Shown: positions 1 to 64,000 of the stretch, one piece after another
Layout: the number at the start of each line of letters is the position of its first letter
Position numbering within the stretch: position 1 is the stretch's first letter
IMG/VR virus record: IMGVR_UViG_3300023212_000059
Location: 602-64,601 of that record
Direction: 5' to 3' (one strand)
Length of the DNA: 64,000 nt
DNA from: a virus
Notes under the pieces: generated by a model
Database searches by the model: none
Told to the model about the DNA's origin: nothing
The model's input: the letters and a program-made list of their open reading frames with translations, nothing else
Translations under genes and position numbers: made by a program

Positions 1-76
1 TCAGGAACTTGTTCGTCAACAACGCTCCCAAGAATTTGCACCTGTTCGGAAAGCACATGCCGATCTTCAACTTCAT
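1..76 (-). CDS. 5' fragment of a gene running off the window (MKLKIGMCFPNRCKF...)
   Basis: ATG overlaps the HNH stop (ATGA); frame open to the window edge. Confidence 0.5.
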   Translation of the reverse strand, partial: MKLKIGMCFPNRCKFLGALLTNKFL

Positions 77-435
77 TCACGCAAACGCCTCTTGTGTGGA
101 CATTTGCCATAAAATCCTTTGGCTTGATTGCAATTGTGGCAAAGGACTTGATACCCAATCGGAAAATCGTTTTGAATTAGCCAAGAATAAAGGTACTTCG
201 ATCCCAATTGACGACGATGCCGACTGCCGCCTCCAGCGACATGATCTATCGACATAAATTCGTATATATCTTCGCCGCAACATCGACACTCAGGCTTCCC
301 TTTCGCGTAGTGAGTCAGAACCAGAAGACGTTGCATCTTCCAGTAATTTTTCTTCGCTGCTGCTATCTGCTTTCGGTTCGCCTTTCGATACCAGCGGTTG
401 TACCTCAGACGTTCCTCTGGACTCTTCCTCGGCAT
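73..435 (-). CDS. HNH (beta-beta-alpha-Me) endonuclease, probably a free-standing homing endonuclease
   Basis: CRCC...SIDH..GGG..HR...YQVLCHNCN pattern; visibly more A/T-rich than its neighbours. Confidence 0.8.
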   Translation of the reverse strand: MPRKSPEERLRYNRWYRKANRKQIAAAKKNYWKMQRLLVLTHYAKGKPECRCCGEDIYEFMSIDHVAGGGSRHRRQLGSKYLYSWLIQNDFPIGYQVLCHNCNQAKGFYGKCPHKRRLRE

Positions 436-1375
436 TGAATTGCCTCTTTAGAAGCTCTTCTTTATACCACAAAGCTAGCCCGGCCGTCACACCACGGCGG
501 AGCTTCGGCCATGCCCAGACCCAGAGCTTGTTCTTGATCTCATCCGAACACTCCTTCTCGACGTCGTCTGGGACTTCCTTGAACAGAAGCCCAATGTCAC
601 GCGGCGAGTCTTCCAGGACGCCAAGCTCCCGGAGGTGTTGAACGGCTTTCTGGAACCGAGCCGGAGTGTGATACATCGAGATGAGCATTTCAATGACGTC
701 GCCCTGGTTCGGGTTCTCCTTCTTCCACTCGGCAGCGTGGACTTCCTTGAACGCTTCCGAGACGAACTTGCCCATGAGCACTTTCTTGTCCAGACCGAAG
801 CGAGCGTAGTTCTTCACAACGACGCCTTCGATCTTCTGACCGCCAAGGAAAGACGGCGTATCCAGAAGCTCACGAAAGAACTCGATGCTCTTGACGGCTC
901 CCTGGAACAGAACCGGGATGTAGTCAAACCACAGACGCTCGGCCTCAGCCGCCACGCCTTCCGGCGGCAAGAAGTCCTGGTCGCCTGCCTCGATGTCGAA
1001 GAGAACGATGTTGTTCTTCGGGACACGGTCGTAAGCGAGCGTGGTGTGCTTGGGCTTCGCCAGATATTCGCCCCGGTAAATCCAGCCTGGTCGCAATTCG
1101 CTTGCGACCGCTTGAATGGCCGCGACGCCTTTGGCGAACATCTTTTCCGGCGCAAGGACCTGAATCTCGGCGCCCTTCGAACGGACATGCAACACACGCT
1201 CCCCAGGCGAATACAAATATCCTGACGTTCCCATGCCTTCCTCGAACACGGCGAAGCTGATCTGTGAGCCGTCCACCTTCTCCTGAACGACGACCGTGTC
1301 GAGCAGAAGCTCGGAGAGCGCTCGATGACCCATCGCATAGACCGACGGATACGAGTGAATTCGGCTCATGGTCAC
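290..1375 (-). CDS. ATP-dependent RNA ligase, Rnl2-like
   Basis: Nucleotidyltransferase motifs QEKVDGS (I), YRGEY (III), VLFDI (IIIa), IEGVVVK (IV), MGKFV (V); last ~48 codons overlap the HNH gene. Confidence 0.8.
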   Translation of the reverse strand: MTMSRIHSYPSVYAMGHRALSELLLDTVVVQEKVDGSQISFAVFEEGMGTSGYLYSPGERVLHVRSKGAEIQVLAPEKMFAKGVAAIQAVASELRPGWIYRGEYLAKPKHTTLAYDRVPKNNIVLFDIEAGDQDFLPPEGVAAEAERLWFDYIPVLFQGAVKSIEFFRELLDTPSFLGGQKIEGVVVKNYARFGLDKKVLMGKFVSEAFKEVHAAEWKKENPNQGDVIEMLISMYHTPARFQKAVQHLRELGVLEDSPRDIGLLFKEVPDDVEKECSDEIKNKLWVWAWPKLRRGVTAGLALWYKEELLKRQFNAEEESRGTSEVQPLVSKGEPKADSSSEEKLLEDATSSGSDSLREREA

Positions 1376-1548
1376 CTCTGCTCTGGATGCATGTTCGGGA
1401 AAGTCGGCGGTGTGCCGCTGATCTTTTGCGACGCGACGAGGATCAGAACTTCCAGGTCACGGCGCGAGACGGTGACGTCCGCCTCGTCGCGTGTGGCTGC
1501 GGCGGCGAGACGACGAAACGCGTTACGAAGCTCGGCTCGGGCGATCAC
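1372..1548 (-). CDS. hypothetical protein (58 aa)
   Basis: GTG start; GTGA overlaps at both ends. Confidence 0.55.
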   Translation of the reverse strand: MIARAELRNAFRRLAAAATRDEADVTVSRRDLEVLILVASQKISGTPPTFPNMHPEQR

Positions 1549-1724
1549 TTGTACGATTTTTGGAACGTGCAGTCGTGGCCGACGACGGTGTACGCGTCAG
1601 GCTTCTCCATGACCACGCACTCACCCTGACCGACGCGGGTAATCCTGGTTCCGAACAGCGTACCGCAGCCGGCGAACAGGGCAATGGCAGCGATGAGCGG
1701 GGCGATGATGACGAGCGTCTTCAT
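1545..1724 (-). CDS. small lipoprotein
   Basis: Signal peptide with lipobox FAG-C; AGGAGG RBS. Confidence 0.65.
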   Translation of the reverse strand: MKTLVIIAPLIAAIALFAGCGTLFGTRITRVGQGECVVMEKPDAYTVVGHDCTFQKSYK

Positions 1725-1745
1725 AGGTCGTACCTCCTTGCGCAC

Positions 1746-1775
1746 CTTAACACAGTGTCAAGGATTTGCACAACC
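1746..1775 (-). promoter_or_regulatory. putative sigma70-type promoter (TTGTGC-18-TAAGGT, extended -10 TG)
   Basis: A/T-rich gap directly upstream of an AGGAGG RBS. Confidence 0.4.
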
Positions 1776-2345
1776 CCAAAAATTGGGTGGCATCTTTGGG
1801 TCGTCAAGACTCTCAAGTATGTAGTTGTAGAGGATTTTCCCGGTGCGACCGTTGCCATCCACGAACGGATGGATTTCCTCGAACTGCTTGTACGCCTCAT
1901 CTGCCGAGAGCCCTCGGGCGATGGCTTCGCAGAGGTTGCTTATCGCGTGAGGAACATGTGAGTGATGCAGCGGAACCAGAGTAGCGCCGACGCAGATCGG
2001 CACCTGTCTCCAGCCCGGCTGGCACCGCTCGACCATGCTGCCCCACTTCTGAATCCACTCAGGTGCCACGACCCGGTGTCCATTCTCGAATCCCGCTGCG
2101 TTGAAGTCGGACTTCGCCTGCTGCCATGCTTCGAGCATCCAGTAGACGGCAAGCGGTCCTGCCTTCTGACGGGCGACTTCTTCAGCGCAGTATTTGACGA
2201 GGTTCATGTCGATAGGACACGCCGGAGCTTCTACTCGCTTGACCGGCCACTCGTACGGCGTCTTCTTGCCGGGCGGCAGAATTGGTTTGTCCTTAAACGT
2301 CTCGCCACTGAACGTGATGCGGCCTACAGTTAAATCCTTTTTCAT
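1758..2345 (-). CDS. Fic/Doc family protein
   Basis: HPFVDGNGRTGK motif. Confidence 0.85.
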   Translation of the reverse strand: MKKDLTVGRITFSGETFKDKPILPPGKKTPYEWPVKRVEAPACPIDMNLVKYCAEEVARQKAGPLAVYWMLEAWQQAKSDFNAAGFENGHRVVAPEWIQKWGSMVERCQPGWRQVPICVGATLVPLHHSHVPHAISNLCEAIARGLSADEAYKQFEEIHPFVDGNGRTGKILYNYILESLDDPKMPPNFWGCANP

Positions 2346-2545
2346 TCCCTGGTTCCTTCCAGCAGGAATCCGCACCGACCACACTCGACATAAGTGCCGT
2401 AACCCGACAAGTCCAAGTCTTCGAATCGACTCACCGTCCGACAGAGCTTGAACTTTGTGCGCGGCTCGTAACCGAAGCTCTCACAAACCACTTTGTGGAA
2501 GTAGCGTACAACGGACTCAGGCATCATGAGCATGAACTCAAGCAT
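2342..2545 (-). CDS. hypothetical protein with CxxC
   Basis: Coupled ORF; VECGRCG. Confidence 0.55.
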   Translation of the reverse strand: MLEFMLMMPESVVRYFHKVVCESFGYEPRTKFKLCRTVSRFEDLDLSGYGTYVECGRCGFLLEGTRE

Positions 2546-3026
2546 CGGCGTCGCCTCCCATCATGAGTCTCATGCCGTGGTTCTCGCAGTCGTGTGAGCC
2601 GTCCGGCAGAACCATCTGCGGCGCATCGCAGACATCGCACCAATCACCGAAGTGAGCACGCTTGACGTACTTCATACGGCGTCTCAACATTTCTTCCGCA
2701 GTGCTACGAGGAACAAAACCAGCCTCGCAAAGTCGTTGGTGCGCGAGTGGGATGAGCTTCGGGTGCATCGACATGCCCCATTGATCCTGACCAATGGGAA
2801 CGACGCGCGTCTTCTTGCGTGCGCTCTCCGGGATGTACGGCCAGAACTCTTCATCTACGAGCAGGATGTCGTCCGCCCAGGCACAGAGCATCGCGATGGT
2901 GTTGTCGTGGTTCTTCTCAGCGCTCACGGCGAGGACGTCGTGATTGCCCCGGAAGCTGTACTTCAGGAGCGTCGCGAGCGTCACGCTCCGACACGATCCG
3001 CCGGCACAGACACAGAGAATCTTCAA
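2538..3026 (-). CDS. low-molecular-weight protein tyrosine/arginine phosphatase-like protein
   Basis: N-terminal ILCVCAGGSCRS is the C-x5-R-S P-loop; distal Asp in GQDQWG. Confidence 0.75.
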   Translation of the reverse strand: MKILCVCAGGSCRSVTLATLLKYSFRGNHDVLAVSAEKNHDNTIAMLCAWADDILLVDEEFWPYIPESARKKTRVVPIGQDQWGMSMHPKLIPLAHQRLCEAGFVPRSTAEEMLRRRMKYVKRAHFGDWCDVCDAPQMVLPDGSHDCENHGMRLMMGGDADA

Positions 3027-3042
3027 AACGGGTCCACTGGTT

Positions 3043-3243
3043 TCATCTCAACGCTCCCATTGTGATCGACGGCAGCCACCGCCGTTTCCACATCACAAAC
3101 TCGATGAATCGGAACCTCTTGAAAGACACCCAAGCCCAAACGATGAAGAGATGAAAACTGCCTGGTTCAGGTCCAGAGAAAAGGATACCGGCGCCCTTGT
3201 CGTACTCTGCTTCGTGCTCCACCGTGAACTTCACTTTGATCAT
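3043..3243 (-). CDS. hypothetical protein
   Basis: Coupled ORF, 66 aa. Confidence 0.5.
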   Translation of the reverse strand: MIKVKFTVEHEAEYDKGAGILFSGPEPGSFHLFIVWAWVSFKRFRFIEFVMWKRRWLPSITMGALR

Positions 3244-3383
3244 GGTTCCTCGATGAGAGTTGGCGCGACGAGTCGAATAGGCTCAGTGTGAGATGCCGTG
3301 AGGTTCATCCATGCCAAGAGAAGCGCGAAAAAGAGTAGTAGCACCATTGCTGGCCACCAACCCTCGTCATCATCGTTTCCCAT
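3240..3383 (-). CDS. small membrane protein (47 aa)
   Basis: MGNDDDEGWWPAMVLLLFFALLLAW..., one TM segment; ATGA overlap downstream. Confidence 0.5.
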   Translation of the reverse strand: MGNDDDEGWWPAMVLLLFFALLLAWMNLTASHTEPIRLVAPTLIEEP

Positions 3384-3394
3384 TAGCGGGAATT

Positions 3395-3560
3395 AAAGCG
3401 CGAACGGTCGGCAACTTCACCAGCCGCTAGCGACCCGACGAGTGGACTACCACCATACGTCACCAAGGTTACCTACCGTCGGTTCTGGCGCATCCGTTCA
3501 GACGGAGCCGCATCGCCGCTCCGTTCGCGCTTTTTCCAAGGACATCGCCCTTGGTTACTG
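3395..3560 (-). ncRNA. candidate structured ncRNA or cis-regulatory leader
   Basis: Perfect 13-bp closing stem (3395-3407/3521-3533) enclosing several hairpins, plus a 5' hairpin CCAAGG/CCTTGG; no good ORF; promoter just upstream. Confidence 0.5.
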
Positions 3561-3565
3561 CACGA

Positions 3566-3595
3566 CTCTATCACAAGATTCCACGATTGTTCAAC
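3566..3595 (-). promoter_or_regulatory. putative sigma70 promoter TTGAAC-18-TAGAGT with extended -10
   Basis: Minus strand TTGAACaatcgtggaatcttgTGaTAGAGT. Confidence 0.45.
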
Positions 3596-3881
3596 CGCCA
3601 CAATCACAACAGTCCGGGACAGGCTCGTCGTGCGGCGGGTGATGCAGGTCGTGCCACGACTCCTTGAAACACTGAGAGCACACCCATTCGCCGTCGAAGA
3701 TGTGCTGTTGGCCCTTGGGGATCGGACTCTGGCAGAAATGACATCTCGGCTGCTTCAACAGGCCGGCGACGCTCATCGCCTTGGAAATGGCGTCGAGTTG
3801 ACTCTGAAGCTGATCACGCTCACGAGTGACTTCATCAAGCGCCACCTGTAGCTCTTCCAAAAGCGTGCTCAGTGTCGGCAT
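3591..3881 (-). CDS. coiled-coil plus Zn-finger hypothetical protein
   Basis: Heptad-like N-terminus; CxxC...CxxC. Confidence 0.6.
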   Translation of the reverse strand: MPTLSTLLEELQVALDEVTRERDQLQSQLDAISKAMSVAGLLKQPRCHFCQSPIPKGQQHIFDGEWVCSQCFKESWHDLHHPPHDEPVPDCCDCGG

Positions 3882-4135
3882 CAGTCGCCTCCGTAACTCA
3901 GCAAACCGTACCACACCTCGATGCGCCACCGGAAGAGTGCAACCTGAACGAACGGTGCCTTGAGACACGGCCAGTAACCGACGCGGATGCCGAACGCCTG
4001 AACGTAACGACGACGCGTCCCATGTCCACCGCTGTTATAGCGATATGGGAACAAATCTGACCGTCCAGTGCGGACCATAAAGCGCAGCCGACGGAATTTC
4101 TTTTCGATCTCTCTCCAAGGCGTGTGGCCGCTCAT
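3881..4135 (-). CDS. hypothetical protein
   Basis: Coupled ORF starting MSGHTPW. Confidence 0.55.
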   Translation of the reverse strand: MSGHTPWREIEKKFRRLRFMVRTGRSDLFPYRYNSGGHGTRRRYVQAFGIRVGYWPCLKAPFVQVALFRWRIEVWYGLLSYGGD

Positions 4136-4384
4136 TTGACGACGATCTCCGGCAAGACGAATATCGAGTGGATGATCGTCGGCAACATGAAAGCCGCCAA
4201 ACCCATCAGGATCGTGAGCAGAATCTTCCGGATCACGACTTAACACGTCGTCTCGATGTACGGAACATCCTCCATCGGCTCGGGGTCCAACGGGTCCTTT
4301 TCCTCTTCGAGCTTCAGCTTGCGGAAGTGTTGTGCGATCTGATCCGACGGAATTTCGAACGCACCTGGACGAAATTGCTCCACC

Positions 4385-4693
4385 TTACTCCCCTACAACA
4401 AGGTTCTTCGCACGCCGAAGCTTGATGTCGTCGCTCATCCTCATGCACGAGACTGCATCGGAAAGCGGTCGCTCGTCCGTTACGACTGTGCGGACTCGAT
4501 TGCCGTCGTCCTGCACGACTGTCGGAGCGCTACGGTCTGGATGAGAACAGTGCCACTCGTAGAGATGTGAGTACAGTCGGCTGATGTTGGCCCCAACCAT
4601 CCGAGCCTCGGCCGCAAGCTCAGCGGGGAGATGTTGGGCAAGGCAGTGGATTTCCTCCGCCGCCTTCGCCAACAACGCGAAGTCGATGTTCAC
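4385..4693 (-). CDS. hypothetical protein
   Basis: Coupled ORF, 102 aa. Confidence 0.6.
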   Translation of the reverse strand: MNIDFALLAKAAEEIHCLAQHLPAELAAEARMVGANISRLYSHLYEWHCSHPDRSAPTVVQDDGNRVRTVVTDERPLSDAVSCMRMSDDIKLRRAKNLVVGE

Positions 4694-5046
4694 GCCGGCA
4701 ATCCGAGCGCCTTCAAGATACGCAGCCGAAGCGAAAACGTTTTTTCACCGTACGAGTCGCAACAATCCCTTACGGAAGAGTCGGCCGCCATCGCGATGCT
4801 CTCTGAGGTGCGAACCGTGAGCCCGACCCGTCGATAAACGCCGACATAGTCACACCCAGAGATGCCGACCAGCGCAGTGATAGGACACTGCTTGAGTCCG
4901 AGGCCGTGCCACTCGAAGAACCCTTTAACGTCTGGTGGACAAGGCCGGCGAATAAGGCCGTGCTCGTCCACGAACCAGCCGGTTCCCGCCGTCTTCTTCA
5001 GGCGTCGAAGGAACTTTGTGATCTTCGCCTTGTCTGACGTTCTCAT
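4690..5046 (-). CDS. hypothetical protein
   Basis: ATGA-coupled ORF starting MRTSDK. Confidence 0.6.
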   Translation of the reverse strand: MRTSDKAKITKFLRRLKKTAGTGWFVDEHGLIRRPCPPDVKGFFEWHGLGLKQCPITALVGISGCDYVGVYRRVGLTVRTSESIAMAADSSVRDCCDSYGEKTFSLRLRILKALGLPA

Positions 5047-5279
5047 GCCGCCTCCGCTTGATGTCGCGCTCTGTGCGCGTTCTTCATGAACTGAAGAACC
5101 ACGTCGTTCATCGCTCGGTAGATCGTACCACAGCACTTGAAGGAAAAGCAAGGGCCTGTCCACTTTTCGGCCTGAGCTTCCCAGGCGGACAAGCGGCGTG
5201 GTCTCTTGGGTTTTCTCGGCCTCTCAAGCTCGACGAGCGGGTTGTCGTAGTCCCTGAATTCCTGCTGGCGGGAATTCAT
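5043..5279 (-). CDS. hypothetical protein
   Basis: ATGA-coupled ORF starting MNSRQQ. Confidence 0.5.
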   Translation of the reverse strand: MNSRQQEFRDYDNPLVELERPRKPKRPRRLSAWEAQAEKWTGPCFSFKCCGTIYRAMNDVVLQFMKNAHRARHQAEAA

Positions 5280-5421
5280 TCCGAAGCTCCATCTACGACG
5301 TGCCAATGCCCAGACTCTATCGCGCACTTAGCCCAATCGTGATCTGACAAGAACGTGAAGTCCTTGCCGCAGTTCTGACAGTGATACAACTTGCCGGAGA
5401 GAACTAGACTGAGGACATCCA

Positions 5422-5829
5422 TCACGTCTTGATCCTCCGGCCGAGCCCCTGGACCACGCGTGTGATCAGGTTCGGCTTCGGCGGTTCAAGTGCAGGCTTT
5501 GTCGGTTCAGGTACAGGACCGTGGATTTCGATTCCGTCCCGTCCTCCCTCTATCGGGACACCGCCGGGCGGCGGTAACGCCAACGGCGTCGCGGGGAAGC
5601 GCTGAAATATTTCAAGAATCTTCTTGTTCAGTTCTGCGATCTGTCGGTCTTCAAGCGAGCGCTGCTGTCGGTCCTTCACGATCTTGTAGTCGTACTTCTT
5701 CTCCTGAGCCCACGCTCGGGCCTGCTCGGCTATCTCAAGCTCGTATTCAAGTCGCGGGATGTCAGACTCCCGGCCTTCGAGTGCAGCGAGGCGTAGTTGG
5801 TCCCGATAGAATTGCGGATCAGCCGCCAT
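5422..5829 (-). CDS. hypothetical protein with Pro-rich tail and RRIKT C-terminus
   Basis: Helical N-terminus, Pro-rich linker, ends GRRIKT*. Confidence 0.65.
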   Translation of the reverse strand: MAADPQFYRDQLRLAALEGRESDIPRLEYELEIAEQARAWAQEKKYDYKIVKDRQQRSLEDRQIAELNKKILEIFQRFPATPLALPPPGGVPIEGGRDGIEIHGPVPEPTKPALEPPKPNLITRVVQGLGRRIKT

Positions 5830-6163
5830 GAACACGAGCTTTCGCAAGCAGACGCTCGGCCTTTTCCAAGTCGTTCCGAGCGAGCGTGATCTTGTCCTTG
5901 AGCGTCTGGATGTAGCGGTTCCACGCGTCTTGAGGCGTAAAGCTCACCCACTCAGGCTGGTGACGAGAACGGCAGTGGAATTCCAAATCTGTTCGCTCCG
6001 TGAAGACCATCTTCGGACTGCGCTTGATGATCTTTGCACTGACGAGCTTCGGCGTTGGGTCTGGACCGTACGGCTCGTAAATAGCGTAGATGTACTCAGG
6101 CTCGTGGACTTGATCCACAGGCGGCCGTCCTGGGTTTAGCGGGATGCTCATGTTCTTCGACAC
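5819..6163 (-). CDS. hypothetical protein
   Basis: 114-aa ORF with C-terminal coiled coil. Confidence 0.6.
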   Translation of the reverse strand: MSKNMSIPLNPGRPPVDQVHEPEYIYAIYEPYGPDPTPKLVSAKIIKRSPKMVFTERTDLEFHCRSRHQPEWVSFTPQDAWNRYIQTLKDKITLARNDLEKAERLLAKARVHGG

Positions 6164-6522
6164 TCCTTTCGCTCAACGCGTTTGATGACATTGCAGTTAG
6201 CACAAAGCACTTGGTACTTGCTTTTGTCCAGGTCTCTCAGAACCTTGTAGTAAAACGCGGCACCGGGAAACGCTTTAAACTCGGCGTTGCCGCCGCCATT
6301 CACATGATCAATCTGAAGAGCCCGAACGTCATCATACCCGCATTTGCAACGCAAGTCTAGTCCACCAACTGCGTGAAGAGCACGGATACGGACTTCGTTG
6401 TAGTGCTGTCTTTGATACTCTGGCTCACGAGACGGCGAACACGCGCCAGCAGGACGCTGCCACCTAAAACGAGGTGTGCCACCTTTGTACGGCCGCTCTA
6501 CACGGACTAACCCTTGACGCAT
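6148..6522 (-). CDS. HNH endonuclease, same family as 73..435
   Basis: CKCG...LQIDHVNGGG...YQVLCANCN; A/T-richer; overlaps the rtcB 3' end. Confidence 0.8.
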   Translation of the reverse strand: MRQGLVRVERPYKGGTPRFRWQRPAGACSPSREPEYQRQHYNEVRIRALHAVGGLDLRCKCGYDDVRALQIDHVNGGGNAEFKAFPGAAFYYKVLRDLDKSKYQVLCANCNVIKRVERKECRRT

Positions 6523-7706
6523 AACACCTGTTTTAGCGTGTACACCACTTCGATCAGGTCACCTTGCGCGGCGATCACTGCGTCGATGTCCTTGTACGCG
6601 CCGGGCGTCTCATCGAGCACACCTTCGTCTGTCCGGCACTCCACACCGGCAACAGCGCGCTCGTGGTCTTCCTTCGTAAAGAGCTTCCGAGCGGCAGAAC
6701 GAGACATCCGTCGGCCGGCGCCGTGGCTGCACGATGTGAAACTCTCGACGTTGCCCTTGCCGCGCACGATGTACGAGCGGGTGCCCATCGAGCCCGGAAT
6801 GATGCCCATTTCACCCTCGCGAGCCGAGACGGCGCCCTTGCGAGTCACGAGCACGTTCTCGCCGAAGTGATTCTCTCGGCGCACGTAGTTGTGGTGGCAG
6901 TTCGCGACGACTTCGACGAAGCCGAGCCCCTTGTAACCGAGAATCGTCGCAAGCGCCACGCCGATCCGTTCGAGCATGAGCGCACGGTTCTCATACGCGT
7001 ACTTCTGAGCCCATCCGACCGCCTGGACGTAGTCGTTGAAGTGCTGCGTGCCCTCCGACAGGTATGCCAAGTCCTGGTCCGGCAGGTTGATGAAGTGAAC
7101 GCGCATGTCTTCACGGGCCAAGGTGATGAAGTAGTGTCCGATCACGTTTCCGATGTTGCGCGAGCCTGAATGGAGCATCATCCAGACCCGCTGATCCTGG
7201 TCCAGGCAAATCTCGATGAAGTGGTTGCCGCCGCCGAGCGAACCGAGTTGATCCACGATCCGGTTCGCGTTCTTGGCGACTTTCGGATGCTTCTGAGAAA
7301 TGATCGTGAAGTCCGAGGCCAACACCATGTTCCACGCCTCCTGAACAGGCTTTGGCACGAACGAACCATGCCCTTCTCGACCAACAGGGACCATCTTCTC
7401 GATGAGCCGGCGCAGAGGCTTCAGATCGGACGGAAGGTCGTTCGCCGTGAACTGCGTGCGAGCCGCTATCATGCCGCAGCCGATGTCCACACCGACAGCG
7501 GCCGGGATGATGGCGCCCTTCGTCGGGATCACAGAGCCCACAGTCGCGCCGATGCCCCAATGAACATCCGGCATGACAGCCACGTGCTTGAAGATGAACG
7601 GCAGGCTGGCGACGTTGCGAAGCTGATTCAGCGCCTCGTGCTCCACCTCGACGCCGTCCGTCCACATCTTGATCGGCTTGCGGTTCTGTTCGGCGATGAC
7701 GTTCAT
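6507..7706 (-). CDS. rtcB: RtcB family RNA ligase (2',3'-cyclic-phosphate/3'-phosphate to 5'-OH)
   Basis: MPDVH, VGVDIGCG, GSLGGGNHF, LHSGSR, CHHNY, GSMG, SCSHGAGR, DETPGAYK motifs; ATG at 7706 in an ATGA overlap. Confidence 0.95.
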   Translation of the reverse strand: MNVIAEQNRKPIKMWTDGVEVEHEALNQLRNVASLPFIFKHVAVMPDVHWGIGATVGSVIPTKGAIIPAAVGVDIGCGMIAARTQFTANDLPSDLKPLRRLIEKMVPVGREGHGSFVPKPVQEAWNMVLASDFTIISQKHPKVAKNANRIVDQLGSLGGGNHFIEICLDQDQRVWMMLHSGSRNIGNVIGHYFITLAREDMRVHFINLPDQDLAYLSEGTQHFNDYVQAVGWAQKYAYENRALMLERIGVALATILGYKGLGFVEVVANCHHNYVRRENHFGENVLVTRKGAVSAREGEMGIIPGSMGTRSYIVRGKGNVESFTSCSHGAGRRMSRSAARKLFTKEDHERAVAGVECRTDEGVLDETPGAYKDIDAVIAAQGDLIEVVYTLKQVLCVKG

Positions 7707-8074
7707 TTCCTCGCCTCCCATATCCCTTCGTAGGCTTTGACAGCGTCTTCAAGCCTCGCTTGCGCTTTTCGCGCTGCTGCGATGGCCTGATCCATCGTTT
7801 CTCCAGGATACACAGTAAAATTTTCGGCGCGTAACGTGTCTCTCACAACTTCTGTTCGCTTCGTGAACGCCTTGGCCGCCTCATACAACTTCTTTGACCC
7901 GGCAGTACGTCCGAGATAGTCCCGAGACCGTTGAAGCTCTTCTAGAACTGTGACGATCTCCTTGATCTCCCAAGCTTCGAGGACCATTTCCGCCTGCGGG
8001 CCGTCGTCCCGTTGATGGTCCTTGATCATGTCGATGATCTCGGTCAGCCGCTTGTTGGGCACGCAGTGAGGCAT
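7703..8074 (-). CDS. hypothetical protein
   Basis: Coupled ORF, 123 aa. Confidence 0.6.
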   Translation of the reverse strand: MPHCVPNKRLTEIIDMIKDHQRDDGPQAEMVLEAWEIKEIVTVLEELQRSRDYLGRTAGSKKLYEAAKAFTKRTEVVRDTLRAENFTVYPGETMDQAIAAARKAQARLEDAVKAYEGIWEARK

Positions 8075-8442
8075 TACGAAGTTCTCTTCTCGAAAAATAC
8101 CGTCGGTCTTCGATCTGTCTCGAAGAAGACCCGAAGCATGGAAAGCAACTCACGCTTACGATCAGAGCCAAGGCACGCTTGAAGAGCGATCCTCTGGATG
8201 TCCGTAAGCTCGTCAACCGAAAGCACACGAAGGTACACATGCTTGTTGCCGCCTTTGCTTACAGTCGTCTTTATGTGCTTTAAGAAGAACCCGTTGTTTT
8301 CCAATACTGCTTCCATAGCGGTAAAATGTTCCAAATCCACCGGATTATCAATATCCAGAAAAAGTTCATTCTTTTCTGGTTCAACACAGACGAGTCCTTC
8401 TCTTTCCGCAACCAACTTGGGGTTTTCGGAAAGCTCACTCAT
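8074..8442 (-). CDS. small protein with AEP (primase-polymerase)-like motifs
   Basis: ELFLDID and SKGGNKHVY resemble AEP motifs I and II. Confidence 0.45.
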   Translation of the reverse strand: MSELSENPKLVAEREGLVCVEPEKNELFLDIDNPVDLEHFTAMEAVLENNGFFLKHIKTTVSKGGNKHVYLRVLSVDELTDIQRIALQACLGSDRKRELLSMLRVFFETDRRPTVFFEKRTS

Positions 8443-8933
8443 CAGCGTTCCCCTTTCAGCAAGCGTTCGAACGCTTCGAGGTTGCCCATCGCATCGTTGA
8501 CCGGGTTGTGGTCGTGTGGCGTGACGCGCAGGCGCTTCCACTTCTGAGTCTCGTAGAAGTCGCCGCGCAGTCCGGCGTAGAAGTCCGAGATGCGTCGCGC
8601 AGAGTGACCGAATGGGTTGCGGCCAAGCGTACGCCAGAAGCCGTCCGCGATCCACATGAAGTCGTACGCCGGGTTGTCGCTGACCATGATGGCCCGTTTC
8701 CCACTGGTGGAAATGAGCCAATGCTCGAAGTCCTCGAAGACCTGACGCTCCTTCTCGAACGTCGGTTTGTCTCCAGGCAATGGCACAGCCGGGTTGTTCG
8801 GATCAGGGCTCGACCTGATGATCTGACCCCAAAACGTCTTGCGGCTCGGGTAGTGAACAGCGCCGAACTCGGTGAGTTGACCGGTCGCCGGACAGCCGCC
8901 GTACGCTTCGCAATCGACGAAGATGAGAGCCAT
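8442..8933 (-). CDS. DEDDh 3'-5' exo(ribo)nuclease, Rv2179c-like
   Basis: FVDCE (ExoI), SDNPAYD (ExoII), HNPVND (ExoIII). Confidence 0.8.
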   Translation of the reverse strand: MALIFVDCEAYGGCPATGQLTEFGAVHYPSRKTFWGQIIRSSPDPNNPAVPLPGDKPTFEKERQVFEDFEHWLISTSGKRAIMVSDNPAYDFMWIADGFWRTLGRNPFGHSARRISDFYAGLRGDFYETQKWKRLRVTPHDHNPVNDAMGNLEAFERLLKGER

Positions 8934-9112
8934 CACTTGTTCCCCTCGTTGTCCAGTTCGTCCTCGACCAAGTCGCGGCGCTCTTTGAACGCTCTGATGA
9001 TCTCGCCCAGGCCGTCCTTGAATTCTCCGAGCGAGCACTTCACCTTCTCGGCCTGACGGATGAAGTCCTGAGCCATATCGTACCAGAACTCGTCGTTCAG
9101 AGTCTTCGCCAT
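8933..9112 (-). CDS. hypothetical protein
   Basis: TGATG-coupled 59-aa ORF. Confidence 0.55.
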   Translation of the reverse strand: MAKTLNDEFWYDMAQDFIRQAEKVKCSLGEFKDGLGEIIRAFKERRDLVEDELDNEGNK

Positions 9113-9465
9113 CACTTCCCCACTTTCTTGCGAATGCTGACGCTGAATGTGTGGAGCCCGAGACCGTTCCACGAATTCGCGACTTCGTAGTCATGCAAGT
9201 CTCGTGTGACGGCTGCGATCATTGCGTCAATGTCAGCCTGCGCGAAGGCCGGGATTTCTTCGCCAAGCGAGTATAAGGACACCCGCATACATCCACCGTG
9301 CGCTTCAACGATCTTCCTGTTGGCCTCGTACTTCTTAACCTGCTTGGGCGTAGGGTCCTTGCGATGATCTCGCCCGAAGATCACGACAGGATGTCCGCCG
9401 GCACCTATAGCGAAGATGTACTTGAAGTCTGGGTGCTTGACCTTGTAGTTGAGATATTCACTCAT
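9112..9465 (-). CDS. hypothetical protein
   Basis: Coupled ORF starting MSEYLNY. Confidence 0.6.
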   Translation of the reverse strand: MSEYLNYKVKHPDFKYIFAIGAGGHPVVIFGRDHRKDPTPKQVKKYEANRKIVEAHGGCMRVSLYSLGEEIPAFAQADIDAMIAAVTRDLHDYEVANSWNGLGLHTFSVSIRKKVGK

Positions 9466-9614
9466 AGAGGCTTCCCCCAATTCGTGCAGCGACAGTCAAG
9501 CGCGAGTCCAACGTACTTCTCGCCGCACGTGAAACAGATGCCGCCACCGACTTTGCTTGCCATCCAGTACAGCGCGATGGCAAGTCCACGCTGGAAGATT
9601 TTTCTGAGCATGGT

Positions 9615-9830
9615 TCACTTCCCTTTCGGGAATTTCGAAACCAGCCCGATCATGTAGCTGAGGGACCTGCGCAGATCGCGAGCCTCAGCGAGTGTCATGA
9701 CCATCACACGTTTACTCGCTTGGAGCCAAATGCCAGGACCAGGGACAGCCTTGCCGTCGATGACCGAATACTCCGGGAAGCAGCACACGTGATCACGAAC
9801 CGGCGTCTTGGCCTTCATGCATAAAAGCAT
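9615..9830 (-). CDS. hypothetical protein
   Basis: 71-aa ORF. Confidence 0.45.
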   Translation of the reverse strand: MLLCMKAKTPVRDHVCCFPEYSVIDGKAVPGPGIWLQASKRVMVMTLAEARDLRRSLSYMIGLVSKFPKGK

Positions 9831-10362
9831 CTATGATTTGCTGTCTCCGGTCAACAACTATTTCGGCCGGCAGAGCCGTCGTTTCCTCTAGCGGGAATTC
9901 TCGTGGGTCCTGCCACGGTGAGGCGTTGATGGCCTCGAACTGACGGTCAATGTTCAGCACGTTGACCTGGACTGATCTAGGGGTGGCAGCAGGGTAGATG
10001 CTCGGGTACTCGCGCTTCAGGACTCGGTCGATAGTCGCAGAGTCAGCCTCAACCTTTTTCTCTTCGACAGTCGTAAGCGTCCTGTTGTCGGGCAGCTTGA
10101 CGATTTTCTTCTTGATCTCGACACGGGTGCCGATCTCCTTCTCCAACAGCTTGTTCCGATGAATGGCGCGAGCTTCCTGCATACGCTGGAAGAATCGCTG
10201 CGACCACTCCGGACCGTCACCAGAGCCTTGCTTCATCCATCGGTAAACAGACTGGACGGAGCAGCCGAACTGTACGGCTGAGCCAATCACATCGCCGGTC
10301 ACCTCGACGCGCTCGGCGATAAGCTCCTGAAGCTCATCCGTCAAAACCGTGGGCCTGCTCAT
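9793..10362 (-). CDS. terminase small subunit-like HTH protein
   Basis: MSRPTVLTDEL...AVQFGCSVQSVYRWMKQG HTH followed by a helical region typical of TerS; extended -10 TGgTAGACT just upstream. Confidence 0.55.
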   Translation of the reverse strand: MSRPTVLTDELQELIAERVEVTGDVIGSAVQFGCSVQSVYRWMKQGSGDGPEWSQRFFQRMQEARAIHRNKLLEKEIGTRVEIKKKIVKLPDNRTLTTVEEKKVEADSATIDRVLKREYPSIYPAATPRSVQVNVLNIDRQFEAINASPWQDPREFPLEETTALPAEIVVDRRQQIIDAFMHEGQDAGS

Positions 10363-10389
10363 CGTTGCCAAGTCTACCACAAATTCCCG

Positions 10390-10659
10390 CTAGCAGGACT
10401 TGGCGTGTGCCCTGGACTTATGGTTGCCACGGCACCAGTGACAGACCCGTTTCGGGGCTCGGGTAGGCCGCTCCTTGCCAGCCTGGAAGGACTTCGTGCC
10501 TGGGGTGCCAGGGACGTCCGTCGGCAGCCCTCGGGTGGTCCTGGAGAGCCGTGCGGCCTTACTGTGGCCATAGAACAGGAGCGCCGACGCCTTGGATCGG
10601 CTGGTGCTGGCCGAACCGAAGTTGGTCGGGAAGCGCTGCTCGTCTCGATGACCGCTCAT
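10390..10659 (-). CDS. hypothetical basic protein with CxxC
   Basis: ATGA-coupled; VCHWCRG. Confidence 0.45.
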   Translation of the reverse strand: MSGHRDEQRFPTNFGSASTSRSKASALLFYGHSKAARLSRTTRGLPTDVPGTPGTKSFQAGKERPTRAPKRVCHWCRGNHKSRAHAKSC

Positions 10660-11075
10660 GTCTTGATCCTCCTGAGCCTCACTGGTTTGAGCACCAGCGG
10701 AGGCGGTATGGGCTTCGGCTTTGGTTTCGGTTTCGGCCTGCTGCCACCAATCACTGCGACCTGAGTGAAGCCGAGCGCGTGGGCCGTATCCACCACCTGG
10801 AAACTCGTATCCACCTGGAAACTTACCGACTGCACGCTCACAGGAAGGTCTACGCCTTCGTTTTCGATCCAGACATTCAATGGCGGAGGCGGAGGAGGTG
10901 GAGGCTGCGTTCTGTGGAGCCCGCAGTTCCGACATTGCCACTCGTAATGATAGTCACCCTGCCCAAAGTAAAATTGCGGATCGTCGGGCACCATGATCCG
11001 GTCGAACTCGTGCGCACAATTCCGTTGCCTCTGAATCCTAGCACGTCGGTCGCGCCAGGATTTGAGCAGGTTCAT
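10656..11075 (-). CDS. Pro-rich hypothetical protein with RRIKT C-terminus
   Basis: CxH...CxxC, P8 run, PKPKPKPK, ends LRRIKT*. Confidence 0.65.
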   Translation of the reverse strand: MNLLKSWRDRRARIQRQRNCAHEFDRIMVPDDPQFYFGQGDYHYEWQCRNCGLHRTQPPPPPPPPLNVWIENEGVDLPVSVQSVSFQVDTSFQVVDTAHALGFTQVAVIGGSRPKPKPKPKPIPPPLVLKPVRLRRIKT

Positions 11076-11512
11076 GTCTTGATCCGGCGGAAAGGTCTCT
11101 CGGGCGGAAGCTGCGGACGGAGTGGAATCCGAACCGGTGGAGGCGGTGGGCTCGGATTGCGCGGTGGCTGCGGTGGCCGAACGACGCTAGGATAGGCTCC
11201 GCCCTTCTTTGCATCGACGTGACGTACGCGAGACTCCAATGTGTTTCCTTCGATTCGTTGACCTTGGCAGTGGCAAAATTCTCCCTGCTCCAAGGCCCGG
11301 AGGCAATAGCCACACTCCAACCCTACTACCACGTGGCCTATAGGCACGTTACCACTTTGGGACGACGTTATCGCCTGCACGAGAGTATTGACCTTGAATG
11401 GCACCTCACCATCCCGTAGCTGCAATCGACCGGGCATTCGAAAGACATTGGTGGCACTGAGGCTCGACACAGGTACATCGTCTATCACGTCGAACGACAC
11501 ATCGTCCATCAT
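11072..11512 (-). CDS. Pro-rich hypothetical protein with RRIKT C-terminus
   Basis: CxxC...CxC; Pro-rich tail; ends FRRIKT*. Confidence 0.65.
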   Translation of the reverse strand: MMDDVSFDVIDDVPVSSLSATNVFRMPGRLQLRDGEVPFKVNTLVQAITSSQSGNVPIGHVVVGLECGYCLRALEQGEFCHCQGQRIEGNTLESRVRHVDAKKGGAYPSVVRPPQPPRNPSPPPPPVRIPLRPQLPPERPFRRIKT

Positions 11513-11883
11513 GTCTTGATCCGACGCTGAATCCGATTCGACGGAGTCGGGTCAGGCATCGTCGGCGCCGGCATGACGTTTGGATCATCAGCAAGCCCGA
11601 AGAATCGCTTCACGAACTCCTTGATGGCTGGATCGGCTCGCTTACTGTTCCGATCCTCGAACTCCTTGGCTGCGATGCGCTTCTTCAACTCGTCGAATCG
11701 AGCTTGAGAAACGACGAGCTTGTTGCCTGTGAACGTGAACGCGGCGTCATCGAGGTTCTTGTCCACGACGACCTGGATGCCGAATAGCTCGGTCTGCTTA
11801 GTCTTGGGTTGCCACGATTCATGCAATCCTGGGGCTACTTCCAAGTCTGCGAGCGTGATCTTGGAGTGACTGGTCTTAGCCAC
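11509..11883 (-). CDS. hypothetical protein with RRIKT C-terminus
   Basis: Pro-rich tail; ends QRRIKT*. Confidence 0.65.
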   Translation of the reverse strand: MAKTSHSKITLADLEVAPGLHESWQPKTKQTELFGIQVVVDKNLDDAAFTFTGNKLVVSQARFDELKKRIAAKEFEDRNSKRADPAIKEFVKRFFGLADDPNVMPAPTMPDPTPSNRIQRRIKT

Positions 11884-12322
11884 CGGGAATCACCAGATTA
11901 CCCGTGAACTCGCGCCTCTGGCGCTCCTGCTCACGGATAATTTGCAGGCGCTCACTCGCCTCGGCGGCTTGCTCCGGCGTCCAGACCATATGCTCCGACT
12001 CTTCCTTCTTTTTCTTCTCAAGCTCTCGGGCCTGCTCGAACAGTCTCGTGAAAGAGTCGAGGAAAAACAGAGCACACTGCTTGGGGGTCGGCTGCACCTC
12101 TTGACCCTGAACAGGGACTCTCACCTCGTTCATGGCGCTTTCGATCTTCGCCCACATCTCGTCAGGAGCGTGCAGAAACTCCTTGATCCGGTCGCTTTCG
12201 TACCGGCGAGCTTGATCGAACATCATCTCCTTCGGCAGCTTATGCTGGCCCATCACTCCATCCCCCACATCGGCCGGACCCGAAGATTGACCGTCATAGC
12301 CGATATTAGATTCTGATTGCAC
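11876..12322 (-). CDS. hypothetical protein
   Basis: 148-aa helical ORF. Confidence 0.6.
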   Translation of the reverse strand: MQSESNIGYDGQSSGPADVGDGVMGQHKLPKEMMFDQARRYESDRIKEFLHAPDEMWAKIESAMNEVRVPVQGQEVQPTPKQCALFFLDSFTRLFEQARELEKKKKEESEHMVWTPEQAAEASERLQIIREQERQRREFTGNLVIPGG

Positions 12323-12465
12323 CAGCCGTCAAGCAAATTCCACGGGTCCTTGTGACGCGGCCTTGGCTTCTTCCAGCCCGGCCCGCTGTTACGTCCGGCC
12401 TTTCGGGCCTTGCCGGTGTACTGAGCTTTCTTCGGTTTCTTTTTCTCGTCTTCTTTGTCCTTCAA
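12253..12465 (-). CDS. basic hypothetical protein
   Basis: ATGA-coupled, Lys-rich. Confidence 0.45.
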   Translation of the reverse strand: MKDKEDEKKKPKKAQYTGKARKAGRNSGPGWKKPRPRHKDPWNLLDGWCNQNLISAMTVNLRVRPMWGME

Positions 12466-12782
12466 TGCCTATCACCTCGCACTGCTTCATTGCCGTCTGC
12501 TGATGGATGTGGAAGGACTCTAACGCCGCCGCCTGCTATACCACCGTACCAGGGAGTCGGCTCGCCGAGGCCGCTTCTGCACTCCGCACTGGCAGGCTGG
12601 AGTTGGAAGTCGATTTTCTGCTGCAAGCTGATCGCCCAATACGGAGCACGGTCGAGATAAGTGAACTCGCCACATGCCGTGCAGATGACCGCTGCGACTT
12701 CGGCGCGGCGGACCCCTCCGCAACGATAGCATCGTGGCAGGCTTTTCGACCGTGGGCTCTTACGACGACGGCGTTTTCCCAT
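12462..12782 (-). CDS. Zn-ribbon hypothetical protein
   Basis: CYRC...CTAC. Confidence 0.5.
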   Translation of the reverse strand: MGKRRRRKSPRSKSLPRCYRCGGVRRAEVAAVICTACGEFTYLDRAPYWAISLQQKIDFQLQPASAECRSGLGEPTPWYGGIAGGGVRVLPHPSADGNEAVRGDRH

Positions 12783-12977
12783 TGGCAGAATTTTACGCCC
12801 GTAAAGAGAAATCTGTCAAACACGGTCACTTTCTCCAACCGAGACCGACCGAAACTCGATGATGCGGACCGAGACCTTCATGTACTTTGGCGAGCTTGAG
12901 CAAAGTGCTCAACGAATCCTTGCCGCCGCGATTAGCCCCCCACGAACAATTCATACAGTGAATTCGAACGACGCGCT

Positions 12978-13511
12978 TCATTGCTCGCCAAGGATGAACA
13001 CGTTACCACACTCAGGACACGTCACCTGACGAATCGACGAGCCTGTGGTTGGCTCCGTGCCTTCAACGACTCCGCCGCCCAGACGCTTCATCAAGTCGTC
13101 CAGATCATCGGCGTCGAATCCTACACCTTCGAGGCTCGGGAGCTTCGTAAGCATTTCAGCCAAGTCCTGATCATTCCACCCGCCGAGCATGGTCATCTGG
13201 TTGTCTGCGACAAGGTACGCCATCGCCTCGGACTCGTTCGGGAACGTGATGCCTCGAACAACCGGAACCAGCCACTCTCCGTCTGAGCGCATGTCAACGT
13301 GTCGAGGCGGAGCTTCACCACGAGAGTGTCGCTGAAGCAATGCGTCGAGACGGCCGTGGCCGGCGACGAGGCGGTGCGTACCTTCGTCCACGATGAGCGG
13401 GGAGATGAAACCGAATCGCTCGAAGCTCTGCGTGATGGCCCCGATGTCGTGGTCCTTTGGATTGCGGGGCCACTTCGCGATTTCGTGGAGCGGAACGTTC
13501 TCGATGATCAT
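12978..13511 (-). CDS. ParB/Srx N-terminal domain protein with C-terminal Zn ribbon
   Basis: PRNPK.H...FGFISPLIVD...VAGHGRLDA; CPECG. Confidence 0.8.
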   Translation of the reverse strand: MIIENVPLHEIAKWPRNPKDHDIGAITQSFERFGFISPLIVDEGTHRLVAGHGRLDALLQRHSRGEAPPRHVDMRSDGEWLVPVVRGITFPNESEAMAYLVADNQMTMLGGWNDQDLAEMLTKLPSLEGVGFDADDLDDLMKRLGGGVVEGTEPTTGSSIRQVTCPECGNVFILGEQ

Positions 13512-13615
13512 GCCTTAATGAACATTCGAACCACAAACAAGACGAGCAACCAAAACAACGTTGTGTCGATGTCGCGCAAGACTTTGAGCACTTCCACTGC
13601 TTGATCTGGCGTCAT
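13508..13615 (-). CDS. small membrane peptide (35 aa)
   Basis: MTPDQAVEV...FWLLVLFVV; ATGA overlap. Confidence 0.5.
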   Translation of the reverse strand: MTPDQAVEVLKVLRDIDTTLFWLLVLFVVRMFIKA

Positions 13616-13868
13616 AGCTTCACTTTTTCCTCGCAGCCATCTGCTCGACGATAAACGTCTCTATGTCGTTGAGGCAACCTCGACTGAACACGGCACCAGG
13701 CATTGGAAAGAAGCAGTATTGCCGCCAACGGGAAAACCATGAGATTTTTCCGAGAATCGCACCATCAGACTTTGCTCGAATGTACCACGTGTGAGTCTTC
13801 TTTCCCAACGTCAAAGGCGACGCCAGATCGAACCTCATGTATTTACTCTGATCTGGCGTCATAGCTTC
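13602..13868. repeat. 20-bp direct repeat flanking ORF 13620..13862
   Basis: TGATCTGGCGTCATAGCTTC at 13602-13621 and 13849-13868. Confidence 0.85.
13620..13862 (-). CDS. hypothetical phage protein
   Basis: 80 aa; LGKISWFSRWRQYCFFP. Confidence 0.65.
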   Translation of the reverse strand: MTPDQSKYMRFDLASPLTLGKKTHTWYIRAKSDGAILGKISWFSRWRQYCFFPMPGAVFSRGCLNDIETFIVEQMAARKK

Positions 13869-14368
13869 CCCTGAATGTGCATCCGGCGCACATAATCAGC
13901 TATCAAGAGTGCTTCCGCACGACCGTCCAAAAGACGACCACGAGGCGTGCGGAACGAGTGCTGTGGGAACAACGCTTCGGCCATGACAATGCTCGCGTCC
14001 TTCTCCCGTCCTTTCCCACCAAACACATCCCGCTTCCATTTGGCCGGATGGACTTTCACGTGTGGAATCCCGTGCGCAGCTAACAAGCCGAGCCATAGAC
14101 CATAGCCTGTGCCGAACCGAAAGACTGAAACGACGCCTTCCATCGGGCGCGGACCGACTTCTTCGATGCCCGCTAGTATCGGCTGGTTGAACGCCAAGAT
14201 AGGGTTGAGCAATCGGTTCATCTCCGGTACGTCGAACTCCAGCTTCTCCTTCTTGCCGTTGCCAACGACCAGAATTGGGGTGTCGTAAACAGTACACTCT
14301 CGGGTCTCTGTCACTGTCAATACCGCTATGGCGCCTTGAAAACCTGGGTCGATTCCTACATAGATCAT
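13859..14368 (-). CDS. ruvC: RuvC-like Holliday junction resolvase
   Basis: VGIDPG, IEEV, FRFGTGYG, PAKWK, DGRAEALLIA. Confidence 0.85.
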   Translation of the reverse strand: MIYVGIDPGFQGAIAVLTVTETRECTVYDTPILVVGNGKKEKLEFDVPEMNRLLNPILAFNQPILAGIEEVGPRPMEGVVSVFRFGTGYGLWLGLLAAHGIPHVKVHPAKWKRDVFGGKGREKDASIVMAEALFPQHSFRTPRGRLLDGRAEALLIADYVRRMHIQGKL

Positions 14369-14736
14369 GTCTTGATCCTCCGACCGCTCACTTCGGGCAG
14401 GTCAGGTGCCGGAACAGGGTCTTCGACAAGAGTACCATCAAGAGACTTCACGAGTCCGACCTGCTGGAGCGCCCAGGCCATCGCTACTTCTTCACCATCG
14501 AACTGTTTCGCTATCGCGTCCCACTTGTTGACGTCGGTATCCTTCGAAATGCGCACATGCCACACGAGCTTACCATAAGGGTGCTCCTGGACAACCGGGA
14601 ACACGACGACGTGCCAGTGCTTGAACTTGAACCACTTGTTCCCCTTCTCACTCGTACGCCACGTGATCGGCTTGATCGGCTTCGAGCCCAAGAGCCTCCA
14701 CTTTCGGTTCGGATCACGGATGAGCCGGTCAGTCAT
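14365..14736 (-). CDS. hypothetical protein with RRIKT C-terminus
   Basis: Ends PVPAPDLPEVSGRRIKT*. Confidence 0.65.
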   Translation of the reverse strand: MTDRLIRDPNRKWRLLGSKPIKPITWRTSEKGNKWFKFKHWHVVVFPVVQEHPYGKLVWHVRISKDTDVNKWDAIAKQFDGEEVAMAWALQQVGLVKSLDGTLVEDPVPAPDLPEVSGRRIKT

Positions 14737-14737
14737 G

Positions 14738-14986
14738 TCAGCCGGTCAGTCCTTCCGCGAATGCGTCTAGTGGCTCGTACCTCTTTCGGTTGATCCGAGC
14801 AAGCCATCGCCGGCACTTCTCTCGGTCAATTTCCTTCATACGCGCAAACAACCAGTCATTACGCTTGGCGGCTGTTGCCTCGGCTGCGACGAATCGACTC
14901 AAACGCCTGTTCTCTCGCGCCAGTCTCCTGAACGCGCGCCGCCATGCGATATGGGCAGCTTTGTACTTTTGGAAGTTGGTCAGCAT
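14738..14986 (-). CDS. basic hypothetical protein
   Basis: ORF starting MLTNFQK. Confidence 0.5.
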   Translation of the reverse strand: MLTNFQKYKAAHIAWRRAFRRLARENRRLSRFVAAEATAAKRNDWLFARMKEIDREKCRRWLARINRKRYEPLDAFAEGLTG

Positions 14987-15104
14987 GGCTACGGGCAGTA
15001 GCGCGTCCAGAAGTCGATGCACGGAATGCGCGAGTGCGCCCACCATTGCATGAGGCCGAAGAGCACGAGCACGATGAAATACACGAGCGCGATCTGCCAG
15101 CCTT

Positions 15105-15296
15105 TCACGAAACTTCCTTGTACATAGTTTCAGGATTCACGGGAAACGAACGAGTTTTAACGCCGTTGTCCCATGTCAAACTCCATTCATTCTCGTCGAA
15201 CTCAGCCGACACCAAGACAGCCTCAAACTCCGCGTGTACACAGCAGTCGTCAAGGTCCACTTTGTATCTGCTACCTATCTTGAGAAAATCAGTCAA
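15105..15296 (-). CDS. hypothetical protein
   Basis: TTG start overlapping the end of the SMC gene. Confidence 0.5.
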   Translation of the reverse strand: MTDFLKIGSRYKVDLDDCCVHAEFEAVLVSAEFDENEWSLTWDNGVKTRSFPVNPETMYKEVS

Positions 15297-17016
15297 CGTA
15301 CACCTTCGACGTTCCGCCCTTCCTGACAACGCGCCAGGTCTTCGCACCAGGGAACATCGACTTCATCTGCGGGTTGTGTGTCACGAGGAACATGCTGCTC
15401 AACTCGTCCGTGTCTTGCTGGATAACCGCCGATACGCGCTGCAAGCCGGTCTCGTCGAGCGCATCGAAGATTTCGTCCGCCAAGCTGATGTTCACCGGCC
15501 GGGACAGACGCCAACGGGCTAGCGACCGAAGGCTCAGCGCGACGATCAGGTCTACACGGCGTTTCTCACCGCTGCTGAGCCCTTCGTACCTCGGCGAGCC
15601 TGAACCAGACAGCCGGATCAGGTCTTCAGTCTTCTTTCCTCGCAGCGCGTTGAACTCGACGCGGATATTATCGTCCGTCAAAAGCTCGCTGTACCGATGC
15701 GCAGCGGCGTTGAGCACAGGCGCAGCCGAGCCGAGAATTTCCGCCTTGAGCCCGTCCCCGGACGTGAACGCTTTCGACCAGAACGACGCAGTGTCCAGGT
15801 CCCACTTCTGCTTGACGACAACTTGCTTGATCGTCTCGGCCTCACTTGCCTTCACAGCACGAAGCCGACGAACTCGTTCGTACTGTGCCTGAAGCGTGAC
15901 CTTGCGCGCGAGCAAAGAGTTGAGCGCCACACGGTCCGCCGATAATTGCATCAGAACGCTATGTTGCTCAGCCTGGTCAACTTCCCATTTCGAGACAATT
16001 TCCTTCGCCGAATCCATCTTGGACTTCGCCTTGGTCACTTCCTTCTGGGCATACAGCAAATCTTCCTCGGCGCCGGCAAGCATCGGGCGAACATACTGTT
16101 CTTCAAGAGACTGAAGGCATGTAGGGCATTGAGACTTGCCGTTGAGCCCACGGTACTTCTCAATGTCCGCTGTCGCCGACTGCAATTCCGCCCGAGCCTG
16201 TGAATAGGTGAGCACCGTCTTCTCGTAGTCCTTACGAGCTTCGCCCAAGCCCCACTCGACACCACTCCGACGACCAGACTCAAGATGTGCGATCTCTTGT
16301 TGCAGGCGCTCTTCCTCAGCCGACTCATCGAGCGCGTCGAGTGTCGCGATCTCCTGGTCGTGAGCCTGTATTTCCCGCTGGAGGGAATTAAGCCTGCCCT
16401 CCGTGGCCGTGAGCGCAACCAACGACTCGGCGCCTCTCTGCTTCGCTGTCTCCCCGGCCTCCGACAACACGTCGAACCGCAGCACCTCTTCGAGCAGCCG
16501 CATCTGCGCCGCGAAGCCTCCAGTCGTCACCTTGAAGCCGGCGGCCTGGAGGAACAGAGCCGAGCGGAATGTGTCGTACGTGAAGCCGAGCAAGCTCGAC
16601 GGATCGGCGTCAGGTGTATGAAGCGCGGTGCCTTCGACGGACACCCAACCGGCCTGACCGCTTCCCTCTCTGTGCCAAACATAAAAATCTACTTCCGCAG
16701 AGTGACCAGGCTCCTTCCGACGCTGAACACAGAACCGCCCGCCGTCAATCTCGAACTCGACGTCAACACACGCGCCGTCCTTCGGATGGCACGCCTGGTC
16801 GCCGAGAACCTTATCACCATAGCGTGGCATCTTGCCCCAGAGCGCCCAAGGAATCGCCTCGAAGAGCATCGACTTTCCGGCACCGTTGCTGTCCGCTGAG
16901 GCCGTGTCCCAATTTTCTCCTTCGATGAGCACGAGCCCCTGACCGTCGAGCGGAAGAGTCACCGGTCCGTACTTGAGCGGACCGAAGGACTCAATCGTAA
17001 GACGTAGGAACTTCAC
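15289..17016 (-). CDS. Rad50/SbcC (T4 gp46-like) SMC ATPase
   Basis: Walker A NGAGKS, Zn hook CPTC, signature LSSGE, Walker B LADEIFDALD, H-loop VTH; GTG start. Confidence 0.9.
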   Translation of the reverse strand: MKFLRLTIESFGPLKYGPVTLPLDGQGLVLIEGENWDTASADSNGAGKSMLFEAIPWALWGKMPRYGDKVLGDQACHPKDGACVDVEFEIDGGRFCVQRRKEPGHSAEVDFYVWHREGSGQAGWVSVEGTALHTPDADPSSLLGFTYDTFRSALFLQAAGFKVTTGGFAAQMRLLEEVLRFDVLSEAGETAKQRGAESLVALTATEGRLNSLQREIQAHDQEIATLDALDESAEEERLQQEIAHLESGRRSGVEWGLGEARKDYEKTVLTYSQARAELQSATADIEKYRGLNGKSQCPTCLQSLEEQYVRPMLAGAEEDLLYAQKEVTKAKSKMDSAKEIVSKWEVDQAEQHSVLMQLSADRVALNSLLARKVTLQAQYERVRRLRAVKASEAETIKQVVVKQKWDLDTASFWSKAFTSGDGLKAEILGSAAPVLNAAAHRYSELLTDDNIRVEFNALRGKKTEDLIRLSGSGSPRYEGLSSGEKRRVDLIVALSLRSLARWRLSRPVNISLADEIFDALDETGLQRVSAVIQQDTDELSSMFLVTHNPQMKSMFPGAKTWRVVRKGGTSKVYVD

Positions 17017-17210
17017 ACCATAACCTTTTCGTGCCTGATGATCTTGCACTTGGCACATCTCTGAATATACACACGGCCGATCACCCTGTTCATCGTAGGA
17101 TGATATGGATGTATCGCCTCAATCTCCCTCACCTCAATGTCGTTCCACTCAGAATGAAAACACATCTCGTTGCTAGTCGCCTTATTGGAGTCTTTCTCTA
17201 GCTCTGACAT
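17013..17210 (-). CDS. hypothetical protein
   Basis: 65 aa, CxH...CxxC. Confidence 0.55.
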   Translation of the reverse strand: MSELEKDSNKATSNEMCFHSEWNDIEVREIEAIHPYHPTMNRVIGRVYIQRCAKCKIIRHEKVMV

Positions 17211-17527
17211 AAGAACCTCCCTTCCATCGGCCGCCCGTCTCGAATGGTCAAGACTTCGAACTTCGAGGCAATCGCCCAGAGTCGGTCCATCTCTTCAAGG
17301 AATACACGAGTCCAGGTTCGCAGACCATCACCGAAGCGACGATCTCCCGGACCAACGTGTTTGTTCGCCTCGGCCTCAGCGAGCGGGATGAGCTTGTTCC
17401 GGTTCTTGATGTACTCACAGTCGTGCTGTGCATCAATCCGAATCTTTCGAAGGTTATGGAATCGTCCCTCGTACATGAAGCCCTCATCGCACTTGCAGGT
17501 CATTTCCACAGTCGGCGTGCCTCCCAC
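17198..17527 (-). CDS. hypothetical protein
   Basis: 109-aa ORF. Confidence 0.55.
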   Translation of the reverse strand: MGGTPTVEMTCKCDEGFMYEGRFHNLRKIRIDAQHDCEYIKNRNKLIPLAEAEANKHVGPGDRRFGDGLRTWTRVFLEEMDRLWAIASKFEVLTIRDGRPMEGRFLCQS

Positions 17528-17622
17528 CCCACGAGCAAGCCTAACATGAAAAGACCGAAGCCCAGGAGACTAATTTTCAGGTCCTCAAGATTTTCCCACC
17601 AGAGGAAATACTCATGAAGCAT
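17500..17622 (-). CDS. small membrane peptide
   Basis: 40 aa, one TM segment. Confidence 0.45.
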   Translation of the reverse strand: MLHEYFLWWENLEDLKISLLGFGLFMLGLLVGWEARRLWK

Positions 17623-17872
17623 AGTCGATTTGCACTTCGAGACCGAGCGCATTGACGTAGGCCACGAAGGTGTCCATGCGAAGCCTGATCTTGCCGCGCT
17701 CGAAGTGCGATACCCACGTGAAGTCCTTCCCGAGCTTCTTGGCAACGTCAGTCTGGGAGAGCTTCAGTCGCTTCCGTTCATGGACCAGATACTTCCGAAC
17801 GTCCTTCTCGAACTCCTTCTCGCTCTTGTAGGAAGTGGCATGAAAAGTCTTCACGTCTTGGTCCTCAGACAA
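17612..17872 (-). CDS. XRE-family HTH transcriptional regulator
   Basis: ERKRLKLSQTDVAKKLG...WVSHFERG. Confidence 0.85.
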   Translation of the reverse strand: MSEDQDVKTFHATSYKSEKEFEKDVRKYLVHERKRLKLSQTDVAKKLGKDFTWVSHFERGKIRLRMDTFVAYVNALGLEVQIDYAS

Positions 17873-18864
17873 TCGAGCCCGAACTTCAGAATCGCTGCTC
17901 GCCCACCTTCGTCCAGATCAGGGTACTTTCGATCCACGTAGCTCTGCATGATGTCCGCGTCGAGCATCACGCCGGCCGTGAGCGCCGCGACGGCTTCCGT
18001 TGGCACTTCGGCCTCGACGGTAGTACAGTCGAGCCACCCGAGCTTCACGGCTCGCTCGCGCACGTCTACCAGCCGGTCTCTCGACACGTTGAGCACACGA
18101 AGAAACCCTGCCTCGCTCGGCGCCGGGACCTTCGGATACTTCGTCGTGATGAACTTCGGCGCGTCGAGCTTCAACGGCGTCAGGTTCGAGTCCTCATCAA
18201 ACAACCAACAGAATCGGTCGCCAGCGTCTCCGAAGTCGAAGTGCAGCGGAGCGCCGACATACGTGACGCGGCCGTCCGTTGTCTGACTCGGCGTGTGGAC
18301 GTGGCCTAGAATCACCCTCTGGAACTCGCTCAACGATTCCAGCTTGAGCGTGGACGGTAGAGAGAATTCGTTGTCAAGCGGCGTGCCGTCGAGCGCATAG
18401 TGGAGGAAGATATTCTCCGCATCTTCTGCGGAGAATCCGGGGTCTTTCACCGCATCAGGCACTTCATCCCCCGGCATCCACGGCACGAAGAAGCCGTACT
18501 GCGTCCAGGTCGGCTTGTCGATGACGACCCAACCGGCGTACCGGTATGGGTCCAGGCTGTGAACGCCGACTGACTCGTAGTCGTGATTCCCGACGAGCAT
18601 ATACGCGCTGCCTGGAACCTTTCCTTCGAGGTTCACGAGCTTCGCCATCAGCTTGTTGTAGACGGCGAAGTTCACGAAGTATCGGCGGTGGGTCACGTCG
18701 CCGAGGACGATAAGGCTCTGCGGGCGGTAGTCCAGGATGTACTTAGAGACCTGGTCAAGAACGTCGAGCAGGTGCTTGAACCGGCTGTTCGTACCGTCCG
18801 GCAGCGTCGTCGCGAACCGCGTCCATGCGTGCGCGTGCAGGTCCGAAATGATGAGAGCGTTCAC
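17851..18864 (-). CDS. Mre11/SbcD (T4 gp47-like) nuclease
   Basis: SDLH, LGD, GNHD, FLH, GHVH metallophosphoesterase motifs; paired with the SMC ATPase. Confidence 0.9.
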   Translation of the reverse strand: MNALIISDLHAHAWTRFATTLPDGTNSRFKHLLDVLDQVSKYILDYRPQSLIVLGDVTHRRYFVNFAVYNKLMAKLVNLEGKVPGSAYMLVGNHDYESVGVHSLDPYRYAGWVVIDKPTWTQYGFFVPWMPGDEVPDAVKDPGFSAEDAENIFLHYALDGTPLDNEFSLPSTLKLESLSEFQRVILGHVHTPSQTTDGRVTYVGAPLHFDFGDAGDRFCWLFDEDSNLTPLKLDAPKFITTKYPKVPAPSEAGFLRVLNVSRDRLVDVRERAVKLGWLDCTTVEAEVPTEAVAALTAGVMLDADIMQSYVDRKYPDLDEGGRAAILKFGLDCLRTKT

Positions 18865-19076
18865 GACTCGAACTCCACCCAGACCCGAGCCCCCCACGGC
18901 AACGGGTGCTGGTCATCGTAAACAACTTTTACCTCTCCGACAGCATGGAACGCCCAAACACGCTTCGGCTTGCCGTACTTCCCTCGACTGATCCGAATTG
19001 GAGGTGTCTGCTGCGAACGTGGCTTGCCGATGTTCTGGCGGACTGTGTTCTTGCAGACGGTGATGTACGTGGTCAC
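18861..19076 (-). CDS. conserved-looking phage hypothetical protein
   Basis: VVYDDQHPLPWGARVWVE C-terminus. Confidence 0.6.
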   Translation of the reverse strand: MTTYITVCKNTVRQNIGKPRSQQTPPIRISRGKYGKPKRVWAFHAVGEVKVVYDDQHPLPWGARVWVEFES

Positions 19077-19245
19077 AGAATGTTTTCCACCCTCAGACTG
19101 ATTCGAACGTCGCCCCCACAGCGGTCGCAGGACATCGTGAAGTCTTCGATGTGTGATTCCATAGGTTCTTGAATGTTGTTCGCAAAATGGCCGTCACAGA
19201 CTAGTATAGGTTGTCCATTGAGCCAAACGGCCTTATGCTCGGCCA

Positions 19246-19560
19246 TCACAAACCGTAGCTCGGGCCGAGCCGTTCATGCTTCTTGGCAACCTTCTGCGCA
19301 TAGCAATCCGAACGTCGGCACGCCCACCATTTCACGCGGTAGTCGTAGCCGTCTTGCCCGCAACCGTGAGCGTACTTGTCGCCTCCATACTTGCCGCCGG
19401 CTCGCCAACGATGCCAGCCTCGACGGCACAGGAACCGGCCGGTCGGCTCTTTCAACAGCACGAGCCAAGCCAAAGCCACTAAGTCGGCGGCCAGTGCAAA
19501 CAACAGCACGATGACGGTCCAGAAGAAGAACGCTTCCATGCGGAACGCTTCTGGGCTCAC
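19246..19560 (-). CDS. membrane-anchored Zn-binding hypothetical protein
   Basis: N-terminal TM segment; C-x3-WH...CxxxxC. Confidence 0.55.
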   Translation of the reverse strand: MSPEAFRMEAFFFWTVIVLLFALAADLVALAWLVLLKEPTGRFLCRRGWHRWRAGGKYGGDKYAHGCGQDGYDYRVKWWACRRSDCYAQKVAKKHERLGPSYGL

Positions 19561-19561
19561 A

Positions 19562-20191
19562 CTACCTCGGGAACTTCTGAACGAGCGACACGAGTCGGAG
19601 TCCGATGTCCTCCGCGTACCGATCCCCCGGCCGCTGCTGCTTCGCGTTCGTGTCGCCCCGGTTGTAGGCGCGGAGCGCGGTGGGGCCGGCGCCGAACTTC
19701 TCCACCTGGTCTCTCAAAAACGAGACGCCGATGCGAACGTTCTGCTTTGGGTTCCCGAGCGTGCCGAGGCTCGTATACCTGCCCGTATGGTTCTTGACCG
19801 GCGGCTCGAATCTGATGCCGAGGTTTTTCGCGACGATCTCAGCCGTCGCTGGCATGACCTGCATGAGCCCGATCTCTCCCGACTGACCGATGGCGCCGGG
19901 ATGGAACTGCGACTCCTTGTCGATGAGAGCGAGCACGATGCGGTAGTCGATGCCTGACTTCTCGCTCTCCTGGAGCAATGTCCGAGGAAAGCCGCTGAAG
20001 TCCTTGATGGTCGCCTGCGGGTTGCGCTCGACGATCCAGTCCAGGATGCGCGACTCTCGGATGTCCTGAGTGACCTGCTGCTGTCTGACCGAGTCCTGAC
20101 CGGCGAAGGCACCGAGCCCGAACATGGCCACAGCGATGAACAGGAACGCGAGGAATCCTCCTACTTGCTTGACCGCATGACTAATCTTCAT
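19562..20191 (-). CDS. lytic transglycosylase (SLT domain) with N-terminal TM/signal anchor
   Basis: ALIDKESQF, GLMQVM, AYNRG motifs. Confidence 0.85.
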   Translation of the reverse strand: MKISHAVKQVGGFLAFLFIAVAMFGLGAFAGQDSVRQQQVTQDIRESRILDWIVERNPQATIKDFSGFPRTLLQESEKSGIDYRIVLALIDKESQFHPGAIGQSGEIGLMQVMPATAEIVAKNLGIRFEPPVKNHTGRYTSLGTLGNPKQNVRIGVSFLRDQVEKFGAGPTALRAYNRGDTNAKQQRPGDRYAEDIGLRLVSLVQKFPR

Positions 20192-20203
20192 CTCTTTCTC
20201 CTT

Positions 20204-20512
20204 TCACATCCAACGATGGATGAGCCACCCAAAGAACAACGACAAGACGGGACGGGTGATTAACAGGTTCAGAATCTCAATAGCCGAGTCCTTGCCCGAC
20301 AGCTTCTTGTAGTTGGATCGGTTGTACATCAGAAATCCAATCACGCTCGTGAGCCCTACTGCATCAACAAGACGAAGTGTGGGCAGGCGGAATATCGGCA
20401 CGACGAACCATCCCCACAGAGTCATGAGGACGTAACCGTTGACCGCCACGGTAACCGCTAGAAGAGTGACCAGAGCAACCAAGCCACCAAGACAGGCAAG
20501 TAACTTAGTCAT
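20204..20512 (-). CDS. membrane protein
   Basis: About three hydrophobic segments. Confidence 0.6.
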   Translation of the reverse strand: MTKLLACLGGLVALVTLLAVTVAVNGYVLMTLWGWFVVPIFRLPTLRLVDAVGLTSVIGFLMYNRSNYKKLSGKDSAIEILNLLITRPVLSLFFGWLIHRWM

Positions 20513-21413
20513 CGTCGTTTCCGCCTTTCTCGTCCTCGACTATCCGACCGTCGAAGTAGATTTTCACGTACGCCGTTGACGTCGGCTTGATGCCCTGGAG
20601 CTTCGACTTCTCGACTTTGATGCGCGTCCGAATGCCTACCACCTCTCCATGTTCCTTCAACTGCCCGATCCTCGTCAACTCCAAAGTGAGATGGCACCAA
20701 TGCCGAAGAGCACGGCCACCAGGCGCATACGTCGGCTTCTGGAATGGTGCCGCGTTCGCCTTCTCCCGCAACTGGTTCACGAAGATCATGCCGATACGCG
20801 TGCCGGCGATAGGCCGCACAAGCTTGCCGAGCTTCGCAGCGAGGAACCGGGCACGAGCCGCGCGGTGAGCTTCCGCGTCGAACTCAGCAGCCAAGTCCGA
20901 CTGAGTCGGCAGAGCGGCAACGGAATCGAGCATCAAGAGCGCGGAAGCTTCCTTTTCGATGTAACGATCCCGGATGTGAGCGAGATGTGCGAACGAATCC
21001 TCCAACGTCTCAGGTTCACTGTAGGTCAGAAGCTCCGGGTTTACACCGATGTCTTCAGCGCGGTCACGATCCTCGGACATCTCGCCGTCCTCGAAGTGAA
21101 CGTAGTGCTTTGCGCGCTGCGCGGCTGCGGCCACGAAGTTGACGAACGTGGACTTTCCGACTGACTCACCGCCTTGGACCTGAATGAGACGAGCGAGCGG
21201 TAAGCCGCCGCCGAGCATGTCGTCAAGCGGCTTGATGCCAAGCGGCAACCGTTCGTTGACGGGCTCGACTTCAGACAAGCGATGGATGGAGTCCGGGCCG
21301 AACTCCTTGCGCACAGAGGCGATGAGACTGTCGAGGATTTTCTTAGTTTCGACAGTCTCCTTCGCCTGTTCCGGCGCGGTCTCCACTGGTTTCTTCTCGA
21401 TGATGCGGGTCAT
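20505..21413 (-). CDS. recA: RecA/UvsX recombinase
   Basis: GGLP...GGESVGKST, LDSVAAL, IFVNQLR, PGGRAL. Confidence 0.9.
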   Translation of the reverse strand: MTRIIEKKPVETAPEQAKETVETKKILDSLIASVRKEFGPDSIHRLSEVEPVNERLPLGIKPLDDMLGGGLPLARLIQVQGGESVGKSTFVNFVAAAAQRAKHYVHFEDGEMSEDRDRAEDIGVNPELLTYSEPETLEDSFAHLAHIRDRYIEKEASALLMLDSVAALPTQSDLAAEFDAEAHRAARARFLAAKLGKLVRPIAGTRIGMIFVNQLREKANAAPFQKPTYAPGGRALRHWCHLTLELTRIGQLKEHGEVVGIRTRIKVEKSKLQGIKPTSTAYVKIYFDGRIVEDEKGGNDDD

Positions 21414-21416
21414 CTC

Positions 21417-22505
21417 CTACATCACCGCGAGCTTCGCCGACAGACACGACAAGAACAACCGACACTTCTGGCAGTTCGAGTCGGTCGGGTCCGCGATCTG
21501 AGGGTCCTTGTAGAACTCGTCACCGGCCGCGATGAATCTGACCGAGTAGCAGTCGGGACCCTCGACGCCCTTCACGTCGTCCGGCGTGATGAGCACTGGA
21601 GTGAACCCGGCATCGGCCGCGATCTTCTTGGCTGCCGCATATGGGTCCTCGGTCTTCCTCACGACCCGCTTCCCCGTCACCTCAGACTGAGGCTCAGGCT
21701 TCGGCGTGTCAGCCTTCGGCGGCGTGATGGTGCGGCCCTTCGGCGGCGTGGCTGGAGCTTTTGCAGCCGCGTTCGTCTCGGACTGCTTCTGTGGCTTGGC
21801 CTGCTGCTCCGGCTTCTTGCCGCTGAGCGCAGCCTCGACTTCCTCGACCGTCGGCTTCTTCTCGTACTCCGTCAGATCACGGATGTCGTTCAGCCACGAC
21901 GGGTCCTTCAGTTCAGACTGGTTCTCTTTCGCACGCCACCCGGTGTACTGGTTGTAGTCGGTCTGAGGCTTCTTGTCCACGAGGAAGATGACGTCACGAC
22001 CGGTACGCGGGTCAGAGATGTCCCGGAACTCCTGCTCATCATCGTTGAAGCATTCCCGGAGGTTCTTCTCGATGTCGGGTCCGAACGCCCAGGTCTGCAC
22101 GCCGGACTCGGGATGCTGCATGTCAACGATGTTCGCATAGAAGTTGAACTTCGCCATCTTCGACTTGGCCTTCTCCTTCAGGGCTTTGGCGTCTTCGGGC
22201 TTCTCCTGCTGCCTCGCTTCCCTGAAGAGCTTGTTCACGTAGATGCACGCCGGACACGTGTCATCGTCGATGCACCGGATGAACGTGTCTTCCTGCGGGC
22301 CGAGGCTGAAGTGGACTTTCGTCTCGACAAACACGTCCCCCATGTTCGTGTGCGGCGGCAGAATGCGGATAACGTTCTTGATAGGCTGACCCGTCTTGCC
22401 GGCCTGCGGCTTCCAGAAGTCTCCGCCGAACTTCCGGTTCCGAGACGCTTCCATGTTTCTTTTGAAGACTGTCGGGTCTACCTTCTTGTACTGTGGCTCT
22501 GCCAT
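21417..22505 (-). CDS. single-stranded DNA-binding protein, T4 gp32-like
   Basis: FWKP...IRILP...HF...CPAC...YANI...DISDPRTGRD; low-complexity linker. Confidence 0.75.
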   Translation of the reverse strand: MAEPQYKKVDPTVFKRNMEASRNRKFGGDFWKPQAGKTGQPIKNVIRILPPHTNMGDVFVETKVHFSLGPQEDTFIRCIDDDTCPACIYVNKLFREARQQEKPEDAKALKEKAKSKMAKFNFYANIVDMQHPESGVQTWAFGPDIEKNLRECFNDDEQEFRDISDPRTGRDVIFLVDKKPQTDYNQYTGWRAKENQSELKDPSWLNDIRDLTEYEKKPTVEEVEAALSGKKPEQQAKPQKQSETNAAAKAPATPPKGRTITPPKADTPKPEPQSEVTGKRVVRKTEDPYAAAKKIAADAGFTPVLITPDDVKGVEGPDCYSVRFIAAGDEFYKDPQIADPTDSNCQKCRLFLSCLSAKLAVM

Positions 22506-22927
22506 TACTCGTCTCCCTCCGGTTCGTGAGTGTGCCCTGGTTGCTCACCGCCAGGCTGGTTGAACTTGGCGATGGTTTCCTCATCCCATCCGACGACGTA
22601 GTAGCGCTCGTTCCACTTCCGCCAGCCGTACCCGTATCCCTCGCAGACCTTCTCGTTCTTCTTGCGGAGCCGTGGGAAGAGACGAGCTTTCTGCGCGTCC
22701 ATGTCAGCCGAGATGATGTTGATTTCCTCCTGAATCTCGATGACCTTGTCGCGCAACTCCTTCGAGCGCTCCAGAAGCCGCTCGATCTGCGCGATGCGCT
22801 CGATGCACTCGTCATCCGAAATCGCCGCATGACGAGGGAACTGCTCCGGGTCAGCGATAGGCGGATTCCAGATTTTCGGACGACCGCCGCCTCCGCTGAA
22901 GATGATAAAGCCGTCGCCTGGGTTCAT
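22505..22927 (-). CDS. hypothetical protein
   Basis: 140 aa with coiled coil. Confidence 0.6.
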   Translation of the reverse strand: MNPGDGFIIFSGGGGRPKIWNPPIADPEQFPRHAAISDDECIERIAQIERLLERSKELRDKVIEIQEEINIISADMDAQKARLFPRLRKKNEKVCEGYGYGWRKWNERYYVVGWDEETIAKFNQPGGEQPGHTHEPEGDE

Positions 22928-23400
22928 TCCACTGGCCTCTTTGTGATGGTGCGGTTTTTGAGGATCGGCGGCCGAGAAGCCCCATGCTCCTCAGCGACCA
23001 GCGTTGAAAGCTTTTCAAGCGTCCGTGCCTTGCCGACGGCACCGTCCCTCGCAGCACGAAGAATGTCCGCCCTCTCCTGAGCCTTGATGTGATCCTCGAC
23101 AGCTTCACGTACGGCCGGGTCGAGAGTGACTTCATCCTTGATCACGTCAACTGTGAAGTCACGGCCGCGAGTCACCTTGTCTGAACGAGCTTTCTTCGCG
23201 GCTTCAGCCTTCACAACGTCGATGCGCGTCTTGGCTCTGGACGCTTCAGCCTCAGCGCGAGCGTGTAGGATGCCCCACCAGACGGCCTCACTGTTCCCTT
23301 CGCTGACTTCCTCAACGAGGTTGTCCATGTCGATGCGAGCAAACGAGCGCTCGATGCTGACCGGCTTGTCGCCCAACTCGACTCGGGTCGGTTCGGACAT
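22924..23400 (-). CDS. UvsY-like recombination mediator
   Basis: All-helical, about 158 aa, located between pol and SSB/RecA. Confidence 0.5.
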   Translation of the reverse strand: MSEPTRVELGDKPVSIERSFARIDMDNLVEEVSEGNSEAVWWGILHARAEAEASRAKTRIDVVKAEAAKKARSDKVTRGRDFTVDVIKDEVTLDPAVREAVEDHIKAQERADILRAARDGAVGKARTLEKLSTLVAEEHGASRPPILKNRTITKRPVE

Positions 23401-23469
23401 GCCCTTAGTTGTACTCCCTCTTAGAAAAAACGTCAAGTCCTGAAAGATCAGTTTCCTGCTGACGGGAAA

Positions 23470-26028
23470 TCATCCTGCCCAACAGTCTGAGATTTCCGAG
23501 TCCGTCCTTGGTGACCGACCACCTAGCTCAGGCTGCGGCTCTTCCATCAGTTCCCCGAGCTTCGCGTCCCATTCCTCAGCCAAGTCCTCACGGCACTCGG
23601 TCAGGATTTGGTCGTGCATCGCGAAGAGCACACGAGCCGGATAGTTGTGGTCGCGAATCCACCGAATGATCCGGAGCAGAGCACGTGCGAGGACGTGGGC
23701 GCCGCCATTCTGAATCGGGAAGTTGCACGCCTGACGCTCGGCTTCGAAGCGCTGCCACTTGTCGTAGCTGTAGATCGCCCAGAGCTTCCTGTACGTGGTG
23801 AACAGACCCAGGCTTCGGCCAGTCTCGCGCACCTCTTTGATCTTCTGATACTGCCACCAACGGATTTTGTCGTAGCGTTCCCCGTACGCGTCGATGTAAT
23901 TCTGCGCCTCAGACTTGTCGATGCTCAAAGACTTCGCGAGGCTTTCAGCACCGCCACGGAACAGGATTTTGAAGTTCAACGACTTCGTCTTGGAACGGAG
24001 CACCTTGTACTCGCGGCCCAGGTCCACGGAGAACGGATTGCCTTGCGCGTCGAAGTAGTCGGCCTTCACTTTGTGGAACAAGTCCGCCATGACACGCTCG
24101 TGGATGTCCTCACGGCGGACGAGCATGGCTTCGATCAAGTCTTCCTGCCCGGCGGCGCACGCCTGGATGACGAATTCCTGCTGGATGTAATCGCGGGCAA
24201 CCATCTTGTAGCCGTCGCGCGGGATGATCATGGCCCGGACCGATGGCATTCCAGGTGCAGTCTTTGGCCAAGTGTAGAGCGCGAATGGACGGCGCGTCAC
24301 CAAGCGAAACGTCTCCGTCGCCGGGATGATCGTGTTCGTCCGAGCGTAGCCGTCCTCGTCCACGACGGCGAGGATTCCCTTGTCGCCCTTCGTTCCGTCC
24401 ACGTAGCCCTTCAGCTTCGTGTACGCACGGTGCATGAGCAGTGTCGGGACGATCTCGTGCAGGTCCCTGAGCGGAAGCAGATACTCTTCCCGCGTCGAGG
24501 GATTGCCGGACTCCGTGTAGCCAAGGATCGGTACGCCCATCTCTTCGAACAGAAGCTTGCCGACCTGCGGATAGCTGTTCAGGTTGAAGTCAGACTTGCC
24601 CTTGACACGGTTGATGATCTCTTCGCCGACTACCTCGACGACACGGTTTTGAGCGGCAGCGAGCGCATCAGTCAGTTGACCGGCAAGGTTCTGAGCGTAT
24701 GAAACGTTGATGCGGACGCCGATCCGGTCGATAGCTCGATGCTCCAGTGCAAGAGGCAAGCGCTCGTTGCGGAAGACACCATCGACACCTTCCTCGACGA
24801 GCTTCGGCGCGAGGACGTGGGCAACACGGATCGTCGCGTCACTATCACAACAGTTGTAATACCAGACCAGTTCGTTCGGCGCGAGCCAAAGCTTGCCCAT
24901 GTCCGGCTTGCCGTCGTCAGTGACGTAGTGGTTTTGGATGAGCCACTTGTCCATCGGATCATCGTAGCGGCCCATGTCCGTGAACAAGTCCGCCATGAGC
25001 TTGAGGCTGGTGCCCCGCTGACCGAGGTGATTGTTGATGCAGTGCATCGCGTTCGCGCAGTCGAACGATACGTTACGCGTAATGACGTCGAGAGTCGTCT
25101 GAGAGATTGTGACGTCGAAGGGTACGTTCGAGCCCAATTTGGGAACGTCCGACAAGAAGATTTCTCGCAGACAGCCGTCGATTTCCTGAAGCTCTCGATG
25201 CGACCAGATGTCGGACATGCCGGCACCGTATCGCGCAACGACGTAGGACTCTCGCTCCTTGCACGAGAACGAACAGCAGATGCCGATGGACTTCTTCGGA
25301 TGAATACCATTCGTCTCCCAATCGAACGCGATCTCCGTGGAGTTGAGCAGGTACTCGACAAGCTCACGCATCTGCTCGACCGACTCGATGGACTGATAGC
25401 TGACAGGCTCGGGAATCTGCGGGCGCACGGCCCACCGTGCTGCCTTCGCTAGGTCCCACACCAGAAGCTCACGGTCACCAGGCTTGTGCAACAGATAGCT
25501 CGGATGAACGGTCGTGATGATCCAGCAGTTGTAGACGTCGCTCCACTGGACCTTGCCCTGGTTCTCTAGGACTCCACCGGGTAGCCGGCCGCTGAAGACA
25601 GTCATCGCGGCCTCAGCGCCCATGCAAACGATCACCTTCGGACGGAGTGCCTTCAGTTCCTCATCAAGATAGCCGTGGCAGCAATCAATCTCGTGCTCGG
25701 TCGGGACTCGGTTCTTCCACACCTCTCCACGCGGAGTCATGACGAGCTTCGCGGGACGACAACGGATGGCGTTCGAAATCCACAGGTCAGCGCGGTCGAG
25801 TCCGGCCTCGATGATGCAGCCGTCGAGCATCTTGCCTGCTGGACCTACGAAGTTCGCGTCTAATCTTTCTTCCTCAGCGCCGGGGGATTGACCAACGAGG
25901 ACGATGGACGGGCTCTCAGGACCCGAGCTTCCGATCTTGTAGTTGCCGCCGCGCGCGTCGCACTCCTGCCAGAGTCCGCAGTTGCGGCAACGGAGAGCAG
26001 GGAAAGCGAACTGCGTCCAGGTGATCAG
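23470..26028 (-). CDS. polA: family-4 uracil-DNA glycosylase fused to a family A DNA polymerase (SPO1-like architecture)
   Basis: CRNC...GQSPG.EE...FVGPAG...RCRP...HPSY (UDG); FDWET, SNVPFD, YNCCD (exonuclease); RDYIQQE, KSLNF, MHDQ (polymerase); frame extends 66 codons upstream of the tracked ATG to a CTG. Confidence 0.85.
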   Translation of the reverse strand: MITWTQFAFPALRCRNCGLWQECDARGGNYKIGSSGPESPSIVLVGQSPGAEEERLDANFVGPAGKMLDGCIIEAGLDRADLWISNAIRCRPAKLVMTPRGEVWKNRVPTEHEIDCCHGYLDEELKALRPKVIVCMGAEAAMTVFSGRLPGGVLENQGKVQWSDVYNCWIITTVHPSYLLHKPGDRELLVWDLAKAARWAVRPQIPEPVSYQSIESVEQMRELVEYLLNSTEIAFDWETNGIHPKKSIGICCSFSCKERESYVVARYGAGMSDIWSHRELQEIDGCLREIFLSDVPKLGSNVPFDVTISQTTLDVITRNVSFDCANAMHCINNHLGQRGTSLKLMADLFTDMGRYDDPMDKWLIQNHYVTDDGKPDMGKLWLAPNELVWYYNCCDSDATIRVAHVLAPKLVEEGVDGVFRNERLPLALEHRAIDRIGVRINVSYAQNLAGQLTDALAAAQNRVVEVVGEEIINRVKGKSDFNLNSYPQVGKLLFEEMGVPILGYTESGNPSTREEYLLPLRDLHEIVPTLLMHRAYTKLKGYVDGTKGDKGILAVVDEDGYARTNTIIPATETFRLVTRRPFALYTWPKTAPGMPSVRAMIIPRDGYKMVARDYIQQEFVIQACAAGQEDLIEAMLVRREDIHERVMADLFHKVKADYFDAQGNPFSVDLGREYKVLRSKTKSLNFKILFRGGAESLAKSLSIDKSEAQNYIDAYGERYDKIRWWQYQKIKEVRETGRSLGLFTTYRKLWAIYSYDKWQRFEAERQACNFPIQNGGAHVLARALLRIIRWIRDHNYPARVLFAMHDQILTECREDLAEEWDAKLGELMEEPQPELGGRSPRTDSEISDCWAG

Positions 26029-26210
26029 GTGGAGAAGATTCCTAGCTTCTTCTGAAGCGCGGCCATCTCGTACGTGATCCTCTCGTACTCAACCCGAGAG
26101 AACGGCTGGCCAGACGCGTCAGTGCCGCGAGCAAGCTTGGCCTTCAACCGACCCAGAGCTTTCTTGCGCCGCTCCTGGACATCACCGAGTTGCCGCTTGC
26201 GGCCTTTCAT
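26025..26210 (-). CDS. basic hypothetical protein
   Basis: 61-aa helical ORF. Confidence 0.55.
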   Translation of the reverse strand: MKGRKRQLGDVQERRKKALGRLKAKLARGTDASGQPFSRVEYERITYEMAALQKKLGIFST

Positions 26211-26217
26211 CGCGTAG

Positions 26218-26292
26218 AAAAAAGGCCGGTGGTCACTTGTCTAAAAAGGTGCCGCACAAATGCGACCCATGAGTTTTTCGACCCACCGGCCA
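26218..26292 (-). terminator. terminator-like long-loop stem followed by T6
   Basis: GGCCGGTGG...CCACCGGCC then TTTTTT on the minus strand. Confidence 0.3.
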
Positions 26293-26307
26293 TAGGAACG
26301 AACTGTA

Positions 26308-26826
26308 TCACGCTTTGATCCGTCGAGCAATCGTCTGTTTTCCTCCAGCGGGAATTCTCTGGCCGACGATGCCGACAGGGACGACGGCGTAGCCTCCGGT
26401 GATGTAGCCGCCGGCCTGCTCCAGGATCGCCCGGCCCAGGTTCTCAAGCGCGGTCTGGACAGCCTCGACAGGAACGGACGCCTCGCACCAGAAAGTAAAG
26501 TCGGTCGGGTCCGATTTCGTAAAGGCCGAGATGTAGGCCCCGACCATCTTGTGGCGGAGATGCCCTGGAGTCCCATGCCTCGGGCACTCGAATGCAGCGA
26601 GCACAGCCCTACGGCCAGCGCTGCCGGGCTCCCAGAGGACGCCTGGGAACTCAATGGCCGGGACGTCGTCATCCTGGAGCCGAACACACCCCCACGGAGG
26701 ACGGTGCAGATGAGCCCGTAGAGCTTTGTTCGGGATGGCGGTATTGCTCGGGAAGGGACGGAAAGCGACGCTGATCTCCCGGTACGGGCCGTTCGGCTTC
26801 TTAGCTACCGCGTATGAGAAGTGCAT
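26308..26826 (-). CDS. hypothetical protein with RRIKA C-terminus
   Basis: 172 aa; ends IARRIKA*. Confidence 0.6.
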   Translation of the reverse strand: MHFSYAVAKKPNGPYREISVAFRPFPSNTAIPNKALRAHLHRPPWGCVRLQDDDVPAIEFPGVLWEPGSAGRRAVLAAFECPRHGTPGHLRHKMVGAYISAFTKSDPTDFTFWCEASVPVEAVQTALENLGRAILEQAGGYITGGYAVVPVGIVGQRIPAGGKQTIARRIKA

Positions 26827-26837
26827 CGCTCACCTGA

Positions 26838-26890
26838 TTCTAGCACATCCATCTGCTAGGTTTTGGCCCAATGTTTATGCGGGTTCTAGC
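26838..26890. repeat. copy 1 of a conserved ~50-bp element (copy 2 at 37217-37269)
   Basis: TTCTAGC-N10-GCTAGGTTTT-N7-TGTTTATGCGGGTTC-N-AGC; on the minus strand it overlaps an extended -10 TGcTAGAAT. Confidence 0.8.
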
Positions 26891-27020
26891 CTTCCTATCG
26901 GATGTCGCGTTGAAGAGACATCCGATAGGCTTTTCCACAACATCCTGGGGAGTCTCGACGAGCGTTCCACAAGATTCGGTGGAGCGCTCGTCGGCTCTAG
27001 CACTTGATTCCGAAAATAGG

Positions 27021-27233
27021 TCACACAGGGAGAGCGATCTCCTTGGCGCCCATGCTCTTCATGACGTCGAAAAGCTCCGTCTCGAACCGTACGCGCCGAA
27101 GCTCGTCGAGGAAACCTTCGTCTTCGGCGACTCGCTCGGCACACGGATCACAGATGCCGTGCGTCACCGTCGGATCATCCAGAGGTTCCTTCTCCCCCTG
27201 GTCCTTGTCGCACCATGCGCAAACGACCTTCAT
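27021..27233 (-). CDS. Zn-binding hypothetical protein
   Basis: VCAWC...THGICDPC. Confidence 0.65.
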   Translation of the reverse strand: MKVVCAWCDKDQGEKEPLDDPTVTHGICDPCAERVAEDEGFLDELRRVRFETELFDVMKSMGAKEIALPV

Positions 27234-27426
27234 GTGAACCCTGCCTCTCTGCGCCCTTCAGAAGCTTCTTGCCCTCTCGAACCAGAGCCGGCGCGAGCCC
27301 ATAGGTCTCCAGGACCCGCAGAGCCCGGCGCAACAGCCGCATCGACAGAGACAGCCTCCGCATCCCGACCCCTCTCTTGAACGCCTCGGCCATCTCACTG
27401 TCGTAGTCTTCGTAGTAGTTGCTCAC
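27175..27426 (-). CDS. hypothetical protein
   Basis: GTGA-coupled ORF; overlaps the next gene. Confidence 0.4.
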   Translation of the reverse strand: MSNYYEDYDSEMAEAFKRGVGMRRLSLSMRLLRRALRVLETYGLAPALVREGKKLLKGAERQGSHEGRLRMVRQGPGGEGTSG

Positions 27427-27686
27427 GCGGACCACCCCCTTGCAGTCCGAGCCTGAAGGTATTCCACCTCCGCCGCCAGTGCGGCCTCACGGCTCGGGTA
27501 CACCTCATCGAGCATGATGGTGTTGTTCGGCCACAACACCCTCCAGCCTTGCTCGTCGTTGTCGTACTCGACGTTGCTGGCCCGCTCGACGGCCAGCGTT
27601 GGTCCGATGATCCGCTTCAGGTCCACCTCTTCGGTGTACAGGGTCTCGACCCTTCCACCTCCCGACCGGATCACGATGGTCTTCAT
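27423..27686 (-). CDS. small protein typically found with DUF2997/DUF1257 modules
   Basis: IVIRSGG...LYTE.VDL...VERASNVEY...W...F/YPSREAALAAEVEYL pattern. Confidence 0.65.
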   Translation of the reverse strand: MKTIVIRSGGGRVETLYTEEVDLKRIIGPTLAVERASNVEYDNDEQGWRVLWPNNTIMLDEVYPSREAALAAEVEYLQARTARGWSA

Positions 27687-27708
27687 GTTTCCCTCCAGCA
27701 GGAAATTT

Positions 27709-27801
27709 TTAGTGAATCAACCCCGCGCCTTTCATCGCGAGGAAGAACACGTAAACCAGAGACACGTAGCACACGGACCAGAGCACTATCCGCCACCACA
27801 T
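27709..27801 (-). CDS. 30-aa hydrophobic peptide MWWRIVLWSVCYVSLVYVFFLAMKGAGLIH
   Basis: Fills the gap exactly; single TM segment. Confidence 0.45.
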   Translation of the reverse strand: MWWRIVLWSVCYVSLVYVFFLAMKGAGLIH

Positions 27802-27803
27802 GG

Positions 27804-27986
27804 CTACGTGCTCTGGTACTCAGACTGCTCGGACGTCTGGTACATCTCGGGCGTCGGCGCATCCGAGACCTTCACGCCCAGGAGCCGTTCGAGCCCCTTG
27901 GTCGCCTCGGCGCACGCCGGACCAGAGAAGCCCTCCGTCTTCACCGTGAACTTCCCACCCTTCGAACGGATGACGATGCGCTCCAT
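27804..27986 (-). CDS. DUF2997 family protein
   Basis: IVI...G.FTVKTEGFSGPACAEATKGLERLLG...TPEMYQ. Confidence 0.8.
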   Translation of the reverse strand: MERIVIRSKGGKFTVKTEGFSGPACAEATKGLERLLGVKVSDAPTPEMYQTSEQSEYQST

Positions 27987-27987
27987 G

Positions 27988-28365
27988 TCACACCTCCCTC
28001 TTCAGTATAGCGATCTCAGAGTTTCGTTTCACGAATTCTGGAGTGAACGACTTCTTGAACTCCGGGTCCGTGGCCCGGAACTTCAGACGGAACACGAGCC
28101 CTTCATCACCAGGCTGGAACCAGAACTGCACACGCTGCACCTTCGGCTTGAACGAGAACAGCATCTCGAACGCTGCTGCCGTGGTCTCGTACCCGATACC
28201 AGATTCAGCCGGACCCTTCGCCAACCACTGCATGGCTTCGGAGAGCCCGACCCGACGGAACGAGTACGTCCCGTCCGACGACAGCACGGCCGATGAAAGG
28301 ATGTACCGGCCGTGCGGCCGTTGGACGCCTTCAAGCCCCTGGATGCCGTTGAACGGCGTGCCCAT
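27988..28365 (-). CDS. DUF1874 / STIV B116 / AcrIII-1-like protein (His-to-Tyr variant)
   Basis: YILSSAVL...EA...SGIGYETTA...QRVQ...GD.GLVFRLKFR matches the B116/YddF pattern. Confidence 0.7.
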   Translation of the reverse strand: MGTPFNGIQGLEGVQRPHGRYILSSAVLSSDGTYSFRRVGLSEAMQWLAKGPAESGIGYETTAAAFEMLFSFKPKVQRVQFWFQPGDEGLVFRLKFRATDPEFKKSFTPEFVKRNSEIAILKREV

Positions 28366-28366
28366 C

Positions 28367-28789
28367 TCAGTACCGTTGCAGGTAGATCACCTGCTCGTCG
28401 CCGTCCATCTCTCGGCTGGCCACGAAGTTGTTGATGCCGGCCTCCTGCTGCGCCGCCGCCCAGACGTACTCGTTCATGAGCTTCGACGCATTCTCCCCGA
28501 GAATCTTGCGACCCTCCGAGTCGCGGCCGAAGCTCCCGCTCAGAAGCTCCGAGTCGCAGACGAAGTCATACGACTGCGTCTGGTCGTTGCGCTTCAGACC
28601 CAGGTCGTACTTGCCGGGAAGCGACACGACGTAGTCGCACTCGGGCGCCTCGTCGTTGTACATCTTCGCGTCGGTGTAGTAGTACCGAGGCTTCCCACCG
28701 ACCTTGAGCGTCAGCCCCATGTTCTGGAGCGCGACGCGAAGCACGTCGATGTCCGTGATCTGGGAATTTCCCTTGACGATGTGGCTCAT
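28367..28789 (-). CDS. DUF1257 family protein
   Basis: MSHI....QITDIDVLRVAL..MG...CDYVV....YDLG......YDFVCD. Confidence 0.75.
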   Translation of the reverse strand: MSHIVKGNSQITDIDVLRVALQNMGLTLKVGGKPRYYYTDAKMYNDEAPECDYVVSLPGKYDLGLKRNDQTQSYDFVCDSELLSGSFGRDSEGRKILGENASKLMNEYVWAAAQQEAGINNFVASREMDGDEQVIYLQRY

Positions 28790-28851
28790 TTGCCTACCCC
28801 TTTCTCTGCTTCCTCTAGCGTGGGATACACGTCCCACGAAGCACCGCACTG

Positions 28852-29094
28852 TCAGCCATGACCAGACGTGTCCGACCACTCCATGAAAACACCGAACCGT
28901 CCATCCGAGAGCAGAACAATGATCTTCGACTCCGTGTCCTCGTACGTCTGGGCTTCCTCGATGTAAGCATCGACAACGTGCGTCACTGACTCCAAGACTT
29001 CATCCGTCATCTCGGGGAGCCAATGATCAGAGTCGCGAAACGCCTTCGCGTACTCTCTGAAGTCCGGAACGGAAATTTCCTTGCGCACCTTCAT
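28852..29094 (-). CDS. acidic hypothetical protein
   Basis: 80 aa; ends WSDTSGHG. Confidence 0.55.
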   Translation of the reverse strand: MKVRKEISVPDFREYAKAFRDSDHWLPEMTDEVLESVTHVVDAYIEEAQTYEDTESKIIVLLSDGRFGVFMEWSDTSGHG

Positions 29095-29248
29095 GACCAA
29101 TCCCCCTGCTGAATGATTCGCCACATCTCACCCTCAGAGATATGGAGTCCATCCGCCATCCGTCGGACCATACGACGGGTATCCCTCCGTAGCTTCCAGC
29201 ACTGAAGCCGAAGCACTGCGACGTAGATCGTATTCCACATCGAGTAGA

Positions 29249-30178
29249 TCACGACTTGATCCTCCGCGAATACGCTGCCGTGATCAGGTTCACGTCCCCG
29301 ATGTTCGAGGCAATCTTCCGTACCGACTCCAGAGCGTTCGTGAGCGACGTCACGGCTGCCGCGTCAGTCTGGTACGTCTCGGCCGTCGCCAGCGACCGCG
29401 ACAGTTCCTCCAGCTTCGCTTCGACCTGAGAATCGCCCACGAAGTTGAGGCTCTTGAACTTCCCGACGAATTCGCGGATTCGGTTCAGGCTGCCCTCACC
29501 CAGAGAGCCGTTCTTCACCCGCTCCGCGATGGAGTTGCAAAGCTCAACCGTCTGACCGCGCAATGCCGAGACCGCCTCTCCAAGGAAGCGGTTCATCCGC
29601 TCGTCGAGCTTCGCCTGGTACTTGGCGATGGCGGCATCCTCGGCTTGCTGCTTCTTGATCACCTTCGGCATTGTAATCGAATACAGGCTGTATTCAAAGC
29701 TGAATTTACCGGACAGGAGCTTACGATCCGGGTACTGCTTCTCCAGCCGGCGGCGGTGTTCCGGGAACCGCTTCAGATACTCTTCCCGGCGCACCTCGTA
29801 GTTGCGGAGGAAGTCATCGACCGCTCCCTCGAACTCCTTCTTGATCTCTTCGAGCGTCTTCACCAGGTCGTCCATCTTCGCGGCCGGCACGAACTGTCCC
29901 TCGCCGACCGGGAACTTGAACGAGACCTTCTCAATCTCGTACCGGGCACGATCCGCATAGCGGCCCCACCGCAGCACGTCTTCCTTCGGCAGCAACCGCT
30001 TCGTGCCGAGCCCTGCCACGAACTCGGGAAGCTCGGCACGCTTCACGCCCAGGTCCTTCTCCGAGTTGGCGCGCGTGGCTCGCCAGAACTCGACGTCCAG
30101 GTTCACCAGCACGCCGTCGGTGAACAGCCGCTCCATTGTCTCGTGCGTCCGCTCGTCGTGCTTGACGTTGGCAGTCAT
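29249..30178 (-). CDS. DUF3150-like helical protein with RRIKS C-terminus
   Basis: GVLVNLDVEFWRA...GTKRLLP...FVP; directly after the Ycf46-type AAA gene. Confidence 0.65.
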   Translation of the reverse strand: MTANVKHDERTHETMERLFTDGVLVNLDVEFWRATRANSEKDLGVKRAELPEFVAGLGTKRLLPKEDVLRWGRYADRARYEIEKVSFKFPVGEGQFVPAAKMDDLVKTLEEIKKEFEGAVDDFLRNYEVRREEYLKRFPEHRRRLEKQYPDRKLLSGKFSFEYSLYSITMPKVIKKQQAEDAAIAKYQAKLDERMNRFLGEAVSALRGQTVELCNSIAERVKNGSLGEGSLNRIREFVGKFKSLNFVGDSQVEAKLEELSRSLATAETYQTDAAAVTSLTNALESVRKIASNIGDVNLITAAYSRRIKS

Positions 30179-31731
30179 TACTTGATCCTCCTTCCGGTCG
30201 CCGTCTCAGCGCTGGAGCTTTTTCCCGCTGGTCGGATTTTGTGGTCCTTCGCCCACTTGCGAATGGCCTCCACATCACTCGCCCGTGAGACTGACAGAGG
30301 CGTGATCGCCTCAATCGCCTCGGCCAGCCGCTCGAACGACACTGACTTCTCGCTAGCCGAGAATGCTGCCTGCATCGCTGCCTGAACGATGTTGCGAATC
30401 TCGCGGCCGTTGTAGCCGTGAGTCTTGATGGCCAGCCGCCGGATTTTCTCAGCGTCCAGCTTGATGTTCCGCGCGGCGAGATGGATGGTGAAAATCTCCA
30501 CCAACTCATCTTCGTCGGGCAGGTCCACGAAGTACGTCCGCTGGAACCGGTTCATCATCTCCGGGGGCAACTGGTCCACGCGGTTGATCGTCGCGACGAC
30601 CATCACCCGAGCCCGGAACTGCTCGAACCACGTCAGGATGGTTGCACCGATGCGCGCCTCCCAAGGATTCTGGGTGCTCGCACCGCTGGCGCCAGCGAGA
30701 CCCTTTTCGGCCTCGTCCCACCAGTCCACGACCGGCGCCATCGCTTCGACGAGCTTGTTGCGCTGCTCGATGTTGTTCTCAGCGGCACCGACCTTGCCAC
30801 CGCCGGCCGAGAAGATTCGGCCGAAGTCAGTGCGCACCGCACCGACCTGGAGCAGTTGTGGAATCGCCTCCGCCGTAAGGGACTTACCGGTCCCAGGCAC
30901 GCCGATGAGCGCGATGGAACGCGGGAAGTCTTCGTCACGGAACCCGAACGCCTTCGCCTTGTCCGGGTTGTGGAAGATCGGAGCGATGACCTTCAGGTCA
31001 GCCTTCAGGTTGCCGAGCCCACCCACGTCGTCGATGCTGACCTTCGGCTCGACCCACTCGACCAGGTTCGACTTCTTGATCGCACCGGCCTTCTCGTTGC
31101 GGACCGTCGCGACCGCCCGGCCGTTGAACTTCCGCACCTTGTCGTCGCGCGTCCGAGACCACGCCAGCGAGAACGCGTTCTCCGCCTCGCTGCTCGTGAG
31201 CCCCGACGCTGCGTCGAGGATAGCCGCGCGGTCCTCCACCTCGGGCTTGCCGCGCGCGTAGGTCTTCCCGACTTCCGCCACCACGGCGTCGAGCTTGTCG
31301 CCCAACTCTTCGCGGGTCGGGAGCGCGAAGTTGACGACGGTCATCTCCTTCTCAAGCTCGGTCGGGATGTCCAGAACCGGCGAGAGAATGATCAGAGTCT
31401 TAGCCTGAGACTTGCAGAGCGGAATGATGTCCCGGAGCATCCGGTTCGTGGCCGGATTCTTCAGATACGGGTGGAAGTCACGGAAGATGTACAGCGCCTC
31501 CGACGGCATATTGATCACCTGCTCGATGGCCTGCTTCGGGTCTTGGCTCTTCTGCACCTTGCCGTCGTCGCTGGCCCACCCCTGCGTGACCGACCAGCGC
31601 CAGAACCCGGCCTTCTCAGCCTTCGCGACTTCCTGAAGCTCCTTCTCCGCGCGCTCTTCCTCGTGAGTGACGATCCAGAGCGCCGGAAAGGCTGCCTGGG
31701 TGTAATCGGTGATGTCGCTCTTGAAGCTCAT
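30178..31731 (-). CDS. Ycf46-type AAA+ ATPase with RRIK C-terminus
   Basis: N-terminal P.LWIVTHEEER / FRDFH degenerate domain; Walker A GVPGTGKS, Walker B WWDEAEK, SRH ATINR...RF...FVDLP. Confidence 0.9.
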   Translation of the reverse strand: MSFKSDITDYTQAAFPALWIVTHEEERAEKELQEVAKAEKAGFWRWSVTQGWASDDGKVQKSQDPKQAIEQVINMPSEALYIFRDFHPYLKNPATNRMLRDIIPLCKSQAKTLIILSPVLDIPTELEKEMTVVNFALPTREELGDKLDAVVAEVGKTYARGKPEVEDRAAILDAASGLTSSEAENAFSLAWSRTRDDKVRKFNGRAVATVRNEKAGAIKKSNLVEWVEPKVSIDDVGGLGNLKADLKVIAPIFHNPDKAKAFGFRDEDFPRSIALIGVPGTGKSLTAEAIPQLLQVGAVRTDFGRIFSAGGGKVGAAENNIEQRNKLVEAMAPVVDWWDEAEKGLAGASGASTQNPWEARIGATILTWFEQFRARVMVVATINRVDQLPPEMMNRFQRTYFVDLPDEDELVEIFTIHLAARNIKLDAEKIRRLAIKTHGYNGREIRNIVQAAMQAAFSASEKSVSFERLAEAIEAITPLSVSRASDVEAIRKWAKDHKIRPAGKSSSAETATGRRIK

Positions 31732-31744
31732 GTCGTCCCTCCCT

Positions 31745-31790
31745 ACGTTGAATTTACTTCAAGCCCTCCGTTCCTGTCAACAGGATTTTT
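31745..31790 (-). promoter_or_regulatory. early promoter (TTGACA-18-TAAATT) with a TTGA-N7-TCAA dyad over the -10
   Basis: -35 at 31775-31780, -10 at 31751-31756; near-duplicate of the promoter at 36664-36707. Confidence 0.75.
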
Positions 31791-31990
31791 CGAAGCGTAC
31801 CTCCGAACCACGAAAGCACCGGCTTCCGCCGGTCGTGGGTCCGTTGCGTGCCCTTGTAGACGACCACACTCAGACCTTCGTGCGGGTCGATGAAACACGC
31901 GATGCGCGCTGGTCCATCGACGGCGACTTCGACGTGTTCATTGTGACTCGGCCAGATCGTGACGTCGAGCGGTCGGTCCTTCTTCTTCAC
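31754..31990 (-). CDS. early hypothetical protein
   Basis: ATGA-coupled, 78 aa. Confidence 0.55.
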   Translation of the reverse strand: MKKKDRPLDVTIWPSHNEHVEVAVDGPARIACFIDPHEGLSVVVYKGTQRTHDRRKPVLSWFGGTLRKILLTGTEGLK

Positions 31991-32193
31991 AGGTACACCC
32001 CCGTGTGAAGCTTCGGCTTCGGCGCGTCCTGCGCCTTGCGCTCCATCTCGTCGATGACTTCGAGCATCGTGTTCACGCTGATCGCCAACTCCACCTCGTC
32101 CGAGAGCTTCGGCTTCGGCGGATCGTACTTCTTCTGCGTCGAGACCTGCACGACCTTCCCGTCCTTCACGACGTAGCGGCCGTACTTGCTCAT
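31987..32193 (-). CDS. early hypothetical protein
   Basis: GGGG RBS, 68 aa. Confidence 0.6.
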   Translation of the reverse strand: MSKYGRYVVKDGKVVQVSTQKKYDPPKPKLSDEVELAISVNTMLEVIDEMERKAQDAPKPKLHTGVYL

Positions 32194-32203
32194 GTCAGAC
32201 CCC

Positions 32204-32761
32204 CTACACCCATGCAGGTTGCTTGTCAGTCGAGGGAAGTCCCCCCAGGTAACTCAACACCTCGTCTGGCACCGGCTCGTGTAACCACGCCGTGCCGTGC
32301 TTGTAGCCGCACGTCGGGCACGGCTCGCACATGAGACCTTTCGGATGATCCTTACGGGTCACCCACGTCAGCATGTTCCACGTCGTGGGTCCGTTAGGTC
32401 CGCAATGCTTACCGTAGACGTCGAGCGGCTTGCTAGGATCAATCGGCCGCTCGTTCCACTTCTCAGCACGCTGATGCTCGCAGCCGGCTCGCATATTGTT
32501 GAGGTGCCAGCGATCCCACGTCGCCAGCAATTTCTCGACAGCCTCAGCGTTCCAGCCGGGAGCGAACTCGGCGAACTGTTCAGACTTCAGGTGTCTGTCG
32601 ATTTGACCGCACGAGCCACGGCAATCGCCGTTGCTCATCGGCCCCTCGACACCAATGAATGACAGCTTCGTCTTGCCGTCCTCCCGAGTCACAGTGATCT
32701 TGACGAACACGTCACCTTCGCGAACACGACCGAGTCGAAGGATTTTCGTCTTCTCGATCAT
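32204..32761 (-). CDS. conserved-looking phage early protein
   Basis: SCGQI...WDRWHLNNMRAGCEHQ...CPTCGYKHGTAWL. Confidence 0.7.
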   Translation of the reverse strand: MIEKTKILRLGRVREGDVFVKITVTREDGKTKLSFIGVEGPMSNGDCRGSCGQIDRHLKSEQFAEFAPGWNAEAVEKLLATWDRWHLNNMRAGCEHQRAEKWNERPIDPSKPLDVYGKHCGPNGPTTWNMLTWVTRKDHPKGLMCEPCPTCGYKHGTAWLHEPVPDEVLSYLGGLPSTDKQPAWV

Positions 32762-33261
32762 GACACACCTCCCAGGTCGATGATTTCCTTCCGAAGCTTG
32801 TTGATCTCCGCCTCGTGCTCAGCGATCTTCTCTCGGCGCTTCTCGATTTCCTCCGCGACGTGAGCAGCCTGAGCGTCAATGAGCGCTCCAGGATTCTGCT
32901 TGGCGAAGTTCCGCACGGCGGCAGTCAGTTCCTCGCCGATCTTCTTCCGAGCGGAAGTGCTCGCGCCATCGACAGTCAGCCCCGGCCGGTACAAGTGCAG
33001 CCAATAGACCTGCGTCCGACCGTCCTCGTACCGCATCGGTTCCCACTGACCGTTGTACAGACCGAAGTGAGCGGAGCCCCGGTACGTGACGCCGAACACG
33101 GTCAGACCCTCTGTCGTGCTCCGCTTCGTGCTCAGGTCCACGAAGATGTGGTCACCCTGAGTCGGCCTCATCTCGACTTCCCCGTACTTCGTTGTGATGA
33201 TCCGACCGGCTGGAGCCTGATACTTCTTGTTGCACTTGAGGCAGACTCGCCATCCGCTCAT
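32758..33261 (-). CDS. early hypothetical protein
   Basis: 167 aa, coupled. Confidence 0.65.
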   Translation of the reverse strand: MSGWRVCLKCNKKYQAPAGRIITTKYGEVEMRPTQGDHIFVDLSTKRSTTEGLTVFGVTYRGSAHFGLYNGQWEPMRYEDGRTQVYWLHLYRPGLTVDGASTSARKKIGEELTAAVRNFAKQNPGALIDAQAAHVAEEIEKRREKIAEHEAEINKLRKEIIDLGGVS

Positions 33262-33695
33262 GACTCCACCTCCACCAGGCCGCTTCCGTAGTCCGCCGGA
33301 GTTGCCGGCACAAGCAACGGGATAGAGCCGTACGCGGCAGCGGTCATGAGGTACACCTTCTCGACGCTGTCCCGGTTCCGGAACCAGACCTTCACCCGGC
33401 CGTCGTCCTGACCGAGCGCCGCAACCCGCACGTACTCTCCAGCATCGAGCATCGACTTCGTGGCAGCCTCACGCTTCACGAACGACTCGTGCGCAGCCTC
33501 GCAGCCAAGAGCCCGATGACCTTCGGCGCTCATCCCGACTTTGATCTTGGGATTCTTCCGGCACGCCGGGCAGAGCGCGGTAGCCTGGCAGTAGCCGAAC
33601 GGGCACCGAACCTTCCGAACACCACCGGCATTGCCGCAAGCATCACAGCAGAGCCGACCGCGTCCACTGTGACGACCCTCGTAAACGTATCCCAT
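33258..33695 (-). CDS. Cys-rich early protein
   Basis: CCDACG...CPFGYC...CPAC. Confidence 0.65.
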   Translation of the reverse strand: MGYVYEGRHSGRGRLCCDACGNAGGVRKVRCPFGYCQATALCPACRKNPKIKVGMSAEGHRALGCEAAHESFVKREAATKSMLDAGEYVRVAALGQDDGRVKVWFRNRDSVEKVYLMTAAAYGSIPLLVPATPADYGSGLVEVES

Positions 33696-33704
33696 TGGCC
33701 CCTT

Positions 33705-33929
33705 CTACTTCGGACCTTCGATGCCGGGGACCTTCGGCAGACTGTTCACACCCCGAGTGACAGTCTTTCCAGCAAGATTCCAAGCGATGGCGAGCCCTTC
33801 ATCCTGCCAGTTCGAGCGAATGTGCTCAGCTTTCTCGTTGCACACCTCTTCGAGTGCGTCGAGCACTTCCCGCACGCTCGTCGCGTCCACAAGAGCTTCG
33901 ATCTTCTCCTTCAACTCTTCCCACTTCAT
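33705..33929 (-). CDS. early hypothetical protein
   Basis: VCNEKAEHIRSNWQD; AGGAG RBS. Confidence 0.65.
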   Translation of the reverse strand: MKWEELKEKIEALVDATSVREVLDALEEVCNEKAEHIRSNWQDEGLAIAWNLAGKTVTRGVNSLPKVPGIEGPK

Positions 33930-33965
33930 GGCGCGCTCCTTCCTCGCACGCCGTGCGTGCGTAGA

Positions 33966-34274
33966 CTAAAGCCTCGTCCGACGGCCGGTGATGACGTTCA
34001 CGACTGTCGTGTCTCGACCGAATGCGGCCCGCATCTCGGCCATCTCTTCAGCCGACGGCCGGCGCCGACGCTGACTCTTCCGATACTTCTCGACGAACGC
34101 GAGCGTATCGGCTTCACGAGCCGCAATGCTCTTCGTGTAGTCGAACGGCAGACCGGCACCATGCCACGCGACCAGGATGTCTAGCGGCGGAACCTGACCG
34201 TTGCTGTTCCAACGCGGCACGCCGTTCGTCACTGTCGCGCGCTCGAACATTTCGACGATCCGTTCGTCAACCAT
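33966..34274 (-). CDS. conserved-looking phage early protein
   Basis: RWNSNGQVPP...EEMAEMRAAFG..TTVVNVITG. Confidence 0.7.
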   Translation of the reverse strand: MVDERIVEMFERATVTNGVPRWNSNGQVPPLDILVAWHGAGLPFDYTKSIAAREADTLAFVEKYRKSQRRRRPSAEEMAEMRAAFGRDTTVVNVITGRRTRL

Positions 34275-34583
34275 TCATGCCTCCACGTCGATGCACTCTG
34301 CGCGCTCGATACGAGCGCCACCCTGCCTGAGAGTCGAGACGAACAGATCGAACGCCGGGAACGAGATGGCCTCGTGTCCCCGGACGCGCAGCCGGTACAT
34401 CATCGTCCGACCGCCGTGCTCGTTGGTCTCCGGCGAGAGTCCGACATCTTCCCACCGGAAAGACAGGCCGACGGCTGGCGCGAGCAGCCATGAGGCAAGG
34501 GTCGCCGATCCCGCTGCGCTCAGATGCTCCAGGTAGTCGAACGGCAACACCGCGTCGATGGCGATTTCCTTGACGTTGGCCAT
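34275..34583 (-). CDS. early hypothetical protein
   Basis: GGAGG RBS; starts MANVKE. Confidence 0.6.
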   Translation of the reverse strand: MANVKEIAIDAVLPFDYLEHLSAAGSATLASWLLAPAVGLSFRWEDVGLSPETNEHGGRTMMYRLRVRGHEAISFPAFDLFVSTLRQGGARIERAECIDVEA

Positions 34584-34584
34584 G

Positions 34585-34794
34585 CTAGCCTCCGATCTTG
34601 ACCAGGACTGTGCCACCCGTGGTTGGGTCAAGCATCAAGACTCCCTCACGCAGTTTTCGCAGGCATTTCAGGCAGCCAACGATTTTCGGGTCGTCAACCA
34701 ACACGCTCTCGCCACCCATGCGGGTACGACGGCAAGCCGCGTGGCCAGCGACGCGAAAATGATTCGCGTGCCAAGTCACGATTCGTTTGGCCAT
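34585..34794 (-). CDS. early hypothetical protein
   Basis: GAGGG RBS; CxxC. Confidence 0.5.
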   Translation of the reverse strand: MAKRIVTWHANHFRVAGHAACRRTRMGGESVLVDDPKIVGCLKCLRKLREGVLMLDPTTGGTVLVKIGG

Positions 34795-34796
34795 TC

Positions 34797-35021
34797 TCAG
34801 ACCCTCCACGGAATGGGACTGACGGGAGTGGAACTCCCGCAGATGATTCCACCGATCCCAGGTTCCGGCCGACTGCCACGGAACGCACAGGCACGTACGT
34901 AGCGGACCTGACCGCACGCCGGGCACACGTACTTGAAGACCGTGTACCACGGCGGCTGGAATCCGCGACGGCGCTCCTGACCAACCGGATGCCGAAGGTC
35001 GATGATTCCCTCGCAGTTCAT
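34797..35021 (-). CDS. early Zn-ribbon protein
   Basis: CPACG; ATGA-coupled. Confidence 0.55.
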   Translation of the reverse strand: MNCEGIIDLRHPVGQERRRGFQPPWYTVFKYVCPACGQVRYVRACAFRGSRPEPGIGGIICGSSTPVSPIPWRV

Positions 35022-35248
35022 AGTTGAATTTCCTCCACTCGAAAGTTTCGGCAGGGCCACTTGTCCTCGAAGACTGACTGAAGATTCGGAACCTCGACGA
35101 ACGCTGCCATCGACCGACCGACTCGAACCGGGCCGTACCGCTTTCCATCTTTGATGCCGATATACTCGCAGTACCCGTTCTCGTCGGAAGTTACCGCGTA
35201 CAACTTTCCGCTCTTCATGTTCATGATGACCGTGCCTCGTTCAATCAT
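35018..35248 (-). CDS. early hypothetical protein
   Basis: ATGA-coupled, 76 aa. Confidence 0.6.
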   Translation of the reverse strand: MIERGTVIMNMKSGKLYAVTSDENGYCEYIGIKDGKRYGPVRVGRSMAAFVEVPNLQSVFEDKWPCRNFRVEEIQL

Positions 35249-35727
35249 GCCGGCACCCCTTCTGTCTTCAGGACCACCTCGACGTTATGCTCCGCCGTGA
35301 AGACGGCGTGCTCACATCGACGATTGCAGGAGCAGGACTTGAAACCGACTGAGCGACCGAACCGGGTCGAACCGTGCCAGAACACACGGCCCTCCGTCCC
35401 GTGCGGAACCTTCCGACCGTGGACCACGCGAACCAGCTTTCCACGCTCGATGCGACGAGCCTCACGGTCCGCGCACAGCCGACGGTACGTGGCCTGTTGC
35501 TCGGACTCCCACGCCTTAGCCGCCGCGATCACCTCGGGAGTCGCGTCTACGACGACAGTGTCGCAGTCCCCCATCGTCGAACCGTACGACACGTGCTCGA
35601 TTCGCTCGCCCGTCCAGACGGCCGCGTTCCAGACGTGCTCGTAGCCGTCGTAGAACGACATGCCTGTGTGATCCTTACTGAGTGTCGTGCCGACGTACTT
35701 TTCGGTTCCGTTTTTCCGTCGGATCAT
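35245..35727 (-). CDS. early protein with KOW/SH3-like C-terminus
   Basis: VRVVHGRKVPHGTEGRVFW. Confidence 0.65.
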   Translation of the reverse strand: MIRRKNGTEKYVGTTLSKDHTGMSFYDGYEHVWNAAVWTGERIEHVSYGSTMGDCDTVVVDATPEVIAAAKAWESEQQATYRRLCADREARRIERGKLVRVVHGRKVPHGTEGRVFWHGSTRFGRSVGFKSCSCNRRCEHAVFTAEHNVEVVLKTEGVPA

Positions 35728-35900
35728 GACTTGGCCTCCTTCTTGAACCGCTCGGCCAGCTTGGCTTGAGTGTGCCAGCACACCACCGCCTGATTCACGG
35801 ACTTGCCGTTCGCCGTGTAGCCGACCAGCCACGCTTCGGGAATGTCGTAGATGTATTTCTGGCCCCGCTCCGTCATCTCGACGTGAACGGTCTTTTCCAT
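35724..35900 (-). CDS. early hypothetical protein (58 aa)
   Basis: GGAGG RBS; coupled. Confidence 0.5.
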   Translation of the reverse strand: MEKTVHVEMTERGQKYIYDIPEAWLVGYTANGKSVNQAVVCWHTQAKLAERFKKEAKS

Positions 35901-36187
35901 CACCGCACCTCCGCCTTCTCCTTCTTCAGTTGCGCCGCGCGCCGGCCGCGCTCGCTGCGCTCTTCAGGAGTGAGCTTCGCGTGCATCTCCTTGAACCGCT
36001 CGCTGGCCTCGATTGACTTGGAACGAGACGCGGCGATCTTCTCTTGCGCCCACCGCACCGTGTCAGGCATCCCGTGCCGCAGAGCGAACGCCCACGCCGC
36101 GCACTCTTCCGAGCAGTACCGGCGCGACGCGTCCGCCGTGTCAGTCGGAGCCCCGCATCCAGGTCGCGCGCAAAGATCGTGGCTCAT
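35900..36187 (-). CDS. early Zn-finger protein
   Basis: CARPGC...YCSEEC; GGAGG RBS. Confidence 0.55.
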   Translation of the reverse strand: MSHDLCARPGCGAPTDTADASRRYCSEECAAWAFALRHGMPDTVRWAQEKIAASRSKSIEASERFKEMHAKLTPEERSERGRRAAQLKKEKAEVR

Positions 36188-36189
36188 GG

Positions 36190-36384
36190 TTACCTCCCTT
36201 GCGCACGGAAGCACCGTGCGCACGTCTTGATCCGGCCCTGAGCAAGGCCGTCGTCTGGCAGTGTGCGTTCCGGCCAGAGACCGCACTTAGTACCTCCGCT
36301 CTCCTTCACGAGGTGCCGCGTCCAGTTCCGCGTTGCTCTCATGCTTTGCCGCCACCATCCGACCGCGATAAGGCGAGCGGTCAT
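36190..36384 (-). CDS. early hypothetical protein
   Basis: WTRH...TKCG...CARC. Confidence 0.55.
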   Translation of the reverse strand: MTARLIAVGWWRQSMRATRNWTRHLVKESGGTKCGLWPERTLPDDGLAQGRIKTCARCFRAQGR

Positions 36385-36663
36385 TGAAGCACCTCCATCC
36401 GCGCGCACCGAGCCGCCGCGAAGTACGACCGGAGCGACGGTGCGGGTTCAGTCGGCTGAGCCCAGATTGCGAGGAACAGCACGAACAGGACTGAGAACCA
36501 TCGGATGAAAGTCATGACGCTAGCTCCAGCGCCTCAAAAGCGCCATCTCCTCCTCGTGGCTCAGTTCCCACTCGGCAGGATACTCGGACTTAGGAAGCTC
36601 GGGCATCGTCGGAGCACCGAGACCAGAACCGGTCAGGTACGCTGGAGTCTCCATCACATCCTC

Positions 36664-36707
36664 CATTGAATTTTACTCAAGTCCCCCGTTCCAATCAACG
36701 GGAATTT
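36664..36707 (-). promoter_or_regulatory. early promoter (TTGATT-17-TAAAAT) with a TTGA-N7-TCAA dyad over the -10
   Basis: -35 at 36693-36698, -10 at 36670-36675; GGAGG RBS follows. Confidence 0.75.
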
Positions 36708-36719
36708 CGACCTGACGGT

Positions 36720-37310
36720 CATCTTCAAGCACGCTGCTGAAGCGTGCGATTCCCAACGGCCTCCGTCCTCCGGAGCGTCCGACGCTGCGCCCGAATGCTT
36801 CGTCCTGGGATTGTCTCGGCGTCCATCGGAAGTCTCACGACTACCGCCGACTACCAGGCACTCGGGCTTCGGCTTTCACGGATCGTTCGCGGTCTACCGA
36901 GGGGAACGAGACGCGGCTCCGAGGCTTCCGCCGCGCCGACTACCGCCCTCTACCCCGCTCCGCTCTGGGCGCCTTGCCATCGGACTTTCGGTCTCCCCTG
37001 GCGCCTCCAGGAGCCTTGCAGCATGGAGCCCCGCCGGCCTACCAGCCATCTCGGGACTCCGGGTCTCTCTCATTTCTCCCTCCACTTAAAGTATAGCATA
37101 TCCCACCAGCGGGAAACGGAAATTTTGGCCAAATTCCCTCGTAAAATCAATAGGTTACAGGACGGACTTGACAGGATTTGAGAAAACCTAGCGCTCCAGG
37201 CTCCGAGAGCCCTGGTTTCTAGCGGTTCGATTCGCTAGGTTTTCGACGAGTGTTTATGCGGGTTCGAGCGGACCTAGCGGACGTGGCGTTGGTTCAGCAT
37301 CCGCTAGAAC
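36720..37310. promoter_or_regulatory. non-coding hub: putative origin/control region with IHF box, A/T-rich tract, CTAGC dyads and extended -10 promoter
   Basis: AATCAATAGGTTA (37145-37157) matches WATCAANNNNTTR; IR AAAACCTAGCG/CGCTAGGTTTT (37183-37193/37233-37243); TGcTATACT near 37091; CTACC repeats at 36840-37045. Confidence 0.5.
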
Positions 37311-39692
37311 GGCCTGGACCGGCCGCTTGACGATCTTGCCCTGGACGTGTGGTGGCGGAAGGAATCTGGACCAGGCGTTCTCGAAATCATCTCGGTCGTA
37401 GCCGCGCTGGTTGTTGTTCCCGATCCAGACCTGACGCGGCTGGATCGGGAGCCCTCGCGAAGTCTCGTAGAACTTCAGCTTGAAGGCAAGCTGTCGTTGC
37501 GTGATGCCTGACTCCTTGCTCTTCTGGTTGTACTCGCCCCACGGACGCTCGGGCATGTTGTTGAGCCCGTTCACGATGGCCTGGGATGCCATCGCCTTCC
37601 TCGGCTGTCCTTCCTTCGGGTAGAACAGTGAGCGGATGTCCTGAAGCAACTGGACGCCTTCAGGCTCCGCAACAGGACGTCCTTCGGATGACGAGAGCTT
37701 CACGGCCGCACGGCGAGCACGCTTTGGCCAGTCGCCGCCGGCAAGCTCTGCAAGCTGAAACAGCGGTTTCCAATTCTCAAGCGCCCGTTCGTTTTGTCGC
37801 AACTCCCACGGGAATACTGGTATACCTGCTTCCTTCACATCTTCGTGGAAGTCCAAAGCCCATTTAGAGAGCTTTCTCGCTGGAGGGAGAAATTCGAGCG
37901 GTGTGCTTTGACCCCAATGACTGTTCAAGCAGTCTTCTCGAACTTCGCTGCTATGGTCTTTGGCCCATCGAGCGAACTTACTACTGACACTTTGAAGCTC
38001 GACCGGAGTCATTCGAGTCCAACGGTCGTTGTCGTTTGTTTCGACTCGGCGCTGCATAGGGATCATGATGCTTCGATCCTGAATCGTATCGGGTAGCCGG
38101 CTGTCTTTGTCCAGGATCAGCGCCAAGCTCTTCGGGCACCAGGTCGAGAACGGCTTCGGGTCGTGGTCGTCGCCTTCGCAGCGGACGATGACGGCTGTCC
38201 GCTTCGTGTAGCCGGCGTTCAACACTTCTCGCATCGTCGGGGACATTTCAAAGAAGCTGTCCGCCTCGTCGATGATCATGGTCGGCTTGAACTTTTCCAC
38301 AGACCTGTACAAAGCAGCTTCCGAGATATTCGAGCCCTGGAGTGGTCGCCGTGAGAGAAGTCCAACGATGCTCTGTGCTCTTGTCTTTCCACACCGCTTC
38401 ACCGGAGATGTAAAGGTTAGATACGGAGAGCACATTTCTTCGTAAACGTCGAAGAACCATGTGTGAGCACACCAGAGCGCGATGGCGTCGTAGGCTTCAT
38501 CGCTGGTGAAAAGGTATTCCTTGATCTTGACCACGGCTTCGTCTAGGACTTCAGTACCTCCAACCGGGTCATCCCAAGGGTCTACCGTGTTGCACAGGAC
38601 ATTCTCTGCCGATACGTCTGCTGGAATTCGAGCCACCACCTCGGACCTGATCGTGGCCTTCGTGAGTGGCTTGAAAATCCTCGCGCCTTCGTCGTACAGC
38701 AGGTCCCGCTCGACTGCATCTCTGATAGCCACAAGCTCGAACCAACGGGGTGCGAACTTCGCCCGATCCCTCTGAAAGTTCTCCGATGTCTCGCTGTTGA
38801 CGGAAGTACGGACCTTCTCCAGGTACTCCCACGGGTCCTCGATGTCGTCCAGTTCGTCTTCGAGCGCCTGGAGGTTCACGGCGCCCTCGACCTGAGCCAT
38901 CGTCGGGACGTCAGCCGGCGCCACAGCTTCGAGAGCCGCCGTGGACTCCACGAGCGCTTGTAGTTCTTCAAGCGTGTGACCGGCGTCGAGCCAATCGCTG
39001 ACGTCGCCGTGCTCGGGCAGGTCAGGAAGCGGGACGATTTTTACCATGATACCGTTCGGTAAAAGTGTGCGCGCGATGGCCTGCGCATGAGCGCGACCAG
39101 CGTCGTCGTTGTCAGGCAGGATGACGGCCTCGTGAACTCCTGCCGTGACCAGGAACGCCGCGTGTTCCTCTTTCCACTTCGGCCGCACGCCACTCTTCGA
39201 GGCACCACCGTCGTTGCACGTCGCCGTGAGTCCAAGCGCTGCGAGCCTGTCGCAGTCCTTCTCGCCCTCCGGGATGTAGACGCGTTGCGCACTCTGAAGC
39301 TCGTTGAGCCGATAGACGACGCGGCGCACGCCAGTCAGGAACCACGTCCACGGCTTGTCCGCATTGCCTGACGGCTTGCGGATGCGGAAGTCCTTCGGCT
39401 CGTAGCGGACTTTCTGATAGAGCAGGTTGCCCTGCTCATCGACGTAGTTGTACCAGGCAACTTCCGTCTTATCAGGGATGCGCCAATCGCTCGACTTCGT
39501 GCCAGTCTTGAGAACGATCAGATCGAACGTACAGCCGGCGTGGCAGTGAGCAAGGATGCGGTCGCCTTCGACGTCAATCTGAAGCGACGGGTTGACGTCT
39601 TCGTGCGCGGGGCAAAGAGCTTTCCATCCTCGCCCGCTGCGTTGAACTCCAGACAGCTTGGAGAGGATAAACTCCACTTGTCGGTTGGGCAT
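37254..39692 (-). CDS. DNA primase (Zn finger plus TOPRIM) fused to a DUF3631-like C-terminal domain
   Basis: CPAHED...CHAGC; IPEGEKD, ILPDND; SPVKRCGKT P-loop-like motif, IIDEAD. Confidence 0.85.
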   Translation of the reverse strand: MPNRQVEFILSKLSGVQRSGRGWKALCPAHEDVNPSLQIDVEGDRILAHCHAGCTFDLIVLKTGTKSSDWRIPDKTEVAWYNYVDEQGNLLYQKVRYEPKDFRIRKPSGNADKPWTWFLTGVRRVVYRLNELQSAQRVYIPEGEKDCDRLAALGLTATCNDGGASKSGVRPKWKEEHAAFLVTAGVHEAVILPDNDDAGRAHAQAIARTLLPNGIMVKIVPLPDLPEHGDVSDWLDAGHTLEELQALVESTAALEAVAPADVPTMAQVEGAVNLQALEDELDDIEDPWEYLEKVRTSVNSETSENFQRDRAKFAPRWFELVAIRDAVERDLLYDEGARIFKPLTKATIRSEVVARIPADVSAENVLCNTVDPWDDPVGGTEVLDEAVVKIKEYLFTSDEAYDAIALWCAHTWFFDVYEEMCSPYLTFTSPVKRCGKTRAQSIVGLLSRRPLQGSNISEAALYRSVEKFKPTMIIDEADSFFEMSPTMREVLNAGYTKRTAVIVRCEGDDHDPKPFSTWCPKSLALILDKDSRLPDTIQDRSIMIPMQRRVETNDNDRWTRMTPVELQSVSSKFARWAKDHSSEVREDCLNSHWGQSTPLEFLPPARKLSKWALDFHEDVKEAGIPVFPWELRQNERALENWKPLFQLAELAGGDWPKRARRAAVKLSSSEGRPVAEPEGVQLLQDIRSLFYPKEGQPRKAMASQAIVNGLNNMPERPWGEYNQKSKESGITQRQLAFKLKFYETSRGLPIQPRQVWIGNNNQRGYDRDDFENAWSRFLPPPHVQGKIVKRPVQAVLADAEPTPRPLGPLEPA

Positions 39693-39704
39693 CGAACGCG
39701 GCTC

Positions 39705-41108
39705 CTATACAGGTTGCTTCTGGACGACTACTTCGACAGGAAAACCTTTTCGCTCGTACGTGCGGCGCCGTTCCTCAGAGTGTCGGCGAAGAATGTCATT
39801 TGACAGGTCCATGAAGTCGATGATCAGTGCCTCAGTCTTGCCAGGCGCGAGTCTGAGCGCTCGGCCCATCCGTTGGATCGTGCGAAGCGGCGAGCTACCT
39901 CCTCCCGCAAGTACCAGGACGTCAATCGTCGGAATGTCTTGTCCGAAGTCGAAGATCGTGGATGCGACGACGCAGTCGAGTGTGCCGTTCGCGATCTTTT
40001 TCTTCGCGTCTTGGATTTCGTCGAGTGAAGAACCTCCATGAAGAAATGGGCAAGCAAGCGAGGCAGCAAGTGCGTAGCCGTGGTCGATTCGAACAACCAG
40101 GGTGAGAACTCTTCGACCCAGGTGAAGCTGTTCTTCGACCGCTTGGACGATAGCGGCATTGCGACTCCGATTATACACGATGCCCTTATCGTAAATCTCG
40201 TCGTACGTCTGTTCCTCGACGAACCCGCCGACGCGGATCATGCGGACACGTGCCGGCGTCGCTCGCCCTGCTGCGATCAGTTCCTTGGCTCCGCTCTCGA
40301 CCAGGATCGGACCCAGGAACGCCTCGACAGCCATTCGACGGGATGCCTCCTTGATCGTGGCGCTGAGCCCGAGCCGAACCGGCGCGTGGACGGCCTGGAG
40401 CACCGGGAAGCTCATGCCGGGCGCGATGGTGTGCGCCTCGTCGTAGATCACGACTTGCTGCTCGTCCAGGAACTCAGTCAGGCTCTTGAGGTGCTGGTAG
40501 ACGGTCTGGACTGTCGCCACGGTCACCCGGCGGCTGGTATCCCGGTAGCCTCCCCCCAGGCGCCCTACCCGCTCCTGGAGCCGGTCCTCGAACCTGTCCG
40601 CCGTCTGGGCCATGAGCCCCTTCTTGTTCACCAGGAATAGCCCACGGCGTCTAGAAGCCGCTTTCAGGACCCCTGCCGCTACCTCGGTCTTGCCGAAGCC
40701 TGTCGCGAGGCACAGACAGCCACGGAGGTTGGTCGTGGCGGCCTTGATCATTTCCCGCTGATCGGAAAAAAGGTCTACGCCGTGGAGCCGAACCGTCTCG
40801 GCCGGGATCGCGATGGCATCCTCGAATGGACCCGGAGGCCGGGCGTCCTGGACGTCGAGCGCATAGTCGTCGCCCAGGAACTCCTTCAAGGTTGCGATGA
40901 CGCGGTAGGAGAGTCCGGCTGGGAACGCCTTCTGCTTCGGGTCGAACAGATGCTTCTTACCGTCCCAGACATGCCGCTTGTAGGCTGGCGTGAATCGGAA
41001 CCCAGGCTCGTAGAACGAAAGCGCCTTGTCGAGCGCCTTCAGCAGATCAGGCGAGCAAGGTCCTTCCAAGGTTCCCCACACGCAGTCTTCGTGCAGGAAG
41101 AGTTTCAC
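39705..41108 (-). CDS. SF2 DEAH helicase (UvsW/T5 D10-like)
   Basis: ATGFGKT, YDEAH, GLSAT, GQDIP, QRMGR; GTG start in a GTGA overlap. Confidence 0.9.
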   Translation of the reverse strand: MKLFLHEDCVWGTLEGPCSPDLLKALDKALSFYEPGFRFTPAYKRHVWDGKKHLFDPKQKAFPAGLSYRVIATLKEFLGDDYALDVQDARPPGPFEDAIAIPAETVRLHGVDLFSDQREMIKAATTNLRGCLCLATGFGKTEVAAGVLKAASRRRGLFLVNKKGLMAQTADRFEDRLQERVGRLGGGYRDTSRRVTVATVQTVYQHLKSLTEFLDEQQVVIYDEAHTIAPGMSFPVLQAVHAPVRLGLSATIKEASRRMAVEAFLGPILVESGAKELIAAGRATPARVRMIRVGGFVEEQTYDEIYDKGIVYNRSRNAAIVQAVEEQLHLGRRVLTLVVRIDHGYALAASLACPFLHGGSSLDEIQDAKKKIANGTLDCVVASTIFDFGQDIPTIDVLVLAGGGSSPLRTIQRMGRALRLAPGKTEALIIDFMDLSNDILRRHSEERRRTYERKGFPVEVVVQKQPV

Positions 41109-41569
41109 TGCTTCGTCTGGGTTTCGTTGTCTTCGTGCGTGACGAGAGGTTCCCAAGCACACGGGCCAGGATTTGCTCGAACGAGTATCTTCTCGTCCAC
41201 GATGCCCATGAGGCCGGTGTTGATGTAGGACTCGTGCTGATAGCCCCCCGACGGCACGGCTGAGTGGATGATCAGAGTCACCGCCTTCAGTCCATCCGGT
41301 TCAGAGGCCAATGTGATGACGATGAGCTTCTTCGCATCGTGGAAGAGCGCTAGACCACCCGGCACGATTTGCTTGTCGTCGCGTCGCAAGCCGATGCCCG
41401 TTATCGTCACCACTCCCATTCCCTTTAACATCTCGACAGGGTACGGAGGATCGCACGGGTCCTTAGCTTCGGCCGGCTGAGAGCCAAGCGGAGGCTGAAT
41501 CTCGGGCGCCTTGGCGTGCGCGCAGCCAACGAAAACGGAGAGCAGAAGAACGCTGATCAAAAGTTTCAT
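41105..41569 (-). CDS. lipoprotein
   Basis: MKLLISVLLLSVFVG-C lipobox. Confidence 0.65.
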   Translation of the reverse strand: MKLLISVLLLSVFVGCAHAKAPEIQPPLGSQPAEAKDPCDPPYPVEMLKGMGVVTITGIGLRRDDKQIVPGGLALFHDAKKLIVITLASEPDGLKAVTLIIHSAVPSGGYQHESYINTGLMGIVDEKILVRANPGPCAWEPLVTHEDNETQTKQ

Positions 41570-41707
41570 GTCATTTCCCCATTGTGGACAATACCAAGCT
41601 TCCGATGCCCACGCAAATGTTGATCGCGGCCATTTTCCAGTCACGAACCATCGTGGCGTGAATGGCTGCGCAAATCTGAAGTATCCCGACGGCCGTGACC
41701 CAATAGT

Positions 41708-42214
41708 TCACGGAGTCCCGTAGAATGGAGCCGTCGTAATAGCCAAGCAGTGCGCTGCGACGAAGTCGATGGCCTCGTCGATGTCTGAGAACACCTTCGC
41801 CGAGTGCTCGGCGATGAACGGATGCAGGCCGGGGTAGTGGCGCTTGTTCTCGTGACCCTCATAGTCGCTCTTCACAACTGAGATGCGGACAACGCTTCGA
41901 GCCGTCGAGCGACCCCACTCTGACAGTGTGCCGATGTTCGGGTACTTGTCCGCGAGCGCTCGGAAGTCGAAGATGATGATGTCCGCGTGGTCCACCGCGT
42001 AGTAGTCTGCTGACACGATCCATCGAGCGTCAGACGTATGGTCTCCGTAGATCGTCCACGCTCCGGTGTCTTCGTGATGCTCCTTGCCGGCGAGCGGGTT
42101 GAGGATGCGGGCAACGTCATACAGTCGAGTCGCGGCTCGCTGCCGCCACTCGATGTCTTCCTTGACGCCGTCTCGAATCGCGCCTGCGAGGTAGACCGTT
42201 GGCTTTTCTATCAT
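41708..42214 (-). CDS. nucleoside 2-deoxyribosyltransferase / dNMP N-hydrolase-like protein
   Basis: VYLAG, ILNP, D...V..ADI, GTLSEWG (catalytic Glu). Confidence 0.7.
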   Translation of the reverse strand: MIEKPTVYLAGAIRDGVKEDIEWRQRAATRLYDVARILNPLAGKEHHEDTGAWTIYGDHTSDARWIVSADYYAVDHADIIIFDFRALADKYPNIGTLSEWGRSTARSVVRISVVKSDYEGHENKRHYPGLHPFIAEHSAKVFSDIDEAIDFVAAHCLAITTAPFYGTP

Positions 42215-43275
42215 GCTGCCCTCCGTGCGACGACAGGCCGCAACTGAATGTCCCGACGCCACGTCTTTCCGTGACGCTTATCCACGCCGAAAAACGGCGC
42301 GGTCGGGATGTCGAGAGCCTGGAGACGCTTGATGCTGAACTCGGTGCCGCCCGGCCAGGAGCCGGCGCTGATGATGTCGTGGAACTCCGCGCGCTCGGAA
42401 TGGTGACCAACGACCATGTAGTCAATCGGCGTGAGCCCGGACCGACGCAGCATCTCCTGATAACGGTTCTTGTGCCGACCGATGCTGTAGAACGGGATGC
42501 CCCACGTGGACTGTCCCGTGTCGTCGCCGTGGACGCACAGGAAGCGCCATTTGAAAATCTCGTGGACCTGCCACCACGTCTCGGGGATTTCCCATGTCAC
42601 ATTCTTCAACGGCCTCGTGCGCTCTTCGAGCCACTTGTAGACAAGGTAGTCGAAGTTGCTCATCGGAGAGTGTTCACCCTTGCGACCGATCCGACCGTGG
42701 TTGCCGACGACGCCGCCGCAGATGACCTTTACGAATCTGCCAGCGAGTCTGTACAGAAGCCGCGCAAAGTGCTCCACGCAGAACACGATCTGTTGGACGA
42801 GGCTCATGTCGATTTCTCGAAGCTGACCAGGGAAGATGTCCTCACCCTCGACGATGTCCCCGTTGAACCACACGTGAAGTACCTTCACGTTCGTGTGGTA
42901 CTTCATGATGCTCTCGACGGAGTCACCCAGGTACTCGATTTCCTCTAGCAGGATTTTCGTGTTGAACTCACCGAGCCCACCGGTCTCGCGCGCACTCGTT
43001 GTGAGTCCGGCCTGAACGTCGCTGATGACAAGGACGGCGTGTTCTTCGTGCAGAGTCGGTTGAATTCGAAATGTCGGTGGCTTGACTGGAGGTAGAGACG
43101 GGATGCGCTTGACGGCTTCAATGACGCGGTCGCCGACCATCTCGAAGAATGTCTGTCTGGCCGTGACTCGAATGATCTCTGCTTCGGCTAGCTTCTTCTG
43201 AAGCTCCTGGACCTTGGACAGCGATTCGGCCGCGAGAGCTTGTTCGAGAGATTTCACTTTCTTGGGCACTGGCAT
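42211..43275 (-). CDS. phage metallophosphoesterase
   Basis: SDVQ, NGDIVEG, GNHGR, HGD, GHH. Confidence 0.8.
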   Translation of the reverse strand: MPVPKKVKSLEQALAAESLSKVQELQKKLAEAEIIRVTARQTFFEMVGDRVIEAVKRIPSLPPVKPPTFRIQPTLHEEHAVLVISDVQAGLTTSARETGGLGEFNTKILLEEIEYLGDSVESIMKYHTNVKVLHVWFNGDIVEGEDIFPGQLREIDMSLVQQIVFCVEHFARLLYRLAGRFVKVICGGVVGNHGRIGRKGEHSPMSNFDYLVYKWLEERTRPLKNVTWEIPETWWQVHEIFKWRFLCVHGDDTGQSTWGIPFYSIGRHKNRYQEMLRRSGLTPIDYMVVGHHSERAEFHDIISAGSWPGGTEFSIKRLQALDIPTAPFFGVDKRHGKTWRRDIQLRPVVARRAA

Positions 43276-43499
43276 TCTCCCCTGCGGTGAACCTTCAATG
43301 TCGAGACACTGCGCTGAAATCCCACTTCTCGAATCGCCCGCCAGATGGTTCTTGCAGAAAGCGACGAATCAGCGAACGCCTTCAGAAGCGTATCACGATC
43401 TGACTTCGACAAGCCTTCCATGAAGATACCGACACCACATCGCCTGCCGCCACTTCTTAAAGGTGCGAACGACCGGATGCGGTCGAGTGTCAGCTTCAC
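43254..43499 (-). CDS. small Zn-binding/HTH protein upstream of the metallophosphoesterase
   Basis: CGV...HRRGECQC; GTGA-coupled. Confidence 0.55.
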   Translation of the reverse strand: MKLTLDRIRSFAPLRSGGRRCGVGIFMEGLSKSDRDTLLKAFADSSLSARTIWRAIREVGFQRSVSTLKVHRRGECQCPRK

Positions 43500-44149
43500 T
43501 TTTTCGCGAGCGCCTTCACGCGCTGCTCTTCCTCCCGTTGCCATTTCTTCGACGGCGTGAGACTCCATTGCTCGGCCAGGTCGTCTATTTTCTTCCACAG
43601 GTCCTCGACGGCACCGTCGTTGACGACGACCGCGTCCCAATCGGTGAACTGCGTCCACTCGTTTTCAGAGGCGTGGGAACTTACATCCTTCGTGGCAACC
43701 TGGAGCGCCGGACGGATGACCTTCACGAGCTTGCCGTCACGGTTCTTGATGGCGTTGATCTCATTTTCGAACCGGGTGTCCGTCACGACCACGTGACCCG
43801 AATCCACCTTGCCGACTTCCTCGGACCAACGGTTCACCCACCAATCCATGTTCACAGCACGGTAGACTTCGGTGCCGACTTCCTGGAGCATTGCGCGAGT
43901 CACATCATCACGTTCGAGCCACAGACCACGGTAGATGATCTCGTCCCACTCCTTCTCCGTCGGCTCCTTCTTCTGAAGGTCCGGACGAGTCATTCGGTAG
44001 TGGGCCTTGAGGGTACGGCGGAACTTCGTGGCGGTGTCCTTCTTCAGAGCTTCTGCGAAACTGATGCGGGTGAATCCGAACTTGTCGAGCAGCCGGTAAC
44101 CTGATGTGTCCTTGCCCGACTGCAACTTCCCTGCGAAGCCTACGATCAT
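43496..44149 (-). CDS. deoxynucleoside monophosphate kinase
   Basis: GFAGKLQSGKDT, SFAEALK, RAMLQEVGT, TDTRFENE, HASE. Confidence 0.9.
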   Translation of the reverse strand: MIVGFAGKLQSGKDTSGYRLLDKFGFTRISFAEALKKDTATKFRRTLKAHYRMTRPDLQKKEPTEKEWDEIIYRGLWLERDDVTRAMLQEVGTEVYRAVNMDWWVNRWSEEVGKVDSGHVVVTDTRFENEINAIKNRDGKLVKVIRPALQVATKDVSSHASENEWTQFTDWDAVVVNDGAVEDLWKKIDDLAEQWSLTPSKKWQREEEQRVKALAKK

Positions 44150-44174
44150 AGAGCCTCCGCGTGAAGCCGTCAGA

Positions 44175-44507
44175 CTACTCGTGTTTTCGACAGGCGTCAA
44201 GTGCCGCGTTGAGAGAGCCGATGTAACCGTCCCTCGACTCGATGGCCGCCCAGAGCCCTCGCGTCATGATGAAGATGTCGTCCGTATCCTTGATCGTGTC
44301 GAGCGGGTCCCCCGGTGCCCGGACCGCCGGAGGATCGCAGAAGACCGGAACGGGTACTTCTACTTTCTGCACTGTGGCAGCAGCGCAGCCGCTCAACATG
44401 ACTGTTACGAAAATCACGCAGACGAACGTGTGCTTGATGCTATCCCATTGAGGGACTTTTATCCTGTTGCCGTCAATGGCGGACACATCACCCGGCTGCG
44501 CGATCAT
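44175..44507 (-). CDS. o-spanin-like lipoprotein (Rz1-like)
   Basis: LSG-C lipobox, Pro-rich VEVPVPVFCDPP, C-terminal LDAC. Confidence 0.65.
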   Translation of the reverse strand: MIAQPGDVSAIDGNRIKVPQWDSIKHTFVCVIFVTVMLSGCAAATVQKVEVPVPVFCDPPAVRAPGDPLDTIKDTDDIFIMTRGLWAAIESRDGYIGSLNAALDACRKHE

Positions 44508-44878
44508 TGCGGCCTCCGCTCGTGTAGCATCTTCTGATTCAACGCCTGCGCCGAGGCACACAGATCGTTGGGGTTGATCGGGCGCTCCTGCAACGTCTGC
44601 TCGACTCTTTGCTCTGCCCGATGACGAGCTTCTTCGGCAGCCTTCAGACGAGCAGCCACTTCAGCCGCACGTTGCTCCGCTTCTTTGCGAAGCTTCTCGG
44701 TCGCATCAGAGCACGCCTTTGCATCAGCAATAGCATCAGCGCGGGCGGCTTGAAGCGCACCGATCTTCTCCAGGTCGTGGGTGTGGACCTTGTAGAGAAT
44801 AGTTGTCGTGAAGGACAGCACGACAATCGCTATCAGAAGCCACGTGGTCGGACGAAGCAGGAGCGCCGCGAACGGCAT
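44504..44878 (-). CDS. i-spanin-like protein (Rz-like)
   Basis: N-terminal TM segment plus long coiled coil; directly upstream of the lipoprotein. Confidence 0.65.
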   Translation of the reverse strand: MPFAALLLRPTTWLLIAIVVLSFTTTILYKVHTHDLEKIGALQAARADAIADAKACSDATEKLRKEAEQRAAEVAARLKAAEEARHRAEQRVEQTLQERPINPNDLCASAQALNQKMLHERRPQ

Positions 44879-45063
44879 TACTTGCTCGCCACGACCTTGT
44901 CGGCCGGATGGCGAACGACCGAGTACACGCCCTTCACGACGTACTCGACGGCGTCGAGTACCTTGGCGATCTGGTTGCGGAACCGATAGCCGGCGAAGAC
45001 GGCCACGCCCGAGAGCAAGAGATTTTCGAGGACGAACCCGACACCCTTAAGAACCAGAGCTTC
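44878..45063 (-). CDS. small membrane protein (holin/antiholin-like)
   Basis: TM segment; in the lysis cassette. Confidence 0.45.
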   Translation of the reverse strand, partial: EALVLKGVGFVLENLLLSGVAVFAGYRFRNQIAKVLDAVEYVVKGVYSVVRHPADKVVASK

Positions 45064-45298
45064 CATTTCCGTTCTCCTTCTTCCCACCCCACTTGAGGGT
45101 CAGGAACTTCATCGCGGCGGCCGATCCGCCGACCGTGGCGCCGTACGTCAAGAACAGCAGCGACGACGCTTCACTCGGTTGCGCCAACCACATCGTTTTG
45201 AGGAACGCGGCCGTCATCGCCGCGAAGGCGATGTTGGACCAGACCTTGTGATGGTCGAGGCGATTTGCTTCATCGCAGACCAGATCACGAAGAGCCAT
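45047..45298 (-). CDS. holin-like protein
   Basis: Two TM segments, basic C-terminus; in the lysis cassette. Confidence 0.55.
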   Translation of the reverse strand: MALRDLVCDEANRLDHHKVWSNIAFAAMTAAFLKTMWLAQPSEASSLLFLTYGATVGGSAAAMKFLTLKWGGKKENGNGSSGS

Positions 45299-45448
45299 TC
45301 CCGTTCCTTCCAGCGTACCCGAACATCACGAACGACTCCTTACCGCACGCCTCACACTTCCAGACAAGCCACGGGTCGCCGGCACGTTTCATCAGATTAC
45401 CACAAGAACACCGTCGAGTCCAGACCACCACCGCGTCGAGCATAACCT

Positions 45449-45715
45449 TCACGACGGTCCTCCCGTTGGATATTCGGGCGGCGCCGGCTGTTGAGAGTTA
45501 TCCAACCACTCCTGCTCGTGCTTCCGAATCTGTTCGATCTGTTGCTTGCGGCGTTCCTGCTCGCTCTTCGAGTCGGTCCTGGGGTCGTACCACTGACCAC
45601 AGACTGCTCGATAGGCGTCTGAGGCGCATATCCGTTTGGCCTCGTCGCTGGCATCCTCGGCAGAGGCAATTCCCGCTAGCAGGAAAATCAGAGCGGCCCC
45701 GACGAAGACTCTCAT
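45449..45715 (-). CDS. secreted hypothetical protein
   Basis: Sec signal ...IASA-EDA; two Cys. Confidence 0.55.
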   Translation of the reverse strand: MRVFVGAALIFLLAGIASAEDASDEAKRICASDAYRAVCGQWYDPRTDSKSEQERRKQQIEQIRKHEQEWLDNSQQPAPPEYPTGGPS

Positions 45716-46194
45716 CCCATTCTCGGCTTGGCTTCGCGATCAGGCTCGCCCGGCCTAGCCGTCCATGCGTTGCAGCATCCGCCGACGTTGTTGATCGGGA
45801 ACTCCTCGATGCACGGATGCTGACACGTCGGCGAGCCGTCGCCGTACCGGCAGTTGCCACACGTCGTGTCGCCTATGCCCCAACCCGATTCCTCTGGAGT
45901 CAACGAGCCCCACTGCTCCACCATAGCTAACAGCGTAGGTGTTCCGGGTGTGAATAGCCCACACACGTTGAAGGCTTGGTCCAGCATCTTCGGGCCGTGC
46001 AGCACGCACCGCTTCGCGTCTTCAACCCAATGCATACACCGGTCGCACCGAGCCGGTCCCATGCTGTCGATGTACAAAACTTCTGACGCCGTCATCCTCT
46101 GCCTGATAATGTTTGCTCTACTGGCCATCTTCACCACCTGATTAGAAAATGCATCACGACCGCGAAGGCTACGCCAAGTAACGCGCACAGCCAA
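45712..46194 (-). CDS. tandem HiPIP-like Cys-cluster protein
   Basis: Two C-x2-C-x8/9-C-x14/15-C motifs. Confidence 0.5.
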   Translation of the reverse strand: MAVRVTWRSLRGRDAFSNQVVKMASRANIIRQRMTASEVLYIDSMGPARCDRCMHWVEDAKRCVLHGPKMLDQAFNVCGLFTPGTPTLLAMVEQWGSLTPEESGWGIGDTTCGNCRYGDGSPTCQHPCIEEFPINNVGGCCNAWTARPGEPDREAKPRMG

Positions 46195-46197
46195 ACT

Positions 46198-46611
46198 TTA
46201 CTCCGCATTTTTCACCACGATCTGGAACGTGCCGCCCTTCGCACGCATCCTGTCGATAAGGTCTTTGACAGCCGCTCGCGATGCACCGATCATGTCGATG
46301 TCCAGTTGCCGCTCGTAGCCGCAGAGGACGCAACCTTCAGAATCCGCCGCTCGATTGCCGGCGTGCATCTCGATGCCCTGACGACCAGGCACGTTCTCAA
46401 TGTGTGGTAGCACCTCGTCCGGGTATGGGGTCCAGAGTCGAGGATTGTACGTTTTTCGGAGCGTCACTTCGTACGTTCCAGCAGGGATGCACTTCCACTC
46501 TGGGTCCGATGGCGTGCGCTCCAGCGTGTAGCAGAAAAACGAACCATCTACGAAAAGCTCGCCAGGCGTCGAATTCGCAGACGGCATACGTCGGTTAAGA
46601 ATCAGTTGCAT
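46198..46611 (-). CDS. DUF5675 family putative endolysin/peptidase
   Basis: TPGEL..DG.F.CYTLE...CIPAGTY...VPGRQGIEMHAGN...SEGCVLCG. Confidence 0.8.
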   Translation of the reverse strand: MQLILNRRMPSANSTPGELFVDGSFFCYTLERTPSDPEWKCIPAGTYEVTLRKTYNPRLWTPYPDEVLPHIENVPGRQGIEMHAGNRAADSEGCVLCGYERQLDIDMIGASRAAVKDLIDRMRAKGGTFQIVVKNAE

Positions 46612-46747
46612 GGTTTTCTCCTATGACACCCACAGTTGTGCGGGGAATCGTCAGTTACATCCGAACAAGCCGGACACTCCGGTCCATCCTCGTCGGCCTC
46701 ATCCAGAATCGGTGTGTTGTGCTTTTCGTTGTCCATTTTTTCCCTCC

Positions 46748-48490
46748 CTACGGTTGCACGACTGGAGGAACGAACCGCTGGATGGACCGCAACACCTGCG
46801 GATCGTCGATGATCTGCCACGCCATCCCTCTCTCAAGTACAAAGACTCCAGGCTGTTCCGGATATGGTGCGAAGGTCGTCGTAGCCGGGACGAGAAGTGC
46901 CGCAGGCAATTTCTTCATGTTCCCAACACTCCCGAACTTCTGATCCTTGGAATCCACGACCGGAGAAATGCTGGAAGGACTTAGTATACTCCATCCTCCC
47001 TGCACAAAGAAGAGACCACTGGCGTTTCGGCTGTCGTAGAGGAAATCGGGAAGCAGCAACCTGATCGGAAACGTCAGAGTACCAACCGTCGTCGAGAAGA
47101 AATTCGAAACCAAATTCGGTCCTGACCCAATCTGTACCGCAGAGCCAACCGTCGGTGAGACCGCCGAGCTTCCAGGATCGAAGTTCAGAATGAAGACGTT
47201 GTTGTTCGTGTCAAACCAAAGCACGTGGCGTCGAGTGGCTTGCCACTGTTGGCTACCCAAGCCGGTCCTGGAGAAGAGCGAAGCGAATGCTTCGCTGAGA
47301 ACACCGTTCTGAAGCTGCCTGCCAGCGGCGATCAGAAACGTGTATGGACTGTTCGCGATATTTACTGAGAGAAAGTTCCCTGGAACCGTAGGCGCCGGCA
47401 TCGTCGCCTGCGTCACGACAGCGACTCGTTCGTTGCCTGCGAGAACGAAGATAGGAGTCGAGGACTGTCGCCACATAGTTCCAGTCTGGTTCGCTCCAAT
47501 CGCTCTAGCGGAAGGCGGAGTCTGAATGACGATAGGCGGCGCTGCTGTGACGTCCGCGATCATCGTTGTCTCGAACTGCCCCAGAAATGCAGCGAAAGCG
47601 CTATCACCCGCGATCACATCGTAGACAACGATCAGATGAGCACGCTCATCGAGCACAAGCTGGATAGGCGTCGAGGTAACCGCCAGAGCGTTCTGAACAG
47701 TTCCCGTGCCTATCGTGTTCCACACAGTCGTGTCATTGTGGAAGAAATACTTGACGCTGGTCAGGCCGAAACCAAGGTTGGTACTCGGGACCGTGAACTG
47801 ATTGCCGGACGGAGTACCAAACACGTTGTTGTCGAAGTTCGCGGACTGATAGCTCACGGTTACAGCCGAGCCAAGGATCGAATCAAGCGTGTACGTTGCG
47901 TCAAGAGTTGCCTTGGCGATTGTGCCGATGGCGTACTGAGTGTTCGGCCTCCGATTGAGCTTGAAGACGAAAATCGGAGACGAGTGCATAGTCGAAGTCT
48001 GGAAGAGCAGGAACCGGTCATTGGCGAGTCCCCATTGCACAGTGTCCAAGTAGCTCAACGTCGGGTCCGGGTGCAAGAACTGCGTCAATCCGAGTGGCGT
48101 GACCTGACTGAGGTTTCGGAACCAAACATCGAGCGATCCTGATGCAGGATTCGTCGCGATGAACAGTTCCTCGACAACTTCTCCACCAGCAGGAAGTGGC
48201 CTGATCCCCTGAGCCGCTTGCGCATGATGGTCAATGATGACAGCCGGCGCGCTCTCGTTCCATCCAACCGGCACCTGCTGACCAGCGTGGACGTTAGTAC
48301 CATCGCCCGTCGTCGCAATGTTGCTTCCAAGAACTGAGAAGTGTCCGTTCCCAAGCTCAGCATCGACCGTCTCGAACGTGATCTTCTGAATCTTCGTGGC
48401 GCCAGTCTTCGCGTTCGAGTCCCGAATGGCTTCAATCGACGTCTTGATAGTGCGCGGAGGGAAGCTACGCATTTTACTTGACACTCCCAA
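46748..48490 (-). CDS. tail tip / putative receptor-binding protein
   Basis: 580 aa, S/T/G-rich beta-strand character; last gene of the tail module. Confidence 0.55.
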   Translation of the reverse strand: MGVSSKMRSFPPRTIKTSIEAIRDSNAKTGATKIQKITFETVDAELGNGHFSVLGSNIATTGDGTNVHAGQQVPVGWNESAPAVIIDHHAQAAQGIRPLPAGGEVVEELFIATNPASGSLDVWFRNLSQVTPLGLTQFLHPDPTLSYLDTVQWGLANDRFLLFQTSTMHSSPIFVFKLNRRPNTQYAIGTIAKATLDATYTLDSILGSAVTVSYQSANFDNNVFGTPSGNQFTVPSTNLGFGLTSVKYFFHNDTTVWNTIGTGTVQNALAVTSTPIQLVLDERAHLIVVYDVIAGDSAFAAFLGQFETTMIADVTAAPPIVIQTPPSARAIGANQTGTMWRQSSTPIFVLAGNERVAVVTQATMPAPTVPGNFLSVNIANSPYTFLIAAGRQLQNGVLSEAFASLFSRTGLGSQQWQATRRHVLWFDTNNNVFILNFDPGSSAVSPTVGSAVQIGSGPNLVSNFFSTTVGTLTFPIRLLLPDFLYDSRNASGLFFVQGGWSILSPSSISPVVDSKDQKFGSVGNMKKLPAALLVPATTTFAPYPEQPGVFVLERGMAWQIIDDPQVLRSIQRFVPPVVQP

Positions 48491-48767
48491 GAATCAACAG
48501 CTTCCCGTTATCAGCCTTGATGACCCAGACCAACATTCCGGCTACCAACGGCTCGTCCGTCGCAATGCTCGCGTTCGTGGTCAGGTTTCTCCAAGTGACG
48601 ATCGCGTCTCCCTGACCCGGCGACTGCACCGTGGCCGTCTCTAAAAACGCCGCCTCGCCACGCTGCGTGTCAGCACGGACTCCGAGCGTTTGGTCGTTGC
48701 GGACCGCCTGTGGATCACGGTTCACAGCGAACCCTGTCATCATGTTGACCAGCCGACGGATTGCCAT
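48474..48767 (-). CDS. small tail-associated protein
   Basis: Position; OB-fold-like pattern. Confidence 0.5.
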   Translation of the reverse strand: MAIRRLVNMMTGFAVNRDPQAVRNDQTLGVRADTQRGEAAFLETATVQSPGQGDAIVTWRNLTTNASIATDEPLVAGMLVWVIKADNGKLLILGSVK

Positions 48768-48768
48768 T

Positions 48769-50682
48769 TTACTGCCACCCGAACGCGCGAGACTCGGAAA
48801 TCATTTGCGCGCTTGCTTTAGACTCATCGTATGACGTTCGAACCTCCGTGACGAGCAACGGCGGCAATGTGATCGCGTTTCCATCCGGGTCCGTCAATCC
48901 GGTAATCTGGATGATCACACCTCGCTGAAGCCACGGCATCGCGACACCGGAGAAAGATACTTCAAACTCAAAGTTCAGGCTGTTCTCGGCGGAGAACATC
49001 GCCGCAAGAAATTGCAGGTCCGCCCGGCTAAGGTTCTGGTTGCTGTACTCAACCGGCACAGCGAACGAAGCTGTCGAGAGCAAGAAGTCCAATTCAATCG
49101 GCACCTGAGCTTGCGAACCGTTCGGGATGAAGAACCCTCGACCGGAGCCGCCTGCCCGGTGACCCGCTGCGATTTGAGAGTCGCGTTTGACGAGCGTCCA
49201 CGGAATGCCGGCCGTGCCTCCTGTAGAGCTAGGCACAGGAGCCGCGTAGTCCTCCGTGACGATCTCAGTCATGCCAGGAGCAACGTCTGTGTACGTCTTG
49301 ATGTTCATGGAGTCAAAGCCCCACCCGCCGTTCAGGAACGTCTGCGTCGTGGTCGTCTCGCTGACAGTCTGAAAGTTCGCATCATACACGTATCGCTTGA
49401 TGATCCACTTCGCGGGGAGCAGTCCATTGACGCTTTGATCGAACTCAGAAGTCTTCGTCTCTTGAACATCGGGCAGCGGACCAATGGGAGTGTCAATGTA
49501 ATTGTTTCGAATCTCTTCGTGGAGAGTCTGGATTCCAGGCGTGGCACCTGCACCCGATGATCCTACGCTCGCAGGAACAGATACGCTAACACCCAACGAC
49601 GCCGGGATTGAAGGACTCTGAGGCACACCGACGAAGGGCTCGATGTTGATGCCCAAGTTTTGATTGCCCTCTCCTGTCGGCTGAGTCGGAAGAGCCAACG
49701 GATAAGTAAGGCTACCAGAAGCAGCAGTGATCGGACTGTAGACGTCCTTGTCTTGCTCTTTCAGAAGATTCTGCGGAAGCAAGTATACCGACCGTGTGAC
49801 AGTCGTGACACCGTTGGCCAGCGACGACTGAATGATGACAGTTTCCGTGTTCTGGTTCGGATTGTCCACAGAGACGTCGGTGAGGTTCTGATTCTGAAGC
49901 TGCCCAAGCAAGCGCAGTCGCCCAACCGTTCGGGTGACGCGCTTCCGAATTCTGATCATACCTCGGCGCATTTGAGCAATGCTCATCACGTATGTTGGAG
50001 TCAACGGGATGCTCTTCGCTCCTGGAGCGCCGCCGGAGAACGTCTGCCGATAGCGGATGATCACAGTCGAGCCTTGCAAGAACATATCGGCTCGAAATGG
50101 CTCAACCTGAACCCACGGCTCGATGAGTCTCTTCAGCGTCTCGGCTACACGGCCGCGAGCCTGGAACGTGCTCAAGATGTTGTAGTCACGAACCTGCCAC
50201 GACAGGTTGAGGCCGACCGAGCTTAGAAGGTCCTGAGCGATCTGCCGAGCCGTGAAGCGGCCGACCGCGAAGAGATGTCCGTTCGGGAACAGAATCGACG
50301 TCTTCTGAGCCGCCTTGATCTGGGCTAGCGTATTCTGACTGAGCCCAGGCGGCCCGAAGCCTTGCGTGACTTCCTGGAAGATGTACGTCTTCTCGAAGAT
50401 GCGGTCAAGCGCTGGTGCAGACGCATCCCGTCCGCGCACGCGGGTGACTTGAGTCTTCGGGTCGATGGTCAACTCCCACTCGTCGATGAAGCCATTGTTG
50501 ATCTGCGTGACGGTCTGGATGACTCCAACATTCGAGAGTCCGAGGGAAATCGTCATCTGGTCGCCGAACGCGCCGGTCGTAAACAGATCGGCACCGGCCG
50601 CCTCGGCGTTGAAGAAATCCGCCAGCAACTCCATTGTGGAGTCGAGGGACACTTGCTTGAAGAACTTCGTCGGTTGCGTCAT
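48769..50682 (-). CDS. tail hub/central tail protein
   Basis: 637 aa; TRVRGRD...; C-terminal PWLQRG..IQI typical of hub proteins. Confidence 0.6.
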   Translation of the reverse strand: MTQPTKFFKQVSLDSTMELLADFFNAEAAGADLFTTGAFGDQMTISLGLSNVGVIQTVTQINNGFIDEWELTIDPKTQVTRVRGRDASAPALDRIFEKTYIFQEVTQGFGPPGLSQNTLAQIKAAQKTSILFPNGHLFAVGRFTARQIAQDLLSSVGLNLSWQVRDYNILSTFQARGRVAETLKRLIEPWVQVEPFRADMFLQGSTVIIRYRQTFSGGAPGAKSIPLTPTYVMSIAQMRRGMIRIRKRVTRTVGRLRLLGQLQNQNLTDVSVDNPNQNTETVIIQSSLANGVTTVTRSVYLLPQNLLKEQDKDVYSPITAASGSLTYPLALPTQPTGEGNQNLGINIEPFVGVPQSPSIPASLGVSVSVPASVGSSGAGATPGIQTLHEEIRNNYIDTPIGPLPDVQETKTSEFDQSVNGLLPAKWIIKRYVYDANFQTVSETTTTQTFLNGGWGFDSMNIKTYTDVAPGMTEIVTEDYAAPVPSSTGGTAGIPWTLVKRDSQIAAGHRAGGSGRGFFIPNGSQAQVPIELDFLLSTASFAVPVEYSNQNLSRADLQFLAAMFSAENSLNFEFEVSFSGVAMPWLQRGVIIQITGLTDPDGNAITLPPLLVTEVRTSYDESKASAQMISESRAFGWQ

Positions 50683-52166
50683 GGCGTCTTGGTTACCACC
50701 GCTCGCGGAAGCTGAATGTCCGTGAACGCAGTGTTCGGGTTCGTGGCGCCGCTAGTGCCAGGGAGCACCGGAGACAGACCAGGAACGACTCGCCACGTGT
50801 TCTGAATACTTCCACTGAAAATCGTTTCCCGAATGTTCCAAACCTCCGACCTGCCGAGGATGAGCAGGATTTGCTGCACCATCCACGCTTGCAGCATCGA
50901 CACGACAGTGAAGTTTCGAACGTTCCACGACATCGCCATCGTGAACGGGTTAGTGCCGGCGTTCTCAATCGGGATGAGTGCATCGGTGCGGATGAAGTTC
51001 TGAGCGCTCTCAATCGGAATTCGAGCGCTTCGCCCTACGGTGAAGTTCTCGTAGGGAATTAGAGCATCACGAGTGACCGGTCCAAGGTTCTCTATCGGAA
51101 TTCGGGCATCTCGTGTTACCGGGCCTCCAGATACCAATATCCCTGCTACAAGGACGTTTTCGGAGACCAATGGAATCGCGGAGCCTCCGCTAGGCGTCAC
51201 TTGAAGCTTAAAGGTGTTCAGGACGTTGGCCTGTCCTGCGGGTAACGTAAGTCGAAGCCAAATGCCGTACTGATCTCCCGCGCCAAAACCTCCAGTGGTC
51301 GGGAGATTCTGAGGTGAAGTTCCAAATGCGGTGACTCCAGACGACGGTGCGACATGCCGGTTGTTTCCAGTACCATTGGTGCCTCCGGCATTGACCGTAG
51401 TCTCAAGAGCAAAAGCGATCAGTCCAGTCGGATCAGTCAGTGACATTGGAGACGTGGACAACCCCGTAGCGCTATCATTCTCCAAGAAGATTTTTTCGTA
51501 GAAGACTACCTGACTGCTAGGACTAGCAATCGCGTCGAAAAACGGCACTCTCATCTGATAGCATGTTCCAGGTCCAGAACTGGAACTGTCCATTGAGGCA
51601 CCGGTGGCGATCCTGAACTGACTGGTGTTGTTCGGCTGAGTGGCCCAATTATAGCTGACAGTCGCAACTTTGGTGGACCCGACGTATTGTGTAATCCGCC
51701 TGATCTGGTTGACACCAGTACCGCTTGTGATCCTGATGACCTGACCGGTGTAGAAGTCGTCTGTACCAGAAGCACCCGCGTCGAGCGTGATGGTATTCGT
51801 GCCACCAGCCTGAGCCGTACCAGTGCGAGTGGGAGTCTGATCCTCGAAGGAAATAGCATCGCCGCGAAGAGACAAAGTCGGTTCGAGGATTTTCAAAATC
51901 CTAGTCATCGTCGCCGAGAACAGAACAGGAGTCGTTCCATTAAGCGCGTGCGACTCTGTCTTCAGAACGTTGTTGGTGTCGAGGTAAGATACCGTAATCG
52001 TCTTGGTATCCGCAGATTCAGCTACAATCTGCGCCAAGCCGGATGACAACTCAACAAATTCTAATCGTGTCCCGTTATCGGCGAAACCTCCGATGGTCGT
52101 GACAGAGTCGTTGTCCGGCATGGTGCCGGAGCCAAGAAAGACTTCATTTGCCGGGATGAACGGCAT
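50679..52166 (-). CDS. minor tail protein (paralog of 52170..53156)
   Basis: RTGTAQAGG..TITLDAGAS..DDFY.G..IRIT.GTG.NQIR.I..Y domain; C-terminal RxPIE repeats. Confidence 0.65.
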   Translation of the reverse strand: MPFIPANEVFLGSGTMPDNDSVTTIGGFADNGTRLEFVELSSGLAQIVAESADTKTITVSYLDTNNVLKTESHALNGTTPVLFSATMTRILKILEPTLSLRGDAISFEDQTPTRTGTAQAGGTNTITLDAGASGTDDFYTGQVIRITSGTGVNQIRRITQYVGSTKVATVSYNWATQPNNTSQFRIATGASMDSSSSGPGTCYQMRVPFFDAIASPSSQVVFYEKIFLENDSATGLSTSPMSLTDPTGLIAFALETTVNAGGTNGTGNNRHVAPSSGVTAFGTSPQNLPTTGGFGAGDQYGIWLRLTLPAGQANVLNTFKLQVTPSGGSAIPLVSENVLVAGILVSGGPVTRDARIPIENLGPVTRDALIPYENFTVGRSARIPIESAQNFIRTDALIPIENAGTNPFTMAMSWNVRNFTVVSMLQAWMVQQILLILGRSEVWNIRETIFSGSIQNTWRVVPGLSPVLPGTSGATNPNTAFTDIQLPRAVVTKTP

Positions 52167-52169
52167 AGA

Positions 52170-53156
52170 TTATTGCGTGAAGCCCGTACCACGCATGACC
52201 AAGACAACGTTGGCTGCCGCTTGCCCAGGCGCCAGAGTGCGCTTGAGCCACACGCCGATGTTCGTCCCGCTGTGCGCCAACACGGCGCCGCCTGGGATGA
52301 CTTGCGGCGTTGTAGCGAACGAGATACCGGCCGGAGCCTGCTGCCGGTTGTTCCCGATGCCGTTTGTGCCAGAGTCGTTGACAGACGTCGCGAGACCGAA
52401 CGTCACATCGTTCAGAGGGTTGACTAGCTCGATGATGGAAGCGCCAGTCAGGTCAATCGAGCCGTGCCAGTTGGCGAAGAAAATCTTGTCGAAGTACGTC
52501 TTCGTCGCTCCACCCGGCACATCGGCGGCTGAGTTGAAGAATGGCCGACGAACCTGGAAAATCTCGTTTGGCTTCTTCTCAAACACCATGCCCTGTGAGA
52601 TGCGGAACTGTGACGTGGCATCCGGCTGCGTGGCCCACGCGTACGACACCTCGGCCACTTGAGACGCGCCCGTGTACTGAATGATCTCTCGAATCTGGTT
52701 AATGCCTGTACCAGCCGTGATTCGGATGACCATGTCCTGGTAGAAGTTGTCCACGTTGGACGCACCCGCGTCGAGCGTGATGGTCTCGACACCTCCAGCC
52801 GTTGCCGTACCTGTGCGGACCACGGCCTGGTTCTCGACCGCGATGTCTCCGACCGTTGTGGCGCTCTTCACACCCTTCAGAATCTCCAGGATGTTCGAGC
52901 CGAACAGAACGGGTATCGTACCGTTCAGCGTGTGGACTTCAGTCACCACGGCACCGCCAGACACGAGGAAGACTGAAAGCGTGACGGTCTGGGTCGTGTC
53001 AACGCTCGTGCTGCCGACGATCTGGGCCAGACCGGTAATATCGACGAATTCGACTTTCTTCGTCACATCGACGGCGCCGCCGATGGCCGTGACAGTGTCG
53101 TCGTCCGGCATGACTCCCGAGCCGTACCACTTCAGGTCCGAGTTGAGAATGCTCAC
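52170..53156 (-). CDS. minor tail protein
   Basis: Same domain as the downstream paralog. Confidence 0.65.
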   Translation of the reverse strand: MSILNSDLKWYGSGVMPDDDTVTAIGGAVDVTKKVEFVDITGLAQIVGSTSVDTTQTVTLSVFLVSGGAVVTEVHTLNGTIPVLFGSNILEILKGVKSATTVGDIAVENQAVVRTGTATAGGVETITLDAGASNVDNFYQDMVIRITAGTGINQIREIIQYTGASQVAEVSYAWATQPDATSQFRISQGMVFEKKPNEIFQVRRPFFNSAADVPGGATKTYFDKIFFANWHGSIDLTGASIIELVNPLNDVTFGLATSVNDSGTNGIGNNRQQAPAGISFATTPQVIPGGAVLAHSGTNIGVWLKRTLAPGQAAANVVLVMRGTGFTQ

Positions 53157-53157
53157 G

Positions 53158-54228
53158 TTAGAACTCCTTTATCGTGATGAGCGCGGTTCTCGGGTTACCG
53201 GATTCTGGAGTGCCTGAAGGCACGACCCTGTTCACCCAGAAGAAGAACTGCTGCCCAATGGCGAGGTTGCCGCTGAACACAGTGATAGGAAGCGTGTTCG
53301 TCAGAGTCGGCGGAATGCCGAAGCTGTTCAAGAACGTGTTCGCGCCAACCGTCGTAGCCGCACCCGAGTCCGTGAACGTCGTCGTGCCAGCCGTGAGAGT
53401 GGTCACGATAGACGGGCTCGGGTAGGAGCCCGATGTAGTCGAACGGTACAGAGTGTAGCTGGCCGCCGCCGGTACGTTCGCCCAGGAGAGCGTGACCTTC
53501 TTCGTCGTGTCCGTCACGTTGAACACGGCTTCTGTAGAAACTGAGATGACCACACCCGTCGAGTCAAACGCGACGAGGGTCCAGAACTTGTTCCCGGTGC
53601 CGCTCCACACCCCGCCTGCTCCAGCGAGCACAGCGCTCAGGAGCCAACTTCCTGACTGGTTCACTGAAGGCGGAGTGCCCGTGGTTGTGGCCGCGCCAGC
53701 GTCGGTGAATGTCCCCGTGCTCCCCAGAGTGGCCAAAAGTGTCGCGGCGCCGTACGAGCCCGGCGTTGGGGTCCGGTACACCTTGTAGCCGGTCGCTCCC
53801 GGAATGGTCGTCCAGGTCAACAACACCTGGTTGGCAACCGCGCCGACGTTGAACGTAGCTTCGAAGGAACCGATGGTCTCGCCGTTCCCATTGAACGCCG
53901 TGACCTTATACCCGTACGTGCCGGTCGCTCCGAACGCTCCACCGGTCGCGCTCGCGAGTATGGCTGTCAGTCCAAATGGAGGACTCAGCGTCACGGTATC
54001 GGTCGCGATCCGCAACTCTGTGAAGCCATCGTTCGAGCCCACGGCGTCGATTTCCACCTGAAGCCCGTTCGGGGCCGGCCCTGGACTCGTACCGAGAACA
54101 CGCGTACCGTTGTTCTCGAAGGCGAACTTGTGAGGCTGCTGGTTCACACCAGCGAAAGCATCGGGCCACGTGAAGCCCGTCAGAGTGGTGAATCCGTCTT
54201 GATCTACTTGTCGAACGCTCGCTGCCAT
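53158..54228 (-). CDS. tail protein with two FN3/Ig-like repeats
   Basis: LTW...PGA.GY.VYR...GSY...TFTD.G occurs twice. Confidence 0.65.
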   Translation of the reverse strand: MAASVRQVDQDGFTTLTGFTWPDAFAGVNQQPHKFAFENNGTRVLGTSPGPAPNGLQVEIDAVGSNDGFTELRIATDTVTLSPPFGLTAILASATGGAFGATGTYGYKVTAFNGNGETIGSFEATFNVGAVANQVLLTWTTIPGATGYKVYRTPTPGSYGAATLLATLGSTGTFTDAGAATTTGTPPSVNQSGSWLLSAVLAGAGGVWSGTGNKFWTLVAFDSTGVVISVSTEAVFNVTDTTKKVTLSWANVPAAASYTLYRSTTSGSYPSPSIVTTLTAGTTTFTDSGAATTVGANTFLNSFGIPPTLTNTLPITVFSGNLAIGQQFFFWVNRVVPSGTPESGNPRTALITIKEF

Positions 54229-54238
54229 CGTCGTCTCC

Positions 54239-54679
54239 CTAAGACCCGGTGTACGGCACGCCGATCAGATTGATGATGCTGATGACCTGCAAGTCCATCG
54301 TGTACGTGTACAGGCTGATCGTCGTCCCTGTCGGTCCTTGACCTTTGAGCCACGGGTCCACATAGAAATCTTTGATGAACACCGTGAAGCTGTTGTTCAA
54401 CCAATCCGTGAGCGAAAACACCCCGCCCGGTGTCCGGTAGAAGCCGTACAGGCTCAGCATGATGGACTCTTCGAGGAATCGTTCCCTCCCCGATCCCAAA
54501 TGGAGCATGTTGTCCTTCATGAATAAGCCGAAGTCCTGAATCGTCACGGTGCCACCGATGCCCATATGGACCGAGTGTCGTTTCAACCACTTCAACGGTT
54601 CGTATGGCTCCGGGTCTGTGCTGAACTGAACACCGCCGAGAAAAATCCCACCAAAGGGACCGAATGTTTCGACTGGCAT
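54239..54679 (-). CDS. distal tail (Dit)-like protein
   Basis: 146 aa, immediately after the tape measure gene. Confidence 0.5.
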   Translation of the reverse strand: MPVETFGPFGGIFLGGVQFSTDPEPYEPLKWLKRHSVHMGIGGTVTIQDFGLFMKDNMLHLGSGRERFLEESIMLSLYGFYRTPGGVFSLTDWLNNSFTVFIKDFYVDPWLKGQGPTGTTISLYTYTMDLQVISIINLIGVPYTGS

Positions 54680-56620
54680 TTACGCTTGCCTCGCTGCCTC
54701 GAACTCCAGTTTCCGAATAATCATGTCAACAATGGTGTTCGCGAAGTTCGTGCCTCCCACATCCGCGCCCGTGATCATGGCCCTGATTTCTGACAGTGCC
54801 TTCGACGAAGAGGACTTCAAGTCCTCGAACATCGTTCGGATCGTGTCCGTTGGGCTCGCGATTGTCTTCTCGACCATCTCTTCAGGACTGATACGGAGAC
54901 CGAATTGCGATCCCAACTGTTGCCACGTCGCGTGCATGGCCTCAGCCTCAGAGACACCCTTCTCTCTCATCTGCCCGAGGATGCCACCCCACTCTCGCAG
55001 CGAACGGATGTCAGACGCCTGGAGGGCTCCACCGATGTCGAAGGCTTGGGCGCCGGCCATCGCCTGCTGCCGCATCAGATTCACTTTCGCGTCGATGTCC
55101 GCCTGCGTATAGAACTGACCCGGCCGCTCCTTTTCCAACTGAGCAAGAGCCTTATCCGCAAGAGAACCACCGACCGCAGCAGCATCGAGGGCTTTCTGTC
55201 GAAGTGCCTGGTTCAGCTTCTCCCGCTCGGCGATGATCTTGTTGTTGGCGTCCACCTCGTTCTTGACGCGAGCCTCAGACAAGTTCACGAGTTGCTTCTG
55301 AGACTCAAGCTGAACTTTGGCGTCGTTCTGATACGAGGCGGCGTACGCCTTCCACGACGCCATCTCCGTCTCGATAGCATCTCGTCGTTCATCGGCGGCC
55401 TCTCGAATGAATCGAGTCCGAGCCGCCTCTGTTCCCTCGGCCAACTCCACTTTGTTTTGGGAGTAATACTGCACTCGGGACAACTCTTCTCTCTCAGCCG
55501 CGTCAACCATGAGCAGCCGAGCGTCGGAGTTTTTCTTCTCAATCGCCAGAGCTTCCTTCCACCTGACTTCGGCTGCCTCCCGAACCTTCAGAGCATCTTC
55601 GTACTCACGAGACTGAGTCTTGATGTTCAAAATATCCATCTCAGCCTTGTGCTGTTCCTTGAGCACGTTGATTCGGGTGACAATCGACTTGGTGTACGCC
55701 TCCGACGTATCCTTTCGAGACTCTTCGATCAGCTTGTTAAGCTCCTGTGTGTACTTCAACTGAGTTTCAAGTTCGGCAAGTCGTCGTGTAGCTTCCTCCT
55801 GCCGCTTCAGAGCGTCCGCAAGCTCCCCGACCGTTTGGGCTCTTTTGACGTCAAAGCCGGCGGCGGCCTCGACGACTTTCATCCGCTCTTCTTCGATCTT
55901 GAGAGAAGCCGTGGCTGCCGCTCCACTGCGCTCGTAGATTTCCGCAGCCGCCACATCCAGTGCCTTCTGCCGCTCGTGCAGCTTCTCTGTGTTCGTCGTC
56001 AACATCTGAAGGAACTGGACCGGGTGAGACCAAGCGTCAGTGACCCGATCCACGTAATCCGTCAAAACACCAGTTTCGTCCGCCGCTTTACGAATAAGAC
56101 CAGGGATAGGAAGCAAGAGATTGAAGAGAATGCCCGGCCCCTCTGCGAGCCTTTCGGACCGAAGCTGGTATCGCTCCAACTGCTCGTTGATCTTCTCATA
56201 TTGAGAAGCGATGCCGTGCAGGTCCATCTCTCGAACGGCTTTGTTCAGGGCAAGCTGAAAGTCCTCTGCCTCTTTCAACCGTTTGATGTAGAACGTGATG
56301 GCGGTGGAGACGGCCTCGACGGCGACGACGGCGATAGCGACCTGAGCGCCGAAGTACCGGAACATGTGAGCGCCCACGCCGAGCGATCCGACGATGCGGC
56401 CAAGCTCAGGATCAATCGCTCCGGCCATCTGACCGATGGAACCGGTGACAATGTGTGCGGCGCCTCGCACCTTGTGGGCGAAGTGTGTATGGGACTCACC
56501 CGCGCCCTCGACAGACTTCTTGTGTTCCTCAACGGCCCCGGTGACGTTCTTGATCGCACTCGCTGCTTCAGGAGCGCCTTCAACTTCGACCTTAATTGTC
56601 AGATCGTTTGGTTCAGCCAT
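54680..56620 (-). CDS. tape measure protein
   Basis: 646 aa, Ala/Glu-rich helical, N-terminal LTIKVEVEG; follows the chaperone pair. Confidence 0.8.
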   Translation of the reverse strand: MAEPNDLTIKVEVEGAPEAASAIKNVTGAVEEHKKSVEGAGESHTHFAHKVRGAAHIVTGSIGQMAGAIDPELGRIVGSLGVGAHMFRYFGAQVAIAVVAVEAVSTAITFYIKRLKEAEDFQLALNKAVREMDLHGIASQYEKINEQLERYQLRSERLAEGPGILFNLLLPIPGLIRKAADETGVLTDYVDRVTDAWSHPVQFLQMLTTNTEKLHERQKALDVAAAEIYERSGAAATASLKIEEERMKVVEAAAGFDVKRAQTVGELADALKRQEEATRRLAELETQLKYTQELNKLIEESRKDTSEAYTKSIVTRINVLKEQHKAEMDILNIKTQSREYEDALKVREAAEVRWKEALAIEKKNSDARLLMVDAAEREELSRVQYYSQNKVELAEGTEAARTRFIREAADERRDAIETEMASWKAYAASYQNDAKVQLESQKQLVNLSEARVKNEVDANNKIIAEREKLNQALRQKALDAAAVGGSLADKALAQLEKERPGQFYTQADIDAKVNLMRQQAMAGAQAFDIGGALQASDIRSLREWGGILGQMREKGVSEAEAMHATWQQLGSQFGLRISPEEMVEKTIASPTDTIRTMFEDLKSSSSKALSEIRAMITGADVGGTNFANTIVDMIIRKLEFEAARQA

Positions 56621-56623
56621 GTC

Positions 56624-56879
56624 CTATCCCAACGAGAACGTGCCCATCGGCAAGCTCTCGGCATCTACTCCATCCGTTCCGATTCCGGCCTCTTCCTTCG
56701 CTGCTTGGATGCCCTTCCTGATCTGTTCTGCTTCGTTCGAAGCGCCGAGAAGAGCGATGGCGACATCGAAGTCCAGAGCTAGGAACTCATCCTCCAGGTT
56801 GACCAGACTCGACGGTCTCTGCCCGTACCGCTTCGCTACCAGGTCCAGCGTCAACGCGTTCTGCCCCGCCAGGAAAGGG
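56624..56879 (-). CDS. tail assembly chaperone T segment (probably expressed by frameshift)
   Basis: +1 frame relative to 56787..57317; opens just before CCCTTTC; AKRYGQRPS. Confidence 0.6.
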
Positions 56880-57317
56880 TTTCAGCGTTTCCACGGTTGC
56901 CTCCTTCGCCTTCGACGCTTCGATCTCTTCATCGCTCCGGTAGAGCCCGGTGCCGAAGTAGAAGATCACCTGCTTGTCGAAGTCCAGGATGTCGGTAACC
57001 GCAATCGTGCCGCTGAGCAGTCCAGTCTCATCTTCTGCAATGTCCGTCTGTGGACCGACCTTCGGCTGGACGAGAACACGCGGGAGAAAGCTGTCCAACA
57101 TGGCGGCCCACTTCTGAACAGACTCAGGGTCTTCGGCCTCTTCCTGTGCCGTAGGCTTTTCGAGTCTTTTCTCCACGAGAATCTTCAGAGCGGCTGACGT
57201 GAGACCAGTTGGGAATCCGCCGGATGCGAGAAGGGAAGTCACTGAAGGCCGCCTTACGAGGACCTTCTTCCCTGACGGGAGGGTGAGAGTTTGTGCTGCT
57301 GCATACGTTGATTTCAT
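56787..57317 (-). CDS. tail assembly chaperone (gpG-like)
   Basis: Located between tail tube and tape measure; TLPSGKKVLVRRP. Confidence 0.7.
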   Translation of the reverse strand: MKSTYAAAQTLTLPSGKKVLVRRPSVTSLLASGGFPTGLTSAALKILVEKRLEKPTAQEEAEDPESVQKWAAMLDSFLPRVLVQPKVGPQTDIAEDETGLLSGTIAVTDILDFDKQVIFYFGTGLYRSDEEIEASKAKEATVETLKPFPGGAERVDAGPGSEAVRAETVESGQPGG

Positions 57318-57356
57318 TGTCGTCTGCTCCTTCTGCGGCTCATGCCGCTAGGTCGT

Positions 57357-57632
57357 TTATTGCATGTGGGTCAGTACCTTGATAACTCCCCACGCGACGA
57401 GTCCAATGAGAGTCACTGCTCCCATCGCACCCGCGAAATATGTCCGGGCTCGTTCGAGCGCGTAGATTCGGCGCCCGTAGTTTTTCTCCAAATTCTCGAA
57501 GCGCTCTTTGGTCTCGGACCTGAATTCATCGAGAGTCTTGGCGATGCCGGCGCACGTCGCCTTTAGCTCACCGAATTCCTGCCCACCGTTTCCGCGCGGC
57601 CCTCTCAGACCGCGCGGACCCTTGATCTCCAC
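57357..57632 (-). CDS. small coiled-coil protein with C-terminal TM segment and Gly-X-Y start
   Basis: GPRGLRGPRG, heptads, hydrophobic C-terminus. Confidence 0.55.
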   Translation of the reverse strand: MEIKGPRGLRGPRGNGGQEFGELKATCAGIAKTLDEFRSETKERFENLEKNYGRRIYALERARTYFAGAMGAVTLIGLVAWGVIKVLTHMQ

Positions 57633-57645
57633 GCCGACATCCCTA

Positions 57646-58218
57646 TTACGTGCCGACCACGTTGGTGTTGATGAACCCGAGTTGGTCGCCGCGAGCGCGG
57701 GTGAACTGACCCAGGCCGCGTGCCGTCACCTTCATCATGCTTTCTCTCTCACGAGCGAACATGATCGTCCGGTCCATCGGGAAGTACGCCTGATAGATCA
57801 TCACCTCGATGAACGCGCCGTTCCTTCGAGGCGCGACCAACAGAACGGACGCTGTCAGCGGGACGATCTGACCACCGAGGCTGACGTTCGGCGGAATCGG
57901 CGAAGTGCCGCCACCGAGGATCAGTTGCTTCAGGTTGGCGAACGTCAACTCACCGATAGTGAATTCGATGTGCATGTCTTCAACGTTCGTCACCGAAACG
58001 GCCAGAACGCCCGATTGCTGCGTGCGGACGTCAACGGTCGTAGGCCGATAGATGAGGTTCGCGCCTTCCAGCGTACCGCCCACGAACGTCCCGGTCCCAT
58101 CCGATGGAGTGCCCTCGGGAGTCAGAGGAACCGGCGGCGTCACCGGAACAGTCACACCGAAGTAGACGAAGCCTGCTCCGATGTGAATGTTGTTCGTATT
58201 GACTGTTCGAATTGCCAT
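57646..58218 (-). CDS. major tail tube protein
   Basis: IHIGAG.VY.G...GGTLEG...; 190 aa; synteny. Confidence 0.75.
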   Translation of the reverse strand: MAIRTVNTNNIHIGAGFVYFGVTVPVTPPVPLTPEGTPSDGTGTFVGGTLEGANLIYRPTTVDVRTQQSGVLAVSVTNVEDMHIEFTIGELTFANLKQLILGGGTSPIPPNVSLGGQIVPLTASVLLVAPRRNGAFIEVMIYQAYFPMDRTIMFARERESMMKVTARGLGQFTRARGDQLGFINTNVVGT

Positions 58219-58231
58219 TTCTGCTCTCCTT

Positions 58232-58741
58232 TTACGGGAACGGTTCCAGGTGAATTGCTCTCACCCGAGCCATCACGTCTTTCCGAAACTGTCTCGTCTC
58301 CTTGTCGCCCGTCTTTCCCACGGTCGGACCGTACGAGATTTCCTCGACGAGGAGTCTCGCGTTCCCAACTCCCTGATCGTGAAGACTTCGGAACAACGCC
58401 TCCCCATATCTCCACGCCTTGCGCTGCATGTAGTTGTACTCACGATCCTCGAACAACACGGCCACGAAGATCGTGTGCTCTTGCAGCGCCCACTGATCCG
58501 CCCGCATCGGATGCTCCGACTTGTCGGGCAAAATGAAGATGGCCGGAAGCGCCTGTGGCTCGACCGCGTCCACGTAGTAGTAAAAGCTGGCCCCAACCGG
58601 CGACAGACCAATCGAGCCTTGCCCTGTTACTTTTCCATGCTCGGTCATGATGGTCTGGAGATTCGAGTTGAACGTCTGCCGAAGATGGATTTCTATAGCA
58701 TCGACAACGTTCTCAACCTGCCTGAGCGCTGGATACGCCAC
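58232..58741 (-). CDS. tail terminator / neck protein
   Basis: QALPAIFILP; synteny. Confidence 0.6.
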   Translation of the reverse strand: MAYPALRQVENVVDAIEIHLRQTFNSNLQTIMTEHGKVTGQGSIGLSPVGASFYYYVDAVEPQALPAIFILPDKSEHPMRADQWALQEHTIFVAVLFEDREYNYMQRKAWRYGEALFRSLHDQGVGNARLLVEEISYGPTVGKTGDKETRQFRKDVMARVRAIHLEPFP

Positions 58742-59223
58742 TACCCTCTCCCTATCCCACCACGCATCCGTCGGAACAAGTACGCCAAGATCACGTCCAC
58801 GATTCGTTTGCCCTCAGCGCTCGTGAATCTCGGCAATACCTGACGCCTCGGAAGCTTGATGTCCGGTCGTCCGTATTGATGCGCCTTGGCGTACGGAACA
58901 CGAGTGCCCATCTCCACAAAATTCGGGCCTTCGTAGTGAACGTGTTCCTCATGAGCAGGAAACCGAAGACTCGGATACAACCGTTCGGTCAAATGCATCA
59001 TGCCCTTCCCGCCGTAGTGCCTGCTCTTCCACTCGGCGTAACTCGGATTCAGAGGCACCCACGTCGTGCCTGTGTAGCCTCCCTGAGACTCGAACTGCTT
59101 CTGGATGAAGTCTCCAAAGATGCTCTCTACGTTTGGCCACACCGGCGACAAATCCGTCATGGCGTCGTGGAGCCTTTCCAGTCGCGTCCGCAGCCCATGA
59201 TCGTCACCCCGAAACGTCAGCAT
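58741..59223 (-). CDS. phage virion morphogenesis (tail completion) protein
   Basis: FESQG...W.PL...Y..WK...MGTRVPYA..HQYG...LP.R. Confidence 0.8.
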   Translation of the reverse strand: MLTFRGDDHGLRTRLERLHDAMTDLSPVWPNVESIFGDFIQKQFESQGGYTGTTWVPLNPSYAEWKSRHYGGKGMMHLTERLYPSLRFPAHEEHVHYEGPNFVEMGTRVPYAKAHQYGRPDIKLPRRQVLPRFTSAEGKRIVDVILAYLFRRMRGGIGRG

Positions 59224-59897
59224 TACGGCCTCGGGCCGACGTTCGGAATTCTCGGATAGAACCGGTTGAATGCCGGCGCGTTTCTCCGTCCGTGCCGCAT
59301 GTAGAACGAGTCGCGCAGTTTGACACCCTGGTCCCACAAGTCCTTCGCGATCTGACGGAACATGTTTGGCCTCATCATGTTCTCGTTGTTCTGCGGCTCT
59401 TCGATCATCAAGAACCGGTTCGACAATTTCTGCGCCCAACGAATCGCGAGACGTTGATACGCGAACGATCCGGCGAAGCTCAACGCCGCAAGCTTCAAAC
59501 CGGACGCTACCAATGTGATGTCGTCGGTCTCGTTCAACTCCTGAGCCGCCATCTGCAATGCTTCCTGCAATTCCGCTAGCAGGAAAAACTGGAAGAAGTA
59601 GCTTGCTCGAATTCCAGTACCCTGCGGAGGCGGCGTCGCCAACGTGAACTGTCCCGTGATGTTGATGCCGTTCGAGTCAAGAGGTTGCGTGATGCTCGAA
59701 AACAGCACTGGCACGAAGTCCAGCGACACAACCAACGTGGACCCGATCAGACGCTCATCCCACACTAGAAATGTCGTGTTGACCCCATCGGCCGGGTTGA
59801 CAACGATTTTCTCCTTGACAAACCGGTCGAGGGGACCATCATTCACGAATCGCTGAAGATCAGCGACCGCAGTCGGAATGTCGGGCCAGTTGGCCAC
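59223..59897 (-). CDS. head-tail adaptor
   Basis: 224 aa; synteny. Confidence 0.55.
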   Translation of the reverse strand: MANWPDIPTAVADLQRFVNDGPLDRFVKEKIVVNPADGVNTTFLVWDERLIGSTLVVSLDFVPVLFSSITQPLDSNGINITGQFTLATPPPQGTGIRASYFFQFFLLAELQEALQMAAQELNETDDITLVASGLKLAALSFAGSFAYQRLAIRWAQKLSNRFLMIEEPQNNENMMRPNMFRQIAKDLWDQGVKLRDSFYMRHGRRNAPAFNRFYPRIPNVGPRP

Positions 59898-59906
59898 GCT
59901 AGACCC

Positions 59907-60254
59907 TTACGGGATCAGTACGAGAGCGATGACCGGGTTCCCCGACGTCGTGAAGTTCATGATCAGGTTCCCGAGACCATCACCGAAGAGTGACGGGTCC
60001 AGAGGACCGAATGCTTCACGAAGCGACGGGCCGTTGAAGAACGACGGGCCGACGTCTCCGAGCCGTCCGGCCGGGTCCTTGAGTGACGGAATCGTGATCG
60101 TCACCTGGTCCGTCACCAACGGGCACTCGATGATCACTACCTCTCGGCCGGTGTCCGAGAAAGTCATCCCGTTCACCGCGTCCACGGACACGAACGTGAT
60201 CGCCTGTCCGGCGCGAGCGGTCAACTGCTGAGGCGTGAGAACTGTCCTTGCCAT
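59907..60254 (-). CDS. virion structural protein (hypothetical)
   Basis: Beta-rich, 115 aa; head module. Confidence 0.55.
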   Translation of the reverse strand: MARTVLTPQQLTARAGQAITFVSVDAVNGMTFSDTGREVVIIECPLVTDQVTITIPSLKDPAGRLGDVGPSFFNGPSLREAFGPLDPSLFGDGLGNLIMNFTTSGNPVIALVLIP

Positions 60255-60266
60255 TTCGTCTCTCCT

Positions 60267-60698
60267 TTACTTGAACGAAACTACGGTCACGAGTTGAAGC
60301 GTGACGGTGTTGACTTGGTTGGTCGGGGCACCTGACGTCCCTGAACGCACCTTGAGGAAGTTGACCGGCGTGAACTTCTCCGAGAAGGTTGGTCCGAAGC
60401 CAACGTACAAACCGGTTGTCCCTACGGTAAGAGAACTCGTCGCAACGGCAGTGCCGGTATCGTCCACAAGCTCGCTGAATGGATCGGGGATCGTTGGACT
60501 TCCACCCGTTGGAGTCTGGCCCACTGGAGCGTCGTAACCGGCTTGGAACGAGATGATCGCCGCCGTCCAGTTCGACGGCAGGATGATGCCCGCGAGCTTC
60601 ATGCTCTTCAATTCCACAGCAGCGGACAACGCCTGTCCCGCTAGGATCGTCACCGGAACAAGAATTACTCTCCGGTGCGCTTCGATGTGACATTCCAT
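60267..60698 (-). CDS. virion structural protein (hypothetical)
   Basis: TILAGQALSAAV...GIILPSNWTAA.ISFQ. Confidence 0.6.
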   Translation of the reverse strand: MECHIEAHRRVILVPVTILAGQALSAAVELKSMKLAGIILPSNWTAAIISFQAGYDAPVGQTPTGGSPTIPDPFSELVDDTGTAVATSSLTVGTTGLYVGFGPTFSEKFTPVNFLKVRSGTSGAPTNQVNTVTLQLVTVVSFK

Positions 60699-60708
60699 TG
60701 TCGTCTCC

Positions 60709-61233
60709 CTATCGCGGCGGCGATACCTTGTCGAGCCACTTCGTGATGTCGTCCTCAGTCACTCGCCAGCCGGGCTCACAGATTCCGTAGGCGATGACGT
60801 TTTCTTCGCAAAACTTCTTCCGGGCCAGCATCTCGGCATCGTCCGGAAGAGGACGCCCTTCTTTCCTCACCACAACCGGTCCGAGACCTTGCGTGCCTGT
60901 CTTGAACACGTCGAATACTGCCCGTCGGTGCGGAAACCAGAAGGTCCACATCAACGGCTGACCGTTTGGTCCCTTTGCCACCAGAACGCCACCACTTCCA
61001 GGCAGCATGAGCATGTTCGTGTTGATCATGACGCTCGTGCCGTACCGGACTGCGACGCTATGTTCCAACTCGTGTTTCTTCAACCACCGCCCGACCTGAC
61101 TTTGCGGATGAGGCGGCCACTGCTCGTCTACTTCTTTCCCTTTGGCAGAAAAACCCCCGCCGAACCACTGGTCAGCGTCGAACGCTGGCCAGTGGTCTGA
61201 CGGGGATTCATACTGCTCGCCGAACACGCCCAA
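60709..61233 (-). CDS. hypothetical protein after the major capsid gene
   Basis: 174-aa ORF. Confidence 0.55.
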   Translation of the reverse strand: MGVFGEQYESPSDHWPAFDADQWFGGGFSAKGKEVDEQWPPHPQSQVGRWLKKHELEHSVAVRYGTSVMINTNMLMLPGSGGVLVAKGPNGQPLMWTFWFPHRRAVFDVFKTGTQGLGPVVVRKEGRPLPDDAEMLARKKFCEENVIAYGICEPGWRVTEDDITKWLDKVSPPR

Positions 61234-61245
61234 TCGGTCACCCGA

Positions 61246-62625
61246 TTAGAACGCGCCGACCACGCCCGTGACGCCGGCAACGGTCACGCCAGTGTTGTTG
61301 ACGGAACCTGAGTTGCCGAGATACCAGAAGCGCGAACCTCCGCCGATCCAGTCAACCTCGAAACGCCGACGGCTGCGGAATCGGTAGGCGTCCACTTCGA
61401 ACGCCGCGCCCGCTGCCGGGTTCTCCTGGATGACTTCCAGCGCATCACGCTCCTGCCACATGAAGCCCTTGCCCTTCTCACCGAGGGACCACGCCCAATC
61501 GTTGAGGAACCGGGCAACCACGACCTTGATGCCGAGACCCATGAACGGGTTCGCGCTCATGATGCCACCGGGATAGCCCGAGGTGGCAGTCGCCGCCGTC
61601 TGCGGTGTACCGGACTGACCCATCTGGCCAGCACCGGAACCGATAGGCGCCGGGTAATACGGCACACCCTGCGGAGGCGTGACGAGCAGCGGAGCGTGGA
61701 GCGCATCCATGCTCGACACGAGCAGAGTGTTGGGGTTGACGATGATCTTGTTGCTGAGCGGGTCCTTCGCGTTCAAGAGCGCGGTCCACGCAGCCTTGAG
61801 GCCAACGAGACCGAGCGCGATGAACGACGCCGGCATGTTGCCGGAGCCACCGAGCACGCCCGCCGTTCCGTACAGAGTCGGAGACCACGGACCGGTGATC
61901 GGGTTGCCGAACACGTCGGTCGTGGAGTAGTTCGACGCCTGCACAGTGAGGTTCTGGTACGTGCCTTTGATGCCGATGAAGCGGATCGCGGCGTACACGT
62001 TCTCCGTGATCGCCATGCCCTGCCCGAGACGCGACGCACGCAAGCGAATCTGCGCCGTCTGGTCGTCGTCGAAAAGCTCGCGGTCGAACGACTCGATCAA
62101 TCCGAACTTGTAGTTCACCATGACCGAGTTTTCGCCGATGATCCGACCCTCCGGGAAGCGCTCACCGTTGGACACCTGTCCAGCGATGGTGGACGCATAC
62201 AGCGGAGTGTAGAACTCGGCTAGCGTATTGCTCTGAGCGGTCCCTGCGTAGTCCTGCCACTCGCGAGGAACGACGTTGTACCAGTCGTTGGCGATGGTCT
62301 GGACTCCCTTACGCAGAAGGAAGGCCAGTGCCGTCTCGGAGTGCGCCTCTCGCAACATCGTGTTGGAGTAGGCTTCGGTGAGTTTCCCGATTGCCGGGGT
62401 AACCGCGTCCACCCAACGCCGAACAGAGAAGTCATTGCGTCTCCACTCGGGGCAAGCAGCCTCGGCGAGCCGGATCAGACCTTTCGGAATGTACCGGCGC
62501 TCCTTCTCGCTGATGAACAGCGTCTTCTCAGCCTCGGTCGCCTTCGACGCGCGAATCGCCGCGACAAGGTCGGGCGACAGCGCTTCCAGCGCCTTGACCA
62601 TTTGTTCTGCCGTCACGTTCTGCAT
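61246..62625 (-). CDS. major capsid protein (HK97 fold, Mu gpT-like)
   Basis: YKFGLIESFDRELFDDD...; VNPNTLLV; RFRSRRRF; strong AGGAGA RBS. Confidence 0.8.
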   Translation of the reverse strand: MQNVTAEQMVKALEALSPDLVAAIRASKATEAEKTLFISEKERRYIPKGLIRLAEAACPEWRRNDFSVRRWVDAVTPAIGKLTEAYSNTMLREAHSETALAFLLRKGVQTIANDWYNVVPREWQDYAGTAQSNTLAEFYTPLYASTIAGQVSNGERFPEGRIIGENSVMVNYKFGLIESFDRELFDDDQTAQIRLRASRLGQGMAITENVYAAIRFIGIKGTYQNLTVQASNYSTTDVFGNPITGPWSPTLYGTAGVLGGSGNMPASFIALGLVGLKAAWTALLNAKDPLSNKIIVNPNTLLVSSMDALHAPLLVTPPQGVPYYPAPIGSGAGQMGQSGTPQTAATATSGYPGGIMSANPFMGLGIKVVVARFLNDWAWSLGEKGKGFMWQERDALEVIQENPAAGAAFEVDAYRFRSRRRFEVDWIGGGSRFWYLGNSGSVNNTGVTVAGVTGVVGAF

Positions 62626-62655
62626 TTCTCTTTCTCCTTCTCCTTGTCGCAGCGA

Positions 62656-62685
62656 ACCTGAGACGCCGTTGCCGACGTCTCAGGT
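62656..62685 (-). other. 13-bp GNRA hairpin between the decoration and capsid genes
   Basis: ACCTGAGACG-TCG-GCAA-CGG-CGTCTCAGGT; no U-tract. Confidence 0.6.
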
Positions 62686-62699
62686 CACGCCGCTTGGGT

Positions 62700-63266
62700 T
62701 TAGCCTGGGGTCGTGAACCCGATCTTCTGCGCGAGCGTGTAGAAGTCGATCAGCACAGGGATACGCGTCGCCGCGTTACCGGTGATGCTCGACCCGTCCG
62801 GCAGATGAACCGAAGCGATGATCTGCGCGTTGGGCACTGGAGCGGTGACAGTGATCTGTCGGACCGTACCCGAACCCGCCACGTAGTTACCGCTCAGGTA
62901 GACGGGCAAGCCGTGCGAGAACACGTCGCCGCTCTTCCCGATGAGCAGGTGGATGCCGGTCGTCCACACCCCGATCCGGTTGATCAGGTTGAGGAAGTTC
63001 GACAGCGCACTTTGGTTACCGAGAGACGCAATCGCGTTCTGAGAGTCACGACTGATACCGACGAAGACCTGAGTCTGCGTGGTCGTCGAAGAACCGCCGC
63101 CATCTTGCTGCATCCGCTGGAGACCAGGGACGCTTGCGTTCCAGCCGACAGGCTCGCCCTCCGCCAGGTCCACGAGAGCCGTGTCGGGAAGATAACTCAC
63201 GACAGAGCCTTCGAGTGCGGCGCGAATGTCGCGCTGGTACGTCATGAAATCCGGAGGAAACGCCAT
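62700..63266 (-). CDS. capsid decoration/cement protein
   Basis: 188 aa, between scaffold and MCP. Confidence 0.6.
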   Translation of the reverse strand: MAFPPDFMTYQRDIRAALEGSVVSYLPDTALVDLAEGEPVGWNASVPGLQRMQQDGGGSSTTTQTQVFVGISRDSQNAIASLGNQSALSNFLNLINRIGVWTTGIHLLIGKSGDVFSHGLPVYLSGNYVAGSGTVRQITVTAPVPNAQIIASVHLPDGSSITGNAATRIPVLIDFYTLAQKIGFTTPG

Positions 63267-63293
63267 GTCTTGTTCTCCTTTTCCCTTTCGGGG

Positions 63294-64000
63294 TTACTTC
63301 TTGTACGCCTCGCGGAACGTGCTCACCGCGTCCGCTCCGCCGCTGTCCTTCGCCGCGCCGCCGTCCACCGGGCCACGCCCACCACGTCGGATGAGCTTGG
63401 ACTCGTTTTCCAGCACGCGCTTCGCAGCCTTGATCTGCGTTGACCACTGATGAGGCTCGAAAGCGAGCAGGTCCATCGCGCTCAGGATGTCCCTCGGAAT
63501 CCCGGCTTCCTTCAGAACCTTCTTCGCCTCGACCATCCGCTCGAACGCAGTCACCCGCGCCCGGAGCTTGATGTTCTCCTGCATCAGATTCCTCTTGTCG
63601 CTATTGGCCTGCATGAACCTCGCCTCCTTCGACTCCAGTGCTCGACGCAGCCGCGTCACAAGCTGACCGAGCTTCTGAGACTCGGTCGAATACTGCTCGT
63701 CCGTCCGGGCGAGCTTGTACCCCTTGGGAGGAAGCACCTCGTTCTCGTGCTCGCACGCCTCGCACTGATACTTCATGCGAGCCTCGCGCTCACTCGCGGC
63801 CTTCGGAACCATCTCGTGCTTGCCGACGCTGACGCTGTCGTCATGCGGGTCCTTGGCGCCAGACGGATCGCCTGCGTCCACGACACCAGCAAGATCGTCG
63901 TCATCGTCGTCATCCTCGTCCTCGTCGGCGCGCATACCGTAACCGGCCTCGTCGTCGTCCTCGGACTCGTTGTCGTGCTTGTTCTTCACGTCGTCGCCCG
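63294..64000 (-). CDS. C-terminus of the scaffold (or protease-scaffold) protein, 5'-truncated
   Basis: Acidic linker plus coiled coil; frame open at the window edge. Confidence 0.6.
   Translation of the reverse strand, partial: GDDVKNKHDNESEDDDEAGYGMRADEDEDDDDDDDLAGVVDAGDPSGAKDPHDDSVSVGKHEMVPKAASEREARMKYQCEACEHENEVLPPKGYKLARTDEQYSTESQKLGQLVTRLRRALESKEARFMQANSDKRNLMQENIKLRARVTAFERMVEAKKVLKEAGIPRDILSAMDLLAFEPHQWSTQIKAAKRVLENESKLIRRGGRGPVDGGAAKDSGGADAVSTFREAYKK

What the first reader, a model, noticed from the sequence alone, without database searches (positions are those of the whole stretch)
5422..30192. Eight unrelated proteins share a C-terminal R-R-I-K-(T/S/A)-stop tag: candidate phage docking/targeting system
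Seen in sequence: the ORFs ending at 5422, 10656, 11072, 11509, 14365, 26308, 29249 (DUF3150-like) and 30178 (AAA+ ATPase) end in RRIKT (x5), RRIKA, RRIKS and RRIK. The codons vary synonymously: first Arg is CGG, AGG, CGC, CGT or CGA; second Arg is AGG or CGG; Lys is AAG or AAA. Five copies form a GGAGG RBS for the next gene, but three (11072, 11509, 26308) do not and still keep RRIK, so selection appears to act on the peptide. Five of the six non-module carriers have a Pro-rich linker directly before the tag, as expected for an exposed terminal short linear motif, and three sit in tandem (10656-11883). Established: classic-clade AAA+ ATPases engage partners and clients through terminal peptides (ssrA, HbYX-type). 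Inference: the Ycf46-type AAA/DUF3150/DUF1257/DUF2997 module, whose function is unknown, or a host factor, recognises this tag, and the tagged accessory proteins are its clients or effectors. I know of no description of this.
Basis: partly seen in the sequence, partly recalled or inferred. Interest (0 to 1): 0.9.

Follow-up and report, generated by a model that had tools for sequence, protein, structure and literature searches.

The report
Shared RRIK tail on phage proteins
Eight otherwise unrelated proteins of an uncultured 74-kb phage end in the same peptide, Arg-Arg-Ile-Lys; it is the phage's version of a tail conserved in two protein families of an uncharacterised AAA+ ATPase gene module, so it probably addresses all eight to one still unidentified partner.

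Summary
RRIK occurs eight times among about 137 proteins (0.3 expected), always at the extreme C-terminus. Five copies also encode a GGAGG ribosome-binding site for the overlapping next gene, using a rare Arg codon. Three copies have no such site and still read RRIK. All nine nucleotide differences in the four core codons are synonymous.

The tail is not special to this phage. About 120 homologs of the AAA+ ATPase carry R-[RK]-[ILV]-x-h on a disordered linker. Most of 147 diverse DUF3150 proteins end in Y-x-R-[RK]-[IL]-x-h.

Within one phage the two tails resemble each other (permutation p = 5e-5). Other proteins end in their own phage's version (18 observed, 6.6 expected, p = 4.5e-4). This phage is an extreme case, with six extra carriers, all without detectable homologs and five with Pro-rich linkers.

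Best reading: a portable docking tail of the AAA+/DUF3150/DUF1257/DUF2997 module.

I found no description in two literature searches. This scan has noted the same phenomenon on other phages (e1-800511, e1-2902670, e1-3451693).

The parts
30178..31731 (-). Ycf46/Cdc48-like AAA+ ATPase, 517 aa. It has a degenerate N-terminal AAA-like domain and an active AAA domain, then a disordered tail ending GRRIK (tag codons 30181-30192).
   Evidence: Pfam AAA and AAA_lid_3. PDB sequence hits to Cdc48/p97 at E 7e-37. AF2 model pLDDT 93 with residues 503-517 at pLDDT 49-72. Walker A at 277 and Walker B at 334.
29249..30178 (-). DUF3150 protein, 309 aa, ending YSRRIKS (tag codons 29252-29266). The tag caps the last helix.
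   Evidence: Pfam DUF3150 E 4e-27. AF2 pLDDT 93.9, helix 293-308. Family C-terminal signature.
26308..26826 (-). Protein of 172 aa with no detectable homologs, ending ARRIKA (tag 26311-26325). It has no SD in the tag. The 3' flank is about 95 nt with hairpins.
14365..14736 (-). Protein of 123 aa with no family match, with a Pro-rich linker, ending SGRRIKT (tag 14368-14382). The tag doubles as GGAGG for the next gene.
11509..11883 (-). Protein of 105-124 aa (start uncertain) with no family match, with a Pro-rich linker, ending QRRIKT (tag 11512-11526). Arg codons are CGT CGG, so there is no SD.
11072..11512 (-). Protein of 146 aa with no family match, with a long Pro-rich linker, ending FRRIKT (tag 11075-11089). 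Arg codons are CGC CGG, so there is no SD.
10656..11075 (-). Protein of 139 aa with no significant family match, with poly-Pro and PK repeats, ending LRRIKT (tag 10659-10673). The tag doubles as GGAGG.
5422..5847 (-). Protein of 141 aa with no family match, with a Pro-rich linker, ending NLIT-x7-RRIKT (tag 5425-5439). The tag doubles as GGAGG.
28367..28789 (-). DUF1257 (Ycf35-like) core module protein, untagged; a candidate reader.
   Evidence: Pfam. Homologs in 9 related loci.
27804..27986 (-). DUF2997 core module protein, untagged; a candidate reader.
   Evidence: Pfam E 3e-12
27423..27686 (-). Conserved 87-aa module protein whose N-terminus resembles DUF2997.
27988..28365 (-). STIV_B116-like (DUF1874) protein inserted in the module, untagged.
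   Evidence: Pfam E 3e-9
29091..29252 (-). Conserved 53-aa ORF whose GTG start overlaps the DUF3150 stop.
   Evidence: Homolog at the same place in L004, E 3e-20

Best explanation
RRIK(T/S/A) is this phage's version of a short C-terminal linear motif. The general form is an invariant Arg, then Arg or Lys, then Ile, Leu or Val, then any residue, then a hydrophobic or small residue. The motif belongs to the Ycf46-like AAA+/DUF3150 gene module.

In the ATPase it sits on a disordered 15-residue leash. In DUF3150 it ends the last helix. In six accessory proteins with no detectable homologs it follows Pro-rich linkers.

The tails of different proteins in one phage resemble each other and change together between phages. 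They are therefore most likely read by one co-evolving binding site. The accessory proteins would have acquired the tail to be tethered to that site, as clients, adaptors or regulators of the ATPase machine.

Five of the eight copies are dual-coded. The Arg-Arg codons are written as GGAGG and also serve as the Shine-Dalgarno site of the overlapping next gene.

Shown here: peptide-level constraint, family-wide conservation, co-variation within phages, and recurrence on other proteins. Inferred: a single reader, its identity, and what binding does.
For: (1) All 8 RRIK tetrapeptides of the proteome are C-terminal, against 0.31 expected anywhere.

(2) Nine nucleotide differences separate the copies in the four core codons, and all are synonymous. 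About 25% would be synonymous under random change. Three copies destroy GGAGG (CGC, CGT or CGA followed by CGG) but keep Arg-Arg.

(3) AGG makes up 8% of Arg codons genome-wide but fills 5 of 8 second-Arg positions. This shows the extra RBS constraint in those five copies only.

(4) DUF3150 homologs down to 25-40% identity end in TG-x-Y-[KRF]-R-[RK]-[IL]-x-[LIV]. A strict regex found this in 94 of 147. AAA homologs end the fold at W-A-x-x-R-x-R-P-A-S, then have a variable linker and R-[RK]-[ILV]-x-h. The nucleotides differ and there is no RBS register, for example in L003, L005 and L006.

(5) AAA and DUF3150 tails of the same phage are more alike than those of different phages. Matched pairs score 13.3 and mismatched pairs 9.5 over 24 loci, permutation p = 5e-5.

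(6) In 73 other phage loci, 18 further ORFs end in their own phage's tail, against 6.6 expected from other phages' tails, p = 4.5e-4. Explicit cases: RAVKLP in G001 and G002, R-x-IRLR three times in L035, R-x-I-[KR]-V in L036.

(7) Unrelated viral contigs show no C-terminal enrichment. The rate ratio is 0.39, against 3.4 in module-bearing relatives.

(8) The AAA tail is disordered in the AF2 model. Five accessory carriers have Pro-rich linkers.

(9) In 40 cellular loci, the strict tail motif was present only where DUF1257/DUF2997 genes lie nearby: 10 of 10, against 7 of 30 without the motif, Fisher p = 2e-5. Tailed AAAs also occur in archaeal MAGs.
Against: - No binding has been shown, and no reader has been identified.
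- The cellular co-occurrence with DUF1257/DUF2997 is clade-level only. On the AAA tree the traits change 4-5 times, and only 3 independent pairs exist, so there is no statistical power.
- About half of the phage loci with tailed AAAs (the R-x-L-D-L type, including Mycobacterium phage Shida gp98) have no detectable DUF1257, DUF2997 or DUF3150. The module-partner reader is therefore not universal.
- In DUF3150 the motif is part of a confidently modelled helix rather than a free tail. It may be structural there.
- Seven of eight copies overlap the next gene's start, and the closest relative L004 keeps that overlap. The RBS confound cannot be removed for the five GGAGG copies.
- The six accessory carriers have no detectable homologs, so their tags cannot be tracked through evolution (for one; no Pfam or PHROG hits).
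- The AAA pore loop 1 lacks an aromatic residue (K-V-G), so an unfoldase role is unproven.
Confidence: 0.58

Rival explanations
1. The tail is read by a host factor, not by the phage module. One candidate is a host AAA+ protease or adaptor site. The ATPase's own ending R-R-I-K-COOH resembles the SspB XB tail, which ends R-V-V-K-COOH and binds the ClpX N-domain. The tail would then be a degron, a decoy or a hijacking tag.
For: The XB peptide is RGGRPALRVVK-COOH, and basic C-terminal ClpX signals follow R/H-x-K/R-K-hydrophobic (PMC3983244). The tags sit on flexible linkers at the extreme C-terminus. Many tailed phage AAAs lack detectable DUF1257/DUF2997 partners.
Against: The tail is conserved on AAA homologs across many bacterial phyla and in archaeal MAGs, and archaea lack ClpX (ClpX distribution from my own knowledge). 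It co-varies phage by phage between AAA and DUF3150, which is not expected for a conserved host site. RRIK does not fit the C-motif-2 consensus at positions 3 and 5.
Confidence: 0.15
2. There is no dedicated reader. The tail is a generic basic C-terminal cap, for example for contact with nucleic acid or membrane, or a helix cap. It is useful to many proteins and spreads easily.
For: The motif is short and basic. In DUF3150 it is the end of a helix inside a confident fold. No receptor was found.
Against: A generic basic patch would not need an invariant Arg followed by a fixed Ile/Leu/Val pattern. It would not occur only at C-termini (8 of 8). It would not co-vary in detail between proteins of the same phage, as in L176, where both end in the identical octapeptide, or the R-x-[VI]-x-L-[ND] set.
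Confidence: 0.12
3. The repeat is a nucleotide-level signal: Shine-Dalgarno plus spacer plus overlapping start, serving translational coupling or recombination at gene junctions. The peptide is a by-product of the fixed ATGA register.
For: Seven of eight copies overlap the next start (ATGA, GTGA, TAATG). Five carry GGAGG written with the rare AGG codon. Four copies share 14 identical nucleotides. Near-copies exist: CAAGAC-ATG in an intergenic RBS at 63266, AGGACCAAGACGTGA at 17851, and GGATCAAGACGTG read through at 36233. The relatives G001 and G002 show a clear RBS-made tail, KKGK.
Against: Three copies have no SD yet keep Arg-Arg through synonymous codons, and all 9 differences are synonymous. 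Other SD-plus-ATGA junctions of this genome encode many different peptides. Identity at ATC and AAG matches codon bias (72% and 82%). Homologs conserve the peptide with other nucleotides away from any start. The 17-mer occurs at chance frequency in IMG/VR: 13 single hits, with roughly 12 expected by my own estimate.
Confidence: 0.08
4. The tail is a capsid-targeting or cargo-loading peptide, as in encapsulin cargo or the HK97 protease C-terminus, that packs the carriers into virions.
For: A C-terminal peptide after a Pro-rich linker is the architecture of encapsulin cargo-loading peptides (my own knowledge).
Against: The same tail is conserved on AAA homologs in chromosomal, non-viral contexts on contigs of 0.1-8 Mb. 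No structural gene of this phage carries it.
Confidence: 0.03

Closest known systems
SspB XB tail and other peptides read by the ClpX N-domain (E. coli ClpXP)
   Same: A flexible linker is followed by a short basic-hydrophobic peptide at the very C-terminus: R-V-V-K-COOH there, R-R-I-K-COOH here. The peptide tethers different proteins to one AAA+ machine, and several unrelated proteins compete for one site (PMC3983244).
   Different: The ATPase here is a Cdc48/Ycf46-like classic-clade protein. It has a degenerate AAA-like N-terminal half and no zinc-binding N-domain. The ATPase itself carries the tail. No binding has been shown.
Proteasome-activator docking tails (HbYX of PAN/Rpt/Cdc48; GQYL shared by mycobacterial Mpa and Bpa/PafE)
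   Same: An AAA+ ATPase and a non-ATPase protein share the same C-terminal tail, on a flexible leash, to dock into one receptor. This is the best analogy for the AAA and DUF3150 having the same ending.
   Different: The motif chemistry differs: basic-aliphatic here, hydrophobic-Tyr-X there. No peptidase or ring-shaped receptor is known in this module. The comparison rests on my own knowledge of those systems and was not tested here.
Arg-rich p97/Cdc48 cofactor motifs (VBM, VIM) and Vps4 MIT-MIM recognition of ESCRT-III C-termini
   Same: Short, often C-terminal, Arg-rich helical motifs on many unrelated cofactors address them to a classic-clade AAA+ ATPase. DUF3150's tag is helical and Arg-rich.
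   Different: Those motifs bind dedicated N-terminal domains (the p97 N-domain, MIT) that this ATPase lacks. Foldseek found no ESCRT-III/PspA-like or other fold match for DUF3150.
Earlier findings of this scan on other phages (e1-800511, e1-2902670, e1-3451693)
   Different: Different genomes and a different tail sequence. Here the tail is cut down to four or five residues, is dual-coded with the RBS in five copies, and has spread to six proteins scattered over 25 kb.

Membership tests
Classic-clade AAA+ ATPase (Pfam PF00004; SpoVK/Ycf46/Vps4 group) | AAA domain with Walker A GxxGxGKS/T, Walker B hhhhDE, and a lid domain | tested here: met
   PF00004 E 2e-16 and AAA_lid_3. GVPGTGKS at 277 and DWWDEAE at 336. 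Cdc48/p97 chains at E 7e-37.
Classic-clade AAA+ ATPase acting as a threading unfoldase | Aromatic-hydrophobic-Gly pore loop 1 | tested here: not met
   K313-V314-G315. Across the family the first position is L, K, R or I, never aromatic, as in p97 D1. Unfoldase activity is therefore not assumed.
DUF3150 (PF11348) | Pfam model match above the gathering score | tested here: met
   95.4 bits against a cut-off of 24.9. 1253 relatives at E <= 1e-3.
AAA+/DUF1257/DUF2997 module | Co-oriented neighbouring genes for AAA, DUF1257 and DUF2997 | tested here: met
   PF06868 and PF11211 hits at 28367-28789 and 27804-27986. The same set occurs in 9 related loci.
C-terminal docking tail (short linear motif read by one partner) | Peptide-level conservation independent of the nucleotide context | tested here: met
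   Only synonymous differences. Family-wide conservation.
C-terminal docking tail (short linear motif read by one partner) | Exposed or disordered context | tested here: inconclusive
   The AAA tail has pLDDT 49-72, and five carriers have Pro-rich linkers. In DUF3150, however, the motif ends a confident helix.
C-terminal docking tail (short linear motif read by one partner) | Co-variation of the tails of different carriers within a genome | tested here: met
   Permutation p = 5e-5 for AAA against DUF3150. p = 4.5e-4 for further ORFs.
C-terminal docking tail (short linear motif read by one partner) | Demonstrated binding to a defined receptor | not testable with these tools
   Needs pull-down, ITC or a structure.
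Shine-Dalgarno / translational-coupling junction | GGAGG-like core 5-10 nt upstream of the downstream start codon | tested here: inconclusive
   Met in 5 of 8 copies. Not met at 11072, 11509 and 26308.
ClpX C-motif-2 degron (MuA-like) | R/H-x-K/R-K-hydrophobic at the C-terminus | tested here: not met
   R-R-I-K-T/S/A has Ile at position 3 and a small polar residue at position 5. The consensus is quoted from PMC3983244.
HbYX proteasome-docking motif | Hydrophobic-Tyr-any residue at the extreme C-terminus | tested here: not met
   No Tyr in the last three residues of any carrier.

The most novel reading that the evidence does not exclude
The Ycf46-like AAA+ machine of phages, plasmids and many bacteria and archaea, including relatives of the cyanobacterial and plastid orphan ycf46, would select its partners through a portable tail code: R-[RK]-[ILV]-x-h near the C-terminus. 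The code drifts and co-evolves phage by phage. This phage would have written its version, RRIK, onto six fast-evolving accessory proteins. They would then be clients or adaptors of the machine, giving a virus-encoded, reprogrammable address system for an undescribed remodelling machine.
Probability: 0.4. Interest if true: 0.8.

Novelty: new variant of a known kind. Interest (0 to 1): 0.62.

Why it matters
The AAA+/DUF1257/DUF2997(/DUF3150) module is widespread in phages and plasmids and in many bacterial and archaeal genomes. It is related to the long-standing orphan genes ycf46 and ycf35, and nothing is known about what it does.

A shared, co-evolving tail gives the first handle on it. The tail defines which proteins belong to the machine's network in a given phage, eight of them here. 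It predicts a single binding site that a peptide bait could find. It also turns an annotation desert of small genes with no detectable homologs into a testable set.

The case is also a clean example of dual coding. One 15-nt stretch serves both as a protein tag and as the next gene's ribosome-binding site. This is a caution for anyone interpreting recurrent C-terminal peptides in compact genomes.

Tried and rejected
1. Complex prediction. I ran DUF1257, DUF2997 and the 87-aa protein against the AAA tail (residues 478-517). The result was no answer (score 0.00, controls not run). It counts neither for nor against binding.

2. Near relatives. Megablast of two window segments against the phage collection found nothing. 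The 26308 protein has no homolog among 5.8 billion proteins. The 14365 protein has no match in G001-G003. The accessory carriers therefore cannot be followed through evolution.

3. The closest fragment, L004 (AAA 69% and DUF3150 59% identical). I hoped it would separate the tag from the RBS. Both tags (GRRMK, HRRIKT) are kept, but both are again overlapped by GTG starts of small ORFs. This is uninformative on that point.

4. Foldseek against the PDB gave no hit at E <= 1e-3, only generic helical bundles.

5. Phylogeny-corrected association of the tail with DUF1257/DUF2997. Only 3 independent pairs were available, so there is no power. The Fisher p = 2e-5 is clade-level only.

6. DUF1257/DUF2997 as a universal reader. 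This is weakened because R-x-L-D-L-tailed phage AAAs (L165, L188) have no detectable partner families by my HMMs or by Pfam. Mycobacterium phage Shida gp98 has the same kind of tail, and no neighbour there shares it.

7. A long duplicated 3' segment as the source of the tags. This is rejected. There is no similarity upstream of the 15-18 nt tag, except a weak 12-nt match between 5422 and 29249.

8. The tag as a widespread DNA element. This is rejected. The 17-mer gave 13 single hits in IMG/VR, about what I estimate for chance.

9. Literature. Searches for DUF3150/DUF1257/DUF2997, for their Pfam accessions, and for Ycf46/Ycf35 returned only genome-content papers.

Full report
**Context**

The window is bases 602-64601 of a single 74,221-bp viral contig. 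The contig has 55-62% G+C, and almost all genes lie on the minus strand. Megablast found no near relative in the phage collection.

The region of the finding holds several gene groups:
- a replication and recombination block: PolA with a UDG domain, a gp32-like SSB, RecA, an SbcCD-like pair, a primase-helicase and RtcB;
- many small ORFs;
- the module AAA+ (30178-31731), DUF3150 (29249-30178), two small ORFs, DUF1257, a STIV_B116-like protein, DUF2997 and a conserved 87-aa protein.

**The observation**

With my own rough gene calls (137 genes), RRIK is expected 0.31 times in the proteome. It occurs eight times, each time at the extreme C-terminus and never internally.

The carriers show no BLASTP similarity to each other. 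The DNA upstream of the 15-18 nt tag is also unrelated, except for a weak 12-nt match between the copies at 5422 and 29249.

**Peptide or nucleotide signal?**

This was the main question, because seven of the eight tags overlap the start of the next gene (ATGA, GTGA or TAATG). With such an overlap a conserved nucleotide string would always give the same peptide.

Both constraints turn out to be present.
- Five copies spell GGAGG eight nucleotides before the next start. They do so with AGG, which makes up only 8% of the Arg codons in this genome. Those five are dual-coded.
- The copies at 11072, 11509 and 26308 use CGC, CGT or CGA followed by CGG. This destroys the Shine-Dalgarno core but keeps Arg-Arg.
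- In the four core codons, all nine differences among the eight copies are synonymous. About a quarter would be synonymous under random change.
- The identity at ATC and AAG is what the codon bias predicts (72% and 82%).
- Other GGAGG-plus-ATGA junctions of the genome encode many different peptides.
- GGATCAA does not occur out of frame before other starts.
- The 17-mer occurs in IMG/VR only as 13 single hits. I estimate about 12 by chance for a collection of that size.

A cautionary example of a purely RBS-made tail does exist in the relatives G001 and G002 (KKGK). The closest fragment, L004, keeps both the tags and the overlapping starts. For the five GGAGG copies, the two constraints therefore cannot be separated by comparison alone.

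**The tail is a family signature**

The three nearest IMG/VR phages have AAA proteins 44-47% identical to this one. They already show that the AAA and DUF3150 homologs end in related peptides written with other nucleotides and lying several codons before the stop: R-A-V-K-L-P, and P-R-x-I-R-L-P in both proteins of L003.

An exhaustive search with DUF3150 returned 1253 relatives. Of 147 representatives at 25-43% identity, most end in D-[VI]-S-x-[VI]-T-G-x-Y-[KRF]-R-[RK]-[IL]-x-[LIV], within 0-3 residues of the C-terminus.

About 120 AAA homologs end their fold at W-A-x-x-R-x-R-P-A-S. A variable 10-20-residue linker follows, and then R-[RK]-[ILV]-x-h.

The AF2 models agree with this picture.
- The AAA model has pLDDT 93, and residues 503-517 are disordered. 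Its N-terminal half is a degenerate AAA-like domain.
- The DUF3150 model has pLDDT 93.9, and the tag ends the last helix.

**Co-variation and spread**

I compared AAA and DUF3150 tails in 24 distinct loci that carry both proteins: 23 related phage loci and this window. Tails from the same phage resemble each other more than tails from different phages. The best ungapped 6-mer BLOSUM score averages 13.3 for matched pairs and 9.5 for mismatched pairs, permutation p = 5e-5. Examples are an identical octapeptide in L176 and R-x-[VI]-x-L-[ND] in L156, L161 and L177.

In 73 distinct loci, 18 other ORFs end in their own phage's tail. Other phages' tails predict 6.6, p = 4.5e-4.

Explicit cases of extra carriers:
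- a 134-aa (G001) and a 78-aa (G002) protein ending R-A-V-K-L-P, far from the module (about 60 kb away in G001);
- three R-x-I-R-L-R proteins in L035 and three R-x-I-[KR]-V proteins in L036;
- proteins ending R-R-I-[AV]-L in L006 and L007.

Thirteen unrelated viral contigs show no C-terminal enrichment of the loose motif. Their rate ratio is 0.39, against 3.4 in module-bearing relatives.

The present phage is thus an extreme case of a general habit. It has six extra carriers scattered over 25 kb. None has a detectable homolog, and five have Pro-rich linkers.

**Who reads the tail?**

This is not resolved.

For a module component:
- Among 40 cellular loci with at least 4 kb of flank on both sides, the strict tail motif occurred only where DUF1257/DUF2997 genes are nearby. 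That is 10 of 10 loci with the motif, against 7 of 30 without it, and five of those seven carry variant tails.
- The 23 loci with neither feature include many AAAs that stop right after R-P-A-S, though a few carry other tail-like endings.
- Tailed AAAs also occur in archaeal MAGs, which argues against a bacterial host protease such as ClpX.

Against:
- The association is clade-level. The traits change only four to five times on the tree, and only three independent pairs exist.
- About half of the phage loci with tailed AAAs (the R-x-L-D-L type) have none of the partner families detectable by my HMMs, and Pfam found none in two of them, L165 and L188. Mycobacterium phage Shida gp98 also ends in this type of tail.

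The AAA itself is the only constant component and remains an equally good candidate.

**Mechanism proposed**

The tail is a basic-aliphatic peptide on a leash that tethers its carriers to one co-evolving site. The site lies either on the ATPase ring or on the DUF1257/DUF2997 pair.

The closest working analogies are:
- the SspB XB tail (ending R-V-V-K-COOH) on the ClpX N-domain, with the sequence quoted from PMC3983244;
- the proteasome docking tails shared by an ATPase and a non-ATPase activator (my own knowledge).

Whether the carriers are clients, adaptors or inhibitors is open. Pore loop 1 of the ATPase lacks an aromatic residue, so threading activity should not be assumed.

**Novelty**

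Searches of the open literature returned nothing functional. They used the DUF names, their Pfam accessions, and Ycf46/Ycf35.

The scan's own notebook already holds the same phenomenon on other phages: e1-800511, e1-2902670 and e1-3451693. I re-derived their central claim independently here and added three things: the within-phage co-variation tests, the DUF3150 family signature, and the dual coding with the RBS.

Docking tails for AAA+ machines are a known kind. This machine and its code are not described. I therefore rate the finding a new variant of a known kind, with moderately high interest.

Noticed in passing
window 26210-26310 (- strand): After the RRIKA gene lie about 95 nt with a long-range stem (GGCCGGTGG...CCACCGGCC), an inner hairpin and a T-run. 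The same stretch is also an open 33-codon frame whose GTG overlaps the upstream TGA and whose TGA overlaps the next ATG. It is either a terminator or a small coupled gene.
   Followed up: partly
window 36190-36384 (- strand), motif at 36221-36233: A 64-aa ORF contains GGATCAAGACGTG in the tag's frame (G-R-I-K-T), followed by TGC instead of TGA. The protein therefore runs on for 11 more residues. It may be a former or nascent tag.
   Followed up: no
window 17851-18864 (- strand): The SbcD/Mre11-like phosphoesterase ends L-R-T-K-T, encoded by AGG ACC AAG ACG TGA. This is one nucleotide from the tag (Ile to Thr) and again overlaps the next start. A 40-aa ORF at 17500-17622 ends A-R-R-L-W-K. Both may be degenerate carriers.
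   Followed up: no
window 5425-5475 and 29252-29295 (- strand): The 5422 carrier and DUF3150 share N-L-I-T and the 12-mer GAACCTGATCAC just upstream of the tag (local score 24, against a 99% null of 20). This is a weak hint that one tag was copied from the DUF3150 3' end.
   Followed up: partly
window 27423-27686 (- strand): The 87-aa protein after DUF2997 has a DUF2997-like N-terminus (M-K-x-I-V-I-R-S-G-G-G). It is conserved in six related phages, so it is a core module member not covered by Pfam.
   Followed up: partly
window 29091-29252 (- strand); L004 3036-3188: A 53-aa basic ORF starting at the GTG inside the DUF3150 stop is conserved in the closest relative (E 3e-20), so it is a real gene. 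L004 also has an extra 75-codon ORF inserted between the AAA and DUF3150.
   Followed up: partly
G002 (IMGVR_UViG_3300037424_000553) 2443-4190; G001 69646-71181: Several adjacent genes end in K-K-G-K, encoded by AAGAAAGGnAAGTGATG. This is a recurrent C-terminal peptide that looks made by the ribosome-binding site. It is a useful negative example for tag hunting.
   Followed up: partly
L038 (Rhizobium phage vB_RleS_L338C) 13833-14471 and 22182-22595: In this cultured phage the protein next to the homologous AAA (gp051) ends A-R-R-A-V-K-L, and gp060 ends R-K-L-R-V-E-V-A. This may be a tractable system for testing the tail.
   Followed up: no
window 30790-30800 (AAA residues 311-316): Pore loop 1 of the active AAA domain reads G-K-V-G. 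The family has L, K, R or I at the position that is aromatic in threading unfoldases, as in the p97 D1 ring.
   Followed up: partly
L165 11451-12428 and 13422-13607: In an actinophage-like contig the AAA ends G-R-V-L-D-L, and two neighbouring ORFs end M-F-D-L and W-F-D-L. No neighbour has a Pfam family. Tail sharing may extend to module variants without DUF1257/DUF2997.
   Followed up: partly
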